From IMG/VR virus record IMGVR_UViG_3300027333_000001: 64,000 nucleotides of DNA. One strand, given 5' to 3'. This document shows, in pieces, positions 1-64,000 of this stretch. The notes under the pieces were generated by a model that was not told the DNA's origin, did not search any database, and saw only the letters and a list, made by a program, of their open reading frames with translations. This stretch comes from a virus (taxonomy: Duplodnaviria; Caudoviricetes). Both the position numbers and the translations under genes were made by a program. Positions within the stretch are counted from its first letter, which is position 1. Every line of letters starts with the position of its first letter.

Positions 1-2
1 AT

Positions 3-1652
3 CCAAAGGAATCACTAAAAAGAGCAAGTCTTGCATATTGTGGTGGTGATTTAGAATTAGCAGATCGTATTTACCAATATGCAGTCAATGGCTGGTTTAT
101 GTTCTCATCACCTATCTTGTCTAATGCTAGACTAAATGGTGATAAAAAAGCAGGCTTGCCTATTTCCTGCTTTTTGTCTTTTGTTGATGATTCACTAGAA
201 GGTCTTATTGACCATTCTAATGAATTAAGATGGATGAGTGTTTTAGGTGGTGGTGTAGGTGGACATTGGTCTTCTGTGCGAACAGTATCAGATAAAAGCC
301 CCGGTCCTATTCCTTTCATTAAGACCATTGACAGTGATGTTGAAGCCTATAGACAGGGCAAAACAAGGAAGGGATCTTATGCCTGCTATTTAGATGTCAG
401 CCATCCTGATATTATTGAATTTCTTAATATCCGTGTACCTACAGGTGGCGATACAAATAGAAAGTGTTTCAATCTCAATAATGCAGTCAATTTATCTGAT
501 GCTTTTATGCAAGCTGTTTTAGATGATGCAGATTGGAATTTAGTAGATCCACATAATAAACAAGTAAAAGAAACTGTTAAGGCAAGAGAATTATGGCAAA
601 GAATTTTAGAAGTGAGATTTAGAACAGGTGAACCTTATTTCTTTTTTAGTGATACTGCTAATAAACATTTGCCACAATCCCTTAAAGACAAAGGTCTTAA
701 AATTCATGGCTCAAATCTCTGCTCGGAGATATATTTACCCACAGATAAAGACAGATCAGCTGTGTGTTGCTTATCTTCATTAAATATTGAGTATTTTGAC
801 GAATGGAAGGACACCAGCATTATTGAGGACTGTATTACTTTCCTAGATAATGTCTTGCAGTATTTTATTGATACTGCTCCAAAGCAATTACATAAAGCTA
901 TCTACTCTGCTATGCACGAAAGAAGTTTAGGTTTAGGTGCTATGGGTTTCCATTCTTATTTACAAAGAAAGAATATTGCCTTTGAATCAGCTATTGCTAA
1001 AAGTGTTAATATGAAAATCTTTAAGACTATTAAAGAAAGAGCAGTTAAGCAAACTGAAGAACTAGCTAAAACAAGAGGTGAGTATTTAGATGGTGTAGGT
1101 ACAGGTAGAAGAAATAGTCATTTATTAGCTATTGCACCTAATGCAAATTCAGCTATTATTTTAGACACATCACCAAGTATCGAGCCGTGGAAATCTAATG
1201 CCTTTACACACAGAACAAGAGCAGGCAGTTTCTTAACAAAGAATAAATACCTAGATAAGATTTTAGTAGAGAAGAATTTACCTAAAGAAGAATATGATTC
1301 TATTTGGCAATCTATCATTTTAAATCAAGGTTCTGTACAGCATTTAGATTGTTTAACAGATTACCAAAAAGATGTATTTAAGACAGCATTTGAACTAGAT
1401 CAGATGTGGCTTATTGAACATGGTGCAGATAGACAAGTACATATTTGTCAAGGTCAATCTTTAAACCTATTTTTTCCATCAGGTAGTGATAAAGCATATG
1501 TAAATGCAGTACATATTATGGCTTGGAAAAAAGGTCTTAAAGGTTTGTACTATTTAAGAACGAATACAGGTGTTGTAGCTGAAAAGGTTTCAACCAAAAT
1601 AGAAAGAAAAGCACTCAAAGATTATGATGAGTGTATTGCTTGTCAAGGATAA
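3..1652 (+). CDS. nrdA: Ribonucleoside-diphosphate reductase class Ia alpha subunit (5'-truncated by the window)
   Basis: Frame is open from the left edge (PKESLKRAS...WFMFSSP). Motifs PISCF, GSNLCSEI, LGLGAMG, AIAPNANS, GLKGLYY and C-terminal CIACQG. Confidence 0.95.
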   Translation, partial: PKESLKRASLAYCGGDLELADRIYQYAVNGWFMFSSPILSNARLNGDKKAGLPISCFLSFVDDSLEGLIDHSNELRWMSVLGGGVGGHWSSVRTVSDKSPGPIPFIKTIDSDVEAYRQGKTRKGSYACYLDVSHPDIIEFLNIRVPTGGDTNRKCFNLNNAVNLSDAFMQAVLDDADWNLVDPHNKQVKETVKARELWQRILEVRFRTGEPYFFFSDTANKHLPQSLKDKGLKIHGSNLCSEIYLPTDKDRSAVCCLSSLNIEYFDEWKDTSIIEDCITFLDNVLQYFIDTAPKQLHKAIYSAMHERSLGLGAMGFHSYLQRKNIAFESAIAKSVNMKIFKTIKERAVKQTEELAKTRGEYLDGVGTGRRNSHLLAIAPNANSAIILDTSPSIEPWKSNAFTHRTRAGSFLTKNKYLDKILVEKNLPKEEYDSIWQSIILNQGSVQHLDCLTDYQKDVFKTAFELDQMWLIEHGADRQVHICQGQSLNLFFPSGSDKAYVNAVHIMAWKKGLKGLYYLRTNTGVVAEKVSTKIERKALKDYDECIACQG

Positions 1653-1658
1653 GAAAAA

Positions 1659-1874
1659 ATGAAGAAGATTATCTCTGCCTTATTACTTTATGATCTCAAT
1701 AAAGATTTTTTAGATGCACATGAAAATGAAGATGTATCTGATGTGGATTTAAATGAACCTGTTATTATTAATAAGGCAGGCATGATCTTAAGAAATGAAA
1801 AACCACTTATTAAGGTCTTACAGTCAAAAGACTTGGTAAATGTTTATTACCAATTGGGAAATGAAAATGAGTAA
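1659..1874 (+). CDS. Small hypothetical protein between nrdA and nrdB
   Basis: 71-aa ORF with AAGGA-like RBS, tightly coupled to both neighbours; no recognisable motif. Confidence 0.5.
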   Translation: MKKIISALLLYDLNKDFLDAHENEDVSDVDLNEPVIINKAGMILRNEKPLIKVLQSKDLVNVYYQLGNENE

Positions 1875-2841
1875 ATTACTAGAAACCACAATCACATATA
1901 AACCATTCCATTATCCATGGGCTATGGAATATGCTGAAAAACATGAAAAAATCCATTGGGGTACTTGGGAAGCTAAACTTCAAGAAGATGTTAAGCAATG
2001 GAAAAATGGTGGATTGACAGATCAAGAGAGAAAACATATTACTTCGATTTTAAGAATTTTTACACAAAGTGATTGTGCAGTAGCAGGCAACTACTGTGAT
2101 CAATTTATTCCTGTGTTTAAGAATAATGAAATCAGAAATATGCTTTTAAGTTTTGCTAATAGAGAAGGCACTCATCAACGAGCATATGCTTTATTAAATG
2201 ATACTCTTGGTCTAGCTGAAGAAGAATATTCAAGTTTCTTATCATATACTGAAATGAAATCTAAAATTGAGTTCATGCAGGAAACAGGTATTCACAATGA
2301 CCATCCTACTTTAAAAGCTATTGGTACTTCACTTGCTCAATCTGTATGCAATGAAGGTATGTCTTTGTTCTCAGCTTTTGTTATGTTATTAAATTACCAG
2401 CGATTTGGCAAAATGAAAGGTATGTGTGAAATTGTTGAATGGAGTATTCGTGATGAATCACTTCATGTAGAGGCAATGACTAAATTATTTCAAACCTTTT
2501 GTGAAGAAAATCCTAGAGTAGTAAATAATGACTTGAAAAAGCAAATCTACACTAACTTTACAAGAGCAGTAGAACTTGAAGATGCTCTTGTAGATTTGAT
2601 TTATGAGAATGATGAGAGTGTGATTTGTACTCTTAAAGGTAAAGATATTAAAACCTATATTAGATACCTTGCAGATAGACGATTATTACAGCTTGGACTT
2701 AAACCACAATTTAATCAAAAAGAAAATCCTTTGGAATGGTTGGATTGGATTATTAGTGGAGATAGCTTTAAGAACTTTTTTGAAGGTGTTGTGACAGATT
2801 ACAATGCAAGTGGAATGACAGGTGAATGGGGTTGGGATTAA
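1867..2841 (+). CDS. nrdB: Ribonucleoside-diphosphate reductase class Ia beta subunit
   Basis: Di-iron motifs FTQSD, REGTH, NEGMSLF, RDESLH and C-terminal NFFE...TDY. Start moved to ATG 1867 on RBS spacing. Confidence 0.93.
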   Translation: MSKLLETTITYKPFHYPWAMEYAEKHEKIHWGTWEAKLQEDVKQWKNGGLTDQERKHITSILRIFTQSDCAVAGNYCDQFIPVFKNNEIRNMLLSFANREGTHQRAYALLNDTLGLAEEEYSSFLSYTEMKSKIEFMQETGIHNDHPTLKAIGTSLAQSVCNEGMSLFSAFVMLLNYQRFGKMKGMCEIVEWSIRDESLHVEAMTKLFQTFCEENPRVVNNDLKKQIYTNFTRAVELEDALVDLIYENDESVICTLKGKDIKTYIRYLADRRLLQLGLKPQFNQKENPLEWLDWIISGDSFKNFFEGVVTDYNASGMTGEWGWD

Positions 2842-3929
2842 GATTTTAAATAGATAACATACTCGCAATATTTCCAATTCTTAATTCTTTTAATACCTAC
2901 AATTTTAGCTGATGTAGGCTCTGCTAAAACTTCATAATAAATTGCCCACGGATCACCCATGTAATGCGAATGAATATAATCTAGTGTTGGTCTTGCATCT
3001 AAGGCAATATCTTCTTTAGGTGGTCTTACCCAAATAAGCAGAATACTGCCACCATAAACAACTTCATGTTCAGGATACCTATAGCTGTCAACAGCATCTT
3101 TTAAAGAAGACCAGCTTTTAATGCCACGAACAAGTATTTTAAAATATCTTTTAGCTTTCTCACTTAAATCTTTTTCTAAAATAACTTCTTCTTTACTGCC
3201 ACAAGTGGTTTCAAAAGAATCTTCTAGTTCAGAATAAAAAAGTTCATTCACTAATGCTCTATACAGATAATGGTATTGACCTTTAGGAAACCTATTACCA
3301 ATCTCTTTAATTCTCTTAATAGAAGAGAATGTGTGTTTATTAAAAGTTTGGTGTCCTTTTAAAGAGTACAGAAATCTTAAATCGTCTATGGATAAAAATT
3401 CGCTTTGTTCATATTCTTCATCATCATCACTAGGATGAATAAGTGATTTCAATTTTAAAAAAAGATTTTTCTCAGGTTGTTTTTCTATTTTTGTACCCCA
3501 AGAAATCCATGAAGGTACTTCAGATAAAAGACCTTTCAAAGTGTTAGATGATACACTTCCATCATAATAATAGTCTGTCCATTTATAGTTATATGTCGAT
3601 CCATTTTTAGACACTACTAGAAGATACATATTACCTAATGGTGGATTGATAGGTTTTAAGACACAGGCAAAATAGCTATCATGTGCTATGCAATAACCAC
3701 CTTCTACAATTTCATCATTTTTGATACCAAAAACTTTACCTCGACCATCTCTAAATTCAGAACAATATTGTTCTGTCCAGCTATTAAGATCTCTTTCTGC
3801 TCTTGATAGTCTTGGATATTTCTTTTTTAGATCACTATTTGTCTTTAGGAAATCTAACTCAAAAAAATCATCACCATAAGTTTCTTCTATTATTTCTTTA
3901 AATTTATTAAATAATGTTATATCTGACAT
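2838..3929 (-). CDS. Hypothetical protein with possible C-terminal R-S-E ADP-ribosyltransferase-like domain
   Basis: 363-aa ORF with SD. LYRAL...SWSS...YEVL in ART-like order; the domain call is inference only. Confidence 0.55.
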   Translation of the reverse strand: MSDITLFNKFKEIIEETYGDDFFELDFLKTNSDLKKKYPRLSRAERDLNSWTEQYCSEFRDGRGKVFGIKNDEIVEGGYCIAHDSYFACVLKPINPPLGNMYLLVVSKNGSTYNYKWTDYYYDGSVSSNTLKGLLSEVPSWISWGTKIEKQPEKNLFLKLKSLIHPSDDDEEYEQSEFLSIDDLRFLYSLKGHQTFNKHTFSSIKRIKEIGNRFPKGQYHYLYRALVNELFYSELEDSFETTCGSKEEVILEKDLSEKAKRYFKILVRGIKSWSSLKDAVDSYRYPEHEVVYGGSILLIWVRPPKEDIALDARPTLDYIHSHYMGDPWAIYYEVLAEPTSAKIVGIKRIKNWKYCEYVIYLKS

Positions 3930-3975
3930 GACTGCACCTTTCTGTTTTAAGAAAGGTTTCTACATTTAAAACTTA

Positions 3976-4779
3976 TTAATCTTCCCAATCATCTTCACTT
4001 TCAAAAGATGGTCCCCATTTTGTCATGTGCATACTTGAAATCTTATTTGTCAGATATGCTATTTTTTCTTTAATAAGTTTTAAAACATTACCATGCTTAA
4101 ACTCATCAGATGTAATCACATACTGAAAAGAACTCATATTTTCTTTCTTTGTTTTTAAAATCTCATCTACACTGTGATCTACTTTATCTAATGCACTTTG
4201 TAAATCTTTCTTAAACTCATCTACATTGTGCATTGGGATTTTATGGTTTTCATATGTCTTATTTAAGAGTGGTAAAATCTCTGTACTAAGGTAGTCAGTG
4301 TAATACTCATTATTTCTTGCACCTGCTACTAAACCATTTAAATATGACTCTTGTGCTAAATGTTCATTATAGATTTCATCAAAGATAGGTTTAACAGAAA
4401 ACTTTTGACACAGATCATAATATGTATTCTCAATCTCTGTATGATTGTTAGCTTTCTCTTTAAGAGAATTTTTAAGATACTCATTTACATAATATGAGTT
4501 ATCTTCAATATCCCAATATTCCATTTTGAAAAATCTTTTGTTTGGCAAAACATAAATGTAAGCAACACCTACTTTTTCAAAACCATTGTTTTTGTCATAT
4601 AGATGAATTGTGCCTAAACAGCCATCACTACTGTTCATTGTAGTCATTAAACGATATGAACCATCTCTATGAGTTCTAGGTACAATGTATCTAGGATTGA
4701 TGGTTATATCTTTAGAAACCTTGCCATGAAACAAGGTTTCAGAAACTTTATTTAAACTTGAAAATTGCATTGGTAACAT
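3976..4779 (-). CDS. Hypothetical protein
   Basis: 267-aa ORF with AAGGA SD; no recognisable motif. Confidence 0.6.
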   Translation of the reverse strand: MLPMQFSSLNKVSETLFHGKVSKDITINPRYIVPRTHRDGSYRLMTTMNSSDGCLGTIHLYDKNNGFEKVGVAYIYVLPNKRFFKMEYWDIEDNSYYVNEYLKNSLKEKANNHTEIENTYYDLCQKFSVKPIFDEIYNEHLAQESYLNGLVAGARNNEYYTDYLSTEILPLLNKTYENHKIPMHNVDEFKKDLQSALDKVDHSVDEILKTKKENMSSFQYVITSDEFKHGNVLKLIKEKIAYLTNKISSMHMTKWGPSFESEDDWED

Positions 4780-4886
4780 TTAGAAATCCTTTTTATTTAA
4801 GATACCATTGAAACACTTAGGATTGAGATTTATTGCAACCTTATTAAAAATTCTTATGTATTGTCTTTTGAAAGGATGACAAAAAA

Positions 4887-5198
4887 ATGAAAGTTCGTAT
4901 TGTGAAAATTTATGAAGATCAAAATGATCCTGCTTTTATCTTTATTGAGGCAGATATATTTAAATCTAAACACCAGCCTATACCTGATGAGAGAATTATA
5001 AATAGATTACAAAAGAAAGATGCTTATGCTAAAAGCAGTCCTGCGAAAACACTAAAAAATAATAATCTTATTATTCCCATAGAGCAGGATGAGATGATCA
5101 TAGATGAAAATATTGATCTAAGTGATTTAGGTGTCTTTAATTATTCCTACTTATACTTCTATATGCTTATTCAAAATTTCTTTTCAAGACTGCTTTAA
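4887..5198 (+). CDS. Hypothetical protein
   Basis: 103-aa ORF with AAAGGA SD. Confidence 0.5.
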   Translation: MKVRIVKIYEDQNDPAFIFIEADIFKSKHQPIPDERIINRLQKKDAYAKSSPAKTLKNNNLIIPIEQDEMIIDENIDLSDLGVFNYSYLYFYMLIQNFFSRLL

Positions 5199-5215
5199 AA
5201 AAGTTTATCACATCT

Positions 5216-5247
5216 TTGAAAGTAAAACTAAAGACTTATAATATAAG
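5216..5247 (+). promoter_or_regulatory. Sigma70-like promoter upstream of the helicase operon
   Basis: TTGAAA-N17-TAATAT, overlapping TATAAG. Confidence 0.55.
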
Positions 5248-5286
5248 AATACAAATTGTTTTTTACATCTAAAGAAAGATAAACAA

Positions 5287-7377
5287 ATGCCATTTTATGT
5301 AGCTAAAGTCATGGGGCAAGTTTTTGCTAATGCTCCTTATTATGTTTTAAGGTGTATCGTTTATTCCGATACAAAATCCGAAGCTAAAACCATCAAAGGT
5401 AAAATCATTGGTAATACAGAAAGAGATAGCTATATCCTTTTTGAAGGTAAAGAAATTCAAGAAACCTATCAAGGTGTTACTAAGCCAGCTATTGAAGTTT
5501 TAAGATCACCTATTGATCCAAAACAACTTAAAGGTCTTGCTTTAAATGAATGGCAAAAGCAATCTAGTCCTGAAAAGAATAAAACCTATTCCATCGCAAG
5601 CAATCTTGTTTCCTGTGGTATTAATCCTAAAATCTTAAATTCTATTTGGTCTATCATTTCAAGAAATCCACAAGAGATTTTAGATAATGCTTGGCTACTT
5701 GTAGATTATGGTATTCCTTTTAAGACAGCTGATCAAATTGCCTTAACTCTTAATCCTACTTCTTATGATCTTAAAAACACTAATCGTATGAAAGCCTGTG
5801 TAAAAGAAGCTATTCATCAATCTGTTATAGATGGCAACTGCTATTTAGACAGTAAAAGTATTTTTGAAAGTGTCTTAACTAACACAGGTGAAACTGATCC
5901 AAGTAAAATTGCTTTGCTTATTAAAGAAATGGTCAATGATAAACAGATCATCATTGAGAAAGCATATCATGGTAATGCTATTTACCTTCCTAATATTCAT
6001 CGTATGGAAACAGATGTAGTAAATTATTTAACAAATCCAGATAGACGAAAAGGTCAAAGAGAAACTATTAGCTATATTAAATCACATAGTAAATACGATT
6101 TAACAGAAGATCAAATTGAGGCTATCCAAAGAGGACTTGAACAGCCTATCTCTATTGTATCAGGTTTGCCCGGGACAGGTAAAACTACAATCCTTTCCGT
6201 GTTATGTTCTATCTTAAAAGAAAAGAAAGAAACTTTATTATTAGTAGCACCTACAGGTATTGCATCTAAACGATTAGCATCTGTTGTTAAAATGGATGCT
6301 ATGACTATTCATAGAGCATTTGGAGCAGGTGGTGTGGATGATGATAAGAGTATTTTAAGCACTTATGAAGGTCTTATTAAAGATACTGATTCAAGTGTAG
6401 GCAGTGTCTTATCAAGAGATAACACTAGAGAACATTGGAATTACACACCTAATAATCCTAGACAAGAAACTATTCTTATCATTGATGAAGCATCTATGGT
6501 AGATCTTCATTTACTTTGGCGATTATTAAGAGGCATCACTTTAAATTGTAGAGTGATTTTTGTAGGTGATGTTGCTCAACTTCCACCTGTAGGAGCAGGA
6601 TTTACTTTAGCTGATATGATGGCAAGTAATAAAATCCCATCTGTGCATTTAACAAAAATCTTTAGACAAGGTGAAGGCTCAGGTGTTGTGATTGCATCTC
6701 ATGATGTTTATAATGGTCTAGTACCTACATCTAATAATGAATTTATCTTTTTAAATAACTACTCAAACCATGACATTTTAGAAACTCTTAAATCTTTATG
6801 CCTGCAACTTGAAGAAGAAGAAATTGATTACCATATTATATCACCTACTCATCATGGTGATTTAGGATGTACAAATCTTAATAAAGTTTTAAGAGCAAAA
6901 CTTAATCCTACTATTTCATCATCTGTATTAAGAATAGGCAATGATGAGATTAGAGAAAATGATAAAGTCATGATTACTCAAAACGATTATGATTTAGGTG
7001 TCTTTAATGGTGATCTAGGTAAAGTGTTTACGATTAGAAAAGATTGTGTAGATATTATTTTAAGAAGTGGAACAGGTAGCAATACAATGATTTCCATTCC
7101 AAAAGATAAAGTATCCAGCTTAATGAGATTAGCTTATGCCACTACAGTACATAAATCACAAGGTCAAGAGTATCAAGTGATTTTAATGCCATTGGTAAGA
7201 GAATTTGGCAACAGCTTAATTCAGAGAAATCTTATTTACACAGCGATTACAAGAGCAAAACAGAAAGCCTATTTAATAGGAGATATAGATGCACTTGCTT
7301 TAGGTGTTGCGAATACAAGTACAAAAGTAAAATATTCAAGATTAAAAGATAAACTTATTGAAAATAAGTGTGTTTAA
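5287..7377 (+). CDS. recD2: RecD2-like SF1B DNA helicase
   Basis: GLPGTGKTT, LVAPTG, IIDEASMVD, VGDVAQLPPVG, IFRQ, FNGDLG, AYATTVHKSQGQEY and YTAITRA. Confidence 0.9.
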   Translation: MPFYVAKVMGQVFANAPYYVLRCIVYSDTKSEAKTIKGKIIGNTERDSYILFEGKEIQETYQGVTKPAIEVLRSPIDPKQLKGLALNEWQKQSSPEKNKTYSIASNLVSCGINPKILNSIWSIISRNPQEILDNAWLLVDYGIPFKTADQIALTLNPTSYDLKNTNRMKACVKEAIHQSVIDGNCYLDSKSIFESVLTNTGETDPSKIALLIKEMVNDKQIIIEKAYHGNAIYLPNIHRMETDVVNYLTNPDRRKGQRETISYIKSHSKYDLTEDQIEAIQRGLEQPISIVSGLPGTGKTTILSVLCSILKEKKETLLLVAPTGIASKRLASVVKMDAMTIHRAFGAGGVDDDKSILSTYEGLIKDTDSSVGSVLSRDNTREHWNYTPNNPRQETILIIDEASMVDLHLLWRLLRGITLNCRVIFVGDVAQLPPVGAGFTLADMMASNKIPSVHLTKIFRQGEGSGVVIASHDVYNGLVPTSNNEFIFLNNYSNHDILETLKSLCLQLEEEEIDYHIISPTHHGDLGCTNLNKVLRAKLNPTISSSVLRIGNDEIRENDKVMITQNDYDLGVFNGDLGKVFTIRKDCVDIILRSGTGSNTMISIPKDKVSSLMRLAYATTVHKSQGQEYQVILMPLVREFGNSLIQRNLIYTAITRAKQKAYLIGDIDALALGVANTSTKVKYSRLKDKLIENKCV

Positions 7378-7437
7378 TTTTTGTTATTTCATATAAGTAT
7401 GTATGCCAATGCAAAACAACAACAAAGGAAAAGTCAA

Positions 7438-7776
7438 ATGGCAAACCAAGAAGAAATTCAAAAGCTAAAAGAAAAGTTAGCAGAACTCAAGTCCACAATT
7501 AAAGTAAACCAAATCACTATTTCAAGAGTAGTGAAAGGTCGTGCAGGTGATACCTTTATTTCTATGAATGCAAACTATGGCAGTAAAGAAGATAGTGAAA
7601 ACCTTGAAGGTCTTTCTATCTCTGATGCAAAACTAGCATCTTATCTTTTAGGTATGCAAGTAAATGTGATTGCACATGAACAAGCCTGTGCATCAGGTAT
7701 CATTACTTCATCTCAACTTGACAATGCAAAACAACATCTCAAATCAAATTTCAATAAACTTATGACTGGTGAATAA
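7438..7776 (+). CDS. Hypothetical protein
   Basis: ATG 7438 after AAAGGAAA; in operon with the helicase. Confidence 0.6.
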   Translation: MANQEEIQKLKEKLAELKSTIKVNQITISRVVKGRAGDTFISMNANYGSKEDSENLEGLSISDAKLASYLLGMQVNVIAHEQACASGIITSSQLDNAKQHLKSNFNKLMTGE

Positions 7777-7778
7777 GA

Positions 7779-8483
7779 ATGATTATTGATGAACAATGGA
7801 TTGAAAAGGTTTATCAAGACCTTACAAATATGGATATTCAACTTGATCATGATCCTTTAGAATTTGGACCCGATAGGCTCAACCTAAAGACAGCTGAAGT
7901 TAGAAATCTCTTATCAAGAGTAGAAAAGCTATTTATTGATGTATCTCAAAACTTGCATAAGTATAAAAGAGATTTATTAGTAAAGAACACAGAATTTACG
8001 ATTGCTAGAAATCGTCTTATGGCAGAAGATCCTCATGTTCGTGCAGGTAGATCACAATCAGAAAGAGAAACACTAGCAGGCATTCGCTTAACAGATATGA
8101 CAGTAGAAATGAAACATCTTGAAGTAGCAGTTCAAGATTTAGATGAAATTCTTAAAGTCATTAAAGCTAAACGAACAGACTTGAAAGATATTCAAGGCAG
8201 GTTGAAAGACCAACTTAAACTTTGTCAAGAAGGATTAGGTTTAGGTAGACGATGGGGCAAGTCAGATAATGTTGTGAAAGTCATTGAAGAATTTAATGAC
8301 AATTACAAACCTATGGTTGATGATACTACTCTTGATGCTGTCTTAAATAGAGAAGAAGTAAAACCAACACCTGCACCTAAACATACTGCACAGGATATTG
8401 ACACATTCTTTTCTACAGATATTGAAACCACAAAAAAGAAAATTGATGATTTGGATATTGATGATCTTTGGAATATTGACTAA
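7779..8483 (+). CDS. Coiled-coil protein with acidic tail, possibly a UvsY-like recombination mediator
   Basis: Long heptad region and acidic C-terminus; function inferred from context only. Confidence 0.4.
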   Translation: MIIDEQWIEKVYQDLTNMDIQLDHDPLEFGPDRLNLKTAEVRNLLSRVEKLFIDVSQNLHKYKRDLLVKNTEFTIARNRLMAEDPHVRAGRSQSERETLAGIRLTDMTVEMKHLEVAVQDLDEILKVIKAKRTDLKDIQGRLKDQLKLCQEGLGLGRRWGKSDNVVKVIEEFNDNYKPMVDDTTLDAVLNREEVKPTPAPKHTAQDIDTFFSTDIETTKKKIDDLDIDDLWNID

Positions 8484-8519
8484 TATATAATCATTGTCTT
8501 TTTATGAAAAGAGTAAGCA

Positions 8520-8936
8520 ATGATTTCAAAAATTGAAGTAGGCAACAAACATATTTATTTTTCTGCTTTAGAGTTAGCTAAAAATCCAAACCAATTTGAA
8601 AATGGATTATTAAAAAAAGTAGTCGTCTTAAATGATGAAATCCTATATCAAGACATACTGTCTAAAAAAGATATTAAAATCTTTAATGAGAATGAAGAAC
8701 TTTGCACAGAAGAAATCTTAATCTTAAATGACAGCAAACTACCAGAAATTGATCCTGCACAGCAATATGTTTTATTTACTAGCAATCCTCTATTAATAGA
8801 CAATCTGCATATAGATGAACTTTATTTTTTAGGTGCAGGTTCTATCTTAATAGCTTTAACAGAATATAAAGATTGTCTTTCATATATAGGCAATATGAAA
8901 CAAGCTAGGAAAGATTATTTACTTGGTAGGTTTTAG
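8520..8936 (+). CDS. Hypothetical protein
   Basis: 138-aa ORF in the operon. Confidence 0.5.
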   Translation: MISKIEVGNKHIYFSALELAKNPNQFENGLLKKVVVLNDEILYQDILSKKDIKIFNENEELCTEEILILNDSKLPEIDPAQQYVLFTSNPLLIDNLHIDELYFLGAGSILIALTEYKDCLSYIGNMKQARKDYLLGRF

Positions 8937-9523
8937 CCATTATTTAAAGGTGCATAATAGACATTATCTTTTATCTCAAAAGAACTGATAACCAATCGTC
9001 TAGCAGTAAATAAAGAAATGGAATGTCTAAGGTTTTTATCTATACAAGGTAGTCCATGTTTATTATTAGAAACACTGCTAATAAAATAATTGCCTTGTGT
9101 ACTTGTGCCTATGTTGTTATTAGTGTTTTCAAAAAAATAAAGCATACAGATCTTATTTAAAAGGTGGAGCAATATGTAGATTACTAGCTTGATGCCAATT
9201 AGCTTTTCTTCTAGGATCAATCATTAGTCTAGATAAAAAGAAAGCAGTTGCTCTTCTAAAATTTTCTGGATGTATAGGTTTAGAAGTATTTTGATATGGT
9301 GAAGATATTAAGAAAATGAAATCAGCATTCCTGCGAACATCATTAGATGACATCTCAAAGTGAAAGAGCATTATATATTCCTTTTATTTTTTTAATCTTT
9401 TTTTTGTAAAATGTGGAAATCTTAATTTTAATAATATAAGATCATACAAGACCAAGCAAGATAACGAAATGTTAATAAAAGCAAAGTCGAGTTTTTCTTT
9501 TAACAACTCTCAAGGAGTTAGCC

Positions 9524-10234
9524 ATGAGTGGCTTTTCAACTTTTGAATTAGGTGGCAATTCCACCATCCTTTCAGCAAAATCAGCAAGATGGAAACCTCA
9601 AAAAGGTAAGTATCGTGTCAGTTTTGTTACTCTCCCCGGCATCGAAAATGGTCATCCTGATCACAATGCAAAAGCACCTCTTTTCAAAGGTGGTCGTAGA
9701 TTGTATCACAAGGATGTTGGTTATTTCATTGATCACGGTCCTGAATATGCAAAACTTGCAGGTGAACCATCAAAGGTAGCAATCGCAACAGTGATTGTTT
9801 TATGGCCCACAGATGCAAATGGTGTGATTGATATGAATCGCTTAAAGAAAGGTGAATTTGATCCAAAGTCTTGGATTTTCTCTCTCGATAAGTATCGTCA
9901 ATTAGAAGCAATTCAAACTGAATTTCCTTTGACACAACATGATATCACTATCACTGTTACTGATCCACAGTTTCACAAGATGTCATTTGCACCATGTAAA
10001 GACAATTTGTTTACTGCGATCAAAGCAAAAGAACCAAATCTTTATGCAAGTGTTGTAGAAGTCGTTAAAGATATTTACTCAAGATTGCAAGATGATGTTG
10101 CACAAGACTTAACTATTGATCAAGTAAGAGAAAAGTTAAGTGGAGCAGGTGGTGCTACAAGTCCTGTTGCCAAGAGTGGATTTTCAAGTAACTTTAGTGC
10201 AGATGATGTTCTAAGCAATGTACTTGATGATTAA
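9524..10234 (+). CDS. Putative single-stranded DNA-binding protein
   Basis: AAGGAG SD, own promoter (GTGGAA-N16-TATAAG at 9413-9440), beta-rich core, flexible linker and acidic tail; recombination cluster context. Confidence 0.45.
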   Translation: MSGFSTFELGGNSTILSAKSARWKPQKGKYRVSFVTLPGIENGHPDHNAKAPLFKGGRRLYHKDVGYFIDHGPEYAKLAGEPSKVAIATVIVLWPTDANGVIDMNRLKKGEFDPKSWIFSLDKYRQLEAIQTEFPLTQHDITITVTDPQFHKMSFAPCKDNLFTAIKAKEPNLYASVVEVVKDIYSRLQDDVAQDLTIDQVREKLSGAGGATSPVAKSGFSSNFSADDVLSNVLDD

Positions 10235-10387
10235 AGTCTAGTTTCCTTTTGGTCTTTTAATAGACCTTTTGTGTTCGCTAGTTTTTTGTTTGTAAGAAAG
10301 CCATGATCTCTCAAAAGATTGTGGCTTTTTTATTTTGTATTTATATTTTTGTCTTTTATTAAACCTACCGATGATAAAGGACAAAAA

Positions 10388-10894
10388 ATGATTAAGTTTG
10401 CCAATAATAATAAAACTGCAAGTATTGATGAAATCTTATCTGTATCTAATCTCACAGATAAAAAAAGAAAACAAGCTAAAGAATCCGATTTAAGAGATGG
10501 TACGATTGTAGTCGCTTATCTTAATAATGGTCTTATTGCACCAAGTGGTTATCCTCAACACGGAACTAAAGGTACTATTTATGCAGTAGAAACTATGGCA
10601 GGTAAAAAAACTGCTATGGACGGATCTGCTTTTGTTAAATGGAATGGATCAAATAAAATTACTTTAGCACCTTTAACTCATATTAAAGTAGCTAGTAAAA
10701 AGGTTGCCAACCTTGATGACTTCTCTTTCATCTCTAATAATTCTTTATCTCAATTTATTGTAGCTAAAGCCTCTATGGAAGATGTACTTGTACATAAAGC
10801 TACTAAAGATTTATGGTCTTTAAAGGTAGGTGAAGATGGTAGCTTTGATATTGAAAGATTATTTGACGATGCTGGTGATCCATTAAAGATTTAA
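10388..10894 (+). CDS. Hypothetical (likely virion) protein with KTAS/KVAS motifs
   Basis: ATG 10388 after AAAGGA; NNNKTAS near the N-terminus and KVASKKVA internally. Confidence 0.55.
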   Translation: MIKFANNNKTASIDEILSVSNLTDKKRKQAKESDLRDGTIVVAYLNNGLIAPSGYPQHGTKGTIYAVETMAGKKTAMDGSAFVKWNGSNKITLAPLTHIKVASKKVANLDDFSFISNNSLSQFIVAKASMEDVLVHKATKDLWSLKVGEDGSFDIERLFDDAGDPLKI

Positions 10895-10933
10895 TAAATA
10901 TCTTTTTATTGAACTTAATAAAAGGATATCCGA

Positions 10934-11248
10934 ATGAAATTAGAAGAAATCTTAAAAACACAAAACCATATGGCTTTTCTTAAAGTGCATTTAGAAGAAC
11001 ATAAACTTAAAATCTTAATGAGTAATATCAATATTTCACATAACATAAGAACATATAGCTTTGATATAAATACAGATTGGTTTTTTAAGATTGTCTATGC
11101 AGATGGTGGAGTTAGAGTAATTACTCTTAAAAATAAAGAAAAAAACTTTGATCTCATTCCTAGATTTTTTGGTTTGGATCTCGATGCTAAAAATATTAAA
11201 ACAATCTGTTCTTATGTAAATCAAATTATTTGTTCTGGCAAACTCTAA
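10934..11248 (+). CDS. Hypothetical protein
   Basis: 104-aa ORF with AAAGGA SD. Confidence 0.55.
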   Translation: MKLEEILKTQNHMAFLKVHLEEHKLKILMSNINISHNIRTYSFDINTDWFFKIVYADGGVRVITLKNKEKNFDLIPRFFGLDLDAKNIKTICSYVNQIICSGKL

Positions 11249-11639
11249 ATCCTGTTAATAAAAGTGGATTGCCAATCAGATCATCTTCTAATCTTTCAGA
11301 ATAGTCGCTTTGAACTTCAAAATGATCTTTATATTGATACCATTCTGATGATGTTAATAATCTAATACCATTTGCACTTGTATTCTTTTCATAATACATA
11401 CCTGTTTCATTTTTCCATGCTTCGTAGACAGGTTGCAAACCATAAACTTCACTTAGCTTATTACAAAATAAAAGATATTCAGAATTATCAAGAATGTTAT
11501 GCACAGGTAGAGTATCTTCTTTATAGATAGAATGATTATGTAAAGTACCGAGAACTTGGATAAACAAACCTTGTGTGATTAGTTTTTTTGTAATAATGAT
11601 ATTAGGAAAAGTAATAACTTCTATCATAAAGGAACTCAC
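11226..11639 (-). CDS. Hypothetical protein
   Basis: 137-aa ORF; start uncertain. Confidence 0.45.
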   Translation of the reverse strand: MSSFMIEVITFPNIIITKKLITQGLFIQVLGTLHNHSIYKEDTLPVHNILDNSEYLLFCNKLSEVYGLQPVYEAWKNETGMYYEKNTSANGIRLLTSSEWYQYKDHFEVQSDYSERLEDDLIGNPLLLTGFRVCQNK

Positions 11640-11640
11640 T

Positions 11641-11970
11641 ATGTTTTCAATGGAAATGGGTCGTCAAATCCTATTGCTTATCCAACAGGGAAAGACAATT
11701 AAAGAAGTAGGCGAGATTTTATCTTTACCTGCTAGAACTATACATAGGCATAAAAAGAAATATCAAGAACTCACAAATATAGATATGTCTATAGAATATA
11801 ATCAGCATTTATTTGCATACAAGTTATATCTAGCAGGAATGCCTATGAAAGATATAGCTAGATTTTTAAACTATAAACGATATAACAATGTTTTGTCTAT
11901 CATCCAAAAATATAAGAAATCTAAGATCAAAATCGATCTTAAAATTCACACAATAGGAATCATAGAATGA
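11641..11970 (+). CDS. Tandem helix-turn-helix DNA-binding protein
   Basis: Two HTH-like segments (GKTIKEVGEILSLPARTIHRH; GMPMKDIARFLN); ATG 11641 after AAAGGA. Confidence 0.65.
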   Translation: MFSMEMGRQILLLIQQGKTIKEVGEILSLPARTIHRHKKKYQELTNIDMSIEYNQHLFAYKLYLAGMPMKDIARFLNYKRYNNVLSIIQKYKKSKIKIDLKIHTIGIIE

Positions 11971-12605
11971 TCACATTAGGTTTAGATCCATCATTAAGAG
12001 CATTTGGTTGGACTTTAATAAATGACAATGCAGAAATTATGGACAAAGGTTTATTAGGCACAGATGCTGATATGATCTTTGTAGAAAGATATATGTATTT
12101 AAGACAGGAAGTTTTAGCTTTAATACATAATATCAAAACTCAATATCCAAATGAGAACTTAACAATGGCAGTGGAATCACCATATTTTAATGACTTGTTT
12201 TCTGAAGGTATGTATGGTCTTTTCTTATATGTAAATGAAGCTATTAAGTTAGGCGAAGTAGATGTTATGTTTTTATCACCATTACAGGTAAAGGCTCATG
12301 CACATAAATATTTAGGTAGACCAAAAGGCTGGAAAATGCAAAAATCAGATATGGTTTTAGCCTGTAAAAAAGCAAATCCAAATGTTAAGAAACTTAATAA
12401 CCACCAAGCAGATGCCTATTGGGTAGCTAGAACAGGACAAAGGTTTTGGAAATTTGTAAATGAGATTATTACAGATGCAGATTTAGATGATGTAGAGAAA
12501 AGTCAGTTTGCTAGATTAGATTTAAATAAAGCAGGACAGGTAAAAAGCAAAGGCATCATGTATAAAGAAGATGATCGTTTTTTTAGGTGGTCTTTAAAAA
12601 GTTAA
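11967..12605 (+). CDS. ruvC: RuvC-like Holliday junction resolvase
   Basis: LGLDPSL, MAVESPY, PLQVK and NNHQADAY catalytic pattern. Confidence 0.75.
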   Translation: MITLGLDPSLRAFGWTLINDNAEIMDKGLLGTDADMIFVERYMYLRQEVLALIHNIKTQYPNENLTMAVESPYFNDLFSEGMYGLFLYVNEAIKLGEVDVMFLSPLQVKAHAHKYLGRPKGWKMQKSDMVLACKKANPNVKKLNNHQADAYWVARTGQRFWKFVNEIITDADLDDVEKSQFARLDLNKAGQVKSKGIMYKEDDRFFRWSLKS

Positions 12606-12661
12606 TAAATTATTTATCTAATATTCTTTTGTAGATTTTCTTTCTACAAAGGACTAAAAAA

Positions 12662-13555
12662 ATGTTAAAGTCACAACAATTAAATGCTTTAGTAAAAGCA
12701 TCCTATGTTCATCCACAAGGACATAAATTAAGAAAAGCCTGTTATAACTACATGATGCTCTCTTCAAGAAGAGCAAATGCAGGTATGACATTTGAAGAAA
12801 TGTTGCCAATGATTCAAGAATTGCCATTAGAGCAACAAGCACAGATCAAAGAAAGTATTATTAAAGCAAGTCTTAAACTTGATGTAGATAAGATCACTAA
12901 TTATGTCAAAGCACATGGTGGCAATACTGTAGCAAATTTCTTTCAAAGTGAAGATATTTCTATGAAAGAAATTTTAACTACCAAAGTACCTGATGCAATT
13001 GCATCAGGTTTGAAAACACTAACAAAGTCTTTATTAAAGACTTTGGTTTTTTGTGTAGATGCTATTACTTTAAGAAATAGTGATACATATCTTGAAGAAA
13101 TGGATGAGAAATACGATTTGCATTTATCCTATAATTATGAGCATAAGGCATTGGTCTTTTTGCCAAGATTATTAGTTCTATTTGCTTTTGCATTATTTAT
13201 GAAAAATGTTGCTAATGGTACATCATCTGTGTTTGAATTTTTAGATACCTATGGTCAATATGCAGGTGCAGTATTTACACCTACATTTGTCTTATCAGCA
13301 TTATATGCTTCTTTCAATCCTAGAAGTGCAATGAAATTTTTAGATAGGATGTATAGTGCTATCTCTACACCTTTAACTACATCATGGGATATTATTTCAC
13401 ATTTCTATGAAAATCTAGGTGTAGAATCGGGTATTTCTTGGATTTCAAGTAAACTAAAAAACATTTGGAATACTATTATTGGCGAAACTTCAGAAGATAT
13501 GTTCGCCAATGCACAATTTAAAACAGCATATCTACAAGCATTAAAATCTTATTAA
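12662..13555 (+). CDS. Hypothetical protein with predicted transmembrane segments
   Basis: Hydrophobic stretches (LVFLPRLLVLFAFALFM; GAVFTPTFVLSALYA); basic-x-A motifs near the N-terminus (KASY, RRANA). Confidence 0.55.
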   Translation: MLKSQQLNALVKASYVHPQGHKLRKACYNYMMLSSRRANAGMTFEEMLPMIQELPLEQQAQIKESIIKASLKLDVDKITNYVKAHGGNTVANFFQSEDISMKEILTTKVPDAIASGLKTLTKSLLKTLVFCVDAITLRNSDTYLEEMDEKYDLHLSYNYEHKALVFLPRLLVLFAFALFMKNVANGTSSVFEFLDTYGQYAGAVFTPTFVLSALYASFNPRSAMKFLDRMYSAISTPLTTSWDIISHFYENLGVESGISWISSKLKNIWNTIIGETSEDMFANAQFKTAYLQALKSY

Positions 13556-13559
13556 AAAT

Positions 13560-13588
13560 TTGCCAATTCCTTATTAAAATCCTATAAG
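13560..13588 (+). promoter_or_regulatory. Sigma70-like promoter of recA
   Basis: TTGCCA-N17-TATAAG. Confidence 0.6.
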
Positions 13589-13623
13589 ATGAGATACCTT
13601 TCAAGTCCATAGGAGTTATCAAT

Positions 13624-14850
13624 ATGGCAAAAGCTAACCTTTCCAAAATCGCAGGTGTTTTAAAAGCATCTCTTAAAGAAGATTTTGTAGTTCAACTTGA
13701 CGATTCTAAAGTCAATTCCACAACACCCCATGTTTCCACAGGATCAATCGCTTTAGATTATCTTATTGGTGGCAAAGAAAATGAAAGAGGTGTTAAACCA
13801 TGCCCCGGACTTCCTAGAGGTCGTATTACTAATATCTATGGCAATGCAGGTGCAGGTAAAACTACTATTGCATTACAAACTGCCGCCCAAGTTTGCCAAG
13901 CTGGTGGTACTGTTCTTTACATCGATTGGGAAAATGAAGTAGAACCTAAATATGCTCAAGCATTAGGTGTACCTGTCACTGATAAAGATAAATTCATGCT
14001 CGTTCAACCTGATACTCTTGAAACAGGTTTAAAGTACATGGCTATGTTTGCAAGAGAAGGTGTTGATCTTATTGTGATTGACAGTGTTGGCGCCGCAGTT
14101 CCACAAGCTATGTTTGAAAAACAAGATGGTGAAACACAAATGGCAGTTGGTGCTAATGCTCGTGTATGGTCTGTTTATCTTCCTAAACTAAAAAATATCA
14201 TTGCAAAGCATAATACCTGTGTGATTGGTATTTCTCAATTAAGAGAAGCTATTGGTGGCATGACATCCTTTGCGGGTCCAAAAACTACACCACAAGGTGG
14301 TAAAGCATGGCAGTATTACTCAACCTTGCAAATCAAATTATCTGTTGTTCAAAAAGAAAAAGGCAAACTTTGGGATGGTCTACAAGGTAAGATGATTGAA
14401 ACTGTAACAGGTGCAGTAGTAAGGGCACATTTAGATAAATGTAAAGTATCTGATAGTGTTCACCATGAAGTAGATTTCTTCTTAATGAGTGGCAAAGGTG
14501 TAGATAATGAAAGAACTATTATTGATCTAGCTATTAATAGTGGTGTGATCAGTAAAAAAGGTGCTTGGTTCTCATGGCAATCACCAACAGGTGAATTAAG
14601 ATCTCAAGGTCTTGCAGGTTTTAAAGAACAATTACAAGCTATGGATGGTGGTCTAGTCGCTTTGTTTACTCAAGTTAAACCTTTCATCTCTCAAAATAAA
14701 GATGGTGGTGTTGCTCCAGCAGATGCAACAGCAACTGCATCAGAAGAAAAAGCACCAGCTAAAAATAGCAAGCTAGATAAAATGGCAAGTGCTAACCTTG
14801 ATGATATGTTTGGTGATGATGATGAAGAATTTTTTGATGATGAAGAATAA
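13624..14850 (+). CDS. recA: RecA recombinase
   Basis: STGSIALD, GNAGAGKTT, YIDWEN, IVIDSV, ISQLRE, TPQGGKA and KGAWF; acidic tail; no intein. Confidence 0.93.
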   Translation: MAKANLSKIAGVLKASLKEDFVVQLDDSKVNSTTPHVSTGSIALDYLIGGKENERGVKPCPGLPRGRITNIYGNAGAGKTTIALQTAAQVCQAGGTVLYIDWENEVEPKYAQALGVPVTDKDKFMLVQPDTLETGLKYMAMFAREGVDLIVIDSVGAAVPQAMFEKQDGETQMAVGANARVWSVYLPKLKNIIAKHNTCVIGISQLREAIGGMTSFAGPKTTPQGGKAWQYYSTLQIKLSVVQKEKGKLWDGLQGKMIETVTGAVVRAHLDKCKVSDSVHHEVDFFLMSGKGVDNERTIIDLAINSGVISKKGAWFSWQSPTGELRSQGLAGFKEQLQAMDGGLVALFTQVKPFISQNKDGGVAPADATATASEEKAPAKNSKLDKMASANLDDMFGDDDEEFFDDEE

Positions 14851-14911
14851 ATAAATGAGATAAAACTTGCTCAATATCTTATAATATAAAACAATCATAA
14901 GAGCAGGTTTA

Positions 14912-16312
14912 TTGAAAATGAAAATAAAAGTAGAGAACTTTCAATCTATAAGTAAAGCAGAAATAGAAGTAAAAGGTCTAACTGTAATCACAGGTCAAAA
15001 TAATACAGGTAAATCTGCTTTAGCTAGATCAATCATAGGTGCATTTACAAATTTAAGAGGAAATGCTTTTGTTAGACAAGGTACTCAAGTTGCTAAAGTA
15101 GATATATCCTTTGATGATGGTAATCGTCTTATTTGGTCTAAAGGTAAAAATACAAACCAATATGAGATCAATAGTAAACTCATTCAGAAAGTAGGCAGTG
15201 ATACACCTGATGAAGTTTTAAATTTAGGTGTTAAAGCAGTCAATGTAGATGGCAAAGAAATTCATCCACAATTTGCTAAACAATTTCAACAAGTGTTTTT
15301 AATAGATTTGCCACCATCATCATTAGCAAGTGCCTTATCCGATGTAGATGTTATTCAAAAGCTAGAACAAGCTACTGCTAGTTTAAGAACAGATATAAAA
15401 AATCAAAACTCTTTAAACAATGCGAAAAGAGATGAATATAATAAAGAGAAGATTAAGCTAGAACAATTTGAAGGACTAGATGAACTTGAATTACAAGCAC
15501 AGCGAATAGAATTATTAGAAACACAAATAGAGGCAGTGGCAACCAAGTTATCCGTCTTGCAGGAAATTAAGATTAAGAAAGATAAGCTAGAAAAGATAGT
15601 CTTAATACTTAATGATTTATTACATATCTTATTCACAAAAGACAGTGAAGAGATTTTAGTATTAGATGAGAAGATCCGAACAGCGAATGGAATTAAAGTT
15701 AAGAGAGATGTTTTAGAAAACATATTAGATTTAAAATGTGATTTAGATGAGATTTCATTTTGTGAATTGAATGTAGACCTTATGCAGATGGCAAACCAAT
15801 TAAAAGATATGGTCAAAATCTCAAAGGTAAAAAATGTTTTAACGAAAGTGTTGGATTTAGAAAATGATTTGGTAAATACAGGTTTAACAAATATAAGCAT
15901 AGAACAAGTCATAGATAGGTTATCCGTGCTTGAATCTAATCAAAGACAAAGAAAGGTCTTAAAAGAAATGTTAAACAATCAATCCGATTTAAACTCAATT
16001 TTCTTTAGTGATTTTGATCTGAACCTAGTGGATCATTTAGAAAACTTAGTATCTTTAAGAAAGCAAAGAACAAAGGTAAAGTTATTGACTTCTATTTTAG
16101 AAGTAGGTTTAAAGAATATTCATATTAGTGATATGCCAGCATTAGACGATTCTTTATTTGAGATCAAAAAACAAAAGGAAATGTTATTTAAAGATATTCA
16201 AAATATAAATGAAGATTTGATAAGTGTTTCAGAGGAATTAGAAAATTTAAATGAACAGATAGGTGATACCTGTCCATTATGCCAAAGTGGTTTACATGAT
16301 CATTTGGCTTAA
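14912..16312 (+). CDS. Rad50/SbcC-like SMC ATPase, N-terminal half (Walker A, coiled coil, CxxC hook)
   Basis: KVENFQS, ITGQNNTGKS, Q-loop, long coiled coil, ending at CPLC; no Walker B or signature motif. Confidence 0.8.
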   Translation: MKMKIKVENFQSISKAEIEVKGLTVITGQNNTGKSALARSIIGAFTNLRGNAFVRQGTQVAKVDISFDDGNRLIWSKGKNTNQYEINSKLIQKVGSDTPDEVLNLGVKAVNVDGKEIHPQFAKQFQQVFLIDLPPSSLASALSDVDVIQKLEQATASLRTDIKNQNSLNNAKRDEYNKEKIKLEQFEGLDELELQAQRIELLETQIEAVATKLSVLQEIKIKKDKLEKIVLILNDLLHILFTKDSEEILVLDEKIRTANGIKVKRDVLENILDLKCDLDEISFCELNVDLMQMANQLKDMVKISKVKNVLTKVLDLENDLVNTGLTNISIEQVIDRLSVLESNQRQRKVLKEMLNNQSDLNSIFFSDFDLNLVDHLENLVSLRKQRTKVKLLTSILEVGLKNIHISDMPALDDSLFEIKKQKEMLFKDIQNINEDLISVSEELENLNEQIGDTCPLCQSGLHDHLA

Positions 16313-16506
16313 TATAAATTGTAATGATGTGCGAGGAAATGCACAGGATTTATTTTTACAGAGTACGATATATCAAACAAAAAACACAGGACCGCATGGC
16401 ATAAATTTAATGCACAATCCTAGAAATGCTATTTCTTTATATATGAGTAAAGCATTGATTAAATCACAGTGGATAAATACGAATGATGTCTATATAGGTA
16501 TAAAAA

Positions 16507-17076
16507 CTATTTAAATAAGTGTTTCATAAGGGATTTTTTAAGTTCTTTATATTTTTCTAATTTTTCTTTTGTCTGCTCAATAAGATTATCTAGATCAGAT
16601 AAGCAAGTGGCTATTTTATGCTGTTCTTGAAAGATAGGTGTTTGAATCGCTATTATACTAACATCTTTTTTTTGAAGATTTGGTATCCCCGTACCTACTT
16701 TTCTTGACATAATATCTTTTTCGATATGCTTCAAAAATTGAAAAAGGTATTGAGTGTCAATATTTGATTTAATATTTAATAGTGTATAGCAATGACCACC
16801 TGCCCAAAAATCTTCTCTCATAAGATTTACAAATCCTGTAGATGCACCACCTTCACTAATCGTAATCGTATTAGCTGGTGTGTTATAAGAATGGTAGTAA
16901 CCTGATGGTTCTACACCACCATTTATAAATTTATATCTATTTACTATGCTTTGTTTTTCAAATAACTTTGTTTTATTGATTTGATCGCCTTTGATAATAC
17001 TTCCAACATCACCAAGTTTCTTCTCTTCCCAATCAGGAAAATTACTACCATCATTCCTCTTAAACCTTAATGTCAT
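16507..17076 (-). CDS. hsdS: Half-size type I restriction-modification specificity subunit (single TRD)
   Basis: LRFKRNDGSNFPDWEEKKLGDV N-terminal conserved region, one TRD, PIFQEQHKIATCLSDLD and KKSLMKHLF C-terminal region; about 190 aa. Confidence 0.85.
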   Translation of the reverse strand: MTLRFKRNDGSNFPDWEEKKLGDVGSIIKGDQINKTKLFEKQSIVNRYKFINGGVEPSGYYHSYNTPANTITISEGGASTGFVNLMREDFWAGGHCYTLLNIKSNIDTQYLFQFLKHIEKDIMSRKVGTGIPNLQKKDVSIIAIQTPIFQEQHKIATCLSDLDNLIEQTKEKLEKYKELKKSLMKHLFK

Positions 17077-17081
17077 ATTAC

Positions 17082-18533
17082 TCAATCCTCTAAAAGAATA
17101 TCTAAACCTAATTCTACAAGATGTTCATTCACTTTACTTGTTAAAATCTTTAAGTCTTTATTGATCTGATTGATCTGTTTTAAAGTATCTACTAAATCAA
17201 TCTCTTCTTCTTCCTCAATATTACTTATATACCTTGAGATATTTAGATTAAAATCATTATTTTTAATCTCATCTAAACTAGCCAAATGAGAATATTTAGC
17301 TATCTCTTTTCTTCCTGCATAAGTGTCTATGATTTTTTCTATATGCTGATCAGTGATAAGATTGGTTTTCTTTTCTTTAATGAAATCATTAGATCCATCT
17401 ATGAAAAGAATATCTGTATTTTGCCTATTCTTTTTTAAGACTAAAACACAAGTACCAATACTTGTATTTGTAAAGAGATTTTCAGGTAATCCTATAATAG
17501 CATCTACCAAATTCTCTTCTATTAAATGCTTTCTGATCTTTTCTTCACTAGCACCACGAAATAAAACACCATGTGGCAAAAGCACAGCTGAAATACCATC
17601 ATCTGAAAGGTGGTGTGCTGAATGCTGGACAAAAGCAAAATCTGCTTTTGTTTTAGGTGCTAATAGACCACCAAATCTAATATCATTATTAGGAGTCCAT
17701 GATAAACTATATGGTGGATTAGCAACGATTGCATCAAACTTTAAATTTAAATGTAAAGGTTGCTTTAAAGTATCACCATGCTTAATATCAAAATTATTTA
17801 AATGAACATTGTGCATAACCATGTTCATTCTACATAGGTTATATGTAGTCTTCATAATTTCTTGACCATAGAAATTATCCACAGGTATCTCTTTGGCAAC
17901 ATTTAAAAGTAAAGAACCTGATCCACAGCTTGGATCATATACATTTCTTAAAGATGTCTTATTTAAACAAACAATTTTAGATAAGACTTTGGAAACTTGT
18001 TGTGGTGTGTAGAACTCACCAAAATTTCCACCATTAAAATACTCATAGACATCACCTAAAATATCTTTTTCACCTGTCAATGATGGCATCTTATTCAAGT
18101 TATTTAAGATATGTAAAAGATCACTTTTACCAAGAGATGAGAGATTGATATTCTCAAATAAAGAACTGTCTATTTCTTTAAACACATTCTTTAAATCATC
18201 TACAATGTCTAAACCTTTATTTGCTTTTTCTACTAGAAAGCTAAATAAGAGATCTTCATTTAAGAAGAAACCTAAATCTTTAAAAGCATCTTCTTTAGAT
18301 GAGTATGTCACCATCTTTTCAGAAATATGTTTATAGAAGATAAAAGCTAAAATGAAATCTCTAAATTCCATATCAGATAATGAACCTCTAATAGAATATG
18401 CAATATCTAATAGCTTTTCTACTTTGATTTCTTCTGCATTAGATAATGCTGATTTAGTAGCAGGTTTAGATAATGCAGGTGTTTCAGATTTAACTTCTAG
18501 TGTTTCATCTTCAAATAGAGAAACTTGTTTCAT
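17082..18533 (-). CDS. hsdM: Type I restriction-modification N6-adenine methyltransferase subunit
   Basis: GEFYTPQQVS, VYDPSCGSGSLL, YGQEI, VANPPY, LPHGVLFRG and FNLNISRY; extra N-terminal MKQVSLF plus linker. Confidence 0.92.
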   Translation of the reverse strand: MKQVSLFEDETLEVKSETPALSKPATKSALSNAEEIKVEKLLDIAYSIRGSLSDMEFRDFILAFIFYKHISEKMVTYSSKEDAFKDLGFFLNEDLLFSFLVEKANKGLDIVDDLKNVFKEIDSSLFENINLSSLGKSDLLHILNNLNKMPSLTGEKDILGDVYEYFNGGNFGEFYTPQQVSKVLSKIVCLNKTSLRNVYDPSCGSGSLLLNVAKEIPVDNFYGQEIMKTTYNLCRMNMVMHNVHLNNFDIKHGDTLKQPLHLNLKFDAIVANPPYSLSWTPNNDIRFGGLLAPKTKADFAFVQHSAHHLSDDGISAVLLPHGVLFRGASEEKIRKHLIEENLVDAIIGLPENLFTNTSIGTCVLVLKKNRQNTDILFIDGSNDFIKEKKTNLITDQHIEKIIDTYAGRKEIAKYSHLASLDEIKNNDFNLNISRYISNIEEEEEIDLVDTLKQINQINKDLKILTSKVNEHLVELGLDILLED

Positions 18534-18568
18534 GTTTTTCAATCCTTTTCTTTTTCTTTTTATAAATC

Positions 18569-18820
18569 TTACAAAGACATATACTGTTTTACAGTGTTAA
18601 GAATATCATTATAATCATCATCTAAGGTATATTGACCAAAAAATATCTCATCTTCATCTATATCTTCATCTTGTGTGAAAATGAATATTTTCAATAAGTT
18701 CTGATGCTTGCTAAATTCAATATCTGCATGAGTATTTTTTCCAAATACTTCAAAACAATTTGGATGAATATCTACAACTTCAAAGTCTGCTGATAAATCA
18801 TAAAATAGTTTGTCAATCAT
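18569..18820 (-). CDS. Small hypothetical protein
   Basis: 83-aa acidic ORF with AAAGGAAAA SD. Confidence 0.55.
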   Translation of the reverse strand: MIDKLFYDLSADFEVVDIHPNCFEVFGKNTHADIEFSKHQNLLKIFIFTQDEDIDEDEIFFGQYTLDDDYNDILNTVKQYMSL

Positions 18821-18895
18821 TTTGAGTTTTCCTTTTTTGTGTTAAGTAGTAATAAACATAACTGTTGAGTAGTGATTTCTTTACTAGACATTTTT

Positions 18896-19087
18896 TTAAT
18901 CTTTAACTTTGAGAGTGAAAACACCTTGTCCTGTGACAACATCAATCTCAACAAAGTGACTTAAAAGGTGTAGTGCATCAATCACTTCTTCATCATCAGA
19001 ATTGTTTTCAACAAAAGACAACAAGGTGTCTTCACAGATCAAAGTGTCCTTATCGAACATTTGAATAATGGTATTTTGACTAAGCAT
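18896..19087 (-). CDS. Small hypothetical protein
   Basis: ATG 19087 after AAAGGA, downstream of a conserved bipartite motif. Confidence 0.55.
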   Translation of the reverse strand: MLSQNTIIQMFDKDTLICEDTLLSFVENNSDDEEVIDALHLLSHFVEIDVVTGQGVFTLKVKD

Positions 19088-19132
19088 TTTGCTTTGTCCT
19101 TTCTGATTTATTTCAATCATTCATTTATATGT

Positions 19133-19164
19133 ATAAACACTTGTTCTAAAGAATAATTGCAAGT
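19133..19164 (-). promoter_or_regulatory. Bipartite motif ACTTGCAAT-N14-AGTGTTTAT (putative phage promoter)
   Basis: Exact match to a motif repeated 6-7 times in the window, always upstream of a small gene in the same orientation. Confidence 0.65.
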
Positions 19165-19184
19165 CCACTTAAAAATCTTATAAG
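19157..19184 (+). promoter_or_regulatory. Sigma70-like promoter of the Mre11 operon
   Basis: TTGCAA-N16-TATAAG; shares the palindromic TTGCAA with the divergent motif. Confidence 0.55.
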
Positions 19185-19216
19185 TATTTTTGATAAACAT
19201 AAAGGATTGAAAACCT

Positions 19217-20182
19217 ATGATTAAACTCGTTTGGCGAACAGATGTGCATTTTAGTGATTACACACCATCTAAAAGAACAGGCAATTGGACGGATGATGTT
19301 TCAAAGAAATTAGAATGGATTGGCAAATATACACATGATCATAATATAGATGCAGTTATAGATGGTGGTGATTTCTTTGATATTAAAACACCATCTAAAA
19401 ACTCACATTCTCTTGTAGGTAGAACAGCTAAAATCCATAAAGGTTATGCTTGTCCTGTCTATACTCTTGTAGGCAACCACGATGTCAAATATGGCAATAT
19501 AGACTATATAGATGAACAGCCTTTAGGTGTCTTATTTAATGCAGGTGTCTTTGATCAGTTTGGATATGATAAAGAAATTATCTTTGAGAAAGACAATGTA
19601 AAAGTAAGACTTGTAGGTATTCCATATCATGGTACTTCTTACGATTGGGATTTAATCCGATCTATAAAGAAAGGTGATGAAGATTATTTATTAGTAGCCT
19701 GTCATTTATTAGCCAGCGAAAAAGGTGGTGTAGGTGCTATGTATGAAGGTGAAGATATAGTGCCTTATAGTGATTTATTACATCAAGGTGTAGATGGTTG
19801 GTTCTTTGGTCATTGGCATAAGGATCAAGGCATAGTTATTAAAGATAAAACTACAATCGTAAATACAGGTAGCTTAACTCGTGGTGCTTTACATTTAGAT
19901 GATTTGGAAAGAAATCCGTGTATTGTAGAAGTGATTGCAGATAAACAAGGCATTTCATTTAATAGGATTGACTTACCTGTAAGAGATGTCTTAAGTGCTT
20001 TTAAGGTAGAGGAAACAATAGCTAAAAGAGAAAATAAAGATAAGATGGAAGAGGTTGTAGAAAAGATGAGATCACTGTCTATTGAAAATCATGGCATGAG
20101 TTTAAGAGATAGGATTATGCAAGTAAAAGATGTAGAAGATATAGTGAAACAAATCGCAGTAGAATATTTAGAAAAAATATAA
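19217..20182 (+). CDS. Mre11/SbcD-like metallophosphoesterase nuclease
   Basis: TDVH, GGDFFD, VGNHD, GHWH and NTGSLTR motifs. Confidence 0.88.
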   Translation: MIKLVWRTDVHFSDYTPSKRTGNWTDDVSKKLEWIGKYTHDHNIDAVIDGGDFFDIKTPSKNSHSLVGRTAKIHKGYACPVYTLVGNHDVKYGNIDYIDEQPLGVLFNAGVFDQFGYDKEIIFEKDNVKVRLVGIPYHGTSYDWDLIRSIKKGDEDYLLVACHLLASEKGGVGAMYEGEDIVPYSDLLHQGVDGWFFGHWHKDQGIVIKDKTTIVNTGSLTRGALHLDDLERNPCIVEVIADKQGISFNRIDLPVRDVLSAFKVEETIAKRENKDKMEEVVEKMRSLSIENHGMSLRDRIMQVKDVEDIVKQIAVEYLEKI

Positions 20183-20220
20183 GAAAAGCATCCAATCACT
20201 ATTAAAAAGGTGTATGCTTT

Positions 20221-21222
20221 ATGGATTTGAATAGTAAAATACTTTCAAGTGTAATTCTTGAAAGTGAAGATGATATGAATGTTCTTTATTGGTCGCATTT
20301 AAAGGTAATGAGAGAATGTCCACAAAAATTTCTGTGGTCAAGAGGAAATCCTGAAATTGATTTAGGTGCAGGTTATGGCAAACCTAAACCTTTACCTGCT
20401 GAAGAAGAAAGAGCAAGTGAACATTATGCTTTAATGGGAAGTGTCTTATCAAGAGTAGTTGAACTTTTATATAATGATGAATTATGGAAAGAACCTACTT
20501 TATTAAGAGAAAGAGTAGAAGAAATTGCTCGTAAAGAATTTATCCTGCAGGAAGGTGGCAAATATCTTGATTGGCGAAATATGCCTAGAGAAGAGGCTAT
20601 TGCTACTTGTATAACAGGTGCAGTCAACTATCTTAAGATTATGAAACATAATAAGCTATTGGGTCCTTATGCTAGATCAGAAGTAAAAATGGAAACATGG
20701 CTAACACCAGCTATTAAAGATTTAAAGATTTGTGGTATTGCAGATTTAATCTTTAGAGATGGTAATGATAAAGTACATATTTTAGATGGTAAAAATGCAG
20801 GCACCCCGGGCAAGTATGAAGATGATGATCAGTTAAGATGGTATGCCTTATGTTATAGATTAGCTTATGGTGTAAATCCTGATCGTTTAGCTTTCTTTTA
20901 TTTCAGATTTCCACCAAATGAAAAACCTGATATTAAATTTGATGGTGATTGGAATGGCATGGTAGAAGTATCATTTACAGATGATGATATTAAAAGACTT
21001 GCCAAAGAAGCATTAGAAACACAAAAGGCAATTCAAAAGAAAAACTTTGAGCCAAATCCTGTACCAAAGCATTGTGTAAATTGTGCATATGAAAGTGTAT
21101 GTGAACCTAGACAAGCACAAAAGAAACATAACTCAGCTAAAAGAGGATTAGGCAAAACAAGTACAACAGATCCATTTGATAATAATAACAGTTTGCCTGT
21201 ATTAGATTTTGGTAAAAAGTAA
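20221..21222 (+). CDS. PD-(D/E)xK Cas4/AddB-like nuclease with probable Fe-S cluster
   Basis: ECPQKF, GIADL..ILDGK, QLRWY and CVNCAYESVC (1+3 Cys pattern). Confidence 0.8.
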   Translation: MDLNSKILSSVILESEDDMNVLYWSHLKVMRECPQKFLWSRGNPEIDLGAGYGKPKPLPAEEERASEHYALMGSVLSRVVELLYNDELWKEPTLLRERVEEIARKEFILQEGGKYLDWRNMPREEAIATCITGAVNYLKIMKHNKLLGPYARSEVKMETWLTPAIKDLKICGIADLIFRDGNDKVHILDGKNAGTPGKYEDDDQLRWYALCYRLAYGVNPDRLAFFYFRFPPNEKPDIKFDGDWNGMVEVSFTDDDIKRLAKEALETQKAIQKKNFEPNPVPKHCVNCAYESVCEPRQAQKKHNSAKRGLGKTSTTDPFDNNNSLPVLDFGKK

Positions 21223-21273
21223 ATTTAATAATATAAGTCATTTGTCATTTCTATTGTGTAAAGGATCTTGTAT

Positions 21274-21552
21274 ATGACAAATGAAGAAATTAAAGTTTTG
21301 ATTGATAAGAAAACAGAACTTGAAAGAAAAAAAGAAAGACTTTTAGGTAAAATGGAAAGTGCAAAAAATGCTTTATCTGAACTAGATGATCGTTTAATCG
21401 CAATGAACATTAAACCAAGTCAGTTAGAAGAAGAAATTCAAAAACTAACTGATCTAAAAGATGAAATGCTAACCACCTTAAATAAAGAAGTTCAAGATGC
21501 AGAACTTTCTCTCAACAGAATAGAACAACGAATCAAGGAGATTTCACAATGA
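21274..21552 (+). CDS. Small coiled-coil protein
   Basis: Heptad-rich, about 92 aa, coupled to the clamp gene by an ATGA overlap. Confidence 0.6.
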   Translation: MTNEEIKVLIDKKTELERKKERLLGKMESAKNALSELDDRLIAMNIKPSQLEEEIQKLTDLKDEMLTTLNKEVQDAELSLNRIEQRIKEISQ

Positions 21553-22736
21553 AAATTGTAGTATCAAAAAACGATTTAAAAGAAGCATTAAACCTTGCTC
21601 AAAATGTATTAGGATCAAGTGCAGATATTACATCTCACTTTGTATTTGAAATTGATGATAAAAAGAATGTTAGTATTCTTTCATGCGAACCACCTAGACT
21701 ATTCTCTAAAGTACCTTTAACAGGATCAACTGCTGAAGGTGAAGGTCAATTTACAGTAGACGGTAAAAGACTTTTACTTGCAGTAAGCAATATTGCAGAT
21801 ACAGAAACTTTAACCTTTACTGAAAATCAAGGTACTGTTAAGTTAGCTACTACTAAAGGTACTTTGACTTTTTCATCTCTTGATCCATCTTCTTTCCCAA
21901 GCTGGTTATCTCAATATGCAGAAGCAAAAGAAGTTAAAAAGATCGCAAGCGAATTATTGCATGAAGGTTTAAATGCAGTTAAGAATTTCATCTCTGTAGA
22001 TGAAACTAGAAGACCTGAATTATGCCAAGCATCCATTAAAGATGGTTTGCTTTATGCAACAGACAGCTTTTCTATGTGTCTTGTAAAAAATCCTGTGTTT
22101 TCAGATTTTGAATTGAAAGTACATTTCAAGGATTATCCTGCACTCTTAAAATTCTTAAAAACTCATCAAGGCTATGATGTTACTTTAAGCGAAACAGATA
22201 AAGCATATTTCTTTACTGCTGAAGGCTCTTTATTAGGTTTGATGAAAACACCATTTACACCTTTCAAGATTCCGGGCAATTATGCACAGTCATTTGATTG
22301 GACACCAAGACGAGTTTGGATTTTAAATAAACAAGATTTACTACAATCTATTAACTTTCTAGGTGCAGGTGCTGATAAGAATGATTTCATTATGGCATTT
22401 GAACATCCTGAAGGTTCAATGACAGAACCAACATTGTCTATGGATTCATCTAATAGCAATGATCCATTGGTAGTAAGTATTAAACAAGCTATTCCTGAAA
22501 CAGAAGCATTAGATTTCCCAATGAAGATGTATTTTGACAGTGTGAAAGCAGAAGATAAGAAAGAAGATGTTGCCAAATTCAAGTTCAATTTCTTATACCT
22601 AAAGAAAGCAATTGAGAATTTAGGAAATGAAGTAGTCTTAGGCAGTACAAAAGAAGGTACTTATGGATATATGCTTTTAAGAGATAAGACAGCTTTAGAT
22701 ACAGATATTGTATCTATTATTGCATGGGTGAGATAA
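21549..22736 (+). CDS. dnaN: DNA polymerase sliding clamp (beta/DnaN-like)
   Basis: MKIVVSKNDLKEAL start, DPSSFP, SVDETRRPEL, YATDSF, FNFLYLKKAI; clamp-like size. Confidence 0.75.
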   Translation: MKIVVSKNDLKEALNLAQNVLGSSADITSHFVFEIDDKKNVSILSCEPPRLFSKVPLTGSTAEGEGQFTVDGKRLLLAVSNIADTETLTFTENQGTVKLATTKGTLTFSSLDPSSFPSWLSQYAEAKEVKKIASELLHEGLNAVKNFISVDETRRPELCQASIKDGLLYATDSFSMCLVKNPVFSDFELKVHFKDYPALLKFLKTHQGYDVTLSETDKAYFFTAEGSLLGLMKTPFTPFKIPGNYAQSFDWTPRRVWILNKQDLLQSINFLGAGADKNDFIMAFEHPEGSMTEPTLSMDSSNSNDPLVVSIKQAIPETEALDFPMKMYFDSVKAEDKKEDVAKFKFNFLYLKKAIENLGNEVVLGSTKEGTYGYMLLRDKTALDTDIVSIIAWVR

Positions 22737-22742
22737 TTATCA

Positions 22743-22770
22743 TTGATCCTTTCTCTTAATTTATTATAAG
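22743..22770 (+). promoter_or_regulatory. Sigma70-like promoter of the Rad50 C-terminal half
   Basis: TTGATC-N16-TATAAG followed by AAAGGA SD. Confidence 0.55.
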
Positions 22771-22792
22771 TATAGAGAAAGGATTTTTAAAA

Positions 22793-23404
22793 ATGAATAT
22801 AAAGACAAGACTGCATACACTTAAAGCACTTAAAGACACAGTAGAAAATAAGATCAATAAGCTGGACAAAGAAATTAAAGACAGGGATATTCAAATTCTT
22901 AATATGCAATCTGCTAATCTTCTTTTAGAAAAGATTAGTGAAGAAGAAGTAGAGAAAGGCATCAATACATATATTGCTTTACTAGATGAAGGATTAAAAG
23001 CTATTTTTCCTGAACAAGAAGTTGGATTGAAAGCTGAAATAGATAAAGTTCGTGGCAAGGTTTCCGTGCGATTGAAAACAACCTTTAAAGGTGCAGATGG
23101 ATTAGAAATTGAATCTGAAAGTTTAGATGCTTTTGGTGGAGCAGTGGCAACCATTCAATCTTTATTATTAAGAGTAGCATTAATCTTAAAGAGAGGACTA
23201 AGACCTTTATTAGTTTTAGATGAAACCTTTGCACCTGTAGATGAAAATAGAATACCTTTGTTAGTAGATTTCTTAAAGGTATTATGTAATAAGCTAGATA
23301 TGGATATATTATGTGTTAGTCATAATAGTGTCTTAACAGATAATGCAGATATAGCATATAGGATTAAGCCTACTGCAAATGGTGCAGTCTTTGAAAAGAT
23401 TTAA
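22793..23404 (+). CDS. Rad50/SbcC-like SMC ATPase, C-terminal half
   Basis: Short coiled coil, signature-like AFGGA, Walker B LVLDE, D-loop APVD and H-loop VSH. Confidence 0.8.
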   Translation: MNIKTRLHTLKALKDTVENKINKLDKEIKDRDIQILNMQSANLLLEKISEEEVEKGINTYIALLDEGLKAIFPEQEVGLKAEIDKVRGKVSVRLKTTFKGADGLEIESESLDAFGGAVATIQSLLLRVALILKRGLRPLLVLDETFAPVDENRIPLLVDFLKVLCNKLDMDILCVSHNSVLTDNADIAYRIKPTANGAVFEKI

Positions 23405-24180
23405 AGACCATAGCTTGCTTTAGTAGCATTGTAATTATTAAGAATTATTGCATCGCTGATGGCATCATTCCATATATGGAAAGCACCTAATCTAAAAGTA
23501 CCGTCAGCTCCACTTAACATATTTGTACCTGACCTATAGCCTATATTGTAATAATATCCTACACCTGCGGGTCCATTATTATATGGTGTTTGTCTATTAT
23601 TTTTAGCAAAAGTTCCTGCAGGTTGACCATTTATATATCCCTTTAATGTTGAGCCATCATAAGTAAAACCTATATAATGCCAATTATTAACACTAATTGT
23701 TGCAGTAGAAAGTAATGTTGTTGAAGTCACAACTGAAGTATATTGCCAAACTCCAAATCTTACTTTATTTCCACTTACCATTTCTATTTGTGTATCATAC
23801 CATCCACCCGGTGCATCAGGTGTTGTAGAACCTTGTTCAGATAAAATAGTACCTATTATTGAGCCTATTGGATATATCCATATAAAAAGAGAAATTGTAA
23901 CACCTGTATTAGCTGGCGATAAATAAGGATTTAAACTTGTGCTTGTAGTAACATACTTACTACTACCATTATCAAAAAAGAAATAACTAGGTGTACCACT
24001 TGTATAAGGTACAGAGCCTACAACAGTACCATTAATAGTTCCATCCAAATCTGTAATTGTTGTACCTGATCCACTATATGATGATGAGTTTTGAAAATCC
24101 CAATATGTGATCATACTAGAACCTGTAATAAATACAGGTTCAGAAGATGGTTTTATTATTCCGTGTGTCGCTTTAAGCAT
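23401..24180 (-). CDS. LamG/concanavalin-like beta-sandwich protein (tail-associated, paralog of 59635-60897)
   Basis: MLKATHGI N-terminus; NNWHYIGFTYDGSTLKGYING LamG signature; end-to-end similarity to 59635-60897. Confidence 0.75.
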   Translation of the reverse strand: MLKATHGIIKPSSEPVFITGSSMITYWDFQNSSSYSGSGTTITDLDGTINGTVVGSVPYTSGTPSYFFFDNGSSKYVTTSTSLNPYLSPANTGVTISLFIWIYPIGSIIGTILSEQGSTTPDAPGGWYDTQIEMVSGNKVRFGVWQYTSVVTSTTLLSTATISVNNWHYIGFTYDGSTLKGYINGQPAGTFAKNNRQTPYNNGPAGVGYYYNIGYRSGTNMLSGADGTFRLGAFHIWNDAISDAIILNNYNATKASYGL

Positions 24181-24284
24181 ATACTTATATCCTTTCTCTT
24201 TTAGAAAAAAAATAAAACAGATATAAACCAACTGCTTTTATTGTATCATATAAAGCACCACTCATATCATAGGCATACGAATAT

Positions 24285-24665
24285 ATGAAAACTGAAGGTT
24301 CTGTTAAACATAAGCTAAAGCAAGTCAAATATAGAATAGTTCAAAAAGCTATTCGGACTTCTTTATCTAAAAAACCATGTAATTGTACACATTCAGGTTT
24401 GGTGAGAGGTGCAAGTGGTGATGATTTGTTTTATGTATGTTTATTAGATAGTGATAAACCTAAACTTTGGGAAGGCACTATTTGTGACCAATCTGTACCA
24501 CCTAACTGTCCTTTCTTTAAAGTAGAGAAAACAAAAGAAGAAGTAGAACAGGAAATAGAAGATTTACTGCAAAGTGGTGACATGGGAAAAATAGCAAGTA
24601 TATATCCTGATATCGCTGCCCTATTATGGGTTTTAGATGAAAGCAAAGAAGAAGATGAGCAATAA
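24285..24665 (+). CDS. Cys-rich hypothetical protein
   Basis: 126 aa with five spaced Cys. Confidence 0.55.
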   Translation: MKTEGSVKHKLKQVKYRIVQKAIRTSLSKKPCNCTHSGLVRGASGDDLFYVCLLDSDKPKLWEGTICDQSVPPNCPFFKVEKTKEEVEQEIEDLLQSGDMGKIASIYPDIAALLWVLDESKEEDEQ

Positions 24666-25104
24666 AATACCTTTTGAGATTGTGAAAATAGAAAACAAAA
24701 AAGCACCTTTGTTTTTAGAGTTGCCTGTTCCACCATATTGTTATCCTATCTTAGTAGGTGGCAGTAAAACTACTACTTTAAAATGGATGGAAAAAGCTAC
24801 TCAAAACAATACTGTTCTTTGCTGGTCAGTTAATAACTCTACTTTGGAATCTATATCAGATGAATGTATTAAAGCTATTAAAGAAAGAGCCAAAACAGAT
24901 AATTGGAACTCATTCGCAAGCACAGAGGAAGATGCAGTAAAGAAACTCAAATTAGAAGGTATTGAAAAGGTAAAAAGAATAGGCGATATGGTAGTGCCAC
25001 AAGAACATGATTTATTAGGTACGATCATTATCTTTGAAAACAAGTTTTATCCTGTGATACATAATGCTATCCGTGCAATATGCTTTATTGAAAATAAGGA
25101 GTGA
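24655..25104 (+). CDS. Hypothetical protein
   Basis: ORF coupled to the upstream gene; ATG 24655. Confidence 0.55.
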   Translation: MSNKIPFEIVKIENKKAPLFLELPVPPYCYPILVGGSKTTTLKWMEKATQNNTVLCWSVNNSTLESISDECIKAIKERAKTDNWNSFASTEEDAVKKLKLEGIEKVKRIGDMVVPQEHDLLGTIIIFENKFYPVIHNAIRAICFIENKE

Positions 25105-25105
25105 T

Positions 25106-25459
25106 ATGCCTATACCTACAGATGAAGTGAAATATGAGAGAGATTTAAAAGAACTTAAATTTTATTGGGAAATTTTAAATCAAGTGTATTACTCAACCAT
25201 ATCAAGACTGCATTTATTAAGACATGAAAATCCATATTTCATGTCACAGATGATGTATGGTATCAATATGGCAACAGATAGTATTTTGACTGCATATAAT
25301 AAAGACAGTCAAGTCTTAATCTGTAAACACTGCAAGCAATTATATATTAAAGACTTCCCTTGTCTTAATAATAATAAAATGCCTTGTGATCCAATAGAGT
25401 ATCATAAAGACATGACATTTGAAGATATGTATGACTACACATCCAAGAAAAGAGGATAA
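25106..25459 (+). CDS. Hypothetical protein with CxxC
   Basis: ATG 25106 after AAGGAG; CKHC motif. Confidence 0.55.
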   Translation: MPIPTDEVKYERDLKELKFYWEILNQVYYSTISRLHLLRHENPYFMSQMMYGINMATDSILTAYNKDSQVLICKHCKQLYIKDFPCLNNNKMPCDPIEYHKDMTFEDMYDYTSKKRG

Positions 25460-25464
25460 GAAAA

Positions 25465-25770
25465 ATGAGTGAACTTAAAGGCAAGTTATTAGAGCAACAA
25501 AAAAAGTTCTTAACGATTGCGACAGATTTAGGCAATTTACTTGAAGAGAAAAATCAAGCCTATGGAAATGCTTTTGTAAAGATCACAGAAGTCTTAAAGA
25601 TTTTATATCCTGAAGGCATTAAACCTGAACAGTATCAAGACTTAGGATTAATCATTCGTATATTAGATAAGCTATCAAGAATAGCTAAAGATAATGATCC
25701 ATTTGGTGAAGATCCATTTAAAGATATAGCTGGATATGCAATTTTAGCACAGGCAATTAGAAAGAAATAA
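25465..25770 (+). CDS. Nucleotide-modification-associated domain 1 (DUF1599-like) protein
   Basis: EEKNQAYGNAF...RILDKLSRI...DIAGYAIL pattern recalled for this family. Confidence 0.65.
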   Translation: MSELKGKLLEQQKKFLTIATDLGNLLEEKNQAYGNAFVKITEVLKILYPEGIKPEQYQDLGLIIRILDKLSRIAKDNDPFGEDPFKDIAGYAILAQAIRKK

Positions 25771-25812
25771 TTCAGCATTGATATAATATAAGTATCTCTG
25801 AAAGGATACTTT

Positions 25813-26181
25813 ATGAAAAATCAAAATCTTTATACACACCTATTCAATTTAAGACAGATGCTACATTCTATTATGCAATATGATAATTGTAGATCTTTAC
25901 AATATGCAGTAAAGCTAAATATGATTACTCATCTCAATGCTTTCATGGATCAATTGCATACTCAAGAACATCTAAATCCTATTACTCTTATCTTTGAAGA
26001 TGAAACAGTAAGCAAAACACCTTCTATTAAAGAAGTATTAGATGTGCAAAATCAGATTTTTTCATTTGCACAATTAGTAAAAGATTTGGCAACACTAGAT
26101 ACTAACTTTAATGTGGTTGCTCTTGTCTTTGATGAAATGAAAACTCATTTGTCTAGTTCTTCATATATGCCAAGCGAATGA
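25813..26181 (+). CDS. Hypothetical protein
   Basis: 122 aa with AAAGGA SD. Confidence 0.55.
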   Translation: MKNQNLYTHLFNLRQMLHSIMQYDNCRSLQYAVKLNMITHLNAFMDQLHTQEHLNPITLIFEDETVSKTPSIKEVLDVQNQIFSFAQLVKDLATLDTNFNVVALVFDEMKTHLSSSSYMPSE

Positions 26182-26609
26182 CAAATATGATTGATTTGTT
26201 TTGCCATTAAAAAAACTTTTTCTGTGGATTTGATTACAGACACTTCTTTAAGAGCAAAAGACCAATCATCAATCACAGCACCACTAATTTCAATATACCT
26301 GTGTAAATAGGATAACATTTGTTTTGAATGTACTTTTACATTTTTCTCTACATATTCTGTTATGTATGTTTCAAAAGCCACATTATTTAAATACCAAGTC
26401 CAAGTATCTTCATCTTCCCATATAATATGAAAGATAAAAGTTAATTGTCTTATGTCATTTCTGTTCTTTGGTCTTTTAATTTTTAAATCTAATTGATACA
26501 AGACATTTTTGTGATCTTCAAAATCTAAGTCTTGTGATCTATAGATATAGTTATAATTGCCTATAAGAGAATAGTGTATTGCTTGTTCAAAAAAGAAATT
26601 TAGTTTCAT
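26145..26609 (-). CDS. Hypothetical protein
   Basis: 154-aa ORF. Confidence 0.5.
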   Translation of the reverse strand: MKLNFFFEQAIHYSLIGNYNYIYRSQDLDFEDHKNVLYQLDLKIKRPKNRNDIRQLTFIFHIIWEDEDTWTWYLNNVAFETYITEYVEKNVKVHSKQMLSYLHRYIEISGAVIDDWSFALKEVSVIKSTEKVFLMAKQINHICHSLGIYEELDK

Positions 26610-26646
26610 ATCTTTGTACTCCGTGTATTATAAACAAAAAGATAAA

Positions 26647-26675
26647 TTGAAAATTGCATCTTTTAATAATATAAG
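26647..26675 (+). promoter_or_regulatory. Sigma70-like promoter
   Basis: TTGAAA-N17-TATAAG. Confidence 0.55.
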
Positions 26676-26710
26676 TGAAACTGAAACCACATTCAAAGGA
26701 TTAAAAAATC

Positions 26711-27217
26711 ATGAATAAATGGAAAGCTGAAAAAATCGATCAAGATGTGATCGAATATGTTGTAGGAAATTGCCATCCTAAATTGGTAGATATTCTACAT
26801 GAAATCCAAATCGTCTTTAAAGACAAAGCAGGCAAGACAGGTGGCAAATATAATTTAGGTAAAATCCTAAAAGCCCCGGGTATCCTTACTGTACTTGGTG
26901 ATAAAGAATATCAATTTATTCTCGAAATCGGATATGATCTATGGTCTAGCTTAGACAACAGCCACCAAATTGCTCTTGTTGATCATTTACTTTGCCATAT
27001 CGTTGCTGAAGAAAATGAACAAAATGGTGAAATGACTTATACCATGCGAACACCTGATGTGTCTTATTTCTCTGAAGAAATTGATCGCAATGGTAATTGG
27101 AAATCCGAAGTCTATGCTTTATTTGAAGAAGATCAAAAGAAGAAAGATGAAGATGAAAAAGCTAAGAAAGCTAAAAAAGGCAAGCAAACATCTTTAATTG
27201 AAGATACTGATGATTAA
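26711..27217 (+). CDS. Phage metallopeptidase-like protein with variant zinc motif (HLLCH)
   Basis: LVDHLLCHI where HELxH is typical, followed by PDV..F.EEI.RNG; charged tail. Confidence 0.6.
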   Translation: MNKWKAEKIDQDVIEYVVGNCHPKLVDILHEIQIVFKDKAGKTGGKYNLGKILKAPGILTVLGDKEYQFILEIGYDLWSSLDNSHQIALVDHLLCHIVAEENEQNGEMTYTMRTPDVSYFSEEIDRNGNWKSEVYALFEEDQKKKDEDEKAKKAKKGKQTSLIEDTDD

Positions 27218-27231
27218 ATAAATTTAAGCAA

Positions 27232-27263
27232 ACTTGCAATAATTCTTATTCTCATGTGTTTAT
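27232..27263 (+). promoter_or_regulatory. Bipartite motif copy ACTTGCAAT-N14-TGTGTTTAT
   Basis: One mismatch to consensus; precedes the SD and ORF 27299. Confidence 0.6.
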
Positions 27264-27298
27264 GTAGTATCTAAACAAACTCAACAAAGGAAATTCAA

Positions 27299-27550
27299 AT
27301 GATGAATGAACTTGTAACTCTCTGTAATACTAATGAACACCTTGCACAAAGATACCATTGGTCTTTAAACAATGATGTTATGCACTTGATTGGTGATGGC
27401 ATCACAGGCACTTTCACTACCAATGAAAGAACTAGCAATATCGTTGAATATGAACTTGTGATTGATGGCAATCTTATTGTTAAAGATCATATTGTAGACA
27501 GTGATGATGTTGCATACGATTTAATGAAGGCAATCAGAAAAGAAATCTAA
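27299..27550 (+). CDS. Small hypothetical protein
   Basis: 83 aa with AAAGGAAA SD. Confidence 0.6.
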   Translation: MMNELVTLCNTNEHLAQRYHWSLNNDVMHLIGDGITGTFTTNERTSNIVEYELVIDGNLIVKDHIVDSDDVAYDLMKAIRKEI

Positions 27551-28074
27551 TATCCAAGTTCGATCAATCGATCATACCATTTTAAAAGTGTTTTAAATTC
27601 TTCTACTATTAACAAAAAATCCATATATAAAGTATGTAAGACTTTCTCATATTTCACATACTTGGTATTTGTAGTGTACTTTGGCACTGATGCAAAAATC
27701 AAGACAAGTTCTTTATTCTTAGCTATGATCTTTTCCAATACTGCTTTATCTCTTATTAATGTACCTACACTTGCTCTCTTAAAATAATTCACACCTAAAG
27801 TAGATCTCAATGCTTTCATCATTGACTCTTCATCTACAGGTGCAAACTGCCATCTGTATGTATCACCTTCTATTGAATCAATCTGCTTTCTTAAATTCTT
27901 CTGAAAAGTCTTTAAAAACTCACTCACATTATTTAATTTTTCAATCACTATGCCTGTCTTATCCATTGTGATCTGTGGATTATTTGATGCCATGTTCTTT
28001 TTAAGATTTCCTACCATTATGTCAAATAATGGCATTGAGATTTCTATGTTCTTTAATTCATCTTCTAGTTTCAT
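27547..28074 (-). CDS. Hypothetical protein, WYxRLIxLGY paralog family
   Basis: Ends KTLLKWYDRLIELGY; ATG 28074 after AAGGA. Confidence 0.6.
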   Translation of the reverse strand: MKLEDELKNIEISMPLFDIMVGNLKKNMASNNPQITMDKTGIVIEKLNNVSEFLKTFQKNLRKQIDSIEGDTYRWQFAPVDEESMMKALRSTLGVNYFKRASVGTLIRDKAVLEKIIAKNKELVLIFASVPKYTTNTKYVKYEKVLHTLYMDFLLIVEEFKTLLKWYDRLIELGY

Positions 28075-28146
28075 TCTAGTCTTCCTTCTTAATAACAAAT
28101 TTATACTTAGCATCTTTATAAATCTATTATTAAAGGACATACCTAA

Positions 28147-28713
28147 ATGAAACCTGATCTTACTAATATTGATCCTTATGGATATAGTGCAGTTCCTAGT
28201 CATATCTCATATCTTGTGTATACTGCAGGAAAAAACATTTCAGTTTTACAGCTCTTATTGGCTAAAATGTCTGATACTGCTAAAATTTTCTCTTATCCAC
28301 AAATCCCTGAAGATAAAAGACAAATCATGACAGATAAATTATCTGCATTTTTAGACAAAAACAAACAATTTAAAACTCAAATGGAAAGTTTTCAGTCACT
28401 TCTTAAATGGAAGAACATTCATGGTGTTGTAGATCATAATGATCCAAATCGTTTTCTTAAAAAATCCTACTTTCGTAGGATTGCTGATCATGGTGGTCTT
28501 GATGCAGATGTAGAAAAGATTAAAAAGCAAATAGTAGAGATGGACACCTGTTATCCTAAATTTGAAAAAATCCAACAAACATTATTCGTTGAGCCAGCTT
28601 TTAGAAAGTATTATGCACCATTAGGATATAAGTATAATCAGTTTGTTGAAATTCATAAAGAAATGAAAGAACTTCTTAAATGGTATGAACGACTAATCCA
28701 ACTAGGTTATTAA
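28147..28713 (+). CDS. Hypothetical protein, WYxRLIxLGY paralog family
   Basis: MKPDLTNIDP...KELLKWYERLIQLGY; close paralog of 48343-48918. Confidence 0.65.
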   Translation: MKPDLTNIDPYGYSAVPSHISYLVYTAGKNISVLQLLLAKMSDTAKIFSYPQIPEDKRQIMTDKLSAFLDKNKQFKTQMESFQSLLKWKNIHGVVDHNDPNRFLKKSYFRRIADHGGLDADVEKIKKQIVEMDTCYPKFEKIQQTLFVEPAFRKYYAPLGYKYNQFVEIHKEMKELLKWYERLIQLGY

Positions 28714-28869
28714 AATTGCCTTTATGTCTGTTTCAATGCCTTTGTATTATATAAAGCAAAGAAGAAGTGTGTCAGCTTTACATAATGGTGTTGTAATTCC
28801 TATGACCTGTTTAATTTTCACACTTTCTTAAACAGACAGGAAACGAACAGATATAAAGGTTTTACTCTT

Positions 28870-29202
28870 ATGAATAATGATGATAAATTAGAAGATGATG
28901 ATCTATTTGATGATGATGATGAAATCGATTACGATGAACATCTTGAAACTGCTATTGGACATATGGACTTCTACCAAGATGTTATTATGATCATTAAGAA
29001 AAATGGTAACACTATTGTTATCCCTTCTTTTGATGATAAACTTTCTAAAGACCAACACGACTATATGGAAAAAATCTTTGTTATCAATGATCCTTCTTTT
29101 ATCCTTAGATTTTTTATGTGGATTGAACTACTACTCAAATACCTTTTCCTTTACCTTAAAGAACAATTTGAAAAACTTAATATTGACGATAATAATACCT
29201 AG
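28870..29202 (+). CDS. Acidic hypothetical protein with hydrophobic C-terminal segment
   Basis: 110 aa; Asp-rich N-terminus; FILRFFMWIELLLKYLFLYL. Confidence 0.5.
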   Translation: MNNDDKLEDDDLFDDDDEIDYDEHLETAIGHMDFYQDVIMIIKKNGNTIVIPSFDDKLSKDQHDYMEKIFVINDPSFILRFFMWIELLLKYLFLYLKEQFEKLNIDDNNT

Positions 29203-29491
29203 ACCAATCATATACTTCTGTTGTGCTTTCACATCTTAATCCATCTACTTTACAACTATCTTCTTTATTCACCACAGGCAATCCACATTTTACACATGGC
29301 TTATACTTACGATAAATATATTGATCCAGCCTTTCACTCATTTCTCTTAATGTAGATAACACTTCTTTATCCGTGCTTTCTCTTAATAACTTTTGTACTT
29401 TCCCATTCATCTCTGCATATAAAGAAATTGCATCTTTCATTTGTTCATTCCAATCTTTCAAATTTGAAAATCGTGTTATCTTATTTTTCAA
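29177..29491 (-). CDS. Hypothetical protein with C-terminal Cys cluster
   Basis: CVKC...C...C; start uncertain. Confidence 0.5.
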   Translation of the reverse strand: MKNKITRFSNLKDWNEQMKDAISLYAEMNGKVQKLLRESTDKEVLSTLREMSERLDQYIYRKYKPCVKCGLPVVNKEDSCKVDGLRCESTTEVYDWSRYYYRQY

Positions 29492-29553
29492 TATTTTGTT
29501 TATTGAAAAAATATTAATAGAATATTCTTAAATTTTCCTTGAAAGGACATAAA

Positions 29554-30330
29554 ATGAGAAATCAATTTTTATCTCGCAGAGCATCAGATGATATCCTAGA
29601 GCAACAAATTGCAAATTACATTCTTAATTTATTAGAAAAAGATGCAATTAGAAAGTTCCGAAAAAAAACAATGCCTTTGAAAAATGGAAATGGTTTTGTT
29701 TTTTACTATGGTAATACTAAAGGTGTTGTCCAACAACATCAGAATAAAGTTGTATATTCAGTATTATCTCTTGGTGATTCTGAAATGCCTGAAGGTGAAG
29801 TTATTGACTATGTTGTTTATAATCTTCCTGTAAACACTATGGGTGATATTTATCCTAATTCCCCTGAATATAAATTTTTACAAAAAGCTATGTTCGATTT
29901 CTTTGAAGATATGAACACAGTTCCTCGTAATACACAGTGGTCTCTATCTCCATCATCCATTCCACGATTTGCATCAGATGATGTCCTAGAACAACAAATT
30001 GCAGATTACATTCTTAATTTATTAGAAAAAGATGCAATTAGAAAGTTCCGAACAAAAACAAGACCATTGAAAATGGGAAATGGTTTCTCTTTTTTCTTTG
30101 GTAATATCATAGGAACTGTATCCAAAAAAAATAAACAGGTTGTCTTTTATGCTAAATATCCTGAAGGTGATCCTAACTATGAATATGAAGACCAATTAAT
30201 CTTGAATCTTCCTGTCAATACTATGGGTGATATTTATCCTAATTCCCCTGAATATAAAGTTTTACAAAAATCTATGTTTGATTTCTTTATAAATATGAAC
30301 TTAGGTCGTACAAAGTATTCACCCAATTAA
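29554..30330 (+). CDS. Hypothetical protein made of two ~130-aa tandem repeats
   Basis: ATG 29554 after AAAGGA; ASDD(I/V)LEQQIA...NLPVNTMGDIYPNSPEYK occurs twice. Confidence 0.7.
   Translation: MRNQFLSRRASDDILEQQIANYILNLLEKDAIRKFRKKTMPLKNGNGFVFYYGNTKGVVQQHQNKVVYSVLSLGDSEMPEGEVIDYVVYNLPVNTMGDIYPNSPEYKFLQKAMFDFFEDMNTVPRNTQWSLSPSSIPRFASDDVLEQQIADYILNLLEKDAIRKFRTKTRPLKMGNGFSFFFGNIIGTVSKKNKQVVFYAKYPEGDPNYEYEDQLILNLPVNTMGDIYPNSPEYKVLQKSMFDFFINMNLGRTKYSPN
29581..30300 (+). repeat. Intragenic direct duplication, period about 390 nt
   Basis: Near-identical blocks at 29581-29670 vs 29971-30060 and 29821-29916 vs 30205-30300, with divergent middles. Confidence 0.85.
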
Positions 30331-30445
30331 ACCAACCTTATTGCATCTTTCATTTGTTTTGCTCCTACTTTTTATTTCTTTCTGCATCTTTTAAGATCAA
30401 AAATATGCAGATAACTCATTCAAGGTGCAGATAAAAATAAATCCA

Positions 30446-31762
30446 TTATTGTTTTTTCTTATCCACCACCATCTTTACACTTGTCAATAATACACCTATA
30501 CTCACTGCATTACTCACTATCTCTAATGCTCTACTTTTCGGAAATGGTATCTTTAACTTTTTTTCATCTATAACCATTCCACTATTCTTTTTCACTATCT
30601 CTAAACTTGATCTCAATGCCTTATCTAAAACTTCATTTCCTGTTTCTATGCTTGCCAAACTTAATATCAATCCATCCTTTAATATCCCTGATCTCACTGC
30701 CTGCACTAATGAGATTATTAACTTTTCACATATTGCTCTTCTATGTTTTGCTTCCAGCTGTGTTACACCACCTACCTTTACTCTTAATAAACTACCTTGC
30801 AAATTGCTTATCCTTTGCTGTATCTGTTCTGCTTTATAAAATATCTTTTCCTGTGTTAATTCATATTGCAACTGATCTATTCTTTTCACTGTGCTGTCTA
30901 TCTGATCTTCATATTGCTCAACTAACATTTCCTTTTCTTTAAAGCATATCTCTAATGCACTGCCAAAATCTTCTTGATAGTCAAATTTCTTTAATCTAGT
31001 CACTATCTTTCCACCTGTGAAAGATGCCAAATCTTCTAACCATGATCCTTGATCAAATATCTTTGGACACTCTACTGCATAACATTCTATATTCCCTTTA
31101 TTGCGATTGAGATTGATTGTCTTTAAAGCATCACCTAATATTAAAGGTGCTACTATTACTACAGGTCTACCTTCTATCTGATTTTCTAAACATTCTTTAA
31201 TATCATCTAATGTCAATAATGGATAAGTAAAGAAAGCTACCATTGCTCCTTTAACACTCTTATCTTCTGTATATCCACTATATGTAGTTTTTGCTATAAA
31301 CGATTCACTGTGTAAAACTTCAAAGCTGGTGTTCTCACCTAACTCTATTGATATATGTGCATTACTATCACCTAATAAAAAGTCATATACAATTTCAGGC
31401 AGTTCTTCATTTAATACTTCTCTTGTCATTAGCTTTAAATCCTCTTTACTTGGACTACATTGCATTTGGTTTAAATTTACTAAATGCACAGGCAAGTCTT
31501 TATATGGATTTTTGATATAAGACAGGATAAGACTAGCTAGAATAAAGACAGCTGTTTTACAGCCATCTCCTTCACCACAGGTTTGGAAAAGAAAGTATTG
31601 TAGAGTTGGATTAGATTGCCATGCTAGAATAGTGGATTTAGCAGATGGATTGATAAGTATTTCATTATTTCTATAGAGAGCGATATTTTTATGGTTTGAT
31701 CCGTGAGAGATAGCAAGTAGTGTAGCTATTTCTTTAATGTCCTTTGCTAAGTTTTTCATCAT
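30446..31762 (-). CDS. Divergent, shortened GroEL/Cpn60-like chaperonin
   Basis: GEGDGCKT (cf. GDGTTT), LEDLASFTGG, QQRISNLQGSLLRVKVGG and NAVSIGVLLTSVKMVVD align with GroEL landmarks. Confidence 0.75.
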   Translation of the reverse strand: MMKNLAKDIKEIATLLAISHGSNHKNIALYRNNEILINPSAKSTILAWQSNPTLQYFLFQTCGEGDGCKTAVFILASLILSYIKNPYKDLPVHLVNLNQMQCSPSKEDLKLMTREVLNEELPEIVYDFLLGDSNAHISIELGENTSFEVLHSESFIAKTTYSGYTEDKSVKGAMVAFFTYPLLTLDDIKECLENQIEGRPVVIVAPLILGDALKTINLNRNKGNIECYAVECPKIFDQGSWLEDLASFTGGKIVTRLKKFDYQEDFGSALEICFKEKEMLVEQYEDQIDSTVKRIDQLQYELTQEKIFYKAEQIQQRISNLQGSLLRVKVGGVTQLEAKHRRAICEKLIISLVQAVRSGILKDGLILSLASIETGNEVLDKALRSSLEIVKKNSGMVIDEKKLKIPFPKSRALEIVSNAVSIGVLLTSVKMVVDKKKQ

Positions 31763-31843
31763 GTTAATATATCCATTGCTCTTAATAATCCTTTTATATT
31801 TTACAAGAGTTATAAATGTAAACACACAAAAGGATTTTTTAAA

Positions 31844-32116
31844 ATGTTTCGTAGATTACAAAACAATATTAGAAAAGCTAGTCCAATGGATGCTTATGCA
31901 CAGGTTTCTGATATTGCACAAGAAATTCAAGAATTAGTTGAGAATGGTTCTTCTCTTATTGAAAGAGAAGAGAAAGCTATTAGAAACGAAATGATTGAAA
32001 CACCAGCTATTCGTTCTTTAAAGAATCAAATTGATTCTGATTTATATGACATTTATCAATTGGCTAAGGCTTTAGAAAAAAAAGCTATCCTCATCCAAAA
32101 ATCTATGAAAGGTTAA
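31844..32116 (+). CDS. Small helical protein with basic RKAS leader
   Basis: MFRRLQNNIRKAS; AAAAGGA SD. Confidence 0.6.
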   Translation: MFRRLQNNIRKASPMDAYAQVSDIAQEIQELVENGSSLIEREEKAIRNEMIETPAIRSLKNQIDSDLYDIYQLAKALEKKAILIQKSMKG

Positions 32117-32122
32117 CCCATC

Positions 32123-32554
32123 ATGGCAAAGTTATTGACTGCTAATGAAAAAACACCCGGGTCTCCAAAGGGCGTGACTAGCTTCAAATATTCGGAAATG
32201 GAATACTATGACCGTATTCCTAAAGAACTCATTCCAAATGCTGATAAGGTTTTACAAAATCTACAAGTATTAAGAGATGTAGTAGGTAAACCAATTTTTA
32301 TCATGAGTGGGTTTAGGTCTCCAGAGAGGAATGAAGCCGTTGGTGGGGCGAAGAAATCGCAACATTGCGAGGGAAATGCCTGCGATATAAAAGTAAAAGA
32401 CACAGCACCTGAAGAAGTGGCAAAGTTGATTGAGAAATTAATTGCTGAAGGTAAAATGTGTCAAGGTGGACTTGGGACTTACTCTAGATCGACACCATCT
32501 GAGGGCTGGGTACATTATGATTGCAGAAATGTAAAAGCTAGATGGAATGGATGA
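32123..32554 (+). CDS. Peptidase M15A-family zinc peptidase (probable endolysin)
   Basis: SGFRSPERN, SQH..GNACDI and WVHYD zinc-ligand pattern. Confidence 0.85.
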   Translation: MAKLLTANEKTPGSPKGVTSFKYSEMEYYDRIPKELIPNADKVLQNLQVLRDVVGKPIFIMSGFRSPERNEAVGGAKKSQHCEGNACDIKVKDTAPEEVAKLIEKLIAEGKMCQGGLGTYSRSTPSEGWVHYDCRNVKARWNG

Positions 32555-32591
32555 TTAATAATTGATTTATTAAATTGCATTTGTTAAGATT

Positions 32592-32634
32592 AAAATAAAA
32601 AAGCCTTAATATGCTTTGCAGAGCATATTAAGGC
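32592..32634 (-). terminator. Intrinsic terminator (minus strand)
   Basis: Perfect 13-bp stem GCCTTAATATGCT/AGCATATTAAGGC (32603-32615 / 32622-32634), 6-nt loop, followed on the minus strand by TTTTTTATTTT. Confidence 0.85.
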
Positions 32635-32672
32635 ACATCCCAATAAACCTGAGAGAGAGGTCTAAATGAGTT
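32592..32672 (-). ncRNA. Candidate ~80-nt small RNA
   Basis: Lies between a TTGACA-N17-TAGAGT promoter and a terminator; no ORF; internal 7-bp hairpin with a CUCUCUC loop. Confidence 0.45.
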
Positions 32673-32678
32673 CAGATA

Positions 32679-32707
32679 ACTCTAAAGATATTGCTATTAT
32701 TTGTCAA
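32679..32707 (-). promoter_or_regulatory. Sigma70-type promoter pointing into the terminator
   Basis: TTGACA (32707-32702), N17, TAGAGT (32684-32679). Confidence 0.6.
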
Positions 32708-32719
32708 GACAGAATTAGT

Positions 32720-33868
32720 CTAAAACAAGCTAACCATCTTTCTCTTATCACAATATATACTGCCTGCTACCACTACTCTCTCTTCTTTCAAAATAGACAA
32801 AACCCCAATCTCATATCCACTCTCTAAATATCCTATTAGCTTTTTATATAAGGCATCTTTGTTTTTAGCATTTTTGAATTTTATGCTTTTTTCAATATGT
32901 AGTTTTTTATTATATAAGGCTATATAACCTTGAGTAAATGTCCATCCTGCTTTTAAATGTGATAACACATCATTTGTGTGAACTGTTTTCTTTTCACCTG
33001 TCAATAGAAAGATCATTTCTTTATTCGCTTTACATTCTTTCATTGCTTTACAATGCTTTTCTTTAACTTCAGGTCTTGAATGTCTTTCTTTCAATGATTT
33101 ACTTTTCTTTTCTTTAAATTCAGGTCTTGACCAATTTTCTTTCTGTGCTTTACTCATCTTTTCTTTAACTTCAGGTCTTGCCAAAGTTTCTTTCAATGAT
33201 TTACTTCTCTTTTCTTTAAATTCAGGTCTTGACCAATTTTCTTTAGATGATTTACTCATCTTTTCTTTATATTCGGAACTTGAATGACTTTCTTTCTGTA
33301 CCTTACTTTGCTTTTCTTTAAATTCAGGTCTTGACCAATTTTCTTTGGATGCTTTACTTTTCTTTTCTTTATATTCAGGTCTTGACCACATTTCTTTAAG
33401 TGCTTTACTCAGTTTCTCTTTAATTTCAGGTCTTGCACAAGCATCTTTAAGTGCTTTACTTTGCTTTTCTTTGCTTTCTTCACTTAAGCCACCACCACCA
33501 AATCTGCCACCTGTCTTTAAATTATAGCATACCTTTAATTCATCTCTATATCTCTTAATTACATCTTCTGTGATGAGTAATCCTTCTGCCAAATAAGCAT
33601 CCTGTGCAGTAGTAAAGAATTGCAATCTGTAATGTTGAAAGTTTAAATATCCGTGTTTCTTAATAGCATTTTTAAATGCTATGCCTGATCCAATATAGCC
33701 ATCATTAAGGTCTTTTGTTGTGTGCTTACCTAGATAGAATTTATTGTTAATGGTGTTAATAGTGAGATAGGTAAAATGATAGAAACCATCTGGATCAGTA
33801 AAGGGAATGACAGAATTAGGACTATAAGTATTAAGAATTTGATTAGTAAAGGTTTGAGCATCACTCAT
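32720..33868 (-). CDS. Free-standing GIY-YIG (Seg-like) homing endonuclease with NUMOD3-type repeats
   Basis: FTYLTINTINNKFYLGKH...YIGSG, catalytic-type E in AYLAE, CYNL; about eight 17-aa RPExKEKxSK repeats. Confidence 0.85.
   Translation of the reverse strand: MSDAQTFTNQILNTYSPNSVIPFTDPDGFYHFTYLTINTINNKFYLGKHTTKDLNDGYIGSGIAFKNAIKKHGYLNFQHYRLQFFTTAQDAYLAEGLLITEDVIKRYRDELKVCYNLKTGGRFGGGGLSEESKEKQSKALKDACARPEIKEKLSKALKEMWSRPEYKEKKSKASKENWSRPEFKEKQSKVQKESHSSSEYKEKMSKSSKENWSRPEFKEKRSKSLKETLARPEVKEKMSKAQKENWSRPEFKEKKSKSLKERHSRPEVKEKHCKAMKECKANKEMIFLLTGEKKTVHTNDVLSHLKAGWTFTQGYIALYNKKLHIEKSIKFKNAKNKDALYKKLIGYLESGYEIGVLSILKEERVVVAGSIYCDKRKMVSLF
33040..33480 (-). repeat. Tandem 51-nt / 17-aa repeats in the endonuclease DNA-binding region
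   Basis: Recurrent TTCAGGTCTTG(A/C) on the + strand every ~51 nt. Confidence 0.85.
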
Positions 33869-33871
33869 ATA

Positions 33872-33903
33872 AATATCCTATTGGTCTAGTTTAGGATATT
33901 ATA
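33872..33903 (-). promoter_or_regulatory. RBS-sequestering hairpin plus lone TATAAT upstream of the GIY-YIG gene
   Basis: 9-bp perfect stem AATATCCTA/TAGGATATT; the 3' arm contains the AGGA SD; TATAAT at 33903-33898 overlaps the 5' arm. Confidence 0.65.
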
Positions 33904-33918
33904 CAAGCTAGATATAAA

Positions 33919-36510
33919 TTACATCTTATTTACAGTTTCAATGAATTTTTTAGCAATCGTTTGAATACCTTTACGAGTAGTAGCAACACCTGTCACTAAA
34001 GCACACATTTCAGCAAACCATTCAAGAACATCTTTCATCGCATAATTAGAAGGACAGACAATAGTTCTAGCAAGGCTGTCTTCAGAAATTTCTTGTTTTT
34101 GTTTAGTTTCAAGGTTTTGGAAAACATAAACAGCACCTTCACCTCTTTTACCTTTAATTTCTATGCAAACACTATCATCTTCTGTAGCATATCGTACTAC
34201 AAAATGTACTTTGTATTCAGAAAGAAGAGATCCTATGACAGGTAAAGAATCTTTAATACAAGAATCCTTTGTAGTCATTTTAAAAAGATTGATCATTTCT
34301 TGATTTTTCAAAAAGTTAGGTAACTCTTCATTATGGAATTTATGTCCAAACTCATGCACAATATCAGAAATTCTTTCTTTAGAATCTTTTTTTCTATATG
34401 GATCAGTGTAGAAAGCAATAATACCTGTATCTACTTCATAAGATGCGGCGGCATCACTAGAATCTGCTAATCCTCGTTTTTTAAGATCTGCATATTTACC
34501 AACAAAGACACGATCTCTAAGAACATTTTTAAATTTAGTAAGTGGTGAGTTCTTAATAATGTGGATTGCTCTTTCAAAATCATTTTTAATAAGTAGCAGT
34601 GTTTTTTCATTAATCTCTGAAATAAAGATAAGTTTAAAATTACCTAACTTAAGGATAACTTCAGATACTTCTCTTGCACCTTCTGATTCAATATATTCAT
34701 TGTTTAAGTTTAAATCAATAGGATATTTAGCACCTCTCCATAATCTAATGCTTGGATCATAATATCCAAATTTCCATTCCTTTTCTCTTTTCTCTAATTT
34801 AGAGATTTCAAATTGGATATTGTTTTTCTCTTTTAATTCTTCTTCTTTGTAATTATTAGGATACTTATTCATCTTATAAAGAAGTTGAGTTAGTTTAGAG
34901 ATTTGAAAAATAGTAGCCTCTTTAGATAATTCCTGTGGCAATTTACCTGAACCATAACAATTATCTGATTTCATCCAATTACTAAAGGTATATCCATGTG
35001 CATGGATTGTGCCATCTTCATTTAAAGCCTGATGTCTAAGACAGGCTTGGCAAGTTCCATATGCAGGATGGAACTTCAAAATAAATTTAATCTTTTCATT
35101 TAAAGGTAATTCAGCAGGTGGTATTAATTCTTCTTCTTTATATGTACTAACAAAATTAGGAAGTTCAATAGTTTTTCTTCTAACATCAGTAGTTAATATA
35201 TCTATGCCACTCTTACTACCAAAAGGATGGAAAATATATCCTTGATTGGCAGTGAAAGATGCTTCAAGTGTAAAATAGATATCAAAATCTAGACTGCCAA
35301 TCATGTCTATTTTCATAGTGAATAAACTTGACCATGCTTTTCTTTGTATATCTCTAACCATCTTGTTTTTTAAACTATCTGCAATATCCTTTCCTTTTGC
35401 GATTTCAAGATCTATCTCAAAAACAATCTTTTTGTTATCATCACTTAGTTTATATTTATAGTAGTCTATTAAGTGTTCATACTGTCCTGTTGAATAAATT
35501 ATATCTTGTGTGTATCCACGAATAATTTGAACAATACCTGTTGTAGAAATCACCTTCTCTTTTTCTTCTTTTTTAGTAGGTGCAGGTTTAGTTTTTTTAC
35601 CTGCACTAGGTTTTTCGTCTGTACTGACTGATGATTCTGTATGAAATAAATTTGAATCAGGTTGTGTTCCGATAATATTAAGTTGAGGTTTGTAATTAGA
35701 CAGGTGTTCATAAAAAGATCTAAATTTCATTAATGAAAATTGTGAAACATCGGAGTATTCTTTAATTTCACCGATTGTAAGATTTGCATAATCAGTAAAA
35801 AGACTGTTAATTGCAGTAGACCATGAAGAATCAGGAACATTCCAGCTATCTTCAAAAAGACTTACATCAATCTTCGGAATAAAAATATTAGAACCTTCTG
35901 TATTACCATAAAAGTATCTACCATTTAAAGCTATCTGTTCAAATTGATTGTTTGCTAATTCTTCATCACCTGCCCTTGCAACATATGAAAGAAGAGGTTT
36001 AGGTATGATTGCAGGTTCTGTTTTAAAATTAAAAGCTGATCTTTTTGATTCACTTTTTATCCAATAACTATCTGTGTTACTTGCATTTAACTGAAATCGT
36101 TCATATTCTGATGTGAAGTATTTTTTCTGTTCAGCAGTCAACTCTAGTACACCAAGATCTTCTTTTTTACCTTCTAAAAAGAGTTCAAAACTCAAGGCTT
36201 TTCTTTCAGGTGTCATATTTTTTAATGGTACAGATTTAGATGTAACAGTACCTAAAGGTGATTTAGATGTTTTATATTTTTTATCTCTATAAAATTCATC
36301 ATATTGAGGTACAATTACAGGTGTTTCCAACAATGGATACTCATTCAATTCTTCTATTTTTTTAGAGATGGCAGATTTGGCTCTTGTTAGTGGAAGTAAT
36401 TGATATCGTCCAAAACAATCTGCTAAAAACAAACGAAATCCTTTATTCGCAAGGATTATATCTTTAAGTTTCATTTTATCATCAAAAATGAGAGTAGATT
36501 TTTTTTTCAT
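33919..36510 (-). CDS. Large protein with a Zn-finger-like motif and C-terminal zincin (HExxH) domain
   Basis: CQAC...HAHG...CYGSG; IVHEFGHKFH; C-terminal SNYAMKDVLEWFAE. Confidence 0.65.
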   Translation of the reverse strand: MKKKSTLIFDDKMKLKDIILANKGFRLFLADCFGRYQLLPLTRAKSAISKKIEELNEYPLLETPVIVPQYDEFYRDKKYKTSKSPLGTVTSKSVPLKNMTPERKALSFELFLEGKKEDLGVLELTAEQKKYFTSEYERFQLNASNTDSYWIKSESKRSAFNFKTEPAIIPKPLLSYVARAGDEELANNQFEQIALNGRYFYGNTEGSNIFIPKIDVSLFEDSWNVPDSSWSTAINSLFTDYANLTIGEIKEYSDVSQFSLMKFRSFYEHLSNYKPQLNIIGTQPDSNLFHTESSVSTDEKPSAGKKTKPAPTKKEEKEKVISTTGIVQIIRGYTQDIIYSTGQYEHLIDYYKYKLSDDNKKIVFEIDLEIAKGKDIADSLKNKMVRDIQRKAWSSLFTMKIDMIGSLDFDIYFTLEASFTANQGYIFHPFGSKSGIDILTTDVRRKTIELPNFVSTYKEEELIPPAELPLNEKIKFILKFHPAYGTCQACLRHQALNEDGTIHAHGYTFSNWMKSDNCYGSGKLPQELSKEATIFQISKLTQLLYKMNKYPNNYKEEELKEKNNIQFEISKLEKREKEWKFGYYDPSIRLWRGAKYPIDLNLNNEYIESEGAREVSEVILKLGNFKLIFISEINEKTLLLIKNDFERAIHIIKNSPLTKFKNVLRDRVFVGKYADLKKRGLADSSDAAASYEVDTGIIAFYTDPYRKKDSKERISDIVHEFGHKFHNEELPNFLKNQEMINLFKMTTKDSCIKDSLPVIGSLLSEYKVHFVVRYATEDDSVCIEIKGKRGEGAVYVFQNLETKQKQEISEDSLARTIVCPSNYAMKDVLEWFAEMCALVTGVATTRKGIQTIAKKFIETVNKM

Positions 36511-36571
36511 AGAGCATATCCTTTTTTTAATTTAATCACTCATTAAAAAAGGATATGTATAAATAATTTAT

Positions 36572-36865
36572 TTATTTACTTGCCATATCACTAGCTTGTA
36601 CTGCCATATCCACAATAACCATATCACCAGCTACAGACATATCAGTAGTAGATGCCATATCAATAATACTGCTATCACTTTCAACTGCCATATCACTTTC
36701 ATTGCCTGCTGTCATATCAATACTAGACAAAGCAATATCTGTAATAATCATATCGATTAAAGTAGCATCTGTAGATTGCATATCTGATTGAGTAGCAGGT
36801 GTTTCTTTCTTTTCTTCACCACCACAGGCAGTAAGAATAAGCATAACGAGTAGTAAAGTTTTCAT
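36572..36865 (-). CDS. Small lipoprotein with Asp-Met repeats
   Basis: Signal peptide with lipobox LTAC followed by nine DM dipeptides in an acidic low-complexity region. Confidence 0.75.
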   Translation of the reverse strand: MKTLLLVMLILTACGGEEKKETPATQSDMQSTDATLIDMIITDIALSSIDMTAGNESDMAVESDSSIIDMASTTDMSVAGDMVIVDMAVQASDMASK

Positions 36866-36927
36866 AATAAACTCTCTTTATATATTTGATGTTTAAGTTT
36901 ATTAAAAGATTAGATATAAAAGAAATA

Positions 36928-39768
36928 TTAAAAGAGAGTATTTTCTTCAGTGGTTTGAATATCAAGAGATAAGAATTTGGATTGAGTAAGGATAAGAGTT
37001 TCTTTAATGACAGCAAGGATATTTACATAAAAGTCAATATCATTAAAAGAGAGAGTTTGACCTGTTCTACTTTCAAGCCAATCTTTAGCAGGACGACTTG
37101 CACCTATTTTAAATTCCCAAATGGATTTACTAGCTAAGAAATATTGAGAATCGTTGATCTTAATACGATCAATATCAAAAGAAACTTTAGAAATAACAAT
37201 ATCTGTTTTCATTTGAGTAGTGTCAAAAAAGACATCTTTGATTGAAGATATAGGTTGAGAAGGTTTAAGACTTAAATGGATTTTTCTAAGAGATGCACCA
37301 AAAGAAATAAAATAATGTAGATGTTCTTTATCTAAAGGGAAAGGAATTCTAGGATAATTTAATTTGAGCATTTGATTATTTTCTTTAAGGTATTCTTGAT
37401 CATTAAGGACACCATAAATATAGTCAATGACATCAATAGGATTGACATTAGGATCAATTTCTAAGAACTGTTTAAAGTCACTTTCATTAAAGTTATGTGT
37501 AAAGGTTTCTGAACTTAAATCAAAGTTATCTTCAAGTGGAATATAAAGAGGTGCAAAATGGCAAGAGGATTTACCAGCAAAGAAACCTGAATCGCAAAAG
37601 TTATTAAAAACAAAGGTATGGGAAAAATCATGAGAGTCTCTAACACTAGAAGAATAACCAATGTAGAAATTGCTCTTGAGTGTTTTTAGATCAGTAACTT
37701 TTTTAGCTTTGCTATTAATACCATTACACCAATGGATATGTCTATTATCCATTGGACGATAAGCGAAATCCAAAGTTTTATTAGGATCATAGACAGGTAA
37801 AGTATTGATGAATTGATCATCTGCACCTGTCTTAACACCACAGGCTTTGACTTTAAAGAAAGAGTCAATATTAAAAGAGTTGGAAAAATACTTTGAACTT
37901 GATTCATGAGTAGGAATGAAAAGGAAAGAAGAATTAAGTTCAAAGTTTAGTTTTTGGAAATTGGATTTAGTTTTAGGATTGAGAATATGGTTTAGGCAGA
38001 AATCTTTCTTATCTTCTTTTTTACCAATGATTTCATAATAATAAGTATCAGCTAAAGTATTCTTTTTAGAATCGGATTTCTTTACTAAGAAATACATAGC
38101 AACACCAATGGTAATATCAAAAACATTCTCATCATTCTTTTGATCACCATGTAAATTGATAATATAGATTTCGTCAAAAGATAAGAGTAGAGATTGTCTT
38201 AGTTTTTCATAAGATACATTTTTAAGAAATGAGTTATTGGTGATGAATGAAACAACACCTTTTTTATTTTGTTCTATGAAGTGTTGAGCCAAGCGAATGA
38301 ATTTGAGATAGTCATCATTAAGAGCATCATTAATATTTCTATCTGTTGGTTTATATTCAAGCATAAGATCATTAATATAATCTGATCTATTTGTAGAAAG
38401 ACCATTATAAGGTGGATTACCTATGATGCAGGCAAACTTTTTATTTCTGATGTCTAAGACTTTTTTAGACATACTATTGATTTCATATAAGTAATCCGAG
38501 TATTGAAAAAGGTCTTGAGATTCAAATTTTTTAGGTGGATCTAAAGTGTTGGTAAGAAATAAATTAAGAGCAGGTGTGTTTTCATTAAATATAAAACCTG
38601 TGTTTCTTAAGGTTTCTACTAATCTCATTTGAGCAATGATGAAAGGTGTCATCATAATTTCAAAACCATAAAGATTATTTAATAGTTTAGAATTTACAAG
38701 AGTATTCCATAAAGCAGTGTTTTGATTATATTCGGAATAAGCTACTTTCAGAATAGAATTGAGATAATTGCTAGTGCCTGTAGCTGGATCTAAAATATTG
38801 ATGTCATCTAGATAACCTTTAGAATATCCGATATGCTTTAATAGAGCATTTGTAGATTTTACTTGATACTCTACAATATAGTCAGGTGTGTACCAAGCAC
38901 CAAATTCTTTTCTTAATTTGGCATCATAGTGTTCAAGAAAAGTTTCATAGAAATGAATGACAACATCACCTGAATATTCCCAAACAATATTAGTCAAATC
39001 TATTTGAAGTAGTAGTGCTTGAATATCATTATAGATTTCAGTAATACGATCATCAATCTTTTTTGAGGATAAGATACTAAAGGCTTCTTCTAAGAAAGAA
39101 GATCCGATTTGAGAAACTGAATTGAGATACCTAACAATAAAAAGACCATAAGTGATGGTTTGTGCATAGAAATCTGAAAACCTAGAAACATCAAGATCAG
39201 GCATAAGTTTTTTATATGCTTCAAATTCTTGTTCTAGTTTTGTAACTTCTCTATCTTTTTTATTAGATAAGCAATTAGATACGATTTCTTTTAGCATTTT
39301 AGTTTTAACAGCTAAAAGGATTGCCAAGTCAGATGGTTTATTGCAAACCAATGGATCAGCTTTAAAATCTTGTACTGTTTTTTCTAACATTTGAACTGCT
39401 TTATTTCCTGTGTATAGAGTAGAAGGCATTAAAGTAGTTTTAGTACTTAAATTTCCTTTTTCATCTAAAAAAGAAAGTGTGTATTGTAATTGACCTTTTT
39501 TATACACATCTATTTCACGATAATTTGTAATGATATGGTTATTGTTATCTCTTATAAGAGATAGAGATTTATTATTAAGTGAACTTAAATCACTTTCAAA
39601 GTTTTTAGTTTCAATCGATGCCAAATAACGATTTCTACTTTTTAAGATTAAAATCTCTGGACTGCTCAATTCCTGCAAACTTAAATTCTCATCTATTGAT
39701 GAAAGCATTTTTTTCAAAGACTCTTTGAAAGCATTCTTACGAATATTTGATTGGTATTGCAATAGCAT
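36928..39768 (-). CDS. Type IIG/ISP-like N6-adenine methyltransferase with C-terminal TRD and degenerate N-terminal nuclease domain
   Basis: FAQTITYGLF, HFYETFL, GAWYTP, ILDPATGT, IIGNPPY, FITNNSFL, YRPMD, YIYGVL and PRIPF. Confidence 0.85.
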   Translation of the reverse strand: MLLQYQSNIRKNAFKESLKKMLSSIDENLSLQELSSPEILILKSRNRYLASIETKNFESDLSSLNNKSLSLIRDNNNHIITNYREIDVYKKGQLQYTLSFLDEKGNLSTKTTLMPSTLYTGNKAVQMLEKTVQDFKADPLVCNKPSDLAILLAVKTKMLKEIVSNCLSNKKDREVTKLEQEFEAYKKLMPDLDVSRFSDFYAQTITYGLFIVRYLNSVSQIGSSFLEEAFSILSSKKIDDRITEIYNDIQALLLQIDLTNIVWEYSGDVVIHFYETFLEHYDAKLRKEFGAWYTPDYIVEYQVKSTNALLKHIGYSKGYLDDINILDPATGTSNYLNSILKVAYSEYNQNTALWNTLVNSKLLNNLYGFEIMMTPFIIAQMRLVETLRNTGFIFNENTPALNLFLTNTLDPPKKFESQDLFQYSDYLYEINSMSKKVLDIRNKKFACIIGNPPYNGLSTNRSDYINDLMLEYKPTDRNINDALNDDYLKFIRLAQHFIEQNKKGVVSFITNNSFLKNVSYEKLRQSLLLSFDEIYIINLHGDQKNDENVFDITIGVAMYFLVKKSDSKKNTLADTYYYEIIGKKEDKKDFCLNHILNPKTKSNFQKLNFELNSSFLFIPTHESSSKYFSNSFNIDSFFKVKACGVKTGADDQFINTLPVYDPNKTLDFAYRPMDNRHIHWCNGINSKAKKVTDLKTLKSNFYIGYSSSVRDSHDFSHTFVFNNFCDSGFFAGKSSCHFAPLYIPLEDNFDLSSETFTHNFNESDFKQFLEIDPNVNPIDVIDYIYGVLNDQEYLKENNQMLKLNYPRIPFPLDKEHLHYFISFGASLRKIHLSLKPSQPISSIKDVFFDTTQMKTDIVISKVSFDIDRIKINDSQYFLASKSIWEFKIGASRPAKDWLESRTGQTLSFNDIDFYVNILAVIKETLILTQSKFLSLDIQTTEENTLF

Positions 39769-39807
39769 TTTATTCTCCTTTATGAAATGCTATTGTATCT
39801 TATAGTA

Positions 39808-40245
39808 TTAAGACTTGCTTTTTAGTTTTTTCACTTCTTTCTTAAAGTCCAAAAACTTGTCCTTTTCAGTTTCTAATAACCTTTCCAATTCTTTATCAAG
39901 TTTCTTTGATAATTCTTTTTCAAAGTATTCTGCAAGTTTTAAAAAGAACTCAGGTGCATCTTCTTCCCAACAAAAACTGTTTATGAAATCTACATTTGCA
40001 ACTGCATATATGGATTTGTATGGTAAAACCACATCTTCTACTTTGCCATTGAAACTAAGTTTTGTCTTAACTTTGTTTTCTTTAAATTTGATTGGTCTTG
40101 GAAACTTTAAACTTAAAGATAACTTCACTTGTTCTTTATCCATTAAGTGTTTAGGTAAAACCACACCATCAATTTTGCTATTGACACTTATCACAATTTT
40201 TCCTTGTGATAAAAATTCTTGAAGGACTTCTTTTTTGTCTTCCAT
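39808..40245 (-). CDS. sspB: SspB-like ClpXP adaptor
   Basis: GVVLPKHL, LSLSLKF, KLSFNG and LPYKSIYAV match the SspB beta-fold pattern. Confidence 0.7.
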   Translation of the reverse strand: MEDKKEVLQEFLSQGKIVISVNSKIDGVVLPKHLMDKEQVKLSLSLKFPRPIKFKENKVKTKLSFNGKVEDVVLPYKSIYAVANVDFINSFCWEEDAPEFFLKLAEYFEKELSKKLDKELERLLETEKDKFLDFKKEVKKLKSKS

Positions 40246-40258
40246 TTTTTTCTGCTCC

Positions 40259-40561
40259 TTATAGGTTTTCTAATTCTGCTAATTGCTTGGTTAATGTTCT
40301 GATCTTCTTTGCTAATGAAACTGAACTTGTAAACTCTCTTGATGAGTTTGTTTCAAACATACAGAAAAGATCTTCATCTTCTTTTACATCCACTTTGAGA
40401 AATGATCCACATTCATCTTGTTCACAAGACACCACTAAATTTATTTTGTGATGACTTCCAATTCTCATTTGGATTCTCTTGTTTGGTGTAATTTCAGAAA
40501 AATCGATCTCGAATTGGTTGAGGTTTAATTTGAGATCATTTAAGAGTTGCAACTTTTTCAT
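40259..40561 (-). CDS. Small hypothetical protein
   Basis: 100 aa, AAAGGA SD, downstream of a bipartite motif. Confidence 0.6.
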   Translation of the reverse strand: MKKLQLLNDLKLNLNQFEIDFSEITPNKRIQMRIGSHHKINLVVSCEQDECGSFLKVDVKEDEDLFCMFETNSSREFTSSVSLAKKIRTLTKQLAELENL

Positions 40562-40590
40562 TTAAAGTTCCTTTGGTTTAGAGTTATCCT

Positions 40591-40622
40591 ATAAACACTT
40601 AAAATTTAATTTTGTTGCAAGT
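40591..40622 (-). promoter_or_regulatory. Bipartite motif copy ACTTGCAAC-N14-AGTGTTTAT
   Basis: One mismatch to consensus. Confidence 0.62.
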
Positions 40623-40667
40623 TCGTTTAAATATTCTTTAAATTTTTATTCTTATTAAAAAGAGCAG

Positions 40668-40940
40668 GTGGACATGAAACATAAATTCCATAAGAAACAA
40701 AAAGCATATCATCTTAACAGAGGTGAATTCCTTTATATCCCAACCAACCTATCCAGCTATTTATATGAATATGAAATCACAAGTCCTAGATCAAAAGGAT
40801 TCATATATATAAAGATCAATGACAGGCAAATAGAAAAAATCCCATGTGGTCTAGCTATTACTATAAAAGAAGGATTTAAAATAGAATACGATTTATTCAC
40901 AGATACTACAGAAGATGATGTAAGATTTGATATAGATTAA
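40668..40940 (+). CDS. Small hypothetical protein
   Basis: 90-aa ORF. Confidence 0.5.
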   Translation: MDMKHKFHKKQKAYHLNRGEFLYIPTNLSSYLYEYEITSPRSKGFIYIKINDRQIEKIPCGLAITIKEGFKIEYDLFTDTTEDDVRFDID

Positions 40941-40971
40941 TATAAGACATATATTTGATAAGGAAAAAGTC

Positions 40972-41556
40972 ATGTATGAAATCACTAACAAATCTATCTT
41001 TAATGTAGATGCACAGGTAATCGTCAATGCAGTCAATACTGTTGGTATCATGAGTGCTGGCATTGCACTAGAATTTAAACTGCGATTTCCTGATATGTAT
41101 AAAGACTATTATGATCGCTGTGCTAAAGGTCAAGTAGAATTAGGCAAACCATATCTTTATGGCAATGTTTTAAACTTTCCTACAAAAGACCATTGGAAAA
41201 CACCTTCTAAAACAGAATGGATTGATCAAGGTTTACATCATTTCGTTCGCAATTATAAATCTTTAGGTATTAAATCCATTGCTTTCCCAAAGTTAGGCTG
41301 TGGACGAGGTGGTTTAGATTGGATCAAAATCCAAAAGATGATGATTTATTATTTTGAACCATTACAGGATATAGACATTACAATTTGCCTTGATACTGCT
41401 GAACCTGAAGGACTAGAAAGAAAGATGATGGATTTTGTAATGAGTAGAAATCCTGAACTGCATTTTGAAAGATTTAGAGATTTGAGATTTATTTTAAATG
41501 ATAAAGATGCTTATGAACAGGTCTTTAATAAAGCATTTGAGAAAGCTACTAAATAG
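40972..41556 (+). CDS. DarG-like macrodomain (ADP-ribose hydrolase)
   Basis: IVNAVNTVGIMSAGIALEFK, NFPTKDHW and SIAFPKLGCGRGGLDW. Confidence 0.85.
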   Translation: MYEITNKSIFNVDAQVIVNAVNTVGIMSAGIALEFKLRFPDMYKDYYDRCAKGQVELGKPYLYGNVLNFPTKDHWKTPSKTEWIDQGLHHFVRNYKSLGIKSIAFPKLGCGRGGLDWIKIQKMMIYYFEPLQDIDITICLDTAEPEGLERKMMDFVMSRNPELHFERFRDLRFILNDKDAYEQVFNKAFEKATK

Positions 41557-41803
41557 CAGATATACTGTCTATATCTAATATATCTTCTTTACTGCAAGTT
41601 CTAATATCTAATAACATTGTACTGAATATAGAATAATGACTTACCTTAATGGTGTTCTCATCCAGCATTTCAATCACAATCTCATATTTGTATTGCTTAT
41701 CCTTTTGTGGATATGACAAAACAATATTGTTATCTGCTGTGATTGTGTATTGCCTATCTTTTAACAGGTTTAGTAGTCTTTGCATTTTACTTGATCCATA
41801 CAT
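41549..41803 (-). CDS. Small hypothetical protein
   Basis: 84-aa ORF. Confidence 0.45.
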   Translation of the reverse strand: MYGSSKMQRLLNLLKDRQYTITADNNIVLSYPQKDKQYKYEIVIEMLDENTIKVSHYSIFSTMLLDIRTCSKEDILDIDSISAI

Positions 41804-42218
41804 ATTCTAAGTTGGTAGGTGTTTCTTTAAATAAATCTGCATAATGTGTAGGCAACTTTTGAATGAGTTTTGATCTATGACTTAAATGCAATTCTTCATT
41901 ACCTAACCATACAGGCATTTCTTTATTTTGAAAGTTATTGACCATAGATACAAATCTTTCTCTCATTGTATCTTTATATCCTCTTGCAATCCATTCATCA
42001 CAGATCGCAATCGCATATTGACATAAAGCATATTCATAACCATTCCACATGATTACAATAGGATGGTTTAACCAAGCACCTTTTGTTAAAGTACCTGTTT
42101 GTCTTTTCATATTTGTAGTCAAGATTTGAAAAGCCTCAACTCTTTGCTTTCCTAATCTTTGTCTATCTAGTGTTTTTGCAGTAGCTGTGAAATCAGCATA
42201 TGGTAAAAAGGTCTGCAT
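41787..42218 (-). CDS. Pyrimidine-dimer DNA glycosylase-like (DenV / MSMEG_6728 family)
   Basis: MQTFLPY, LDRQRLGKQRVEAFQIL, NHPIVIMW and PVWLG..ELHLSHRSKL. Confidence 0.75.
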   Translation of the reverse strand: MQTFLPYADFTATAKTLDRQRLGKQRVEAFQILTTNMKRQTGTLTKGAWLNHPIVIMWNGYEYALCQYAIAICDEWIARGYKDTMRERFVSMVNNFQNKEMPVWLGNEELHLSHRSKLIQKLPTHYADLFKETPTNLEYVWIK

Positions 42219-42300
42219 ATAGATAATCCTTTCTTTAAGATTTTCTATTTTTAAAACACTAGATGAGATAGAAAAATTGCATCTTAAAAATAATTTCTGA

Positions 42301-42332
42301 ACTTGCAATAACTAACTACCATAAGTGTTTAT
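42301..42332 (+). promoter_or_regulatory. Bipartite motif copy ACTTGCAAT-N14-AGTGTTTAT
   Basis: Exact consensus; precedes ORF 42382. Confidence 0.65.
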
Positions 42333-42381
42333 AGCTATGTGTGAATGATCGCACTCTTAACAATAAGAAAGGTAGCAAGCT

Positions 42382-42732
42382 ATGAGTTTCAATCTAAATA
42401 GCATTTTGGTAAGCACTCTAATCTCTAAAGGAAACAAAGAAATCACTAATTACTTCTACAAGGTAATTGAGATCAATGGTGATATGATGACTGTGGTTGC
42501 AATTACATCTAAAATGGATAGAGCAACCTTTATAGGTAGAGATGGCAAAGTGAAATTTCATATGAATGGTCTTGAAACACCTTCTGAAAGATATCCACTT
42601 GAGTTAGAGCAACATCGTATCTTTACCATTCAGTATAAAGGAAAAAACACTACTATTAATGGTAGTAGAGTTAAGGTATGGGATGAACAACCTCTACCTT
42701 TTAAATTCAAAACTAAAACTTTCTGTTTCTAA
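42382..42732 (+). CDS. Small hypothetical protein (distant paralog of 48034-48336)
   Basis: Shared N.FY.VIEI.G...VV and V..WD..PL pattern. Confidence 0.55.
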   Translation: MSFNLNSILVSTLISKGNKEITNYFYKVIEINGDMMTVVAITSKMDRATFIGRDGKVKFHMNGLETPSERYPLELEQHRIFTIQYKGKNTTINGSRVKVWDEQPLPFKFKTKTFCF

Positions 42733-42749
42733 AAAAAGGAAAATGAAAA

Positions 42750-43052
42750 ATGATCAAATCTGATCTTTTAGATAAAGTTTATCTTGCATTTCAAAACCTA
42801 GATGGTTGGCAAGACAGTGTATTAGAACTTAATGTTCTTGATGGTTATAATGGCAACCTGCACCTTGTTGCAAGTTTGGACTTAGAAACCAAAAATTCAT
42901 CTTCATATGTCAAAATTGATATTGAGATTTTTGATGAAACTCTTAATAAATATGTTGTTGAAACACAGCAAATTGTTACTCTTGATGGTGATGATACAGA
43001 TGTTGGTTTGGTTTTAGATTTCCTACAAACACAAATTGGTTATGCAATATAA
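42750..43052 (+). CDS. Small acidic hypothetical protein
   Basis: 100 aa with AAAGGAAA SD. Confidence 0.55.
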   Translation: MIKSDLLDKVYLAFQNLDGWQDSVLELNVLDGYNGNLHLVASLDLETKNSSSYVKIDIEIFDETLNKYVVETQQIVTLDGDDTDVGLVLDFLQTQIGYAI

Positions 43053-43421
43053 TCACTTAGTCAAATCTTTTACGATCACTGCTATATCTTCATAAGGCTT
43101 TGGCAAAATGCCTGATATCAATCTTAATTTCGCAAGCATATCCACTCTCTTATTATCCCATTCTTTATAAGCTTCCTCTAGCTTAAATACACTTGCATGA
43201 TATTCTGTAATCAAAGCTAATACTTCAGGATCAGTAGTTTTAAGTGGTGGAATATAATATGGTGCTACTCGTCTTCTACTTGCACCACTGCCTTGAAAAC
43301 AAATCGTATCTTCCATTCCCTTTAAATGTTTAATCTCAAGTGATGGTTCTGTGATATAAGAATAAGTAGTCCAAGCATCCAACTCTTTTTTAGTATTTAC
43401 TTCAATGATTTTCTTCTTCAT
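43053..43421 (-). CDS. Hypothetical protein, distant member of the K(K)E-leader paralog array
   Basis: MKKKIIEVNTKKELDAW; weak similarity to 43843-45523. Confidence 0.5.
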   Translation of the reverse strand: MKKKIIEVNTKKELDAWTTYSYITEPSLEIKHLKGMEDTICFQGSGASRRRVAPYYIPPLKTTDPEVLALITEYHASVFKLEEAYKEWDNKRVDMLAKLRLISGILPKPYEDIAVIVKDLTK

Positions 43422-43444
43422 TTGTTAGCATCCTTTTTTGGATA

Positions 43445-43846
43445 CTATACATATTTTTTTATTAAGTTTCCTATATCATCTAATGAAAAAGTTGCCTTGC
43501 CATCTATATACTCATCTTTTAAATCATAGATCTGAATTTCATAAATGTTCTGAAAATAATAATCATCACCTTCAATATTATCTTCTTCATATCTTTCTTC
43601 ACCATCTTCATACTTATCAAACATATCTACTGTTTCATGCACATATATTTGAATAGGATGATTAGGAAATTCTATATGATATGTAGGCATCATTTCTTGT
43701 TCATTGATTTCATCTCTCCACCAATCTTCAAGTCTTCCTTTATCACGGAGTTCTTCAAATGGTTCAGGATTTGCTACTAATGTCATAGCATAACTTAAAT
43801 TTAGGTTTAATAAAATCCATTCTATGGAATGTTTAAATTGCATCAT
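43445..43846 (-). CDS. Acidic hypothetical protein
   Basis: Up to 133 aa; start uncertain. Confidence 0.5.
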   Translation of the reverse strand: MMQFKHSIEWILLNLNLSYAMTLVANPEPFEELRDKGRLEDWWRDEINEQEMMPTYHIEFPNHPIQIYVHETVDMFDKYEDGEERYEEDNIEGDDYYFQNIYEIQIYDLKDEYIDGKATFSLDDIGNLIKKYV

Positions 43847-44394
43847 AGGATAATACTGTAAATCTTCCTTAGTTGGTCAAGTTCAGAATTTAATTCTCTT
43901 CTCTTTTGTGCATTTGCTCTACCTTTTGGTAAAGCATCTAATTCTTTAGTCAAGGTTTCAATCTTGACTAACAAGTCTTGCACTTTGCTTGGATCAGCTT
44001 TGTATTCTGCATATAATAATTCTTCCTGTGGTGTGAGTAAATTATATGCTCTATGCACAGCTCTAGGATCTTTACATAAAGACTTTCCTGCTTTAATAAG
44101 TTCCCATCGGTAATGCTCAAATTGATCTTGTGCTTTTTTTAGATTTTGAGTTGCTTGTGCAAATGCTTCTAACTTAGGAAGAAGTTCAGGTACTTCATTT
44201 TTACAAAGTTCTAAATCTTTTGTTGATACATAGAAAGAACCTAGATTTCTTCTTCTGAACCATGATCGATATTTATATCTAGCTTCGTCCCATTCAAAAT
44301 CTTCACAATCGAAGTTGTGTTGTCTACCACTACTATGTGGTTCAAGTAGAGTATAGACTACTGCTTCCTTTTTGGTAATACTTCTAATTGCCAT
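43843..44394 (-). CDS. Paralog array member A
   Basis: MAIRSITKKEAVVY...KIETLTKELDALPKG. Confidence 0.65.
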   Translation of the reverse strand: MAIRSITKKEAVVYTLLEPHSSGRQHNFDCEDFEWDEARYKYRSWFRRRNLGSFYVSTKDLELCKNEVPELLPKLEAFAQATQNLKKAQDQFEHYRWELIKAGKSLCKDPRAVHRAYNLLTPQEELLYAEYKADPSKVQDLLVKIETLTKELDALPKGRANAQKRRELNSELDQLRKIYSIIL

Positions 44395-44399
44395 TTATC

Positions 44400-44942
44400 T
44401 TATCCTTTTACAAAATTGTAAAGATCCTGTAATTGTGTAAGTTGTGCTTGTAAATCTTTTTTAGATTTGCCTTTTGGTACTGCATCAATTTCTTTAGTCA
44501 AGGTTTCAATCTTGTTTAACAAATCTGTCCTTTTAGCTGGATCAGCTTGATATTCTGCAATCATCTTTTCTTCTTCATCTGTGAGAACTTCATAAGCTAA
44601 GTGCATTTTAGCAGGATCTTTGATGTGTGTTTTGAGAGCATTAAGATACTGTTCTCTTACTCGATTGATTTCATCAATAGTATCTTTCATTAACTCAAGT
44701 TTATCATTTAGCTTGTTTGCTAAATCAAGGTATTCAGGAAATGAGTTTGCGACTTGTCTAGTATCTACAGTGAGACTCCAATTCTTACAGGAAACAGAAT
44801 AACGATTGAAAGAATAATGGTATTCATTGATTTTTCCCCAATCATACTTAAACCAATAGAATCCTTTTTCACGACCTTGTGTTTGATCTTCTAATAGCTG
44901 GTATGCTAATTCTTCTTTTTTAGAGATTTTTCTTTTTGCCAT
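44400..44942 (-). CDS. Paralog array member B
   Basis: MAKRKISKKEELAY...KIETLTKEIDAVPKG. Confidence 0.65.
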   Translation of the reverse strand: MAKRKISKKEELAYQLLEDQTQGREKGFYWFKYDWGKINEYHYSFNRYSVSCKNWSLTVDTRQVANSFPEYLDLANKLNDKLELMKDTIDEINRVREQYLNALKTHIKDPAKMHLAYEVLTDEEEKMIAEYQADPAKRTDLLNKIETLTKEIDAVPKGKSKKDLQAQLTQLQDLYNFVKG

Positions 44943-44944
44943 TT

Positions 44945-45523
44945 TTAAATTTCTCCTATGAGTTTGAGATTTTTTGTGATTTCTTCAAGTTCATCTTTTA
45001 CTGTTTTTCTTAAAGGTGCAGATGCACGATCTTTTGGTAGACCTTCAAGTTTTTCTTGTAATTCAATTGCACGAGCCTTAAGAGCATTGATTTTATCTGT
45101 ATTGCCTTTTAATTCATTACAAATAGCTTCTTCTTCATCTGACATGATAAGATATTCAGTTTCAAAATTAGCATTTGGATTGACAAAAGTCTTTTTAATA
45201 TCCTCAACAAATTTCTCTCTAAGAGAATCGAATGTATTAATGGCATTATCAGCAATTTCACATTGTTTAGCCATTTCTTCAAAAACTTCTTTGTATTCAG
45301 GCATAGCTTGTAAAAACTTAGCAAAGTCGCCATAATTTAGTTGATATGGCTTAATAAGTCTTGACCAAACTCTACGATAACCAAATGCACCTGAATAGGT
45401 TGAATACATTTGATACCAATCACCACTTTTGGTTCGATAACCATTTTTAGCACCACCTGTAATTTCTTCTAATACAGGATATGCAAGTTCTTCTTTTTTA
45501 GAGATTTTTCTCTTTGTAGCCAT
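44945..45523 (-). CDS. Paralog array member C
   Basis: MATKRKISKKEELAY...ELQEKLEGLPKD. Confidence 0.65.
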   Translation of the reverse strand: MATKRKISKKEELAYPVLEEITGGAKNGYRTKSGDWYQMYSTYSGAFGYRRVWSRLIKPYQLNYGDFAKFLQAMPEYKEVFEEMAKQCEIADNAINTFDSLREKFVEDIKKTFVNPNANFETEYLIMSDEEEAICNELKGNTDKINALKARAIELQEKLEGLPKDRASAPLRKTVKDELEEITKNLKLIGEI

Positions 45524-45546
45524 TTTTGTTTTCCTTTTTTGTTAGG

Positions 45547-45723
45547 TTAATCCCATTCATTTCCATCATAGTAATCCATCTCTTGGATTTTTGACCAAAT
45601 ACCTTCTTCTTTAGGTTCAGTTTCGTTCTGATGTTCTTCCTCAGTAAACATAGGTGTGATGTATTCGATCGAGTTAGAAAATTCTAGGTTACTGTCTAAT
45701 GTAATAAGTACTACTTTTCGCAT
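45547..45723 (-). CDS. 58-aa acidic ORF missed by the ORF track
   Basis: Hand translation MRKVVLITLDSN...YYDGNEWD*; fills the gap in the operon. Confidence 0.5.
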   Translation of the reverse strand: MRKVVLITLDSNLEFSNSIEYITPMFTEEEHQNETEPKEEGIWSKIQEMDYYDGNEWD

Positions 45724-45757
45724 AACTTAAACTCTCTTTCTTCTGTTTTTGATAGGT

Positions 45758-46078
45758 TTAGCCATTTTCTTCTTCCTTTGGATTTTCTTCTTCTGTATAT
45801 GGTTCTGTTGTCCATCCTAATTTATCATTTTCAAAGTTAGTGCAGAGTGTATAACCTATTGATAAGGAATAAGACATTAAAGCATTGATCACCTGATTTG
45901 TGTTTAGATCATCATTTAAAGTAGGTGCTGGTGTGTTTGTCAATTCAGTTAAGTATTGACAAATCTCATTAAAAACATCTTGTGCTAAGATGCCATCCAC
46001 AAAATTTTCTCTTGAGAAAAAATATGAGTGTTTAGTAGATGCAATGACAAAATGCAAACTTGCAATAATGTAATCCAT
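45758..46078 (-). CDS. Small hypothetical protein
   Basis: 106 aa with AAAGGAAA SD. Confidence 0.55.
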   Translation of the reverse strand: MDYIIASLHFVIASTKHSYFFSRENFVDGILAQDVFNEICQYLTELTNTPAPTLNDDLNTNQVINALMSYSLSIGYTLCTNFENDKLGWTTEPYTEEENPKEEENG

Positions 46079-46198
46079 TTAAAGTTTCCTTTGGTTAGTG
46101 GTAATATTCTTATATTATTAAGAGTGAGTTACTACATGAATAGTTTATTTATATTGTTTCTTTTAATAAAACTATTTCATAAACAAAGGATAAGCATC

Positions 46199-46621
46199 AT
46201 GTTTAGAAGAAAAAATAGAGTAGCCTCTCAAAGAGATAAAAGTATTCTTAAAAATTTAACACCAAATGTTGAAAAGGTTACGAAAGCTATTGTTGCAATG
46301 AAACCTCTCAAGACTGAATTGAATCAGATTCAAATGTCGATTCAAATGTCACCAGAAACACAAATGTTAGCCAAAGAAATTCTTAAATTTCAAACAGTTC
46401 TATCTTCAAGTTTCAGTAAATTGGATAACGATGAGGAACTTTATGAGAAATCGATGTTACAAGGTTTTGCATCTGAAATTGAAGATTTAAAGAGTCAATT
46501 GAATAATTTGTTTGTAATCATGCAAGACTTAGAACAATGGAATAAGCGATTTGCATATACTTATGACAGTATTAGAATAAATGCAACGGATACACTAATG
46601 GTACTTACAGAAGAAGATTAA
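46199..46621 (+). CDS. Helical protein with basic RVAS leader
   Basis: ATG 46199 after AAAGGA; MFRRKNRVAS. Confidence 0.6.
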   Translation: MFRRKNRVASQRDKSILKNLTPNVEKVTKAIVAMKPLKTELNQIQMSIQMSPETQMLAKEILKFQTVLSSSFSKLDNDEELYEKSMLQGFASEIEDLKSQLNNLFVIMQDLEQWNKRFAYTYDSIRINATDTLMVLTEED

Positions 46622-46625
46622 TTTC

Positions 46626-46877
46626 CTATTGGTTTGTTTTCTTAAAAAGATCTCTATCTAGTCTTTTAATCATATTGAGTTCTAGTAAGTGGTTTACTAA
46701 ATGGTATTGATAAAATCCAAACCTATGACAAATCTCATTAAGATCATTTAATGTAAAATCATCAGCTGGTAACATATCTTTAATTTCATGTTGCCATGAT
46801 CTTACACGATCTAAAACAGGATCTGTGTGTTTAGGTTTGAGATAGTTCTCATAAAAGAAAATATCATTGTTATTCAT
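46626..46877 (-). CDS. Small hypothetical (possible winged-helix) protein
   Basis: 83 aa; FTLNDL...LLELNMIKR. Confidence 0.45.
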   Translation of the reverse strand: MNNNDIFFYENYLKPKHTDPVLDRVRSWQHEIKDMLPADDFTLNDLNEICHRFGFYQYHLVNHLLELNMIKRLDRDLFKKTNQ

Positions 46878-47218
46878 ACTGTGGTTTCCTTTAGTTCTGC
46901 TAAAGATAGTAAATATGATCTCATTTGATCAATTTGATTAACTTTAAAAGATTGATTTGTAGTTTCAGAAGATGAAACTAAGACACCATTTTGAAGATGC
47001 TTAATTTTATGTTCAATTTCTAAGATCTGTGGTTGCTCTAACCAAAAAATGATGTCTAAAGATTCAGATTTACCTTTATTACAGATGAATTTGCCACCTG
47101 CAATATCAGGATTTACAATTGCACCTTCCATATCATAAAGAATATCTGAAAAGTGTTGATTGATGAATGGTATCAAATGAATGATTAAACCTGTGTTGGT
47201 TGGTGTAATTTTTCTCAT
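46874..47218 (-). CDS. Small hypothetical protein
   Basis: 114 aa; ATGA coupling. Confidence 0.55.
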   Translation of the reverse strand: MRKITPTNTGLIIHLIPFINQHFSDILYDMEGAIVNPDIAGGKFICNKGKSESLDIIFWLEQPQILEIEHKIKHLQNGVLVSSSETTNQSFKVNQIDQMRSYLLSLAELKETTV

Positions 47219-47293
47219 TTGGACTTGCCTTTTTTAAGGATGATGTTTTTGATGATGACTTGATCTAACATAGTCTTTTTTCCTTTTTTGTTT

Positions 47294-47605
47294 TTAAACA
47301 GTTTGTCTGGAGTGAATGAGATTTAGAATGTGAACATAACATTTATTGAAATGTTCTTTTGTATCAATGAAAGAAGGTCTTGGTAAATTACCACCTATGA
47401 GATAAATTTTATCTTGATCTTCCCATACTTCTAATTGAATTTCTGTGAACATATCAAATGCAATATAAATATAACACTTGCCATGTGTACCATAGAAAGC
47501 ACCATGTGCTTTTTCTGCTTGGTAAATGTTTAAGTTTGGATATTGAGTTTTGATTTGATTAATCAAAGCTGTTGTGATTGTTTTTGCTTTATATGATAAA
47601 GACAT
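47294..47605 (-). CDS. Small hypothetical protein
   Basis: 103 aa with AAAGGAAA SD. Confidence 0.55.
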   Translation of the reverse strand: MSLSYKAKTITTALINQIKTQYPNLNIYQAEKAHGAFYGTHGKCYIYIAFDMFTEIQLEVWEDQDKIYLIGGNLPRPSFIDTKEHFNKCYVHILNLIHSRQTV

Positions 47606-47638
47606 TTAGATTTTCCTTTTGTTTAGGTTTTGTTGTTT

Positions 47639-47671
47639 TTAAACACTTGTCATTTAAGTTCCATTGCAAAC
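47639..47671 (-). promoter_or_regulatory. Variant bipartite motif GTTTGCAAT-N15-AGTGTTTAA
   Basis: Degenerate copy overlapping the end of the upstream ORF; precedes ORF 47605. Confidence 0.4.
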
Positions 47672-47949
47672 TCATAAAAAAAAGTTTTAATCTTTTTTGC
47701 TACATCTTCCATTTGACCTTGATGTGTAAGAGATAAAACTTCTTTATATGTAATCTCATCTGCTTGGTTTCCATAGTTATAATACTCTTCACTAATTCTC
47801 ACTAGATTTTCTCTAATAGAAATAGAAAAGAACATATTTCTATTATGGATAACACCATAAGCTACAAAATCATTCTTTAATGCAATAGTCAAGTTGAGAT
47901 TATTTGCAGACAATTCTTTATTAAGATTATTAATCATGCGATTTAACAT
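47650..47949 (-). CDS. Small hypothetical protein
   Basis: Start moved to ATG 47949 on SD spacing. Confidence 0.55.
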   Translation of the reverse strand: MLNRMINNLNKELSANNLNLTIALKNDFVAYGVIHNRNMFFSISIRENLVRISEEYYNYGNQADEITYKEVLSLTHQGQMEDVAKKIKTFFYEFAMELK

Positions 47950-47979
47950 AATCATTTTCCTTTTTGTTAAGTTCAATAT

Positions 47980-48011
47980 ATAAACACTTATGCTTAAAGA
48001 AAATTGCAAGT
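47980..48011 (-). promoter_or_regulatory. Bipartite motif copy ACTTGCAAT-N14-AGTGTTTAT
   Basis: Exact consensus. Confidence 0.65.
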
Positions 48012-48033
48012 TCAGAAAAAAAGGTTTTGATAG

Positions 48034-48336
48034 ATGACAATAAAGACAGGTGATATTCTCTTTGCTAGAAGTGATACTTATGATGGCAATACAAATAATC
48101 ACTTTTATGAAGTGATTGAGATCATAGGTAAAGCTATTTTAATAGTAGAGATGATAGGTGCATCTAATGTGCATATATATGAAAATAAGAAAGCTGGTAC
48201 AGAAATAGCAAATCCTGCATTTAGAACAGGATTTAAAAGTAGAATTAGATGGTATGGCAAGAGTGCAAAGATAGATGGTGTTTCTGCTGTCTTATGGGAT
48301 AAGACACCTCTTTATTATAGTTTCTATGATTGGTAA
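48034..48336 (+). CDS. Small hypothetical protein (distant paralog of 42382-42732)
   Basis: GDILF...NHFYEVIEIIG...WDKTPL. Confidence 0.55.
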   Translation: MTIKTGDILFARSDTYDGNTNNHFYEVIEIIGKAILIVEMIGASNVHIYENKKAGTEIANPAFRTGFKSRIRWYGKSAKIDGVSAVLWDKTPLYYSFYDW

Positions 48337-48342
48337 GAAAAT

Positions 48343-48918
48343 TTAATATCCAAGTTGGATTAATCTCTGATACCATTTAAGAAGTTCTTTGATTTCTTTA
48401 TATACTTCAACGAACTCATTATACTTATATCCTAATGGAGCATAATATTTTCTTAAAGCAGGTTCAACAAAAAAAGTTTGCTGAAGTTTTTCAAATTTAG
48501 GAAAACAATCTTCCATCTCTGTTATTCTTTCTTTAAGTTTTTTTACATCCGTGTCAAGACCATCATGATCGGCAATTCTACGAAAATATGATTTCTTAAG
48601 GAAACGATCTGGATCAGCATGATCAACAATTAAAGTTTGAAATAAAACCATTTTCTTCCACATCATCTTATGAAATCTTGCCATTTCAGATTCTAGATCT
48701 CTATTTTTTTTGACGATAGAATTTAATTTATCAAGCATAATCATTCTTTTATCTTCAGGAATTTGAGAATAAGCGAAAATGAAATCGCTTTCTGTCATTT
48801 TTCTAAGTAGAGTATCTAAAGTCCATTGATTATGCTTGGCTGTGTTAGCTATGGCATCGAGATGAGAAGTGACCCAATTATAACCATTAGGATCAATATT
48901 AGTAAGATCAGGTTTCAT
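48343..48918 (-). CDS. Hypothetical protein, WYxRLIxLGY paralog family
   Basis: MKPDLTNIDP...FLKKSYFRRIADH...WYQRLIQLGY. Confidence 0.65.
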   Translation of the reverse strand: MKPDLTNIDPNGYNWVTSHLDAIANTAKHNQWTLDTLLRKMTESDFIFAYSQIPEDKRMIMLDKLNSIVKKNRDLESEMARFHKMMWKKMVLFQTLIVDHADPDRFLKKSYFRRIADHDGLDTDVKKLKERITEMEDCFPKFEKLQQTFFVEPALRKYYAPLGYKYNEFVEVYKEIKELLKWYQRLIQLGY

Positions 48919-49032
48919 TTGCATATCCTTTTTTGTCTTTCTAAAAAAGGATATATATAAATCAAATATTAATACTTATTTGATATAAATTTGGTTTGTA
49001 GAAATTTCAAACAAAAAAAGGATGGTCGAAAA

Positions 49033-49572
49033 ATGATTAGTTCTAAGATCGCTTCACTTGAAGCAAGAATCGCTAGATTAGAATCTAGTTTAAAAAATAA
49101 GACAGCTTCATCTTCTGAATGGGAAGATCCAAATTATTTAATTATGCACATTCAAGAATTTGCAAGTGATCATGTTTCACCTGCTTGGATGAAAAAATGG
49201 TGGACAAAAGAAGTGCCTGCATCTATGAAAAATAATTTTTCTGTCGCAGTAGAGATGATGAAAACATATCCAAGTATGTTGCAATACTTTAGTGAAAGTA
49301 TCCAAAACAATGTCAAATTAGGAAAATGGATGACTTCATCTGTTTATGGAAAACCTGCTAATTTTAAATATCTTGGTGAAGAATTAAAAAATGATTATGG
49401 TTTTGTTCTTTATCTTTTAAAAAGACTTCCTAGAAAAGACCACGATAAGATTCTTTCTTTTGCAGGAAATGGTTTAAAGGCAGAAATGGCTCGTATCGAA
49501 AACCTACCTTATCGCCAACAAGAAGAAGAAAAAGAAAATGCTCTTAATAGAATTCAGGCATTATTAAGATAA
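49033..49572 (+). CDS. Protein with shared ASLEARIARLESSLKNKTAS leader
   Basis: ATG 49033 after AAAGGA; leader shared with 49975. Confidence 0.65.
   Translation: MISSKIASLEARIARLESSLKNKTASSSEWEDPNYLIMHIQEFASDHVSPAWMKKWWTKEVPASMKNNFSVAVEMMKTYPSMLQYFSESIQNNVKLGKWMTSSVYGKPANFKYLGEELKNDYGFVLYLLKRLPRKDHDKILSFAGNGLKAEMARIENLPYRQQEEEKENALNRIQALLR
49072..49106 (+). repeat. 35-nt exact repeat (copy 1) within the shared leader
   Basis: GCTAGATTAGAATCTAGTTTAAAAAATAAGACAGC, identical at 50014-50048. Confidence 0.9.
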
Positions 49573-49901
49573 GATTTAATCCATTCATGTTCTGTACCTA
49601 GACCACAACAATATTTACTATCTTCTAAAGTCCATTGAGTTCTAGATTTGCCTCTTTTAGATTTAAGTGCTTTCTCAGCTTTCATAGCAATAGAACGATT
49701 TGGATAAGTACCATATAATGCTTTAGGTACCCATGGTCTATATTTAGATGTGTATTTAGCACCACCTTGTATTTCACCATTATGCTGTCTTAATCTTCTT
49801 TGATAATCAGTAGTGCAACCTACATAATAAAAGCCTTCAAGTTCTTTACCTGTCTTGCTATATCTTTTTTGTTGGGATTGGATAACATAAACATACCACA
49901 T
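49554..49901 (-). CDS. Small GIY-YIG nuclease (SLX1/UPF0213-like)
   Basis: WYVYV, YYVGCTTDYQRRLRQHNGEIQGGAKYT..RPW, AMKAEKALK. Confidence 0.85.
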   Translation of the reverse strand: MWYVYVIQSQQKRYSKTGKELEGFYYVGCTTDYQRRLRQHNGEIQGGAKYTSKYRPWVPKALYGTYPNRSIAMKAEKALKSKRGKSRTQWTLEDSKYCCGLGTEHEWIKSYLNNA

Positions 49902-49974
49902 TTTTTAATGCTCCTTTCAATAGTGTTTTTATATCTTATCTTTTTATATAACATTTTCTTAAAGGATAAACATA

Positions 49975-50421
49975 ATGTTTAATTCTAAATTAGCTTCTCT
50001 TGAAGCTCGTATTGCTAGATTAGAATCTAGTTTAAAAAATAAGACAGCCACAGGTTGGAGTCCACAATCGGGTGCACCTGCTACTGCCAAAGATATTTTA
50101 TCTTTGATGAGTAAATTGTTTGATCAACAATATTCTTCTCAACCTGAAAATGTAAAGTATCTTTCTAAGACAGTAGCTACAGGTACATATTCAGTAGATT
50201 TTTCAGGTGAAAAAGAACCTGATGCTGGTAATTTTATGGATATTGACTTTAAGTTAGAAATTGAAGAACCATTTGCACAGTTAACTTTCTTTGTAGGTGG
50301 TAGTCGTGTAAGCACGATGGACATTCCTTTACTCAGCACTAAAGCAATTATTCATGAATTGTATTATGTAGATGGGAAATTAAGAAAGATTTATGAAAAA
50401 TGGATGTATGGTGATTATTAA
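49975..50421 (+). CDS. Protein with shared ASLEARIARLESSLKNKTA leader
   Basis: Leader as in 49033; the body is unrelated. Confidence 0.65.
   Translation: MFNSKLASLEARIARLESSLKNKTATGWSPQSGAPATAKDILSLMSKLFDQQYSSQPENVKYLSKTVATGTYSVDFSGEKEPDAGNFMDIDFKLEIEEPFAQLTFFVGGSRVSTMDIPLLSTKAIIHELYYVDGKLRKIYEKWMYGDY
50014..50048 (+). repeat. 35-nt exact repeat (copy 2) within the shared leader
   Basis: Identical to 49072-49106. Confidence 0.9.
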
Positions 50422-50446
50422 ACCAATTTAAAAATAAGGATTAGTT

Positions 50447-50887
50447 ATGTTAAGACAAAGACTTTCAAAAGTACAAAATAAAATGTCTGCGAAATGGCAA
50501 CCTGCAGGTATCGAAATACTTATTGACCTTTTTGGTGATATTCATTGGGTGCCTAAAGATGATGTGTTTTTCTCTATTACAAGAGATCCTGTTGTAATTA
50601 GAGATAATGCAGGTAAACAACGAACAATAGAAGATAAAGGAACACTCTCTGTTGTAACATGGAGGAAAGGTGTTTTTAATACTGTCAAAAGTTTCCCTTA
50701 TCATATGAAAGAAGTTAATCCACTTACAAAGACACCTGATATGATTGAATTTACTATTTTTGCAGATACAGGCAAAAAGACTATGACTTTTCAATCAAAA
50801 CATTTATCTCATTTAGGTTTTGGAGGAACTTTATTTGAAAAGATCAGAAATTTCATCGATGAAATTTATGAATATAAAAGTTTATAA
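50447..50887 (+). CDS. Hypothetical protein with basic leader
   Basis: MLRQRLSKVQNKMSA; AAGGA SD. Confidence 0.55.
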   Translation: MLRQRLSKVQNKMSAKWQPAGIEILIDLFGDIHWVPKDDVFFSITRDPVVIRDNAGKQRTIEDKGTLSVVTWRKGVFNTVKSFPYHMKEVNPLTKTPDMIEFTIFADTGKKTMTFQSKHLSHLGFGGTLFEKIRNFIDEIYEYKSL

Positions 50888-51262
50888 TTGTATCATTGCT
50901 CTAATTTAGATTTAGATGTTCTTATTCCACAAGTACATTATCTTATAGATAAACCTGTTGTCTTTGCATCTACACATAAAGAATTTGCTTTAACTTTTAT
51001 TAATAAATGGACAGATGCAGATTTTGATTTAAGTCGCTTTAATGATGATCCATTTACCTTTACTGAAAAACAGACAGGCAATTTGGATAATTTCTTTAAA
51101 GGTAAAACAGGATGGCTATATGTTTTAGATCCTAAAACATTTATTAAATTTAAAGACACGGAATATATAAGCTATGTTGAGCCTGTGATATTAGAAAAGA
51201 TAAAGATAGCAGATGCTTTAAGAGAACTAGAACAGTCAAAGATAATTTTATTAAAAATGTAA
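50888..51262 (+). CDS. Hypothetical protein, possible H-Y-E type ADP-ribosyltransferase fold
   Basis: (L)YHCS...VFAS...GWLYVL...EYIS pattern; inference only. Confidence 0.4.
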   Translation: MYHCSNLDLDVLIPQVHYLIDKPVVFASTHKEFALTFINKWTDADFDLSRFNDDPFTFTEKQTGNLDNFFKGKTGWLYVLDPKTFIKFKDTEYISYVEPVILEKIKIADALRELEQSKIILLKM

Positions 51263-51320
51263 AAAGAGAAAAAGAAGATATAAGTGAAACTGCATTACTC
51301 TCATAAAGGAAAAAGAAAAA

Positions 51321-51899
51321 ATGCAGACACTACAATTCAAAGTAAAAAAAGATCGAGTATCTTTAGATGTCACAGGCAGTGTTTTAACACTTGGCTTTAA
51401 ATGTGGAAACTTTGCCATCACTATAAATAGACAAGGTAGTCTTGATATTATCAATAATCAAATTTGCTTGTCTTATGATGATCAAACATTATCATTTGAA
51501 GGATTAGGTGTAGAAAATGTATCTCTTACACCTAATGTTATTTCAACAGTAAAAGAACCTGTGATTAAGACAGTTAAGACAGTACCTAAGCCAAATCATT
51601 TAAGATATGCTTTTTCACCAGATAGATTACATCCATTGACAGCGAATGTATTAAAGGCTTGTTCTTTAGAACCTTTATCAAGAGATCAAATCTTTCAAAA
51701 GATTTTGGATCAAAATACCTATGCACAATTCATCTATATGGATAAGTATCGTAGAAGTTATGACTATTATAGACCTTTACTTTGGACACTAGAAAAAGTA
51801 GGTTTATTGTCTTGCAATTTTGAAGGTGGTCGTCAAGTACGAAACCATAAGTTTTCTACTACTAAAAAAGGCAAAGAATTTTTATCTTCTAATTTTTAA
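51321..51899 (+). CDS. Protein with C-terminal winged-helix domain
   Basis: LWTLEKVGLL...FSTTKKGKEFL wing pattern. Confidence 0.5.
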   Translation: MQTLQFKVKKDRVSLDVTGSVLTLGFKCGNFAITINRQGSLDIINNQICLSYDDQTLSFEGLGVENVSLTPNVISTVKEPVIKTVKTVPKPNHLRYAFSPDRLHPLTANVLKACSLEPLSRDQIFQKILDQNTYAQFIYMDKYRRSYDYYRPLLWTLEKVGLLSCNFEGGRQVRNHKFSTTKKGKEFLSSNF

Positions 51900-51965
51900 A
51901 TGAACCTAAACTCTAAGTGTTTTTGATTCACCTAAAAAACCTTCACTATAAAGGATATTTTCTTT

Positions 51966-52286
51966 ATGTTTACTATGGACAATTTTATAAATGGCTTTGG
52001 TTCTTTCTCTGCACATTGTGCTATCACTGATGTAGTAACCTATGGTGGAAACCATGAATATAGATGGGATTATGGTGTAACTGAATGGAATATTACAGCA
52101 AATCTATTCTACAGAGATTTAATATTAGATTTAGAATGCACTAACAACAGAATCAGGATTACAAATATCAATACACAATTGTTTTTATCTTTTGGGGAAA
52201 ATCAAAACCTTGAAAGTTTTCTTAACAGGATTGAAAAAGAACTTGAGCATAAATATCAAGAATACAAATATGGTTCTTTGATTTAA
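51966..52286 (+). CDS. Small hypothetical protein
   Basis: 106 aa with AAAGGA SD. Confidence 0.55.
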   Translation: MFTMDNFINGFGSFSAHCAITDVVTYGGNHEYRWDYGVTEWNITANLFYRDLILDLECTNNRIRITNINTQLFLSFGENQNLESFLNRIEKELEHKYQEYKYGSLI

Positions 52287-52289
52287 TTT

Positions 52290-52727
52290 ATGGATGCTTA
52301 TACTATCTTAATGCTAATGGTAGCATTACTTTTCCCACAAGATACTTTTTTTCATCCTGTTAGACATTGTGGTTTATATGCTTTAGCTGAAGCGATTAGC
52401 TTAGAAAAAGATAAAGAAATCCAAATTGTTTTAATAGCTGGAGCTTTGGCTGAAACAGACTTTGGTACTGATTTTTTAAAGTATCAAAATAGTAGTTTCT
52501 ATGTGCCTAACTCAAAAACAAAATTTTGTGGTGTTTATAATCATCTGTGGAGGATTAAAGAAAAGTGTAATAATGAAGATTATGCTTTACACACAAAATG
52601 GTTGGCGAGAAGCATTGATAAATATGGTCTAGCTAAAAGATATATGTCTTACATACAGAAAGTAAAAGAAACAATAAGAAAAACTGCAAAGAAAAGTTTT
52701 TATAAAGAATATAAAAAATGTGATTGA
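52290..52727 (+). CDS. Membrane-anchored or secreted hypothetical protein
   Basis: Hydrophobic N-terminus; ALAETDFG faintly resembles a transglycosylase motif. Confidence 0.45.
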   Translation: MDAYTILMLMVALLFPQDTFFHPVRHCGLYALAEAISLEKDKEIQIVLIAGALAETDFGTDFLKYQNSSFYVPNSKTKFCGVYNHLWRIKEKCNNEDYALHTKWLARSIDKYGLAKRYMSYIQKVKETIRKTAKKSFYKEYKKCD

Positions 52728-52759
52728 ACTTGCAATAAACTTAAATCCCAAGTGTTATA
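52728..52759 (+). promoter_or_regulatory. Bipartite motif copy ACTTGCAAT-N14-AGTGTTATA
   Basis: Second box is one T shorter; precedes ORF 52825. Confidence 0.55.
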
Positions 52760-52824
52760 GCTTATGTAGTTGATTGATCTAAAAAACAATCTTTCTTTTT
52801 TCCCTTTATAAAGGACTTCTGATT

Positions 52825-53193
52825 ATGAATGCTGTTCATATCCTCAATGTTATCTCTAGTATTGTTCCATCACTTTGTGTTTTCGCACAAACAGCACCTA
52901 TTATGGTAGATAATGTATATTTACCATATGTAGATGATGAAAGATACTTAAATGCAACTATCGATTATCCATATGGTTCATCTGTGTATCACTTCCAATT
53001 AAGTCTTTATGTTGATAGTGAAATTATTAACATTGAACTTGATATGAATCATTCATGGATTAATGGAAAGATACTTGATCAAAATTTTTCACATAGTGAA
53101 AACTATGTAGATGTGATTAAGACAGTGATTGAAAAGAAAATCGATGATGAGATTAAAATCGAATGTGAAAAAGAATGGTCTTATGAAGATTAA
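52825..53193 (+). CDS. Small hypothetical protein
   Basis: 122 aa with AAAGGA SD. Confidence 0.55.
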   Translation: MNAVHILNVISSIVPSLCVFAQTAPIMVDNVYLPYVDDERYLNATIDYPYGSSVYHFQLSLYVDSEIINIELDMNHSWINGKILDQNFSHSENYVDVIKTVIEKKIDDEIKIECEKEWSYED

Positions 53194-53228
53194 TAAACCT
53201 AAACCTAACAAATAAGGAAAAACAAAAA

Positions 53229-53561
53229 ATGACAAACTTAATAAATTGCACACCACATGATGTAAAGATTATTGTAAATGATCAAGAAATCACTTTAAAA
53301 CCATCAGGTACTTTACCAAGAGTACTACAAGATAAAGTAGCAGGTATTTCACTATCTTTTGGTGGTTTATCCATACCTACTGTTAATACAAAAATAGGTG
53401 GCATTATAGGTTTACCTGATGCAGTAGAAAACACTTATTTAATTGTATCTGTGTTTGTCTTAGAAGAAGGTAAAAAGGCAGGTAGAACTGATCTACTTGC
53501 ACCTGATACCTTAAGAGATAGTCAAGGCAATATTATAGGCTGTAAAGGTTTCTTATTTTAA
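53229..53561 (+). CDS. Conserved phage hypothetical protein (INxTPH...RD..GNIIGC family)
   Basis: Motif pattern recalled from widespread phage hypotheticals. Confidence 0.6.
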   Translation: MTNLINCTPHDVKIIVNDQEITLKPSGTLPRVLQDKVAGISLSFGGLSIPTVNTKIGGIIGLPDAVENTYLIVSVFVLEEGKKAGRTDLLAPDTLRDSQGNIIGCKGFLF

Positions 53562-53830
53562 AGTGCTTTCTTAAGCATGGATTCAGCTTGATCTAAAAGC
53601 ATAGATGCCTTTTCCATAAGATCATGTGCTTGACTAACAAATTTATTAGATGTCAATGGTTCAGCATATAGATCACCTAAAGCATCAGGTGATGTCATAA
53701 TCAGATGATTATCTTCAAGAATTTGTTGGATTTTTTGAAAATCTTGAATAGTGGCTTTAATTTCTTGAATTGCCATTGGTGAGAGTTCATTTGACATAGG
53801 ATTAAATAAAGAACTTCTTCTTCTTAACAT
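53558..53830 (-). CDS. Small helical protein with basic RRRSS leader
   Basis: MLRRRSS; helical body. Confidence 0.55.
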   Translation of the reverse strand: MLRRRSSLFNPMSNELSPMAIQEIKATIQDFQKIQQILEDNHLIMTSPDALGDLYAEPLTSNKFVSQAHDLMEKASMLLDQAESMLKKAL

Positions 53831-53938
53831 GATGAGATACCTTTTTTTGATAGTTTAAGTTTCTATTAAGATATAATTATAAAATGATTATTATAAGATA
53901 AGTATCTCTATTATGAATAGACAGGCAGGTATCAAAAA

Positions 53939-54688
53939 ATGGAAGAGTTTATATGCAGTATCTGTGGTGAAAAACCACAAACAGAAGAAATCGCAATGAA
54001 ATGGAATCAAGACCTAAAAAAAGGTTGGTGTTTATGTACAGGATGTAGAGATAAATATCGTGGTGAAAAAACACATAAAAACAAAATAGAGAAAGATAGC
54101 TATAACTATTTCACTACTACCATAAGACAATTGCTGGTTAGACACGGATTTAGTTTAAGTGAAAGAACAGTAGGTAGTTTGAAATTAGAGAATTATGTAA
54201 AATGGAATTTGCGAGCAACAGCACCAAATGAGTATTTTATTAAAATCAATTTAGATATGGAAAAAAGAGATGTGAAAGACTACATCTATTTTTGGACAAT
54301 GAAAACTTATGATCCTGAAGGCAATTATGTTAAGCAGGCTGAATGTGATAAACCTAATGTGCCAATGGTCAAGGATTTCTTAAATGACTTTTTAAAGCAT
54401 ATAGGCAGTAATCCATATCAGTATTTCAGATCTACTTTAAAATCTGTATTGTCTAAACACAGGTTAGTAATCTTAGAGTCCTCCGAAACAGATGATTTAT
54501 CTACATATAAAGGAATGTTTACGAATAACCAATACAGGTGGGAAGCACAGGTAGAGAAAGATTTTAAATGGAATGTAAAACTTATTGCCTTAAAAGGTAA
54601 AGCATTAGTAGTAGAAGAACATGATGGTGGAACTTTTGCCATATCACCATTGAAAGAGTTTTTTAATAAAATAGCTAGGAAATATTAA
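53939..54688 (+). CDS. Hypothetical protein with N-terminal zinc-binding Cys cluster
   Basis: CSIC...CLCTGC. Confidence 0.55.
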   Translation: MEEFICSICGEKPQTEEIAMKWNQDLKKGWCLCTGCRDKYRGEKTHKNKIEKDSYNYFTTTIRQLLVRHGFSLSERTVGSLKLENYVKWNLRATAPNEYFIKINLDMEKRDVKDYIYFWTMKTYDPEGNYVKQAECDKPNVPMVKDFLNDFLKHIGSNPYQYFRSTLKSVLSKHRLVILESSETDDLSTYKGMFTNNQYRWEAQVEKDFKWNVKLIALKGKALVVEEHDGGTFAISPLKEFFNKIARKY

Positions 54689-55235
54689 ATTTGTTTTTAA
54701 TAGATGCTAAACGAAGTCTTAAAGAAGATCGTTTACAGGTTTTTGGTCTAGGATTTTGCTCGCCATCAAAATAAGTAGTCACAATAATTGCTTTACCTTT
54801 TTTCACTTTAAAAGCTAAAAATAAGTTTCCTAATTTTCTATCAATAAAATTGATATCTGCACCTATGCGAATTGCAGATTCCCAAGTAAGATACTGTGCT
54901 GAATTTTGTGATTTCTCATTATAGTATTGCTTTACAAAGTTTCTAAGAGCAATACGAATATCGCCTGTCGTAACACCTCTTAAATCCATACGATATTGAG
55001 CATGAGAAGATAATTCAATTTCACTAATAAGTTTATTATGTTCTAAAGGTTTTTCCACTATTCTTGGATAAACTACACTTGCCTCTAAATTATCTAAATC
55101 TTCAGCATTTTCTACCTTATCAATAAGGATATTTTCAATATATCCTTCATTCAATTTATCATCTACTCTTTTCACTACTTTGCAGATACCACCCGGGTAT
55201 CCCAACATAGGATCTAAATCAGATACTCTTTTCAT
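54675..55235 (-). CDS. Protein with possible DUF4258/BECR RNase-like domain
   Basis: SSHAQYRMDLRGVT...AIIVTTY; C-terminal RLRLAS. Confidence 0.45.
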   Translation of the reverse strand: MKRVSDLDPMLGYPGGICKVVKRVDDKLNEGYIENILIDKVENAEDLDNLEASVVYPRIVEKPLEHNKLISEIELSSHAQYRMDLRGVTTGDIRIALRNFVKQYYNEKSQNSAQYLTWESAIRIGADINFIDRKLGNLFLAFKVKKGKAIIVTTYFDGEQNPRPKTCKRSSLRLRLASIKNKFNIS

Positions 55236-55290
55236 TTTATGTTATCCTTTCTTTGTATCATATATACTTAAAATTATTTAAGGATTAAAA

Positions 55291-55533
55291 ATGCCTAAAG
55301 TTTTGTTTGTTGTCCAAAATGAAGAAGTGATTTCTATTTTAGAAGAATCACTTCACATGATCTTACCTGAATCGTATGACTATATTTTATGGTTGCCTAA
55401 AGAAACATGGTTTGGCAACCATGTTAGATTTATGGTAGATCGAAAAGTAGAAAGAATTTCAGATCTCAATCCTAAGAAATATAAATATGACAAAAACGAA
55501 TGGGATGTCTTTAAAGAAAAAATAAGACAATGA
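55291..55533 (+). CDS. Small hypothetical protein
   Basis: 80 aa with AAGGA SD. Confidence 0.5.
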   Translation: MPKVLFVVQNEEVISILEESLHMILPESYDYILWLPKETWFGNHVRFMVDRKVERISDLNPKKYKYDKNEWDVFKEKIRQ

Positions 55534-58500
55534 CTATTCTTCTATAATAAACTTTTCACCTGTCAAAGATTCAAGTGTTCGGATCATCTTTTCCATATTG
55601 ATGCGAATAACTTTACCTGTCTTTTTATTAAAAGAATAATATTCCCATTCACCTTCTTCATTATGTGATGATAGTCTTGTATTATTGCCACCACTATCTT
55701 GTACATAAATTTCAGTATCTGAAACATCTACTTTGGCATAAACATGAGCATGATCTGCTACTGTAGATGGATGATTAATTTGTTTTTTAAGCTGGATATA
55801 TCCATTAGATACTATATTGCCTGTATCATTATCTACACTTAAAACTTGTGTAGGATTAACCAATGCACTTGCATCTGTTATACTTGTAGGTGTAGCTAAA
55901 CTAGCATAAGACCATGAAGAATTATCCAAAACTAAAGTATATGGATTATCCTCACTAGAAAAACCACCACCATAAGGCAAGACATCATTATATGTAAATC
56001 CTGTGGCAAATTGATTTGTGGAAAGATAAATCTGAAAGTCTTTATTTGGTGATGTGTTATCATTATCTGTTCTAATAGTAAAATAGTAAGTAGAGTTCTG
56101 ATCTAGCACAAGACTAGCATTTGCTACTGTACTGCCATTTGTATATGCACTCGCTTGACTTGCTATATATCTTTTATATCCCTGTGTAGTATCTTCCTCT
56201 AAATAATCTGTACCACTATCCTGCAATAAAACTAAATCCACTGATTCTCTTGTAACACCACCATCGGATGTTTTAAAAATATAAAAATACTCTAAATCAT
56301 TTCTTGAAGTAGAGTTATATTTAACAAAGACATATGCAGTTTGAGTAGAAACATTTAGACCATCATAAACAGAAATATTGCCACCATAGGATTTTATATT
56401 GCCTGTGAACTCATTATTAGCATTTAATAAAGGAATGTTTGCAGTATTGGATAAATCAGTAGATGCCAATTTACTATTAACAAAAGCACTACCATTATAT
56501 CTTAATGTTTGTCCTGTCACTTGAGAACTAACTGTAACATCTGATAAGTCATTTAAGACCATTGCAGATAATTCAGTTTGCACATAGGCTGTAGTTGCCA
56601 CTTTGGTTGAATTATCATTTGCAGATTGAGTAGTAGCTGTTGCACTTGAACCTAATGCAATCGCACCATTTAAAGTAACTGTACTATTCACTACAAGTTT
56701 ATTGACTACTGCATAAGTATCTACATCTAATCTTGTTAATGTTGTTAAGTCAGATGCTTTATCAAAATTAGCTAAAGATGAAGTTCTAGTATCATAGATA
56801 TATGTACTTGCTGTTAAAGAATTACTTGTAGGTACATTCGCAATAATTTCATAAGTAGTTTCTACAACATTCGTATCCATACCACTGCCAGCTAAATCTA
56901 CATAGCTTAATCCTAAACCATCATTGCTATCTGATACAGCTAAAGCAAAATCAGGATTGCCATCTTGTACTCTATTCCAAGATGAAATATAATAAGTTAA
57001 GTTTGGATCTCTTTTAAATGAAGCATTAGGTGTGTCATTCGGATTTGTATATTGAGAAAAGCCATTTGCTTTATATACAGAATAATCAAAAGTATATGTA
57101 GTTGCACCACTCATAAAGCTAGTGATTTTTTGAAGATAATGTGTGCCACTGTCTTGTATTAAAGTTAAAGGAATGACTTGTCTTGTTTCTCCACCATCAG
57201 GACTTGTAAAGACATAAAAGAAATCATCCATACCACTTCTATTATCAAATTTCACATAAATATAGGCATCATTTAAAGATGCAGGTGTGAACATATCTAT
57301 GGTATCAGATACATTATCTACTTTAAATTTATCTTCACCTGCTACTGATTCCACTAATAAATAATCACCATTAAAGGTATTATCGCCTGTGAATGTATTA
57401 TTATTTGCAAGATAAACATCACCACCTCCACCACCTGCATTATCATTAATCCAAACACTACCATTATATTTTAAAACTTGACCTGTGGATAAAGTACCTA
57501 ATGTTACATCTGTCAATCCATCTAAGGTTGTCGATACACTACCTGCTACTGTATAGATTTGATTATCTAATCTGTCTAAAGCATCTGTTAAACTTGTAGC
57601 TGAACTTAAATAGTTTGTTGAAATGCCACCACCTGTGACCCATACACCACTAGCATCAACGAAACCACCAATAGAACTTTCAATATTATTAACTTCAGTT
57701 TGGGAAGATGCACCTATATTAGTTCTAGCAGTAGCTGGATCATTTAAACCACTTAAATTATCTACTTTATAAACAATAGATGAAGTATCAAACATATCTG
57801 AAGATGATAGTCTTGTGTTTAAAAAGACTGCTCCATTATATCTTAATATTTGACCTGCCACCAAAGCACCTGCATCAATAGAAACATCAGATAAATCATC
57901 TAAAGATGCCACTGATCCTGATGAAGTGCCATTAATCCATTTACTTGTACTTGTATCATATTTTAAGACTTGATTATTTGATGGTGTGCCTGTAATCACT
58001 ACATCGGATAAATCATCTAAGATCATAGCTGATAATTCTGTTTGCACAAATTCTGTTGTAGCAATTTTAGTAGTATTATCATTTGCACTAGCTGTAGGTG
58101 CAGTAGGTGTTCCTGTTAATGCAGGACTTGCTAAAGGTGCATAAGTTCCTGAAATGCCACTTACCTGAGTAGCTGTTATTCCTGTTATTAAAGATCCATC
58201 AATCGCAGGTATTTGAGCAGATCCATTTAATTGCACAATGTTATTTGCAGATGTACCTGCATTATATGTAGATGCACTTCCCAAACCTAAATTTGATCTT
58301 GCTGTACTTGTGCTAGAAAGACCACTTAAATTATCTGCTTTTAATAAGAAATCTGTTTTATGACTTCCATCCAGCAAATCAGCATCAAGACTTGAACCAC
58401 TGCCATCTACTGTTAATAACTTTGTTAGTACATCGGATGCAGTGTAGTCAGTAGTTTTAACAAGATCAGAACCATCGCTTAAATTACTAGAACTCAAAGC

Positions 58501-58911
58501 ACTATTGATCCAAATGCTACCATTATATTTTAAAATTTGATTAGGACTTGGACTAGAAATCGTAACATCTGTTAATCCATTTAAAGTAGTAGCACCTGAT
58601 CCTCCACCACCAATTTCTTCAATTAGATTTTGAACGAAAGCAGTAGTAGCAAGTTTAGTAGAATTATCAATAGATGCTTGTGTATCAGCAGTAGCAGAAG
58701 ATCCAAGATAAATAGTAGGATTAGAAATGACAGTCAAATCTGTTTGTAGGATAAGACCTTTTTTAAAAGTGATAACATCATTAAAGGTTTTCTCACCATT
58801 GATATTTTGATCACCTGAAAGAGTAACAAAAGAAGATTGTTTTCTATTAAAGGTAAATTCGATTTGGGAAAGTCTAGTTTCAAGACTTGCTAATCTTTGA
58901 GTAATTTCCAT
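55534..58911 (-). CDS. Tail fibre / receptor-binding-like protein
   Basis: LxDLSDV and DNSTKxATTA repeats, two copies of an internal globular domain, C-terminal HNEEGEWEYYS...RINMEKMIR domain typical of fibre ends. Confidence 0.75.
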   Translation of the reverse strand: MEITQRLASLETRLSQIEFTFNRKQSSFVTLSGDQNINGEKTFNDVITFKKGLILQTDLTVISNPTIYLGSSATADTQASIDNSTKLATTAFVQNLIEEIGGGGSGATTLNGLTDVTISSPSPNQILKYNGSIWINSALSSSNLSDGSDLVKTTDYTASDVLTKLLTVDGSGSSLDADLLDGSHKTDFLLKADNLSGLSSTSTARSNLGLGSASTYNAGTSANNIVQLNGSAQIPAIDGSLITGITATQVSGISGTYAPLASPALTGTPTAPTASANDNTTKIATTEFVQTELSAMILDDLSDVVITGTPSNNQVLKYDTSTSKWINGTSSGSVASLDDLSDVSIDAGALVAGQILRYNGAVFLNTRLSSSDMFDTSSIVYKVDNLSGLNDPATARTNIGASSQTEVNNIESSIGGFVDASGVWVTGGGISTNYLSSATSLTDALDRLDNQIYTVAGSVSTTLDGLTDVTLGTLSTGQVLKYNGSVWINDNAGGGGGDVYLANNNTFTGDNTFNGDYLLVESVAGEDKFKVDNVSDTIDMFTPASLNDAYIYVKFDNRSGMDDFFYVFTSPDGGETRQVIPLTLIQDSGTHYLQKITSFMSGATTYTFDYSVYKANGFSQYTNPNDTPNASFKRDPNLTYYISSWNRVQDGNPDFALAVSDSNDGLGLSYVDLAGSGMDTNVVETTYEIIANVPTSNSLTASTYIYDTRTSSLANFDKASDLTTLTRLDVDTYAVVNKLVVNSTVTLNGAIALGSSATATTQSANDNSTKVATTAYVQTELSAMVLNDLSDVTVSSQVTGQTLRYNGSAFVNSKLASTDLSNTANIPLLNANNEFTGNIKSYGGNISVYDGLNVSTQTAYVFVKYNSTSRNDLEYFYIFKTSDGGVTRESVDLVLLQDSGTDYLEEDTTQGYKRYIASQASAYTNGSTVANASLVLDQNSTYYFTIRTDNDNTSPNKDFQIYLSTNQFATGFTYNDVLPYGGGFSSEDNPYTLVLDNSSWSYASLATPTSITDASALVNPTQVLSVDNDTGNIVSNGYIQLKKQINHPSTVADHAHVYAKVDVSDTEIYVQDSGGNNTRLSSHNEEGEWEYYSFNKKTGKVIRINMEKMIRTLESLTGEKFIIEE

Positions 58912-58929
58912 GTTAAGTTAATCCTTTTG

Positions 58930-59634
58930 TTAAACCATAGTTTGAGCAAATGCTTGCCAAGTGATATTAGAGAAAGTACCTGTTCTACCTACAGCAGTGT
59001 CAGTAGTTAAAGTAGCATTAGATGTAGCTAAAAGTAATAATCTTGAACCTGCTATATTAGCTAAAGGTGCAGTAGGTCTAGTGAAATTAGAGGTATAGAC
59101 AGCAGTACCTTTTACCCATCTGAAATTAGTCATCCAACCACCAAAAGAACCACCTACTGAAGGTGTAGTTTCATTACCGATAACTAAATTATTTGTAGTG
59201 TTATTGAAATTGTAATTGTTTACTAAAGTAGAACCAAATTGAGTGCCATCTTTAAAAACTTTAATATTATTAGAGGCATCTCTTGTGATTGCGAAATGCA
59301 CCCACTTGTTTTTATAGTCAGTTGTATTCATAGCAGAGCCAAAACCATTAGCACCACCATTAATCCAAAAGTAGAATTGACCACCTTCAATACTAACACC
59401 CATAAATGTAGATGGATAATTTCCGATAGCAAATATTCTAGGGAAAGAATTACTATCTGTTTGATATTGAAACCATTCGATAGTAAACTCACCTGATTGA
59501 GGATACATATTACTATCTTGACCATAGCTGATATTTGAGTTAGATGCACCTGTAAATTTCATAGTACCTACAAGAGCAAGGTCAAATGTTGATGTAGAAG
59601 AAGGCTTTAAAATGCCATGTGTTGCTTTTAACAT
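58930..59634 (-). CDS. LamG/concanavalin-like tail-associated protein
   Basis: MLKATHGI; FTIEWF, KWVHFAITR, FGGWMTNFRWVKGTAVYTSNF. Confidence 0.75.
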   Translation of the reverse strand: MLKATHGILKPSSTSTFDLALVGTMKFTGASNSNISYGQDSNMYPQSGEFTIEWFQYQTDSNSFPRIFAIGNYPSTFMGVSIEGGQFYFWINGGANGFGSAMNTTDYKNKWVHFAITRDASNNIKVFKDGTQFGSTLVNNYNFNNTTNNLVIGNETTPSVGGSFGGWMTNFRWVKGTAVYTSNFTRPTAPLANIAGSRLLLLATSNATLTTDTAVGRTGTFSNITWQAFAQTMV

Positions 59635-60897
59635 TTATTTTCCATAAGATGCTTTAGTAGCATTATAGTTGTTTAAGATTGTATCTGAACTAATAGCATC
59701 ATTCCAAACATGAAAAGCTCCAAATCTGAAATTAGCTCCAGCTCCACTTCCCATATTTATACCTGTAGGATAACCTAAAGCATAATATAGACCTTTAGTT
59801 AAAGTATTATATGGTGTTTGTCTTATTCTAGTAGATGATCCTGCTGATTGACCATTAACATAAGCATTTAAACTAGTACCATTATAGGTATATCCTACAT
59901 AATGCCATGTGTTTAAAGATGCAGATACAGAAGAAGTTATTGTAGAGCCCGGATTCAATTCAGATGATTGAAAAGAATAAGTACCTTGAGATGGTCTTTT
60001 CCATACAACAATAAGACCTTCACCACCACCATATTCTTGATACCTTGCTCTAAAAGAATATTTAATACCTGCTGTTAAAGATACATTACCATATACGGGT
60101 CCACTCATACCATGTCCACCATAATAACTTGTTACAAGACTTCCACCTATAAAGACATCACCACCATCATCAGAATTAACACCGAAAGAATAAGTACCTG
60201 TTTCAGCAGGTATAAAAGTAGCAGATACTTCAACAGAAAAAAAATCACCACCATTAGGTACAGTAGCACCTGCATTTGTTAAAGTAACATAACTAGAATG
60301 GTTTAAAGATGTAGTACCTGCCATAGTACCTTCCCAAGCTAAAGTAGTATTACTATATGCTGTATTAAATAGCTTATCGAAATCACTTGTTATTGTAGGA
60401 TATTGTCCATATTGAGAAGTAGAACCATTGCCACCATGAGTACTATATATTTTAACATTAGTTATATTAGAATATGGAAATACCCCAAATCGAGGTGTTC
60501 CACTTACCCATTCTATTGTAGATAAATACCAACCTGAATTTGGTGTTGTAGAACCTAATTCAGATACAATCACACCATTAGATGTAGGATAACACCATAC
60601 AAAAACAGATATGTTATCACTTGTGTTAGCAGGTGATAAGGATGAGTTTAAGTTGGTAGTTGATCTTAAATAATTACTAGCACTAAGATCAAGAGATAAG
60701 TATTTAGGTGAAGCATTAGTAAAAGAGTTTGTACCAACAAGTAAGCCATTATTTGTGCTATCTAAATCAGTGATAGTAGTACCTGATCCACTATAAGAAG
60801 ATGAGTTTTGGATATCCCAATAAGTGATCATAGATGCACCTGAGATAAAGGTATATGTAGATGTTTTAGACAAGATACCATGTGTTGCAGTAAGCAT
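59635..60897 (-). CDS. LamG-like protein with an inserted PA14 domain
   Basis: ATG 60897; LamG halves match 23401-24180; insert has YSFGVNSDDGGDVFI and RARYQEYGGGEGL. Confidence 0.75.
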   Translation of the reverse strand: MLTATHGILSKTSTYTFISGASMITYWDIQNSSSYSGSGTTITDLDSTNNGLLVGTNSFTNASPKYLSLDLSASNYLRSTTNLNSSLSPANTSDNISVFVWCYPTSNGVIVSELGSTTPNSGWYLSTIEWVSGTPRFGVFPYSNITNVKIYSTHGGNGSTSQYGQYPTITSDFDKLFNTAYSNTTLAWEGTMAGTTSLNHSSYVTLTNAGATVPNGGDFFSVEVSATFIPAETGTYSFGVNSDDGGDVFIGGSLVTSYYGGHGMSGPVYGNVSLTAGIKYSFRARYQEYGGGEGLIVVWKRPSQGTYSFQSSELNPGSTITSSVSASLNTWHYVGYTYNGTSLNAYVNGQSAGSSTRIRQTPYNTLTKGLYYALGYPTGINMGSGAGANFRFGAFHVWNDAISSDTILNNYNATKASYGK

Positions 60898-60907
60898 AAA
60901 AAACCTA

Positions 60908-63900
60908 TCAAGTAGCAGATAAATCACCAAAGAGATACCAAGTAGTAGATGTAGTTTTAACAAGAGTAGCACCACTATATTGACTTGCTACATATCTATT
61001 ACTAGATACAGAATATAAAGTATCTGTAGTAATAGCAACATTGACTTTACCTGTACCTAATCTTGCAATTAAGATTTGAGTACCAACAGGGAAAGCAACA
61101 GAAGAATTTGCAGGTATTGTTAAAGTCAAATTACTTGCAGAGTTAAATTCAATCATTTTACCTTCATCACCAATAACTAAAGTATAGTTTGTAGTTTTTT
61201 GATCTGTAGTAACTCTTGTAGCAGTTTGAACATAAGCAGTAGTAGCAATAGCAGTAGAATTATTTAAAGCAGTTTGTGTAGTAGCGACAGATGTAGAAGA
61301 TAAAGTAATTTTACCTGAGCCACTAAAAGCAATATCACCTGTAAAGGTTTTAGTTCCACCAACAGATTGAGATGTAGTAGTATCAACAAAAGCTGAACTC
61401 GCTTGGGTAGCTATCGTACCAAGACCTAAGTTAGTTCTAGCTGTGCTTGCATTATTTAAGTCAGATAAGTTATTAGCTACCTGCAAGAATGTGCCTGTAC
61501 TTTGAGTAGATGCAGTACCTAATCCCAAAGTAGTTCTAGCTGTGCTTGCATCTGCATCATCAATTAAAGAACGACCAAAAGTTGTAATGGTTGTTGTTGT
61601 AAAGGTATCAACATTTGTTGCATAAATAAGAGTATCAGCACTTGTTGAAACACTAGCCAAACCTGCTAATGTAGCATCATAGGCTTGTACATTTGTACCT
61701 ATTGCCAAACCTAAATTAGTTCTAGCAGTACCTGCATTATTTAAATCAGATAAGTTATTAGCTACCTGTAAAAATGTACTTGTGCTTTGAGTAGATGCAG
61801 TACCTAATCCCAAAGTTGATCTAGCAGTACTAGCATCAGCATCATCTAATAAAGTTCTAGCAAATGAACTTAAAGTTGTAGTAGTGAAAGTGTCTACACC
61901 ATTAGCATAAATAAGAGTATCAGCACTTGTTGTAACAGATGCAAGACCTGCAAGTGTAGCATCATATGCTTGCACATTAGTACCTATTGCCAAACCTAAA
62001 GTTGTCCTAGCTGTGCTTGCATCAGTATCATCTATAAGACTTCTTCCAAATGAACTAAGAGTAGTCATGGCAAAGGTATCTGCACCTGTGGAATAAATAG
62101 TTTGATCTGCAACAGTAGTTAATCCAGCTAAAGCATTTAAAGTAGCATCGTATGCTTGTACATTTGTACCTATTACTAATCCTAGATTTGACCTTGCTGT
62201 TGTAGTATCTGCAAGTCCACTTAAATTTCCTGCCTTTGTTAATAAATCTGTTACATTTTCTACAGAGGCAGTACCTAAACCTAAAGTAGTTCTAGCTGTA
62301 CTTGCATCGGCATCGTCAATAAGACCCCTGCCAAATGCACTAATATCTGTTGTAGTAAAGCTATCAACACCATCAGCATATATTAATTTATTAGCACTTG
62401 TTGAAACACTAGCTAAAGCATTAAGTGTAGCATCATAGGCTTGTACATTTGTACCTATTACTAATCCTAAAGTTGATCTTGATGCACTAGCATCAGCATC
62501 ATCTATAAGACTTCTACCAAACGAACTTAAATCTGTTGTAGTAAAGCTATCAACACCATCAGCATATATAAGTTTATTCGCTGTTGTAGATACAGATGCC
62601 AAAGCAGTTAAAGTAGCATCTAAAGGTTGAGCATCTGTAATGCCATATCCTGATAAAGAAGTAGGATTAGTACCTGCTGTAACACGACCATAGGTATCTA
62701 CTGTTACAGATTTATATGTATCTGCATTAACACCACTTGTAGCTAAATCAACAACAGGAATGGATGCAGTACCTGAAATAGAAATACCTGTGCCTGCACT
62801 AACACTTTCTACATAAGCACCTGTAGTATCTGTACCTAAAGTAATCGTACCTAAAGAAGTAGTCATACTGATAGGTGATGTACCACCATTAAAAGAAACA
62901 GAACCTGTGACATCGCCTATTAAGGATAAAGTCATAGCAGATGCCCAAGCAGTAGCTGTACTTGCATTACCTGTTAAACCACCATCTACAATTAAATCAC
63001 CATAAACATGAACATCACCAGCATTATCAACACTAAAGATCGTATCACCTACATTATCTTTAAGATCAATACTGCCAGCTAAAAGACCTGCATAGGAAAC
63101 AGTACCACCTGTGGTTAATAGATTACCAACACTTGTACCATCAATACTACTAGCAGTAATAAAGGCAAATTTATGTTGGGATTCACTCCAAAACATACCT
63201 GCATTATCTTGATTACCACGATCAATAATAACACCTGAATCATTAACAGGATTAGCATTACCGATTTCATCATTAAGAACGATAAGAGTATCTTTAACAG
63301 AAAGGTTTTCAGAATGTAGAGTAGATAAAGTACCATTAATAGAGAAATTGCCATCAATAGAAAAATTACCTGAGATGTCAAAATCGCCTATTTGAGAAAC
63401 ATAACCTACAAGATTAATAGTATTGCTAGTGATAGTAGTAACAGTAGATGAAATATCAGTAAGACTAGAACTTGAATCAAAGGCATCCGTAGAGATACTG
63501 CCATTAATAGTAGTGTTATTAGAAATATAAACACCATGATTGAGAGTAAGTTCAGAGATATTATCTACAAGAATAAGGTCATCGATATTTAAAGTACCAT
63601 TAACAGAAGTAGTAGCACTAGCAGTATTAACAGAAAAAACGACTTGGCTTTCATCATTAAAGACAGTCAGATTACTGTTATTATTAATATTTAAATCGCC
63701 ATAAACATCAGCACCTTGATTTAAAGAAGTTGTTTCAAGATTAGTAGTACCTGTGATATTAACATCGCCTGATTGACTGTCTAAAGTGATAGTAGGATTA
63801 TCATCATGGTTTAAAGTCAGAGTGACAGTATCTAAACCATAGCTATTAAGTTTAAGATTATCATTAATATTTACGATACTGTCAAAGTTTGTAGGACTAT

Positions 63901-64000
63901 TGAAAGTTAAAGTACCACCTTCAGTGAAAGATGAGATATTATTGGTTTGTAGAGAAGTAGCAGTGAGTTCGCCTGTTGTATCGACCACAACATTAGTGAT
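60908..64000 (-). CDS. Long tail fibre protein (5' end beyond the window)
   Basis: Frame open to the right edge; ARTxLGL and IGTNVQAYDATL repeats; C-terminal NYTL...LTIP...FPVGTQI...QYS.ATL.K...W.LFGDL module. Confidence 0.8.
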   Translation of the reverse strand: MTNVVVDTTGELTATSLQTNNISSFTEGGTLTFNSPTNFDSIVNINDNLKLNSYGLDTVTLTLNHDDNPTITLDSQSGDVNITGTTNLETTSLNQGADVYGDLNINNNSNLTVFNDESQVVFSVNTASATTSVNGTLNIDDLILVDNISELTLNHGVYISNNTTINGSISTDAFDSSSSLTDISSTVTTITSNTINLVGYVSQIGDFDISGNFSIDGNFSINGTLSTLHSENLSVKDTLIVLNDEIGNANPVNDSGVIIDRGNQDNAGMFWSESQHKFAFITASSIDGTSVGNLLTTGGTVSYAGLLAGSIDLKDNVGDTIFSVDNAGDVHVYGDLIVDGGLTGNASTATAWASAMTLSLIGDVTGSVSFNGGTSPISMTTSLGTITLGTDTTGAYVESVSAGTGISISGTASIPVVDLATSGVNADTYKSVTVDTYGRVTAGTNPTSLSGYGITDAQPLDATLTALASVSTTANKLIYADGVDSFTTTDLSSFGRSLIDDADASASRSTLGLVIGTNVQAYDATLNALASVSTSANKLIYADGVDSFTTTDISAFGRGLIDDADASTARTTLGLGTASVENVTDLLTKAGNLSGLADTTTARSNLGLVIGTNVQAYDATLNALAGLTTVADQTIYSTGADTFAMTTLSSFGRSLIDDTDASTARTTLGLAIGTNVQAYDATLAGLASVTTSADTLIYANGVDTFTTTTLSSFARTLLDDADASTARSTLGLGTASTQSTSTFLQVANNLSDLNNAGTARTNLGLAIGTNVQAYDATLAGLASVSTSADTLIYATNVDTFTTTTITTFGRSLIDDADASTARTTLGLGTASTQSTGTFLQVANNLSDLNNASTARTNLGLGTIATQASSAFVDTTTSQSVGGTKTFTGDIAFSGSGKITLSSTSVATTQTALNNSTAIATTAYVQTATRVTTDQKTTNYTLVIGDEGKMIEFNSASNLTLTIPANSSVAFPVGTQILIARLGTGKVNVAITTDTLYSVSSNRYVASQYSGATLVKTTSTTWYLFGDLSAT
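61370..62640 (-). repeat. Tail-fibre shaft repeats
   Basis: Four IGTNVQAYDATL units plus several DDADASTARxxLGL and LQVANNLSDL units. Confidence 0.85.

Follow-up and report, generated by a model that had tools for sequence, protein, structure and literature searches.

The 64,000-base DNA stretch analyzed here (the window), part of the genome of an uncultured jumbo phage with 31% GC, contains no CCWGG on either strand, and this gap most likely (with a probability of about 0.78) reflects restriction-site avoidance that was recently acquired in the lineage of this phage. The exact count of zero applies to these 64 kb, the full genome being reportedly about 350 kb long; by comparison, 33.3±5.9 sites are expected from dinucleotide-preserving shuffles of the window, 26 from base composition, 18.7 under a maximal-order Markov model and 17.7±2.7 from 200 within-gene synonymous-codon shuffles, among which the minimum was 11. 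The site is thus under-represented against null models that preserve composition and coding. A first-pass annotation of the window, made by reading the sequence, had reported neither CCAGG nor CCTGG, had put the expectation at about 20, and had proposed an exact count against a codon-preserving shuffle or a Markov model as the check; the count agrees with the reported absence, the estimate was sound (the nulls give 17.7 to 33), and the observed number is nowhere near the expectation under either model. The depletion is independent of strand and codon phase: all three phases are empty of CCWGG (8.6, 5.2 and 4.3 sites expected), and ACTGG is depleted along with its complement, CCAGT. In contrast, CCSGG is not depleted, with 16 matches at 11 loci (3.0 expected; 2.0±1.5 by synonymous shuffle).

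Each of the 11 CCSGG loci encodes Pro-Gly in frame, in genes on either strand, and the loci coincide exactly with the sites at which the first-pass annotation had read Pro-Gly as CCS-GGN. The same annotation noted correctly that Pro is otherwise written mostly CCT or CCA: the window contains 332 CCT and 227 CCA codons versus only 13 CCC and 11 CCG (together, 4%), and yet CCC or CCG is present at every Pro-Gly pair (Fisher p = 1.7e-15). Because all four Pro codons spell CCNGG when Gly follows, only CCC and CCG escape CCWGG at this dipeptide.

The history of these codons can be traced by comparison with a sister phage, represented by a complete genome of 316 kb, with about 81% nucleotide identity to the window; CCWGG was counted in the tiled genome of the sister and, for other relatives, in individual related loci. 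The sister carries CCW-GGN at 8 of the 11 window loci, all on the plus strand: positions 300–305 in the ribonucleotide reductase alpha gene (CCC-GGT in the window, CCA-GGA in the sister), 6169–6174 in the Walker A region of a RecD2-like helicase (CCC-GGG, CCT-GGT), 9635–9640 (CCC-GGC, CCT-GGT), 13804–13809 at the Cys-Pro-Gly site of a RecA/UvsX-like recombinase (CCC-GGA, CCA or CCT), 20806–20811 in a PD-(D/E)XK nuclease gene (CCG-GGC, CCA-GGT), 22272–22277 in a DnaN-like clamp gene (CCG-GGC, CCT-GGT), 26876–26881 in a phage metallopeptidase gene (CCG-GGT, CCT-GGT) and 32156–32161 in an M15 peptidase (endolysin-like) gene (CCC-GGG, CCA-GGT). The three remaining loci, all on the minus strand, face a gap in the sister (23806–23811, CCG-GGT) or a different residue (55191–55196, CCG-GGT; 59947–59952, CCG-GGC). 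A further site was removed in a different codon phase, at a Pro-Trp pair (1185–1190, plus strand), where CCC-TGG of the sister, which contains CCTGG, corresponds to CCG-TGG in the window. Altogether, the window shows a synonymous change at 9 of the 9 sister CCWGG sites that could be aligned, 8 from CCW-GGN to CCS-GGN and 1 from CCC-TGG to CCG-TGG, so that each site was removed with the protein left intact. The recombinase site, where Cys-Pro-Gly is retained in 41 of 43 related loci, polarizes the change: the sister and the low-GC outgroups L003-L005 have CCA or CCT, as opposed to CCC in the window. Together with Pro-Gly codon usage across groups, which agrees with the same polarity, the aligned codons show the loss of CCWGG to be a derived state of the window, as judged against both the sister and the outgroups.

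The purge in the window extends far beyond CCWGG. Only 12 matches to CCAGD (on the other strand, HCTGG) are found, against 184±12 expected; the base following CCAG is A in 11 cases, C in 52, G in none and T in 1, so that CCAGC is spared (52 versus 39 expected), whereas ACTGG/CCAGT is nearly gone (1 versus about 65). No flanking consensus, such as a Chi-like extended motif, was found around the spared CCAGC sites. Since CCWGG is the palindromic subset of the purged CCAGD/HCTGG set, the target is not necessarily of the EcoRII/Dcm type. The earlier assignment of CCWGG itself as the target is thus insecure: CCWGG is indeed absent and CCSGG present, but the loss of CCWGG is statistically inseparable from the general CCAGD purge. 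The accompanying claim that CCSGG is tolerated stands for the 11 Pro-Gly loci but not beyond them: CCGG outside Pro-Gly (DCCGGH) is missing from the entire window (positions 1–64000; 0 versus 6.8 expected), which implies that, at Pro-Gly, CCSGG is the cheaper of two costly options. Furthermore, CCWGG belongs to a set of dozens of purged words that include ACGT, CGCG, GCGC, GGCC, GCWGC and ATGCAT; among both-strand counts in the window are ACGT 0 versus 107 expected, GGCC 2 versus 48, GCGC 2 versus 39, ATGCAT 0 versus 49 and AAGCTT 2 versus 56.

The sister presents a mirror image at Pro-Gly. In its genes, CCGG occurs 5 times against about 76 expected, and 83 of the 91 CCWGG sites are in-frame Pro-Gly. 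Both phages avoid both CCGG and CCWGG; what differs is the site that is accepted at Pro-Gly. The two phages also differ at other words. The sister avoids no NCTGG word (ACTGG, 414 versus 282 expected; TCTGG, 518 versus 282; GCTGG, 319 versus 127), whereas three of the four are purged in the window; ACTGG and CCAGT occur 1 and 0 times in the window compared to 217 and 184 times in the sister genes. Conversely, CAATTG, GATATC, TCTAGA and GACAG are tolerated by the window and purged by the sister.

The methyltransferase complements of the two phages diverge as well. Between nrdA and nrdB, the window has about 110 bp of spacer (1753–1863), whereas the sister contains an insert of 2.4 kb; this insert carries a tandem pair of C5-cytosine methyltransferase genes, located at 392–1501 and 1495–2625 of the sister locus L062. 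The products of these genes are 63% identical to each other, diverging in the specificity-domain region, and about 26% identical to Escherichia coli Dcm, with only the catalytic core aligning; matches to solved structures were weak, with none in the specificity domain to an enzyme of known specificity, and the names of homologs of the sister C5-methyltransferases were uninformative in this respect. A search of viral contigs for loci related to the first of the tandem genes returned the sister alone. In total, the sister encodes five C5-methyltransferases of the PF00145 family, whereas 8 of 10 further large relatives have none. The window, in turn, encodes two N6-adenine methyltransferases that are missing in the sister: a type I enzyme, hsdM with a single-specificity-domain hsdS (16507–18542, minus strand), within an insertion at about 16285–19202, and a type ISP/IIG-like enzyme whose specificity domain is C-terminal (36928–39768, minus strand), within a block at 32714–40672. 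The best bacterial matches of the phage HsdM (36–38% identity) are scattered across phyla and uninformative on the host. Scanning of 50 window proteins revealed no EcoRII-like nuclease, Vsr or C5-methyltransferase.

Avoidance appears to leave a trace in the proteins themselves. The observed to expected ratio of the Pro-Gly dipeptide is 0.33 in the window and 0.47 in the sister, against 0.94 in non-avoiding relatives, and across the clade several dipeptides fall below expectation (Ala-Ala, 0.10; Gly-Pro, 0.25; Trp-Pro, 0.28; Pro-Trp, 0.30; Pro-Gly, 0.45). The number of Pro-Gly pairs per RecA ortholog (1.4 versus 2.2) is consistent in direction, in a sample too small to serve as a test. Distant phage loci devoid of CCWGG also write Pro-Gly with CCS throughout (7 of 7 pairs in L042 and 17 of 17 in L029). 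Our literature search on dipeptide-level avoidance found nothing relevant. A tentative reading, which we hold at somewhat below even odds, is that Pro-Gly acts as a forced-choice sensor, given that CCN-GGN holds either CCWGG or CCGG: the sisters would have flipped the accepted site in concert with the gain or loss of the tandem C5-methyltransferases, which would protect a CCAG-core motif, and restriction pressure would have stripped such dipeptides with unavoidable sites from the proteome of the clade.

The evidence strongly supports selection acting on the DNA against the site: neither strand nor codon phase makes a difference to the loss, the changes are exclusively synonymous, the state is derived, and no deamination signature is apparent. 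The selective agent is probably a restriction endonuclease, and its recognition sequence, which could be either CCWGG or CCAGD, is ambiguous. Under restriction-site avoidance, genomes carrying CCWGG or, more broadly, CCAGD/HCTGG would have been cut by a DNA-targeting defense in the host population, and point-mutant variants losing sites would have taken over until no CCWGG was left. Within genes, the losses are synonymous, NCT-GGN having become NCA-GGN and CCA before G having become CCT, and at each Pro-Gly pair one of the rare codons CCC and CCG has been fixed. Given that this last change re-creates CCGG, which is avoided elsewhere, a CCWGG/CCAGD site would be costlier than CCGG in the window lineage; in the sister, the order of the two costs would be reversed. 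The purge may have been forced by the absence of the C5-methyltransferases that the sister possesses.

The alternatives mostly concern what was recognized. One possibility, which we doubt but take seriously, is that a single system targets the asymmetric motif CCAGD, CCWGG being lost merely as its palindromic subset. The sharp boundary between CCAGD and the spared CCAGC fits this scheme; CCWGG depleted to the overall strength of CCAGD would leave about 1.3 sites, which is indistinguishable from 0; and in the relatives L006-L011 and L012, all NCTGG words are depleted jointly. These words, however, come apart in other relatives: in L042, CCWGG alone is missing (ACTGG, 36 versus 33 expected), and in L009 and L028-L030, ACTGG and CCWGG are depleted but TCTGG is not, which suggests several enzymes with overlapping sites. 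ACTGG (BsrI-type) and CCWGG (EcoRII/BstNI-type) enzymes are of known kinds, whereas, to our knowledge, no enzyme recognizing CCAGD has been characterized, and a literature search on a CCAG-specific system found nothing relevant. Another scenario, which is rather unlikely, refines restriction-site avoidance instead of replacing it: the tandem C5-methyltransferases would protect CCAG-core sites, including CCWGG, in the sister, and the window lineage, being without the pair, had to delete the sites. The rarity of C5-methyltransferases in the family, the position of the pair exactly at the short nrdA-nrdB spacer of the window and the opposite treatment of NCTGG words by the two phages are in line with this scenario, and divergence in the specificity-domain region is what would be expected of enzymes serving the two strands of an asymmetric site. 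On the other side are the low, core-only similarity of the pair to Dcm, with its weak structural matches and uninformative homologs, and the consideration that the genome from which the window derives may encode such enzymes outside the 64 kb.

Explanations that dispense with direct restriction of the site fare worse. Under a modification-dependent trigger, CCWGG methylated by a Dcm-like enzyme in one host would expose the phage to a type IV nuclease of the next, and sites would be shed to avoid being marked. Complete purging is compatible with such a trigger, and many of the purged words are classic C5-methylation targets (GCGC, GGCC, CCGG, GCWGC, CCWGG and ACGT), but words without a typical C5 target, such as AAGCTT and TTCGAA, are purged equally thoroughly, and the sister would be harming itself with its five C5-methyltransferases if methyl-cytosine were what chiefly put phages at risk in the host pool; we consider this improbable. 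Codon-pair effects exist in general, and the window encodes nucleases of the PD-(D/E)XK kind along with many proteins lacking a family assignment, so one could envisage that translation disfavors certain codon pairs, or that the phage encodes a nuclease and must lack the sites of that nuclease. The depletion, however, is the same whichever way genes are oriented and whatever the codon phase; no effect of translation could bring this about, and the codon-pair model was rejected. The scan of the 50 window proteins speaks against the nuclease, and this pair of ideas is very improbable. Mutation bias, that is, deamination of 5-methylcytosine at Dcm-type sites converting CCWGG to CTWGG or CCWAG in the absence of selection, has nothing in its favor beyond the absence of sites and is hardly credible. 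Orthologous sites have changed at the central W (A or T to C or G) and not from C to T, no Pro-to-Leu changes are seen, and the products of deamination are not in excess (CCAAG/CTTGG, 77 versus 88.5 expected; CCTAG/CTAGG, 42 versus 44), so the signature of Dcm and very-short-patch repair is lacking and the deamination model was rejected.

Restriction-site avoidance is textbook biology, and the absence of CCWGG is accordingly not new in kind; the purge is real, a feature of a known kind and a striking example of it. What sets it apart is an unusually clean natural experiment, in which phages about 81% identical give opposite answers to the unavoidable conflict at Pro-Gly, each with a distinct repertoire of purged words and of methyltransferases. 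These opposite solutions open three questions to testing: the pace at which avoidance profiles change, whether there is a trade-off between avoidance and self-methylation, and whether restriction pressure can reshape proteins at the dipeptide level. In addition, the list of purged words is a fingerprint of the restriction repertoire of the host and could aid host assignment.

Among known systems, EcoRII, BstNI and PspGI, together with Dcm, share with the window the missing palindrome, CCWGG being their site and CCSGG being present. None of them is known to recognize CCAGT or CCAGA, to which the depletion in the window extends; no such gene is seen in the window, and the sister methyltransferases are not Dcm-like. 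The type IIS restriction of ACTGG by BsrI-type enzymes would match the near-complete loss of ACTGG/CCAGT but would leave the loss of CCWGG and TCTGG unexplained. The two phages also resemble phages that methylate their own DNA with orphan methyltransferases: the sister, with its five C5-methyltransferases, tolerates words that the window purges, and the window, with its two lineage-specific N6-adenine methyltransferases, tolerates words that the sister purges, a pairing of enzymes and tolerated words that is a correlation between two genomes only. A close parallel is site avoidance in non-temperate dsDNA phages, which is established mostly for orthodox type II enzymes; for the asymmetric sites of type III or type IIG enzymes, it is reported to be rare to absent (Rusinov et al. 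2018, PMC6286503), so that CCAGD as the target of one system would be unusual. As in virulent dsDNA phages (PMC6286503), a short recognition-type word has been lost completely, by synonymous change and alongside many others, from a phage that is large and looks non-temperate. Unlike in those phages, the purged words in the window are exceptionally many, two phages with about 81% identity avoid sharply different sets of words, and the dipeptide composition of the proteins is affected.

The 64-kb window contains no CCWGG sites, against expectations of 33.3±5.9 from dinucleotide shuffles, 26 from base composition, 18.7 under a maximal-order Markov model, and 17.7±2.7 (minimum 11) across 200 within-gene synonymous-codon shuffles, with 8.6, 5.2, and 4.3 of the expected sites coming from the three codon phases. 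The absence claimed by the first-pass annotation thus held under dinucleotide, Markov, and synonymous-codon nulls. The same annotation had stated that Pro-Gly is always written CCS-GGN, and the 16 CCSGG matches (2 to 3 expected) map to exactly the 11 loci that it listed, all 11 with an in-frame Pro-Gly. Every Pro-Gly in the window is encoded with CCC or CCG, against an overall proline usage of 332 CCT, 227 CCA, 13 CCC, and 11 CCG (Fisher p = 1.7e-15). At these 11 sites (300 to 59952), the codon before the proline ends in G or C in 7 cases (14% overall) and the Gly codon in 6 (baseline 17%), and CCCGGG occurs at 5 of the sites (~0.15 expected); this G/C excess may come from imported GC-rich patches or from avoiding ACCC or WCCGG-type words.

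The window, which is one part of the phage genome (31% G+C, 91% coding in ORFs under the standard code; gene calls throughout are longest-ORF calls), encodes both ribonucleotide reductase subunits, along with a RecD2-type helicase, a RecA/UvsX-like recombinase, a DnaN-like clamp, SbcCD/Mre11-like proteins, a PD-(D/E)XK nuclease, a GroEL-like protein, an M15 peptidase, large proteins with lectin-like domains, and two N6-adenine methyltransferases, and contains no tRNA genes. No near match to it was found among deposited phages. A search with the recombinase led to a family of contigs from uncultured phages, 220-485 kb long, the nearest of which, IMGVR_UViG_3300046779_001841 (hereafter, the sister; 316,221 bp, rated complete), encodes a 96% identical recombinase and is alignable with the window over ~30 kb at 81% nucleotide identity. 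The sizes of the sister and the family, along with this alignment, indicate that the window belongs to a jumbo phage.

The sister resolves Pro-Gly in the opposite way. In its genes, in-frame Pro-Gly accounts for 83 of the 91 CCWGG sites, CCWGG in other phases is mildly avoided (9 vs 24.6 expected), and CCGG is nearly gone (5 vs ~76 expected). The 11 CCGG sites of the window all fall within the Pro-Gly CCSGG loci; outside Pro-Gly there are none (~15 expected by synonymous shuffle), and DCCGGH is likewise absent (6.8±2.4 expected under a null preserving CpG rarity), so that CCSGG is not freely tolerated, contrary to the initial proposal. Both phages therefore avoid both CCWGG and CCGG, and Pro-Gly forces one of the two: the sister accepts CCWGG, whereas the window accepts CCGG. 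Writing Pro-Gly with CCS has originated at least twice within the family, in the window and in a clade of related contigs (loci L006-L011). Elsewhere, CCWGG-free loci also carry CCS at Pro-Gly, in 7 of 7 cases in L042 and 17 of 17 in L029. L042, from a distant phage contig, additionally lacks GATC (77 expected), CCWGG (24), and GCWGC (24), and has an excess of CCSGG (52 vs 18).

All nine sister CCWGG sites in alignable columns are altered in the window, each synonymously: eight are Pro-Gly changes from CCW-GGN to CCS-GGN, and one is a Pro-Trp change from CCC-TGG to CCG-TGG. A Cys-Pro-Gly in the recombinase is conserved in 41 of 43 related loci; its proline is CCC in the window alone, and CCA or CCT in the sister and in the low-GC outgroups that come next (L003-L005). 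CCW is also found at Pro-Gly in most other relatives, so that the CCS state of the window is derived. Comparison of these orthologs thus points to a recent loss of CCWGG through selection on DNA. Origin of the loss by deamination of 5-methylcytosine is excluded because the orthologous changes hit the central base (W to S) rather than converting C to T, and deamination products are not enriched in the window. A translational codon-pair effect is excluded as well, given that ACTGG and CCAGT are depleted in either gene orientation and in every phase, with 1 and 0 occurrences, respectively, in the window, whereas the genes of the sister contain 217 and 184.

What has been purged from the window extends beyond CCWGG. 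CCAG/CTGG ranks second in depletion among tetramers in the window (64 vs 213 expected), and the 64 occurrences comprise 52 CCAGC, 11 CCAGA, 1 CCAGT, and no CCAGG; the CCAGD pattern accordingly has 12 matches (184±12 expected), with CCAGC spared (52 vs 39 expected). Because one strand of any CCWGG always contains CCAG, the absence of CCWGG would follow from a general purge of CCAGD, at whose residual rate ~1.3 sites would be expected. Restriction-site avoidance, the kind of explanation offered in the first-pass annotation, stands, but CCWGG as the exact target was too specific. The CCAGD purge also explains the wider codon pattern of the window: before G-initial codons other than Gly, proline is CCT in 130 cases and CCA in 22, and ACT-GG, TCT-GG, and GCT-GG of the sister mostly become ACA-GG, TCA-GG, and GCA-GG. 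Pro-Gly is the sole context in which both common codons are blocked, CCA via CCAGG and CCT via CCTGG. A single CCAGD-recognizing system could be responsible; however, the word patterns are separable among relatives, with CCWGG alone missing among NCTGG-type words in L042, ACTGG and CCWGG depleted in L009 and L028-L030, and every NCTGG word depleted in L006-L011 and L012, so we lean towards several enzymes with overlapping sites.

Among the 50 window proteins scanned, there is no C5-methyltransferase, Vsr, or EcoRII-like protein. The two N6-adenine methyltransferases are lineage-specific: an HsdM/HsdS pair (16507-18542) sits within an insertion, and the type ISP/IIG-like enzyme (36928-39768) lies in a block absent from the sister. 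The sister encodes five C5-methyltransferases (at its loci L060, L061, L062, and L063), which are rare in the family and missing in most large relatives. Two of these form a tandem pair (L062:392-2625; G001 3922-6155) located between nrdA and nrdB, two genes that only ~110 bp separate in the window; the paired enzymes share 63% identity and diverge in their specificity-domain region. NCTGG words are not avoided in the sister. It has purged CAATTG, GATATC, TCTAGA, CGATCG, and GACAG/CTGTC, all of them tolerated in the window, where the two N6-adenine methyltransferases might protect some of them. That self-methylation trades off against site loss is an attractive but unproven idea, since comparisons of the C5-methyltransferases yielded no specificity.

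Many other words are purged from the window (observed vs expected by synonymous shuffle, both strands): ACGT (0 vs 107), GGCC (2, a single site, vs 48), GCGC (2, a single site, vs 39), CGCG (0 vs 11), GCWGC (counted as GCAGC; 1 vs 9), ATGCAT (0 vs 49), AAGCTT (2, a single site, vs 56), ACCCT (0 vs 40), AACCG (0 vs 27), and GTCTC (5 vs 35). TTCGAA, RCATGY, GCTAGC, and GAGCAC are absent as well, and CpG reaches 0.27 of its expected frequency. ACGT and GCGC are completely missing from most relatives (L006-L027), over a G+C range of 31-49% and with recombinase identity falling to 57%; avoidance of these two words long predates the CCWGG purge. GGAG/CTCC is also strongly depleted (53 vs 177 by synonymous shuffle), as is AGGAG (15 vs 74), which could point to another restriction target or to selection against internal Shine-Dalgarno-like sequences.

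The avoidance extends to the proteins. Pro-Gly reaches 0.33 of its expected frequency in the window, 0.47 in the sister, and 0.34-0.46 in other relatives avoiding CCGG, vs 0.94-0.99, in the same gene neighborhood, in relatives avoiding neither word or CCWGG alone. When the window and the sister (L044-L059) were pooled, the five most depleted dipeptides, among those with an expectation of at least 25, were Ala-Ala (0.10; forces GCNGC), Gly-Pro (0.25; GGNCC), Trp-Pro (0.28; TGGCC), Pro-Trp (0.30; CCNNGG), and Pro-Gly (0.45; CCNGG). Each spells a recognition-type word under any codon choice, and in non-avoiding relatives the same five are at 0.83-1.12. All eight aligned Pro-Gly sites are kept between window and sister, so that the dipeptide depletion predates their split.

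Phages have long been known to counter restriction by losing recognition sites, a strategy that is most pronounced among non-temperate dsDNA phages and directed mostly at orthodox type II enzymes (PMC6286503). The window is alike in kind, and its lack of CCWGG is a new, very clean instance of this strategy, which goes beyond the routine in that the two sister phages have flipped the forced choice, CCWGG is nested within a CCAGD purge, and the footprint reaches the dipeptide level.

Follow-up and report, generated by a model that had tools for sequence, protein, structure and literature searches.

Whether selection against a short DNA word can be strong enough to remove a dipeptide from the proteins of a phage is the question raised by a 64-kb stretch of DNA, called the window throughout, with 31% G+C from an uncultured freshwater jumbo phage. 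A megablast search of the first 20 kb of the window against cultured phages gave no match. Avoidance of restriction sites (palindromes) by phage genomes is known (Sharp, 1986; Karlin, 1992; Rocha, 2001; Rusinov, 2018, PMC6286503), and the window resembles these cases in that a short restriction-target word, GCWGC, is nearly absent from the genome of a lytic-type dsDNA phage. However, known avoidance usually proceeds through synonymous codon choice, whereas here approximately 90% of one dipeptide, Ala-Ala, is gone and columns of conserved enzymes are changed. A 2021 review (PMC8410138) states merely that a nonsynonymous contribution to avoidance 'cannot be excluded'. Our search of the literature for dipeptide-level or nonsynonymous effects of restriction avoidance, with most subscription journals outside its coverage, returned none; though site avoidance itself is already known, we thus found no description of the removal of a dipeptide from a proteome by it. 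A preprint (10.1101/380360) uses TseI as an enzyme specific for GCWGC, the recognition sequence also given in a preliminary description of this DNA, and GCWGC methyltransferases are the subject of PMC8557920 and PMC8936443.

Depletion of GCWGC and of adjacent alanines

The word GCWGC occurred once in the window, compared with approximately 47 occurrences expected from dinucleotides (order 1), 45 under an order 2 model and 56 under the maximal-order model. GCSGC was found four times against a dinucleotide expectation of 4.1, in which the shortage of CpG is allowed for. Many other restriction-target words, namely CCWGG, GGCC, ACGT, ATGCAT and AAGCTT, are likewise missing from this phage DNA. In this A+T-rich window, GCA and GCT make up 90% of the Ala codons, against 10% for GCC and GCG, so that approximately 92% of the expected GCWGC words fall in the frame of Ala-Ala codon pairs. 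Outside that frame, GCWGC was absent against a small expectation of 4.9 (P = 0.007). Because so few off-frame words are expected, counting the word in the window amounts almost to counting the dipeptide, and codon choice and the relatives carry most of the case for the direction of causation.

In 90 greedy non-overlapping open reading frames (ORFs; 19,792 amino acids, 93% of the window), exactly five Ala-Ala junctions were counted, the number and the positions given in the preliminary description. Ala frequency predicts 57.7 such junctions, a value that becomes 63 when scaled by non-avoiding relatives (P = 4e-21 for the five seen), and 300 codon-order shuffles within genes gave 65.4 (standard deviation 7.7, minimum 39); Ala-Ala was the most depleted of all 400 dipeptides in the window. 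At spacings of 2–7, pairs of alanines were present at 0.93–1.26 of expectation, compared with 0.07 at spacing 1; the depletion is confined to adjacent alanines. The dipeptides AS, AC and AG were raised 1.3- to 1.5-fold. The absence of Ala-Ala that had been claimed for the Ala-rich fibre repeats also held: the tail-fibre ORF at 60908..64000 (− strand), which runs off the window, is 9.9% Ala and includes five DADAS-type repeats, contained no Ala-Ala against 10.1 expected, and another tail-fibre ORF at 55534..58911 (− strand) contained none against 5.7 expected.

The codons of the five survivors read as had been stated, with four GCC-GCN junctions and one GCT-GCC exception. The exception, the sole GCWGC of the window (GCTGC, 24615..24619, + strand), lies at amino acids 111–112 of ORF 24285-24665. 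This pair was invariant among the aligned relatives, a close relative writing it as GCG-GCC, and the site showed no variant in contigs from four freshwater runs, though contigs hide rare variants and the window itself may derive from these runs. Two further junctions lie in the RecA ORF (13624..14850, + strand), for which 4.1 were expected from its own composition, and the remaining two (starts 34452 and 34449), both GCSGC words, form the Ala-Ala-Ala triplet GCC-GCC-GCA at 34444..34452 (− strand), amino acids 687–689 of ORF 33919-36510. In RecA, Ala87-Ala88 (13882..13887, + strand) is written GCC-GCC, a GCSGC word, and Ala157-Ala158 (14092..14097, + strand) is GCC-GCA. Of 25 non-avoiding relatives, 22 retained the former pair, as did avoiders, which write it with GCC or GCG (GCS) as the first codon; at the latter, most relatives have Ala-Gly, so that the Ala-Ala of the window is not the common state. 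The first codon of the surviving pairs was GCC in four of five cases in the window (P = 4.6e-4 against codon usage) and GCS in all five in the close relative, compared with a GCS usage of 10–13% in both, which shows that GCWGC is selected against more strongly than GCSGC. All four GCSGC words of the window are Ala-Ala pairs, and the number of surviving pairs matches the share of GCS-GCN without any recoding (57.7 × 0.10 = 5.8). GCSGC was not raised by recoding in the window, and its off-frame expectation is very small.

Replacements at conserved columns

NrdA (3..1652, + strand; Pfam Ribonuc_red_lgC), truncated at its 5′ end by the window edge, carries replacements at three former Ala-Ala columns, namely AS at amino acid 8 (nt 24), AC at amino acid 127 (nt 381, motif GSYACY) and GA at amino acid 474 (nt 1422, motif IEHGAD), all shared with the close relative. 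Ala-Ala occupied these columns in 26, 37 and 29, respectively, of 39 non-avoiding relatives. The motifs SYAAY and IEHAAD that had been given for this group are thus correct, and most non-avoiding homologues do not share the AC and GA of the window. Furthermore, the locus nearest by NrdA, which is normal for GCWGC (L044), writes GCT-GCT at amino acids 8 and 474. The RecD-like helicase (5287..7377, + strand) has AS at amino acids 326 (nt 6262) and 470 (nt 6694), columns with Ala-Ala in all 12–13 non-avoiding relatives, and a conserved ORF (11967..12605, + strand) has AC at amino acid 132 (nt 12360), a column that is Ala-Ala in 17 of 21 non-avoiding relatives. On a small base of 11–16 columns, the window kept Ala-Ala at 2 of the 16 columns at which non-avoiding relatives have it, compared with 39% for other Ala dipeptides (Fisher P = 0.027), and at 1 of 11 in comparison with the nearest non-avoiders. 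The replacements at former Ala-Ala columns were mostly AS, AC and GA.

Avoidance among relatives and alternative explanations

We compared 120 related viral loci, classed solely by avoidance of GCWGC outside the Ala-Ala frame. In the avoiders, off-frame GCWGC was seen twice against 178 expected, and Ala-Ala was at 0.50 of expectation (288/575), compared with 1.10 in normal loci (834/758), a rate ratio of 0.46 (CI 0.40–0.52); frame-independent avoidance and Ala-Ala loss are thus linked. By the three reading frames, GCWGC in avoiding relatives was seen/expected at 26/372, 0/79 and 2/153, compared with near 1 in normal loci, and 92–100% of the Ala-Ala pairs surviving in the avoider groups start with GCC or GCG. 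On the NrdA tree, the avoiding or normal state changed at least five to seven times, and low Ala-Ala never went in the opposite direction; in a sign test on independent pairs, 3.7 of five on average went the same way and none the opposite way, five pairs being too few for P < 0.05. The cultured Pelagibacter phage HTVC031P avoids GCWGC (1 against 42.8 expected), with Ala-Ala at 0.55 and 40 of 41 survivors GCS-first. The window is like this phage and many IMG/VR relatives in that GCWGC is avoided and the pressure falls on Ala-Ala codon pairs. However, recoders of the HTVC031P type retain half of their Ala-Ala through a switch to GCG or GCC, which raises GCSGC 2- to 6-fold (48 against 7.8 expected in HTVC031P), while the lineage of the window shows no recoding and keeps 9%. 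Scans of related loci with the 946-aa methyltransferase gave no match; with the GroEL-like ORF or the helicase as the query, the close relative was the sole match. Across loci, a corresponding link of Trp-Pro with GGCC did not separate avoiders (0.54) from normal loci (0.62), and that of His-X with CATG was weak (0.80 vs 0.90).

The absence of recoding in the window could also reflect a target broader than GCWGC. If an Fnu4HI-type enzyme acted on the whole of GCNGC, every Ala-Ala codon pair would contain the site, no escape would exist and a shortage of CpG would not be needed. In agreement with this, the five GCNGC words of the window are its five Ala-Ala pairs, no recoding into GCSGC is seen, unlike in most avoiders, and a set of relatives (L045-L053, L008, L060 and L077) deplete GCSGC too, avoiding all GCNGC with no synonymous escape, with Ala-Ala at 0.07–0.34. 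However, GCSGC in the window is at its dinucleotide expectation, and the GCS-first survivors of the window and its close relative speak against equal targeting; we regard this explanation as unlikely. The same avoidance would result if the phage or its relatives encoded a GCWGC-cutting nuclease of their own, for example against host DNA, and avoided the word to spare themselves. The window does encode a PD-(D/E)XK protein (20221-21222) and a homing-endonuclease-like ORF (32720-33868), neither with an assigned specificity, but avoidance also occurs in pelagiphage-like genomes of approximately 40 kb and in jumbo phages that share little of their gene content, and no candidate gene common to avoiders was found, making such self-protection improbable.

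Explanations that dispense with cleavage fare less well. GCWGC cytosine methyltransferases occur in freshwater prokaryotes, and cytosine-5 methylation followed by deamination might erode the word by mutation; GTAGC/GCTAC is indeed at 1.66 times expectation. However, the products are not specifically enriched, since GTTGC/GCAAC is at 1.07 and the non-deamination neighbours GCACC and GCAGG are at approximately 3 times expectation. Furthermore, a C-to-T change would give VA or AT rather than the AS, AC and GA mostly seen, and recoding of survivors to GCS requires selection, so that mutational decay is very improbable. That Ala-Ala itself is harmful, for example as a protease site, or that GCW-GCN is a bad codon pair, with the loss of GCWGC as a by-product, is hardly credible and largely refuted. 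The predominance of the Ala-Ala frame would fit it, and counts in the window alone cannot separate the two, but the relatives lose GCWGC in both other frames as well. For a bad codon pair, recoding would suffice and no amino-acid change would be needed, whereas the window shows replacement. Selection against the peptide would not push survivors to GCC or GCG, and the RecA of this lineage has Ala-Ala (GCC-GCA) at amino acid 157, a position at which most relatives have Ala-Gly.

CpG shortage and the proposed scenario

The ratio of observed to expected CpG in the window was 0.27. At codon junctions, NNC|GNN occurred 189 times against 570 expected, and CCGC/GCGG 7 times against 23 expected; RCGY was nearly absent and TCGC/GCGA was not depleted. 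The CpG shortage of the window thus looks site-specific. Five low-CpG relatives (L116-L120, CpG 0.35–0.46) recode freely and have Ala-Ala at 0.5–0.8, indicating that a shortage of CpG by itself does not force the loss of Ala-Ala. Among avoiders, the CpG level explained little of that loss (Spearman 0.36) and the share of GCS codons none of it, and CCGC is not short in the close relative.

Considering these results, we think it likely that the lineage of the window is under strong selection against GCWGC (GCAGC/GCTGC), probably by a host restriction enzyme, and that Ala-Ala has been removed by replacement for lack of a clean recoding. That the selection acts on the DNA word and reaches the protein level is supported by the relatives, including those that avoid all GCNGC, by what has been replaced in conserved columns and by how the survivors are encoded, and this bears out the earlier view that site selection has rewritten amino acids in conserved enzymes. 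The selecting agent would be a restriction endonuclease, putatively a host enzyme of the TseI/ApeKI type (palindromic) or of the BbvI type (type IIS). BbvI recognises GCAGC, and agents of the two types cannot be told apart by sequence. Synonymous escape at Ala-Ala is limited to GCC-GCN or GCG-GCN, which create CpG and CCGC/GCGG, both avoided by this genome. With no clean spelling left, Ala-Ala was lost by replacement, mostly of one alanine for Ser, Cys or Gly, and persists at a few sites only, mostly as GCC-GCN. The window may therefore be extreme in its loss of Ala-Ala because the escape through GCS-GCN creates CpG, and we infer that the CpG shortage is the reason why this lineage did not recode. 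The situation is like CpG-driven bias in codon pairs and amino-acid pairs, in which a nucleotide constraint at the codon junction limits neighbours, but differs from plain CpG bias in that the CpG shortage here combines with a specific five-letter word.

Restriction avoidance is usually seen as a silent adaptation at the codon level; here the cost is a whole dipeptide, together with columns of NrdA (SYAAY to SYACY) and of the helicase. The Ala-Ala deficit is thus a direct, countable measure of the limit that host defence sets on phage protein evolution, and null models that hold the protein fixed (composition-corrected) miss part of the avoidance. Non-avoiding relatives, recoding relatives and the replacing lineage of the window form a natural series for study, the recoding mode being present in one cultured system, the pelagiphage and its SAR11 host. 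Where a phage genome comes from a metagenome and its host is unknown, deficits of dipeptides and codon pairs could help to work out which restriction specificities that host has. We consider evenly balanced the wider proposal that phage proteins are generally and measurably constrained by the need to avoid defence targets. Dipeptides forced, or nearly forced, to spell sites, namely Ala-Ala (GCWGC/GCNGC) and Pro-Gly (CCWGG/CCNGG), would then be approximately halved in many aquatic phages and thinned up to ten-fold here. If so, one could read from the proteome of a phage which restriction specificities it has met, and defence by the host would be a driver of amino-acid changes in conserved enzymes, among them NrdA, the products of genes in the neighbourhood of RecA and helicases.

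Depletion of GCWGC and of adjacent alanines

The window (G+C content 31.2%) is densely packed with phage genes, encoding NrdA, NrdB, a RecD-like helicase, RecA, SbcCD-like proteins, a sliding-clamp-like protein, tail fibres and adenine methyltransferases, and contains one GCWGC, at 24615, whereas dinucleotide composition predicts 47 and higher-order models 45-56. In its 90 non-overlapping ORFs (19,792 residues), only five Ala-Ala junctions occur, four GCC-GCN and the GCT-GCC at 24615, exactly as placed and spelled in the preliminary description. Ala frequency predicts 57.7, scaling by the slight Ala-Ala excess usual in non-avoiding relatives raises this to 63 (P = 4e-21), and within-gene codon-order shuffles give 65.4 (sd 7.7, minimum 39). 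Ala-Ala is the most depleted of the 400 dipeptides. Ala pairs at spacings of 2 to 7 reach 0.93-1.26 of expectation, compared with 0.07 for adjacent Ala, and the Ala-rich fibre ORFs at 60908-64000 (-) and 55534-58911 (-) hold no Ala-Ala against 10.1 and 5.7 expected. These counts bear out the reported avoidance of GCWGC, the near absence of Ala-Ala and its lack in the fibre repeats.

The close relative IMGVR_UViG_3300046779_001841 reads GCG-GCC at 24615, where the window may have undergone a recent G-to-T change; the site is identical in contigs of four freshwater runs (2019-2025). A 2-kb piece of the window (23600-25600) is present in contigs of 20 lake, river or freshwater runs from 2019-2025.

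The DNA word and the dipeptide in related loci

In codon shuffles, 92% of expected GCWGC (59/64) fall in the Ala-Ala frame, and word and dipeptide are therefore almost identical in the window alone; the other two frames hold 0 compared with about 5 expected (P = 0.007). GCC and GCG make up 10% of window Ala codons, yet GCC comes first in 4/5 surviving pairs (P = 4.6e-4), and all five survivors in the close relative (47.8 kb compared, 88-96% identical) are GCG- or GCC-first. This codon choice argues for the DNA word as the target. The absence of GCWGC in all three frames of avoiding relatives is a second argument: among 120 related viral loci collected by RecA and NrdA searches, observed/expected counts by frame were 26/372, 0/79 and 2/153 in avoiding loci and 0.86-1.01 in the others. 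As a guard against circularity, loci were also classed on sites outside the Ala-Ala frame only. Ala-Ala stood at 0.50 of expectation (288/575) in the 23 off-frame avoiders (2/178 sites) and at 1.10 (834/758) in 22 normal loci, a rate ratio of 0.46 (CI 0.40-0.52). In avoider groups, 92-100% of surviving Ala-Ala pairs were GCC- or GCG-first, compared with a 12-36% share of Ala codons. The NrdA tree requires at least 5-7 changes of avoiding state and none shows the opposite Ala-Ala trend; the five independent pairs do not suffice for formal testing.

The cultured Pelagibacter phage HTVC031P (L124; MH598800.1) has 1 GCWGC against 42.8 expected and 48 GCSGC against 7.8, a six-fold excess that comes from recoded Ala-Ala pairs; its Ala-Ala is 0.55 of expectation, GCS-first in 40/41 pairs. 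This pattern suggests a defence directed at GCWGC among SAR11 hosts. Methylophilales phage Melnitz-1 shows the normal state (1.08).

Replacement at conserved alanine columns

At the 16 columns with Ala-Ala in at least half of non-avoiding relatives, the window retained it at 2, compared with 39% for other Ala-containing dipeptides (Fisher P = 0.027), and at 1/11 against the nearest non-avoiders alone. Replacements were AS (three), AC (two), GA (two), VA, AN, IA and NA; AS, AC and AG are enriched 1.3-1.5-fold in the window. The retained columns, RecA 87 and aa111 of ORF 24285, are near-invariant across all relatives. The alignment confirmed the Ala-Ala that the preliminary description had given for this NrdA subgroup: aa127 (nt 381), AC in the window, is AA in 37/39 normal and 34/34 avoiding relatives (first codon GCG or GCC in 31/34 of the latter), and aa474 (nt 1422), here GA, is AA in 29/39 normal relatives. 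NrdA aa8 is AS, as are two RecD-like helicase columns that are AA in all 12-13 normal relatives. The close relative carries the same NrdA and helicase replacements, which therefore arose before the two phages diverged. Two of the NrdA columns read GCT-GCT in L044, the non-avoider closest to the window in NrdA. At RecA 157, where most relatives have Ala-Gly, the window lineage has Ala-Ala as GCC-GCA, and the peptide is therefore tolerated when spelled without GCWGC. Survivor codon choice, the relatives and the replaced columns together support the proposal that selection on GCWGC has reached amino acids.

Ala-Ala is always GCN-GCN, giving GCWGC where N is A or T, and CpG with CCGC/GCGG where N is C or G. 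Window CpG stands at 0.27 of expectation, below that of every other avoiding locus, with 189 NNC|GNN junctions against 570 expected and 7 CCGC/GCGG against 23; the five Ala-Ala observed match the chance GCS-GCN yield without any recoding (5.8). Avoidance of CpG and CCGC/GCGG would bar synonymous escape, leaving the window lineage to replace Ala-Ala, although recoding does occur in five relatives with low CpG, and CCGC is not scarce in the close relative. RCGY is nearly absent from the window (ACGT 0, ACGC/GCGT 1, GCGC 1; 2 in total against about 96 from dinucleotides). TCGC/GCGA and ACGA/TCGT occur at roughly double the number that dinucleotides predict, and the low CpG therefore seems to be made up of separate avoided words. 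The same is seen in the close relative.

The selecting agent and other avoided words

GCWGC is the TseI/ApeKI site and, on either strand, also that of BbvI. We propose that a host restriction enzyme cutting GCWGC would be the selecting agent. Freshwater prokaryotes are known to have GCWGC methyltransferases (10.1101/380360, in which TseI serves as a GCWGC-specific enzyme); PMC8557920 and PMC8936443 also concern methyltransferases for this word.

Direct selection against GCSGC as well, that is, GCNGC avoidance, is a possible though rather unlikely explanation of the Ala-Ala loss in the window. Relatives clearly avoiding all GCNGC have Ala-Ala likewise at 0.07-0.34: in L045-L053 (IMG/VR contigs, NrdA 71-72% identical), GCSGC is 0 against 3-11 in 8/9 loci (L047, 1 against 3.5), and the few GCWGC kept are nearly all the remaining Ala-Ala pairs; avoidance in this clade is of the GCNGC type, without synonymous escape. 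A phage-borne nuclease is an improbable cause of GCWGC avoidance, and methylation-driven decay, a poor fit, is slightly more so. Codon-pair or peptide-level selection against Ala-Ala is the least credible, fitting poorly with the relatives' loss of off-frame GCWGC.

CCWGG, GGCC, ACGT, RCATGY, ATGCAT, TTCGAA and AAGCTT are also absent or nearly so, with off-frame counts of 0/9 for CCWGG, 0/6.5 for GGWCC and 0/24 for GGCC, a profile that fits a phage with a history of encounters with many restriction systems. RCATGY and TTCGAA number 0, ATGCAT 0 against 31-48, AAGCTT 1 against 37-39, ACTGG/CCAGT 1 against 60-67, ACCCT/AGGGT 0 against 35-54 and CCAG/CTGG 64 against 224-234. The window encodes a Type I HsdM with an adjoining HsdS-type specificity ORF (16507-18542, -) and a 946-aa adenine methyltransferase (36928-39768, -) that joins MmeI/Eco57I methylase domains to a Type ISP specificity domain. 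No restriction subunit was seen among the ORFs scanned; in this phage, self-methylation and site avoidance apparently go together.

Pro-Gly (CCWGG) parallels Ala-Ala (GCWGC), at 0.54 in off-frame CCWGG avoiders compared with 0.92 in others, and all 10 window pairs use a rare CCC or CCG codon. After Ala-Ala, the strongest dipeptide deficit in the window is that of Glu-Ala (35 against 83, P = 3e-9), in line with the scarcity of GAAGC/GCTTC (36 against 86), with which AAGCTT overlaps in part; no other target was identified. Every spelling of Trp-Pro contains GGCC, and the sole window GGCC (1 against 30-41), at 9803-9808, is the sole Trp-Pro pair (TGG-CCC; 6.6 expected); across related loci this link was not significant.

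A literature search for a dipeptide-level effect of restriction-site avoidance found no description; a 2021 review (PMC8410138) says of a nonsynonymous contribution to motif avoidance only that it 'cannot be excluded'. The loss of Ala-Ala is an extreme consequence of the well-known phenomenon of site avoidance.

Follow-up and report, generated by a model that had tools for sequence, protein, structure and literature searches.

The type I methyltransferase genes and the HsdM N-terminus

The window, by which we mean the whole 64,000-nucleotide stretch of DNA that was analyzed, comes from a giant freshwater phage. It carries genes for a type I N6-adenine DNA methyltransferase subunit (HsdM), a half-size HsdS, a second methyltransferase, and a beta-type sliding clamp (Table 1).

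Table 1. Positions of the window features discussed in the text
Feature	Position	Strand	Description
RecA-like recombinase	13624..14850	+	Pfam RecA, 1.6e-45
hsdS	16507..17085	-	Half-size, one target-recognition domain; Pfam Methylase_S (PF01420), 1.4e-30
hsdM	17082..18533	-	Type I N6-adenine DNA methyltransferase subunit; 483 aa
Linker between peptide and HsdM_N domain	18420..18512	-	HsdM residues 8-38
Q-V-S-L-F, candidate clamp-binding peptide	18513..18527	-	HsdM residues 3-7
Beta-type sliding clamp	21549..22736	+	DnaN fold; 395 aa; proposed docking platform
PhageMetallopep protein	26711..27217	+	Pfam PF18894, 1.4e-20
GIY-YIG/NUMOD homing endonuclease	32720..33868	-	382 aa; phrog_314, 4.5e-31
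Second methyltransferase	36928..39768	-	946 aa; Type ISP/IIG-like with specificity domain

The core of HsdM matched the Pfam families N6_Mtase (PF02384, 7.9e-101) and HsdM_N (PF12161, 4.8e-6), and its translation contains NPPY and DPSCGSGS motifs. The translation opens MKQVSLFEDETLEVKSETPALSKPATKSALSNAEEIKVEKLL, with MKQVSLFEDE as its first residues (N-terminal peptide, MKQVSLFEDETL). QVSLF agrees with the canonical beta-clamp-binding pentapeptide at Q1, S3, L4, and F5 and stands in a terminal position. Across the open reading frames of the window, Q..LF occurs six times in all and near a terminus once only, in HsdM. The segment between the peptide and the core is acidic at first and then rich in Ser, Thr, Pro, Ala, and Lys; it was matched by no family profile searched, Pfam and PHROG among them. 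An AlphaFold2 (AF2) model of HsdM built from a five-row alignment was poor throughout, residues 1-38 included (pLDDT 45), so disorder of residues 8-38 is suggested from composition and indels only.

The assigned start, the ATG at 18533, is served by an AAGGA box 9 nt upstream; an alternative TTG three codons upstream of this ATG lacks usable spacing. In two diverged orthologues (L006 and L008), an in-frame TAA immediately precedes the corresponding ATG, so that even the earliest N-terminus possible there has the motif as its residues 3-7. The next Met is residue 55, and the conserved HsdM_N domain begins near residue 40. A start at Met55, downstream of the motif, was rejected because it would truncate this domain. 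Thus, the start at MKQVSLF and the motif position given in an earlier note on this DNA were borne out by the translation and by the stop codons in L006 and L008, which also answer that note's concern that the true start might lie beyond the motif. The low-complexity linker of about 30 residues that it described ahead of the core is likewise present, as some 30 variable residues.

The hsdS gene adjoins the hsdM stop and probably starts with the ATG at 17076 (MTLRFK...); the HsdS orthologue of L006 begins MTLRFKKEDGS. In the window, L006, and L008 alike, no annotated neighbour resembled HsdR. Given this absence from the locus, HsdM and HsdS would constitute a modification-only pair.

Conservation and clade specificity of the terminal peptides

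M-x-Q-x-[ST]-L-F was present at the N-terminus of all five phage-clade HsdMs, down to 55% identity, in a sample of five sequences from three lineages only. These lineages are represented by syntenic jumbo-phage contigs bearing a clamp module. M1, Q3, L6, F7, and E10 were invariant, position 5 was S or T, and the peptide took the forms QFSLF, QNTLF, and QDSLF beside QVSLF. Position 2 of the motif, canonically L, was therefore V, F, N, or D. The linker was poorly conserved in sequence and ranged from ~6 to 31 residues in length, with indels of up to ~22 residues. The conservation of QxSLF that the earlier note proposed to check is thus seen as an invariant Q-x-[ST]-L-F next to a varying linker.

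Chromosomal HsdMs of Aliarcobacter and Arcobacter (~48% identical) share the catalytic core, the HsdM_N domain, and the HsdS partner with the phage protein. However, the bacterial proteins begin M-x-E-x-K-K-x-L-E-Q-Q-L-W at the first helix, with neither peptide nor linker, and the phage HsdM differs further in its shortened HsdM_N insert and in having no HsdR nearby. Alignment with bacterial HsdMs, also proposed earlier, thus identified the extension as specific to the phage clade. The N-terminal peptide was not found among roughly 340 other HsdM N-termini: N-terminal Q..LF occurred in none of 116 other listed homologues and none of 77 metagenomic HsdM loci, and as an N-terminal extension in none of 149 cluster representatives. 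A single one of these representatives has a QQQLF, but within the conserved first helix and hence not as an extension. Metagenomes scanned with the phage-clade alignment yielded bacterial-type HsdMs only (42 to 49% identity) and no new clade members, and a scan of viral contigs returned distant methyltransferases only. Another HsdM (P0243) ends in KQLNLF; as it is encoded in an archaeal chromosome, this tail gives no support for a beta-clamp link.

The second methyltransferase (Pfam Type_ISP_C, 2.1e-30; also Eco57I and N6_Mtase) ends ...QTTEENTLF, with E-N-T-L-F at 36931-36945 and without the Q of the clamp consensus. This tail, pointed out in the earlier note, proved to be a conserved, clade-specific C-terminal extension of 10 residues: (Q/E)ENTLF-stop is kept in homologues at 99, 84, and 55% identity and was found in 0 of 46 more distant ones. 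Neither HsdM nor this methyltransferase is present in five complete or near-complete records of related phages, the closest one (clamp 91% identical) among them.

A phage sliding clamp and its candidate clients

The earlier note placed a DnaN-like clamp about 3 kb from hsdM, and structural modeling agreed. The 395-aa protein matched the PHROG "processivity factor" family (3e-20), and its AF2 model (pLDDT 91) aligned along its entire length with many bacterial DnaN structures in Foldseek (TM 0.75 to 0.83, E 1e-22). A profile of the phage clamp family reached the DnaN of Helicobacter pylori across domains I-II (E 1e-12); sequence alignment with DnaNs of known structure stopped short of domain III, and a Pfam search that included the DNA_pol3_beta families gave no match at E 0.01. 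Judged by model and profile together, the protein is a divergent DnaN member and a genuine three-domain beta clamp. It is closest to DnaN of Campylobacterota and has 28 homologues, many on contigs of 250 to 320 kb; clamp-loader-like genes and a gene for a family A polymerase are likewise present in related phages. Co-folding of the clamp with HsdM residues 1-40 scored 0.38, and one unrelated control scored 0.56, a result that speaks neither for binding nor against it.

Terminal peptides of the same kind recur on other enzymes of related phages, which were sampled via their clamp and are all clamp-encoding. Across nine such genomes, 14 of 17 N6_N4 methyltransferase C-termini ended in one peptide class, defined post hoc as Q..[LIMF]F or [STD][LIMF]F within 5 residues of the stop. 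The background was 5 of 158 gene families, with ~1% expected from composition (Fisher p 4e-14, with non-independent orthologues included among the 17 C-termini). The tails are of at least five types (e.g., QISIFDLF, GQVSLF-stop, TQEYFF, and ISDMFG), and on unrelated methyltransferase families the class occurred at ~80 times the background rate. The signal was strong only with methyltransferases taken as a class. It was not so in the family-level positional profile: among [STD][LIMF]F C-termini within 10 kb of the clamp, the last-residue peak was modest (4 families versus ~0.5 expected). By their terminal sequences, then, most N6_N4 methyltransferases of related clamp-encoding phages fit the same idea.

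The class also extends to other proteins. Immediately upstream of HsdM in L006, two ATPase-GNAT paralogues carry the tails QQQSLF-stop and QQETLF-stop, and their alignments to homologues in other phages end ~20 residues before these tails. In eight related genomes, Pol A bears x-x-D-[MF]-[LF] at its extreme N-terminus (e.g., MFADM[LF]). In one genome (G008), the polymerase begins MDFGDML and three methyltransferases end in ISDMFG, LDMFGG, and ISSMFGE.

Similar tails were seen on further proteins of the window. The homing endonuclease ends ...K-M-V-S-L-F (32723-32737) and is a possible further bearer of the peptide; its one homologue (L132) ends differently, and we do not count this tail as evidence for that reason. 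We compared this 382-aa protein with the L006 ATPase-GNATs as a potential relative and found the two unrelated. Another possible bearer is the PhageMetallopep protein, which ends ...K-Q-T-S-L-I-E-D-T-D-D, a near copy of K-Q-V-S-L-F-E-D-E in HsdM, with orthologue tails QLDLLLGEEEQD, SLIEDIFG, SLIEEIFGK, and EDLFDEE. The RecA-like recombinase has a hydrophobic-acidic tail (...NLDDMFGDDDEEFFDDEE; orthologues ELDDLF[KN] and SLDDLFSD...), which we regard as weak evidence because such tails are common in recombinases.

Short terminal peptides are established as clamp epitopes in the T4 family, where the C-termini of the polymerase (gp43), gp55, and gp33 bind gp45 (PMC2988020). There, clients dock on the phage's own clamp through a short terminal peptide that is interchangeable between them and is joined by a variable linker (PMC2988020; PMC7892883). 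Several unrelated proteins of clamp-encoding jumbo phages similarly share one terminal peptide class. The systems differ in that gp45 is trimeric and the DnaN fold dimeric, the docking peptides are not the same, and known gp45 clients are the polymerase, ligase, and transcription factors, not methyltransferases. A recent preprint (10.64898/2025.12.06.692756) did not reproduce the contact proposed between T4 alpha-glucosyltransferase and gp45. In PX29, a T4-like Aeromonas phage with a gp45-type clamp, the polymerase ends SLTDLFGDW, a Mom-like DNA-modification protein ends GLTDLFGDF, and an ATPase-GNAT homologue ends GLDFMFGI. In a phage unrelated to that of the window, a Mom-like enzyme thus bears the C-terminal tail of the polymerase, an independent parallel as read from the tails.

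Probable tethering of DNA modification to the replisome

Known clients of the bacterial beta clamp that carry the Dalrymple pentapeptide QL[S/D]LF include Pol II, Pol III alpha, Pol IV, UmuC, Hda, MutS/MutL, and some transposases. The phage HsdM resembles them in having a terminal Q-x-[S/D]-L-F-type peptide and a DnaN-fold clamp in the same system, and resembles Hda in the extreme N-terminal position of the motif. Unlike them, it is a DNA methyltransferase, its clamp is phage-encoded, and position 2 is not Leu. We found no description in the literature of DNA methyltransferases as a class of beta-clamp client, nor any paper describing clamp-docking peptides on phage DNA-modifying enzymes.

Taking these patterns of sequence together, we consider it probable that DNA-modifying enzymes are kept at the replisome by a clamp-binding motif that serves as a tether. 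M-K-Q-V-S-L-F would be a short linear motif of the class with which bacterial proteins dock on the beta clamp (Q-L-[S/D]-L-F) and would be held by a flexible linker of ~30 residues before an otherwise ordinary, restriction-less type I methyltransferase composed of HsdM and a half-size HsdS. The peptide would insert in the hydrophobic cleft, between domains II and III, of the phage DnaN-type clamp, or possibly of the host clamp instead. HsdM would thereby sit on clamps that are loaded at the phage replication fork or that stay on the DNA in its wake, and new phage DNA would be methylated during its synthesis. The window's second methyltransferase (...ENTLF) may carry a C-terminal version of the device, as may most N6_N4 methyltransferases and the two ATPase-GNAT enzymes of related jumbo phages that encode a clamp. 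In that case, the clamp would be a tool-belt that serves DNA-modifying enzymes in addition to the polymerase. This tethering, as put forward in the earlier note, is partly supported: everything it predicted at the level of sequence was found, and clamp binding, coupling to replication, and a benefit against restriction are our inference.

A real docking motif could instead serve another hub, namely the host beta clamp only, or a phage SSB, mediator, or helicase that recognizes hydrophobic-acidic termini. The tails on the RecA-like recombinases and the metallopeptidase family are in keeping with this, T4-type UvsX likewise has an acidic-hydrophobic tail, and the nearness of the phage clamp to Campylobacterota DnaN means that motif specificity could be common to the host clamp. 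We nevertheless judge another hub unlikely. The peptide stands at the N-terminus of HsdM and Pol A and at the C-terminus of the other methyltransferases; such placement at both ends is typical of clamp-binding motifs, whereas contacts of the SSB-tail type need a free C-terminal carboxylate. Agreement of the HsdM motif with the clamp consensus also speaks against it, as does the PX29 modification enzyme, which copies a polymerase tail of the kind known in the T4 family to be a clamp epitope.

The same two-ended distribution bears on whether the HsdM N-terminus acts as a signal for targeting or processing, such as a degradation tag or a capsid-targeting sequence by which the methyltransferase would enter virions. 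P1 DarB and the T4 internal proteins are examples of packaged proteins, jumbo phages package many proteins, and the acidic N-terminal segment of HsdM can be separated from the core. However, the peptide class recurs on the C-termini of other methyltransferases and is enriched on DNA enzymes rather than virion proteins, and the HsdM orthologues share no conserved L/I-x-E protease site (MIQNTLFDIE, MTQDSLFDLE), so that we regard such a signal as very improbable. Slightly less probable still, and the least probable reading, is a neutral, lineage-specific N-terminal add-on that resembles a clamp motif by chance. Motifs of five residues are short, and Q..LF does occur six times among the window's open reading frames. 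Against chance, the motif has stayed invariant across orthologues at 55% identity while the adjoining linker diverged and changed in length, and the class recurs on unrelated methyltransferase families far above background.

The proposed tethering of HsdM to a clamp has a eukaryotic analogue. The maintenance methyltransferase DNMT1 is brought to replication sites by a PCNA-binding PIP box in its N-terminal region. The phage methyltransferase likewise has a short candidate clamp peptide in its N-terminal region; the two differ in domain of life, clamp, and enzyme family, and the presumed role of the phage enzyme is self-protection from restriction rather than inheritance of a mark.

We suggest, more tentatively than for the tether itself, that replication-coupled DNA modification may be a general strategy of clamp-encoding phages. 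Nearly every DNA-modifying enzyme (type I, N6_N4, and type IIG-like methyltransferases, ATPase-GNAT, and Mom-like proteins) would bear the docking peptide of the resident clamp. This peptide would have been gained independently at either terminus and would vary with clamp type (QxSLF-like for DnaN-type and LTDLFG-like for gp45-type clamps), and protective marks would be written on nascent DNA before host nucleases act. If methyltransferases do dock on the clamp, DNA-modifying enzymes would join the list of beta-clamp clients, and phages and bacteria would have a counterpart of DNMT1 on PCNA. A signature of methyltransferase plus clamp tail would predict which phage enzymes act at the fork, and the tails, as short peptides of natural origin, would show which sequences divergent phage clamps are specific for. 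How phage DNA comes to be fully modified before host restriction cuts is an old problem of timing, and docking of a methyltransferase on the sliding clamp would be a simple physical answer to it.

HsdM and its N-terminal peptide

The 31% G+C window encodes a ribonucleotide reductase, a RecD-like helicase, RecA, split Rad50/Mre11-like proteins, a Cas4-like nuclease, and tail-fibre proteins alongside HsdM, and its relatives are uncultured phage contigs of 250 to 350 kb. The QVSLF peptide of HsdM is encoded at 18513-18527, exactly where the earlier note placed it, and an AAGGA box lies 9 nt upstream of the ATG (18533). Beyond roughly residue 40, the sequence is that of a standard type I HsdM (Pfam HsdM_N, 4.8e-6; N6_Mtase, 7.9e-101). 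Abutting the hsdM stop lies a gene for a half-size HsdS (Methylase_S, 1.4e-30). Because no HsdR was found within the window or related loci, HsdM and HsdS form a modification-only pair. Three diverged phage lineages (the window and contigs L006 and L008) share one insertion site for the HsdM(-HsdS) cassette, with the Rad50-like N-half on one side and the Mre11-like gene on the other; the cassette is absent from that site in relatives L010-L013 and in the closest IMG/VR relative.

Features of the window and of related or compared DNA
Feature	Location	Strand	Remarks
hsdM	17082-18533	minus	483 aa; translation starts MKQVSLFEDETLEVKSETPALSKPATKSALSNAEEIKVEKLL
HsdM(-HsdS) cassette and flanks	14912-16312, 16507-18533, 19217-20182
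Phage clamp	21549-22736	plus	DnaN-type
Second methyltransferase	36928-39768	minus	946 aa, Type ISP/IIG-like; C-terminus ...DIQTTEENTLF
363-aa protein	2838-3929	minus	starts M-S-D-I-T-L-F
PhageMetallopep (PF18894) protein	26711-27217	plus	tail KQTSLIEDTDD
Two ATPase-GNAT paralogues	L006 7672-8814 and 8824-9942		tandem, 71% identical
Split N6_N4 halves, related phages	L150/L159, L160/L151, L166/L158, L161/L152, L153/L167
Pol A genes, related phages	L141, L142-L145, L176-L178		N-terminus M-F-A-D-[MF]-[LF]-E-x-L-x-R-P conserved
Sigma-70 region 4-like protein, distant relative	L139 16252-16935		starts M-D-S-I-F-E-E (or MAFMDSIFEE)
HTH/excisionase-like protein, closest relative	L104 18897-20033		378 aa, repeated units; tail KKRLKQDSLF
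Archaeal chromosomal HsdM (P0243)	L014 10001-11458		C-terminus exactly K-Q-L-N-L-F
Aeromonas phage PX29 (NC_023688.1) and L097	L103 36066-36950 and 12471-15233; L097 1471-2649

The nearest homologues of HsdM constitute a small phage clade (P0003, 98% identity; P0004, 87%; P0005 and P0006, 55 to 58%), each member of which begins with M-x-Q-x-[S/T]-L-F-[D/E] (MKQFSLFEDE, MKQVSLFEDE, MIQNTLFDIE, MTQDSLFDLE). The segment from the peptide to the first conserved helix is poorly conserved and spans about 6 to 31 residues; its composition and indels suggest a disordered linker. The P0005 and P0006 contigs are syntenic with the window, with the clamp gene a few kilobases from HsdM, and in both an in-frame TAA directly precedes the HsdM ATG, which therefore places the peptide at the true N-terminus. 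The next relatives, chromosomal HsdMs of Aliarcobacter and Arcobacter (∼48% identical), begin at the first helix itself (M-G-E-E-x-K-K-x-L-E-Q-Q-L-W). An N-terminal Q..LF was detected in none of 116 other listed HsdM homologues, 0 of 77 metagenomic HsdM loci, and, as an extension, 0 of 149 cluster representatives, where the single QQQLF falls within the conserved helix. The motif is conserved in related phages and the start does not lie downstream of it; these two of the grounds for refutation that the earlier note itself named therefore do not refute its reading. Its suspicion that the extension is phage-specific was also upheld, with no bacterial HsdM in the sets compared carrying one. The archaeal HsdM P0243 (neighbours aS21, EF1-beta, and PTH2 genes), which occurs in hundreds of samples, has a tail that could be PCNA-interacting or chance.

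The clamp and the tails of other DNA-modifying enzymes

The product of the clamp gene has no Pfam match and matches the PHROG processivity-factor family. Its predicted fold (pLDDT 91) superposes on all three domains of bacterial DnaN (TM 0.75-0.83; Foldseek E about 1e-22), and a profile built from the 26 members of its family hits Helicobacter pylori DnaN (E 1e-12). Though divergent, this protein is a genuine clamp of the DnaN type, confirming the earlier suggestion of one near HsdM. Genes resembling those of clamp loaders, and one for a family A polymerase, are present in related phages. The best solved relatives of the clamp profile (H. pylori DnaN) and the closest cellular HsdMs (Aliarcobacter, Arcobacter, Sulfurovum) suggest that the host, or the donor of the genes, belongs to the Campylobacterota.

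The C-terminal extension previously noticed on the second methyltransferase proved to be real. It is retained in the three closest homologues (99, 84, and 55% identity; ...QTTEENTLF, ...ETSQENTLF, and ...LNAQENTLF, respectively), and all 46 more distant homologues stop ∼10 residues sooner, where a conserved helix ends. The extension is thus conserved and specific to the clade, and its copy in the window has E at a position that is Q in two relatives.

Related IMG/VR phages were then selected through the clamp, every N6_N4 methyltransferase match was located in nine of these, and tails were counted over ORFs containing the C-terminal end (n = 17). Q..[LIMF]F or [STD][LIMF]F lay within 5 residues of the stop in 14 of these 17 ORFs. 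At least five tail types were represented: ...QISIFDLF; ...GQVSLF, with a pentapeptide identical to that of HsdM; ...TQEYFF and ...SQEYLF; ...ISDMFG, ...LDMFGG, and ...ISSMFGE; and ...SSLFFYEG. For background, ORF families with more than one member lying no further than 10 kb from the clamp were scored as positive if at least half of the members had such a tail; 5 of 158 qualified, two of them the methyltransferase and ATPase-GNAT families; the composition-based expectation is ∼1% per protein. Since orthologues are non-independent and the pattern was set after inspection, Fisher's test (4e-14) is taken to suggest solely that methyltransferase tails occur far above background. N6_N4 methyltransferases of related phages appear to be split into an N-terminal half (MIEIKIGDC...ICIGVKK), which lacks a tail, and a separate C-terminal half (MKDMIEYF...), which alone bears SIFDLF or QVSLF, with several copies per genome.

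Directly upstream of HsdM in the 272-kb relative L006, between it and an N6_N4 methyltransferase, are two paralogues of an ABC-like P-loop ATPase fused to a GNAT acetyltransferase (phrog_11143, Pfam Acetyltransf_1), ending in ...TPQQQSLF and ...KYQQETLF. Alignments of other family members end ∼20 residues short of these tails. The family is common across phages, frequently next to methyltransferase or ParB-like genes, and is a candidate uncharacterised DNA-modifying enzyme.

An independent parallel is found in the T4-like Aeromonas phage PX29, whose clamp differs in type from the DnaN-type clamp of the window phage. Hydrophobic-acidic C-termini of T4-family gp43, gp55, and gp33 are established, interchangeable gp45-binding epitopes on variable linkers (PMC2988020; PMC7892883). 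PX29 gp43 ends in ...KTSLTDLFGDW, an annotated Mom-like DNA-modification protein in the nearly identical ...DKGLTDLFGDF, and the ATPase-GNAT homologue in ...SGLDFMFGI, so that DNA-modifying enzymes there carry a polymerase-like tail. This is what tethering of such enzymes at the replisome would predict, and both proteins are candidate gp45 clients beyond polymerases or transcription factors.

The polymerase N-terminus and other possible bearers

Family A polymerases of eight related genomes begin with MFADFF, MFDDFL, MFADML (twice), MFNDML, MLMDML, MNFLDAL, and MDFGDML, giving the conserved pattern x-x-D-[M/F]-[L/F], which is close to QADMF, the clamp motif that lies internally in Pol III alpha of E. 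coli. A clamp-motif-like peptide at the N-terminus of a family A polymerase would be unusual. In one related genome (G008), the polymerase begins with MDFGDML and three methyltransferases end in ISDMFG, LDMFGG, and ISSMFGE, a suggestive likeness; the polymerase peptide may be of the same kind as the methyltransferase tails and a putative clamp contact.

Several other proteins have similar termini. The start of the window's 363-aa protein shares register and class with the M-K-Q-V-S-L-F of HsdM; it has no Pfam or PHROG match and no homologue in five related phage records. The tail of the PhageMetallopep protein is near KQVSLFEDE of HsdM, its orthologues end in QLDLLLGEEEQD, SLIEDIFG.., SLIEEIFGK, and EDLFDEE, and the protein is a possible additional client of the same hub. 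The eukaryotic SprT-like protein Spartan binds PCNA. The N-terminus of the sigma-70 region 4-like protein recalls T4 gp55, a sigma-like factor docking on the clamp. A 304-aa homologue of the HTH/excisionase-like protein ends in ...KKRLQ, without DSLF.

Proposed tethering and its alternatives

Judging from these sequences, we consider it reasonably probable that HsdM2-HsdS2 would be tethered, through one or two N-terminal peptides on ∼30-residue linkers, to the DnaN-type clamp loaded on phage DNA, and that methylation would then follow the replication fork. It is unlikely, though worth weighing, that the peptide is a real docking motif but serves another hub or the host clamp only; tails of similar character on RecA-like and metallopeptidase proteins lend this reading some plausibility. 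A packaging or processing signal is highly improbable, given that this peptide class is also used at C-termini and is enriched on DNA enzymes, and chance resemblance is the least probable explanation.

Our search of the full-text literature on the clamp-binding motif, DnaN, methyltransferases, restriction-modification, and phage found no paper describing a methyltransferase as a beta-clamp client. DNMT1-PCNA is one of the nearest published ideas; another concerns phage Mu, which reportedly uses the beta clamp for late transcription. A third, the contact proposed between T4 alpha-glucosyltransferase and gp45, was not reproduced by a 2025 preprint (10.64898/2025.12.06.692756). Clamp-tethered methyltransferases would thus represent a putative new client class for the clamp tool-belt, with a placement, at the N-terminus of a type I HsdM, that would likewise be new.

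What the first reader, a model, noticed from the sequence alone, without database searches (positions are those of the whole stretch)
32592..32707. Candidate small RNA with an exposed CUCUCUC loop beside the homing endonuclease and endolysin
Seen on the minus strand: TTGACA-N17-TAGAGT, then about 80 nt with no ORF. That stretch holds hairpin 1 (UAGACCU / CUCUCUC loop / AGGUUUA, one G-U pair that only works on this strand) and a perfect 13-bp terminator with a U-tract. Promoter, wobble pair and U-tract all point the same way. Inference: a discrete sRNA whose loop is complementary to GAGAG/AGAGG-type ribosome-binding sites (the phage's own SD is mostly AAAGGA). It could be an anti-host translational regulator, an antisense control of read-through from the M15 endolysin, or an RNA travelling with the GIY-YIG element.
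Basis: partly seen in the sequence, partly recalled or inferred. Interest (0 to 1): 0.65.

Follow-up and report, generated by a model that had tools for sequence, protein, structure and literature searches.

The report
Antisense RNA module beside phage endolysin
A conserved, roughly 80-base structured RNA element lies on the minus strand next to a jumbo phage's endolysin gene; it mirrors the ribosome-binding site and start codon of a gene that in related phages encodes a selfish homing endonuclease, so it most likely acts as a local antisense brake, not a general anti-host regulator.

Summary
TTGACA-N17-TAGAGT (32707-32679), hairpin 1 with a CUCUCUC loop and a perfect 13-bp terminator with a U-tract (32634-32594) are all on the minus strand, and no minus-strand ORF lies between them.

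The module is conserved in seven related metagenomic or viral loci and always sits just after the endolysin gene. It is single-copy in a complete 316-kb relative. Both helices show compensatory changes. Wobble pairs fall almost only on the minus strand (16 G-U cells against 1 A-C), so a minus-strand RNA is under selection.

The "CUCUCUC loop" is the reverse complement of a strong SD (GAGAGAGAGG) and ATG at 32666. In relatives that ATG starts a plus-strand GIY-YIG homing endonuclease (HEG). In the window only a 15-codon remnant of that gene survives, inside a 53-codon ORF. The loop sequence is not conserved. The module does not travel with the window's minus-strand HEG, because an HEG-less relative keeps it.

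Best reading (0.45): a cis-antisense RNA of the IS10 RNA-OUT / IS200 art200 / cyanophage CfrI kind, sharing its terminator with the HEG/863-aa operon. Main rival (0.3): only a structured 3' UTR plus terminator. No transcript data exist. It is a new member of a known kind, of moderate interest.

The parts
32702..32707 (-). -35-like hexamer TTGACA; on the plus strand it forms codons 13-14 (TGT CAA) of the stub ORF
   Evidence: TCTTGAC is invariant in all 7 homologous modules. Three independent rearrangement junctions (window, L003, L004) lie within about 7 nt upstream of it.
32679..32684 (-). -10-like hexamer TAGAGT, 17 nt after the -35
   Evidence: The 17-nt spacing and TA...T are kept in 6 of 7 relatives (TAGTAT, TATTAT, TATCTT); L004 has TAAATA.
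32595..32673 (-). Predicted RNA of about 79 nt. The 5' end is inferred 6-7 nt after the -10, and the 3' end falls in the U-tract.
   Evidence: Inference. Covariance model R1 matches 32588-32672 at 86 bits. No Rfam family matches.
32639..32670 (-). Two-tier stem-loop P1: outer helix CUCA/UGGG, inner helix UAGACCU/AGGUUUA, loop CUCUCUC (32657-32651)
   Evidence: Compensatory changes are seen against L004 and L003. In P1 there are 13 G-U cells against 1 A-C cell. P1 folds at -8.7 kcal/mol on the minus strand and -3.3 on the plus strand.
32635..32638 (-). Unpaired linker AUGU, part of the block UGGGAUGUGCC that is identical in 6 of 7 modules
   Evidence: The plus-strand form GGCACATCCCA occurs only once in the window.
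32594..32634 (-). Intrinsic terminator: 13-bp perfect stem (32634-32603), 6-nt loop and a U-tract. It also ends the HEG/863-aa operon.
   Evidence: The stem is kept with 5 pairs changed on both sides. The U-tract is on the minus strand in all 7 loci.
32666..32827 (+). 53-codon stub ORF. Its first 15 codons (MSSDNSKDIAIICQD) are the remnant N-terminus of a plus-strand GIY-YIG HEG. The rest runs antisense to the 3' end of the minus-strand HEG.
   Evidence: The first 15 residues match 10/15 to the N-terminus of HEG P0152, and homology ends at residue 15. Full-length plus-strand HEGs start at this position in L005, L071, L022 and L083.
32651..32660 (+). Shine-Dalgarno GAGAGAGAGG, 5 nt before the ATG at 32666; it is the exact complement of the 'CUCUCUC loop' region
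   Evidence: Relatives have GGAGGT, GTGAGGT or GCGAGGT at the same place.
32562..32590 (+). Weak plus-strand promoter-like site TTGATT-N17-TAAGAT (8/12) between the endolysin stop and the hairpin
   Evidence: Read. Counterparts are TTGACT-N17-TAAAAT in L005 (10/12) and TTGATT-N17-TATAAG in L071/L022. It is absent in L004, which also lacks the plus-strand ATG. Speculative.
32720..33868 (-). GIY-YIG / NUMOD3-repeat homing endonuclease (382 aa), an insertion relative to L004
   Evidence: PHROG 314 homing endonuclease, E = 4.5e-31. Aligned with the plus-strand HEGs of relatives but lacking their 17-aa leader. Absent in L004.
32123..32554 (+). M15 peptidase endolysin; it has no plus-strand terminator, so transcripts can read into the module
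   Evidence: Pfam PF08291, E = 4.7e-19. On the plus strand the hairpin is followed by ACATCCC, with no U-tract.
33919..36510 (-). 863-aa gene of unknown function upstream of the HEG on the minus strand
   Evidence: It is 94.7% identical in DNA to L004, where it abuts the module directly and its stop codon TGA lies inside TTGACA.

Best explanation
The region is a conserved minus-strand RNA module made of a promoter-like site, a two-tier stem-loop P1, a short linker and an intrinsic terminator. It is anchored just downstream of the endolysin gene in this group of jumbo phages.

It most likely produces an RNA of about 80 nt that is fully complementary to the 5' UTR, Shine-Dalgarno sequence and start codon of the plus-strand ORF that follows the endolysin. 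In relatives that ORF is a GIY-YIG homing endonuclease. In the window it has been cut down to a 15-codon remnant inside a 53-codon stub.

The inferred mechanism is pairing with plus-strand transcripts, either endolysin read-through or transcripts from a weak local promoter. This would hide the SD and AUG and create a long duplex, keeping the selfish nuclease nearly silent. IS10 RNA-OUT and IS200 art200 do this for transposases, and cyanophage CfrI lies antisense to an HEG.

In the window the same terminator also ends the minus-strand HEG/863-aa operon, so the RNA sequence is in any case present as that operon's 3' UTR.

Shown: sequence features, conservation, covariation, strand asymmetry, and the identity of the plus-strand ORF. 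Inferred: promoter activity, a discrete transcript, and repression.
For: Features are present and fold well.

Conservation:
- Homologous modules lie directly after the endolysin in L003, L005, L006, L022, L071, L083 and, in diverged form, L004.
- The module is single-copy in a complete 316-kb relative.

Structure:
- RNAalifold recovers P1 plus the terminator on the minus strand only (-12.8 against -7.2 kcal/mol).
- 91.5% of cells are paired against 82.7% in shuffles (0/500), and 9 pairs changed on both sides. Slid controls give 19-54%.
- There are 16 G-U cells against 1 A-C cell.
- P1 folds about twice as stably on the minus strand in 6 of 7 sequences.

Orientation and promoter:
- The minus-oriented U-tract and TTGAC-N17-TA...T persist in L005, L071, L022 and L083, where the adjacent gene is on the plus strand and no minus-strand gene ends there. 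L005 scores 11/12.
- Homology blocks in three independent arrangements end within about 7 nt upstream of the -35.
- Codon 13 varies as TGT/CGT/GGT (C/R/G) while GT stays fixed.

Plus-strand target:
- The plus-strand SD and ATG inside the RNA start GIY-YIG HEGs in relatives.
- The window keeps only the first 15 codons.

Precedents: PMC4513863, PMC5006887, PMC2984593.
Against: - There is no expression data, and the phage and its host are uncultured.
- The promoter match is not enriched over chance in the window.
- The phage has another recurrent promoter-like motif, TTGCAA-N17-TGTTT (earlier notes), so use of host sigma-70 here is unproven.
- In 17 further HEG proteins, C-Q-[ED] and the following KIKIAKEFC are conserved at the protein level, so TTGAC conservation in HEG-bearing genomes can be explained by coding.
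- L004's -10 (TAAATA) looks defective.
- In L071 a minus-strand ORF overlaps the HEG's 3' end. Antisense read-through across the HEG could therefore feed the terminator without a local promoter.
- In the window the HEG target is gone, so the RNA may be a relic.
- Only about five independent lineages are available, and alignment A7 was fitted to the model.
Confidence: 0.45

Rival explanations
1. The region is only a structured 3' UTR and terminator. The 13-bp hairpin terminates the minus-strand HEG/863-aa operon, and P1 is a 3'-UTR element, for example a stabiliser against exonucleases. TTGACA-N17-TAGAGT is not a promoter; it is conserved because it encodes C-Q-E of the plus-strand HEG leader in relatives and was inherited recently by the window.
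For: - The HEG stop at 32720 is 86 nt upstream of the only terminator, so the operon must end there.
- In L004 the 863-aa gene's stop codon lies inside TTGACA, and its -10 is poor.
- Promoter-like sites are not enriched.
- CQ[ED][DN]K is conserved as protein in 17 HEGs.
Against: - In L005, L022, L071 and L083 no minus-strand gene ends at the module, yet the minus-oriented U-tract, the minus-specific P1 wobble pairs and the -35/-10 spacing are all kept.
- Three rearrangement junctions cluster just upstream of the -35, not anywhere in the 35 nt between P1 and the upstream gene.
Confidence: 0.3
2. The functional RNA is on the plus strand. The module is the 5' UTR of the gene downstream of the endolysin, with AAACCU pairing to the GAGGU Shine-Dalgarno and CCCAU pairing to AUGAG. 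This would be a T4 I-TevI-style translational lock on the HEG. The minus-strand features would be mirror images.
For: - Plus-strand folds of L071, L022 and L083 bury the SD in a 5+3-bp hairpin.
- The SD, ATG and leader are conserved, and the HEGs start there.
- IS200 uses both an SD-sequestering 5' UTR hairpin and an antisense RNA (PMC4513863), so this reading may coexist with the best explanation.
Against: - RNAalifold finds no P1 on the plus strand.
- 16 cells that are G-U on the minus strand become C-A mismatches on the plus strand, against 1 in the reverse direction.
- Plus-strand P1 folds at only -3.3 to -6.5 kcal/mol.
- The U-tract is on the wrong side for the plus strand.
- L004 keeps P1, with compensatory changes, although the plus-strand ATG is deleted.
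Confidence: 0.12
3. One reading: a trans-acting sRNA whose exposed CUCUCUC loop binds GAGAG/AGAGG-type ribosome-binding sites of host (or phage) mRNAs.
For: - The C/U-rich loop is exposed in the window's fold.
- A Rho-independent terminator with a U-tail is typical of Hfq-type sRNAs.
- art200 was also discussed as a possible trans-actor (PMC4513863).
Against: - The loop sequence is kept only in the window and L004. It is GCGUU on an extended stem in L003/L005, and a 13-nt loop of different sequence (e.g. CGCUUUGUUUUUA in L083) in L071/L022/L083.
- Only the ACCUC core is shared, and that is the complement of the cis SD.
- In the window, no other ORF start is preceded by GAGAGAG.
- The host is unknown, so host targets cannot be tested.
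Confidence: 0.08
4. A type I toxin-antitoxin-like pair: the 53-aa plus-strand peptide, which has a hydrophobic stretch LSLITIYTACYHYSLFF, would be a small toxin held in check by the antisense RNA.
For: The geometry fits type I TA loci: a small ORF with a strong SD, and an antisense RNA over its RBS.
Against: - Beyond codon 15 the ORF is merely the antisense of the minus-strand HEG's C-terminal coding region, with no homologue.
- Relatives have a 340-600-aa HEG there, and L004 has no ORF.
Confidence: 0.03

Closest known systems
IS200 art200 and IS10 RNA-OUT (cis-antisense RNAs against transposase translation; PMC4513863, PMC5006887)
   Same: - A short (about 70-90 nt) stem-loop RNA.
- It is encoded opposite the 5' UTR, SD and AUG of a mobile-element nuclease/transposase gene.
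- Its promoter lies inside or next to the first codons and points outwards.
- In IS200 the mRNA strand also carries a mirrored SD-sequestering structure.
   Different: - There is no sequence or Rfam relationship.
- The target is a free-standing GIY-YIG homing endonuclease in a lytic jumbo phage, not a transposase.
- The module is anchored to the neighbouring endolysin gene, and different HEG bodies (or none) are found behind it. It therefore looks like part of the landing site, not of the mobile element.
- It is untested experimentally.
CfrI of cyanophage S-PM2 (Millard et al. 2010, as summarised in PMC2984593 and PMC12197685)
   Same: It is an antisense RNA in a lytic phage that lies opposite the start of a homing endonuclease gene and runs towards the 3' end of the upstream conserved gene. 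Its function is presumed to be regulatory.
   Different: - CfrI is about 225 nt and overlaps the psbA coding end. The RNA here is about 80 nt and stops 48 nt short of the endolysin stop codon.
- No homology was detected.
- In the window itself the plus-strand HEG is reduced to a 15-codon remnant.
Type I 3'-UTR-derived sRNAs (own promoter in the end of the upstream gene, terminator shared with the mRNA; DapZ/MicL class, from general knowledge)
   Same: - The RNA shares its terminator with the HEG/863-aa operon.
- The -35 lies 12 nt after the HEG stop. In L004 the -35 overlaps the 863-aa gene's stop codon.
   Different: - Those sRNAs act in trans through conserved seeds. Here the only conserved complementarity is to the opposite strand of the same locus.
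T4 I-TevI/seg-type RBS-sequestering hairpins
   Same: It restrains HEG translation through structure at the SD.
   Different: That mechanism works within the mRNA strand. Here the stable, covarying structure is on the opposite strand.

Membership tests
Intrinsic (Rho-independent) terminator | G+C-containing stem-loop immediately followed by a U-tract on the transcribed strand | tested here: met
   A 13-bp perfect stem, a 6-nt loop and UUUUUUAUUUU lie on the minus strand. The stem is kept by compensatory changes, and the U-tract is kept in all 7 loci.
Intrinsic (Rho-independent) terminator | Lies downstream of a gene on the same strand | tested here: met
   The HEG stop at 32720 is 86 nt upstream, with no other terminator between. 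In L005, L022, L071 and L083 there is no adjacent minus-strand gene.
Cis-antisense RBS-masking sRNA (RNA-OUT / art200 / sar type) | Perfect complementarity to the SD and start codon of a gene on the opposite strand | tested here: met
   The RNA spans SD 32651-32660 and ATG 32666-32668 of the plus-strand ORF. In relatives that ORF is a full GIY-YIG HEG. In the window it is a stub.
Cis-antisense RBS-masking sRNA (RNA-OUT / art200 / sar type) | Own promoter, oriented outwards, within or near the first codons of the target | tested here: inconclusive
   TTGAC-N17-TA...T is kept in 6 of 7 loci. The consensus match is not enriched in the window, and it overlaps conserved codons C-Q-E.
Cis-antisense RBS-masking sRNA (RNA-OUT / art200 / sar type) | Stable stem-loop selected on the antisense strand | tested here: met
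Cis-antisense RBS-masking sRNA (RNA-OUT / art200 / sar type) | Discrete transcript and repression of the target | not testable with these tools
   The phage is uncultured and no RNA data are at hand.
CfrI (cyanophage S-PM2 antisense RNA) | Antisense to an HEG start and overlapping the upstream gene's coding end | tested here: not met
   The RNA is antisense to the HEG start in relatives, but it ends at about 32595, 40 nt or more beyond the endolysin stop (32552-32554). There is no sequence similarity and no Rfam hit. The likeness is in layout only.
   The CUCUCUC loop is not conserved. No other ORF start in the window is preceded by GAGAGAG. The host genome is unknown.
Any Rfam family | Match at or near the gathering score | tested here: not met
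   The best overlapping hit is snoR160 at 22 bits against a gathering score of 42, E = 3.3, which is chance.

The most novel reading that the evidence does not exclude
The module could be a standing 'antisense gate' built into a homing-endonuclease landing site. It would be a phage-backbone RNA gene next to the endolysin that silences whichever nuclease gene lands behind the shared 15-codon leader. It might also cut endolysin read-through transcripts free of that gene. This would be a genome's own RNA-level containment of its selfish elements, kept even after the plus-strand HEG was lost.
Probability: 0.25. Interest if true: 0.6.

Novelty: new member of a known kind. Interest (0 to 1): 0.4.

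Why it matters
How free-standing homing endonucleases are kept from harming their phage is known mostly from T4 (RBS hairpins, late promoters). The only reported antisense RNA at a phage HEG that I found, CfrI, has no known function. A small, conserved, easily cloned module that mirrors an HEG's ribosome-binding site would give a testable second example. It would also link HEG control to the well-studied transposase antisense systems. In addition, it marks the endolysin 3' flank as a hot spot in these jumbo phages where HEGs, HEG chimeras or even a CRISPR-like array replace one another. The stakes are moderate: the principle is known, and nothing here is shown experimentally.

Tried and rejected
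Searches that gave nothing useful:
- Nucleotide and protein searches of the INPHARED phage collection gave no match.
- Exact-motif and single-protein scans of IMG/VR gave nothing.
- The looser patterns in genome contigs and IMG/VR gave only chance hits, apart from re-finding the already known L081. nhmmer, BLAST and inspection confirmed this; L082, L179 and L206 are unrelated.
- Rfam gave no credible family.
- The search of earlier findings by sequence gave nothing relevant.

Tools not available:
- No whole genome is held for the window.
The 340-350-kb contigs that carry the window's own proteins and HEG P0146 therefore could not be fetched.

Ideas rejected:
- The window's HEG borrowed the old tail of the 863-aa gene. 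The tail YC.KR.M.SLF is native to this HEG family.
- GGCACATCCCA is a recurrent phage promoter. It occurs once in the window.
- The RNA travels with the HEG.

Inconclusive test: using the amino acids at leader positions 5-7 and 13 in 17 more HEGs to separate promoter constraint from coding constraint did not settle the question.

Full report
**1. What is in the window**

- TTGACA (32707-32702), a 17-nt spacer, and TAGAGT (32684-32679).
- A hairpin UAGACCU/CUCUCUC/AGGUUUA (32664-32644) with one G-U pair.
- A perfect 13-bp terminator stem (32634-32603) followed by UUUUUUAUUUU.

The 86-nt RNA folds at -27.7 kcal/mol, with z = -4.5 against dinucleotide shuffles. The fold adds an outer helix CUCA/UGGG around hairpin 1. 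No minus-strand ORF of 30 aa or more lies in the stretch, and no Rfam family matches.

The flanking genes are:
- an M15 endolysin on the plus strand, 32123-32554;
- a GIY-YIG/NUMOD3-repeat homing endonuclease (HEG) on the minus strand, 32720-33868;
- an 863-aa gene on the minus strand, 33919-36510.

The promoter match alone is not remarkable. Perfect TTGACA-N16-18-TAnnnT occurs 3 times in the window against 6 expected. Sigma-70-like sites are, if anything, depleted relative to shuffles.

**2.

The plus strand carries GAGAGAGAGG (32651-32660), then 5 nt, then ATG (32666), which opens a 53-codon ORF (32666-32827). The 'exposed CUCUCUC loop' is therefore the reverse complement of a strong Shine-Dalgarno (SD) sequence at the same locus. 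The TTGACA box corresponds to codons 13-14 (TGT CAA) of that ORF.

**3. Relatives**

The phage is absent from the INPHARED collection. A profile of endolysin homologues retrieved 80 metagenomic and 80 IMG/VR loci. nhmmer and a covariance model find the module in the following places:
- the window itself;
- L003, L005, L006 (cut by the contig end), L022 and L071;
- L083 (= L081), from a complete 316-kb IMG/VR genome;
- L004, in diverged form.

The module always lies directly after the endolysin stop, and it occurs once in the 316-kb genome.

The contexts differ:
- In L005, L071, L022 and L083 the plus-strand ATG inside the module starts a 337-582-aa GIY-YIG HEG (MSY.H.ND..I.CQEDK...YH.IYLT).
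- L003 has the same 15-codon leader fused to a different N-terminal domain. Its C-terminal repeats match those of L005's HEG.
- L004 has no HEG at all. The endolysin stop runs into the A-run of the hairpin, the plus-strand ATG is removed by a 17-nt deletion, and the 863-aa gene's stop codon TGA lies inside TTGACA.

The window's stub begins MSSDNSKDIAIICQD. This matches 10 of 15 residues at the N-terminus of HEG P0152, and homology stops at residue 15. The window therefore once had, or recombined with, a plus-strand HEG locus.

Its present minus-strand HEG is a homologue (about 41% identity) that lacks the leader. The module does not travel with that HEG:
- L004 keeps the module without any HEG.
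- The closest homologue of the window's HEG, a second copy at L022 11029-12147, has no module.

**4. Which strand is selected**

RNAalifold on the minus strand recovers P1 (outer and inner helix) plus the terminator at -12.8 kcal/mol. On the plus strand it finds only the terminator hairpin, at -7.2 kcal/mol.

On the model-fitted alignment A7:
- 91.5% of cells are paired, against 82.7% in shuffles (0 of 500 shuffles reach the observed value).
- 9 of 23 pairs show changes on both sides.
- Slid registers give 19-54% paired.

Examples of compensatory change:
- Window against L004, outer helix: CUCA/UGGG becomes CUUU/AAAG.
- Window against L004, inner helix: UAGACCU/AGGUUUA becomes UAAGCCA/UGGUUUA. 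The G-U pair moves by one position and the closing pair flips.
- Terminator: the A-U pairs of the window become G-C in L003, and the stem is rebuilt in L071/L022/L083 and in L004.

Sixteen cells are G-U on the minus strand, which are C-A mismatches on the plus strand. Only one cell goes the other way. P1 alone folds at -8.7 to -11.2 kcal/mol on the minus strand and -3.3 to -6.5 on the plus strand in six of seven sequences. The U-tract is on the minus side everywhere.

Caveats: there are only about five independent lineages, several wobble positions are inherited, and A7 was fitted to the model.

**5. Is there an independent promoter?**

For:
- TCTTGAC is invariant in all seven modules.
- The 17-nt spacer is constant, and the -10 keeps TA...T in six of seven (TAGAGT, TAGTAT, TATTAT, TATCTT). 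L005 scores 11/12.
- These features and the minus-oriented terminator persist in four loci where the neighbouring gene is on the plus strand.
- Three independent rearrangement junctions (window, L003, L004) fall within about 7 nt upstream of the -35.
- Codon 13 changes as TGT/CGT/GGT (Cys/Arg/Gly) while the bases forming TTGAC stay fixed.

Against:
- In 17 further HEG proteins, C-Q-[ED]-[DN]-K-I-K-I-A-K-E-F-C is conserved as protein. Coding constraint can therefore explain TTGAC in HEG-bearing genomes.
- L004's -10 is TAAATA.
- In L071 a minus-strand ORF overlaps the HEG's 3' end, so long antisense read-through could reach the terminator.
- The phage has its own recurrent bipartite motif, TTGCAA-N17-TGTTT (earlier notes; not tested here).

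I put a discrete transcript at about even odds.

**6. Mechanism**

The best-supported reading is a cis-antisense RNA that covers the whole 5' UTR, SD and AUG of the plus-strand gene behind the endolysin.

The endolysin has no plus-strand terminator, so late read-through would enter that gene. A weak plus-strand promoter-like site may also feed it:
- window: TTGATT-N17-TAAGAT, 32562-32590;
- L005: TTGACT-N17-TAAAAT, 10/12;
- L004: absent.

Pairing would block ribosome binding and create a duplex of about 80 bp. This is the logic of IS10 RNA-OUT (PMC5006887) and IS200 art200. In IS200 an SD-sequestering hairpin on the mRNA strand acts in parallel (PMC4513863). Here a weaker plus-strand AAACCU/GAGGU pairing could play that role.

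The nearest phage precedent is CfrI of cyanophage S-PM2. It is an RNA of about 225 nt, antisense to an HEG and to psbA, and its function is unknown (PMC2984593, PMC12197685).

In the window the target HEG is gone. The RNA may therefore be a recent relic, may act on endolysin read-through, or may simply serve as the operon's 3' UTR and terminator.

**7. Verdict**

The trans-acting anti-RBS idea is not supported:
- the loop is conserved only in the window and L004;
- only the ACCUC core, which is the complement of the cis SD, is shared;
- no other ORF start in the window is preceded by GAGAGAG.

The finding is a new member of a known kind (cis-antisense control of a mobile-element nuclease). It is not homologous to any described RNA family and has not been tested experimentally.

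Noticed in passing
L002:6439-6950 (same in L001:2665 onwards): In two close relatives (endolysin 88% identical) the module is replaced by a CRISPR-like array. It has nine copies of a ~28-nt repeat (GGTAAATCCCTACAYACATAGGGTAGAC, with an internal palindrome) at a strict 61-nt period, starting right after the endolysin stop. No cas genes were looked for.
   Followed up: partly
L003:4668-6299: A chimeric HEG. It has the same 15-codon leader and C-terminal repeats as L005's GIY-YIG HEG, but a different N-terminal (nuclease) domain joined exactly after ...PCQE. This suggests domain swapping at the leader junction.
   Followed up: partly
L007:3838-3920: Only the last ~15 codons of a plus-strand HEG (..VVYCDKRKMWGLL*) remain directly after the endolysin. 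The module and the rest of the HEG are deleted.
   Followed up: no
window 31701-32552 vs 33928-36600 compared with L004: Sharp mosaicism. The 863-aa gene is 94.7% identical to L004 in DNA, while the endolysin region is only 75% identical. A recombination boundary therefore lies at the HEG/module.
   Followed up: partly
window 33922-33927 and 32735-32740 (minus strand): The hexamer AAGATG occurs at both edges of the HEG insertion relative to L004: at the end of the 863-aa gene and near the end of the HEG. It could be microhomology or chance.
   Followed up: no
L022:11029-12147: A second GIY-YIG HEG in the same relative, 42% identical over the full length to the window's HEG and without the RNA module.
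   Followed up: partly
window 1-20000 and 30000-35500: Sigma-70-like promoter matches are fewer than in dinucleotide shuffles (74 against 106 +/- 10, and 22 against 27 +/- 5). Terminator-like hairpins are about twice the expected number in 1-20000 (13 against 6.6).
   Followed up: no
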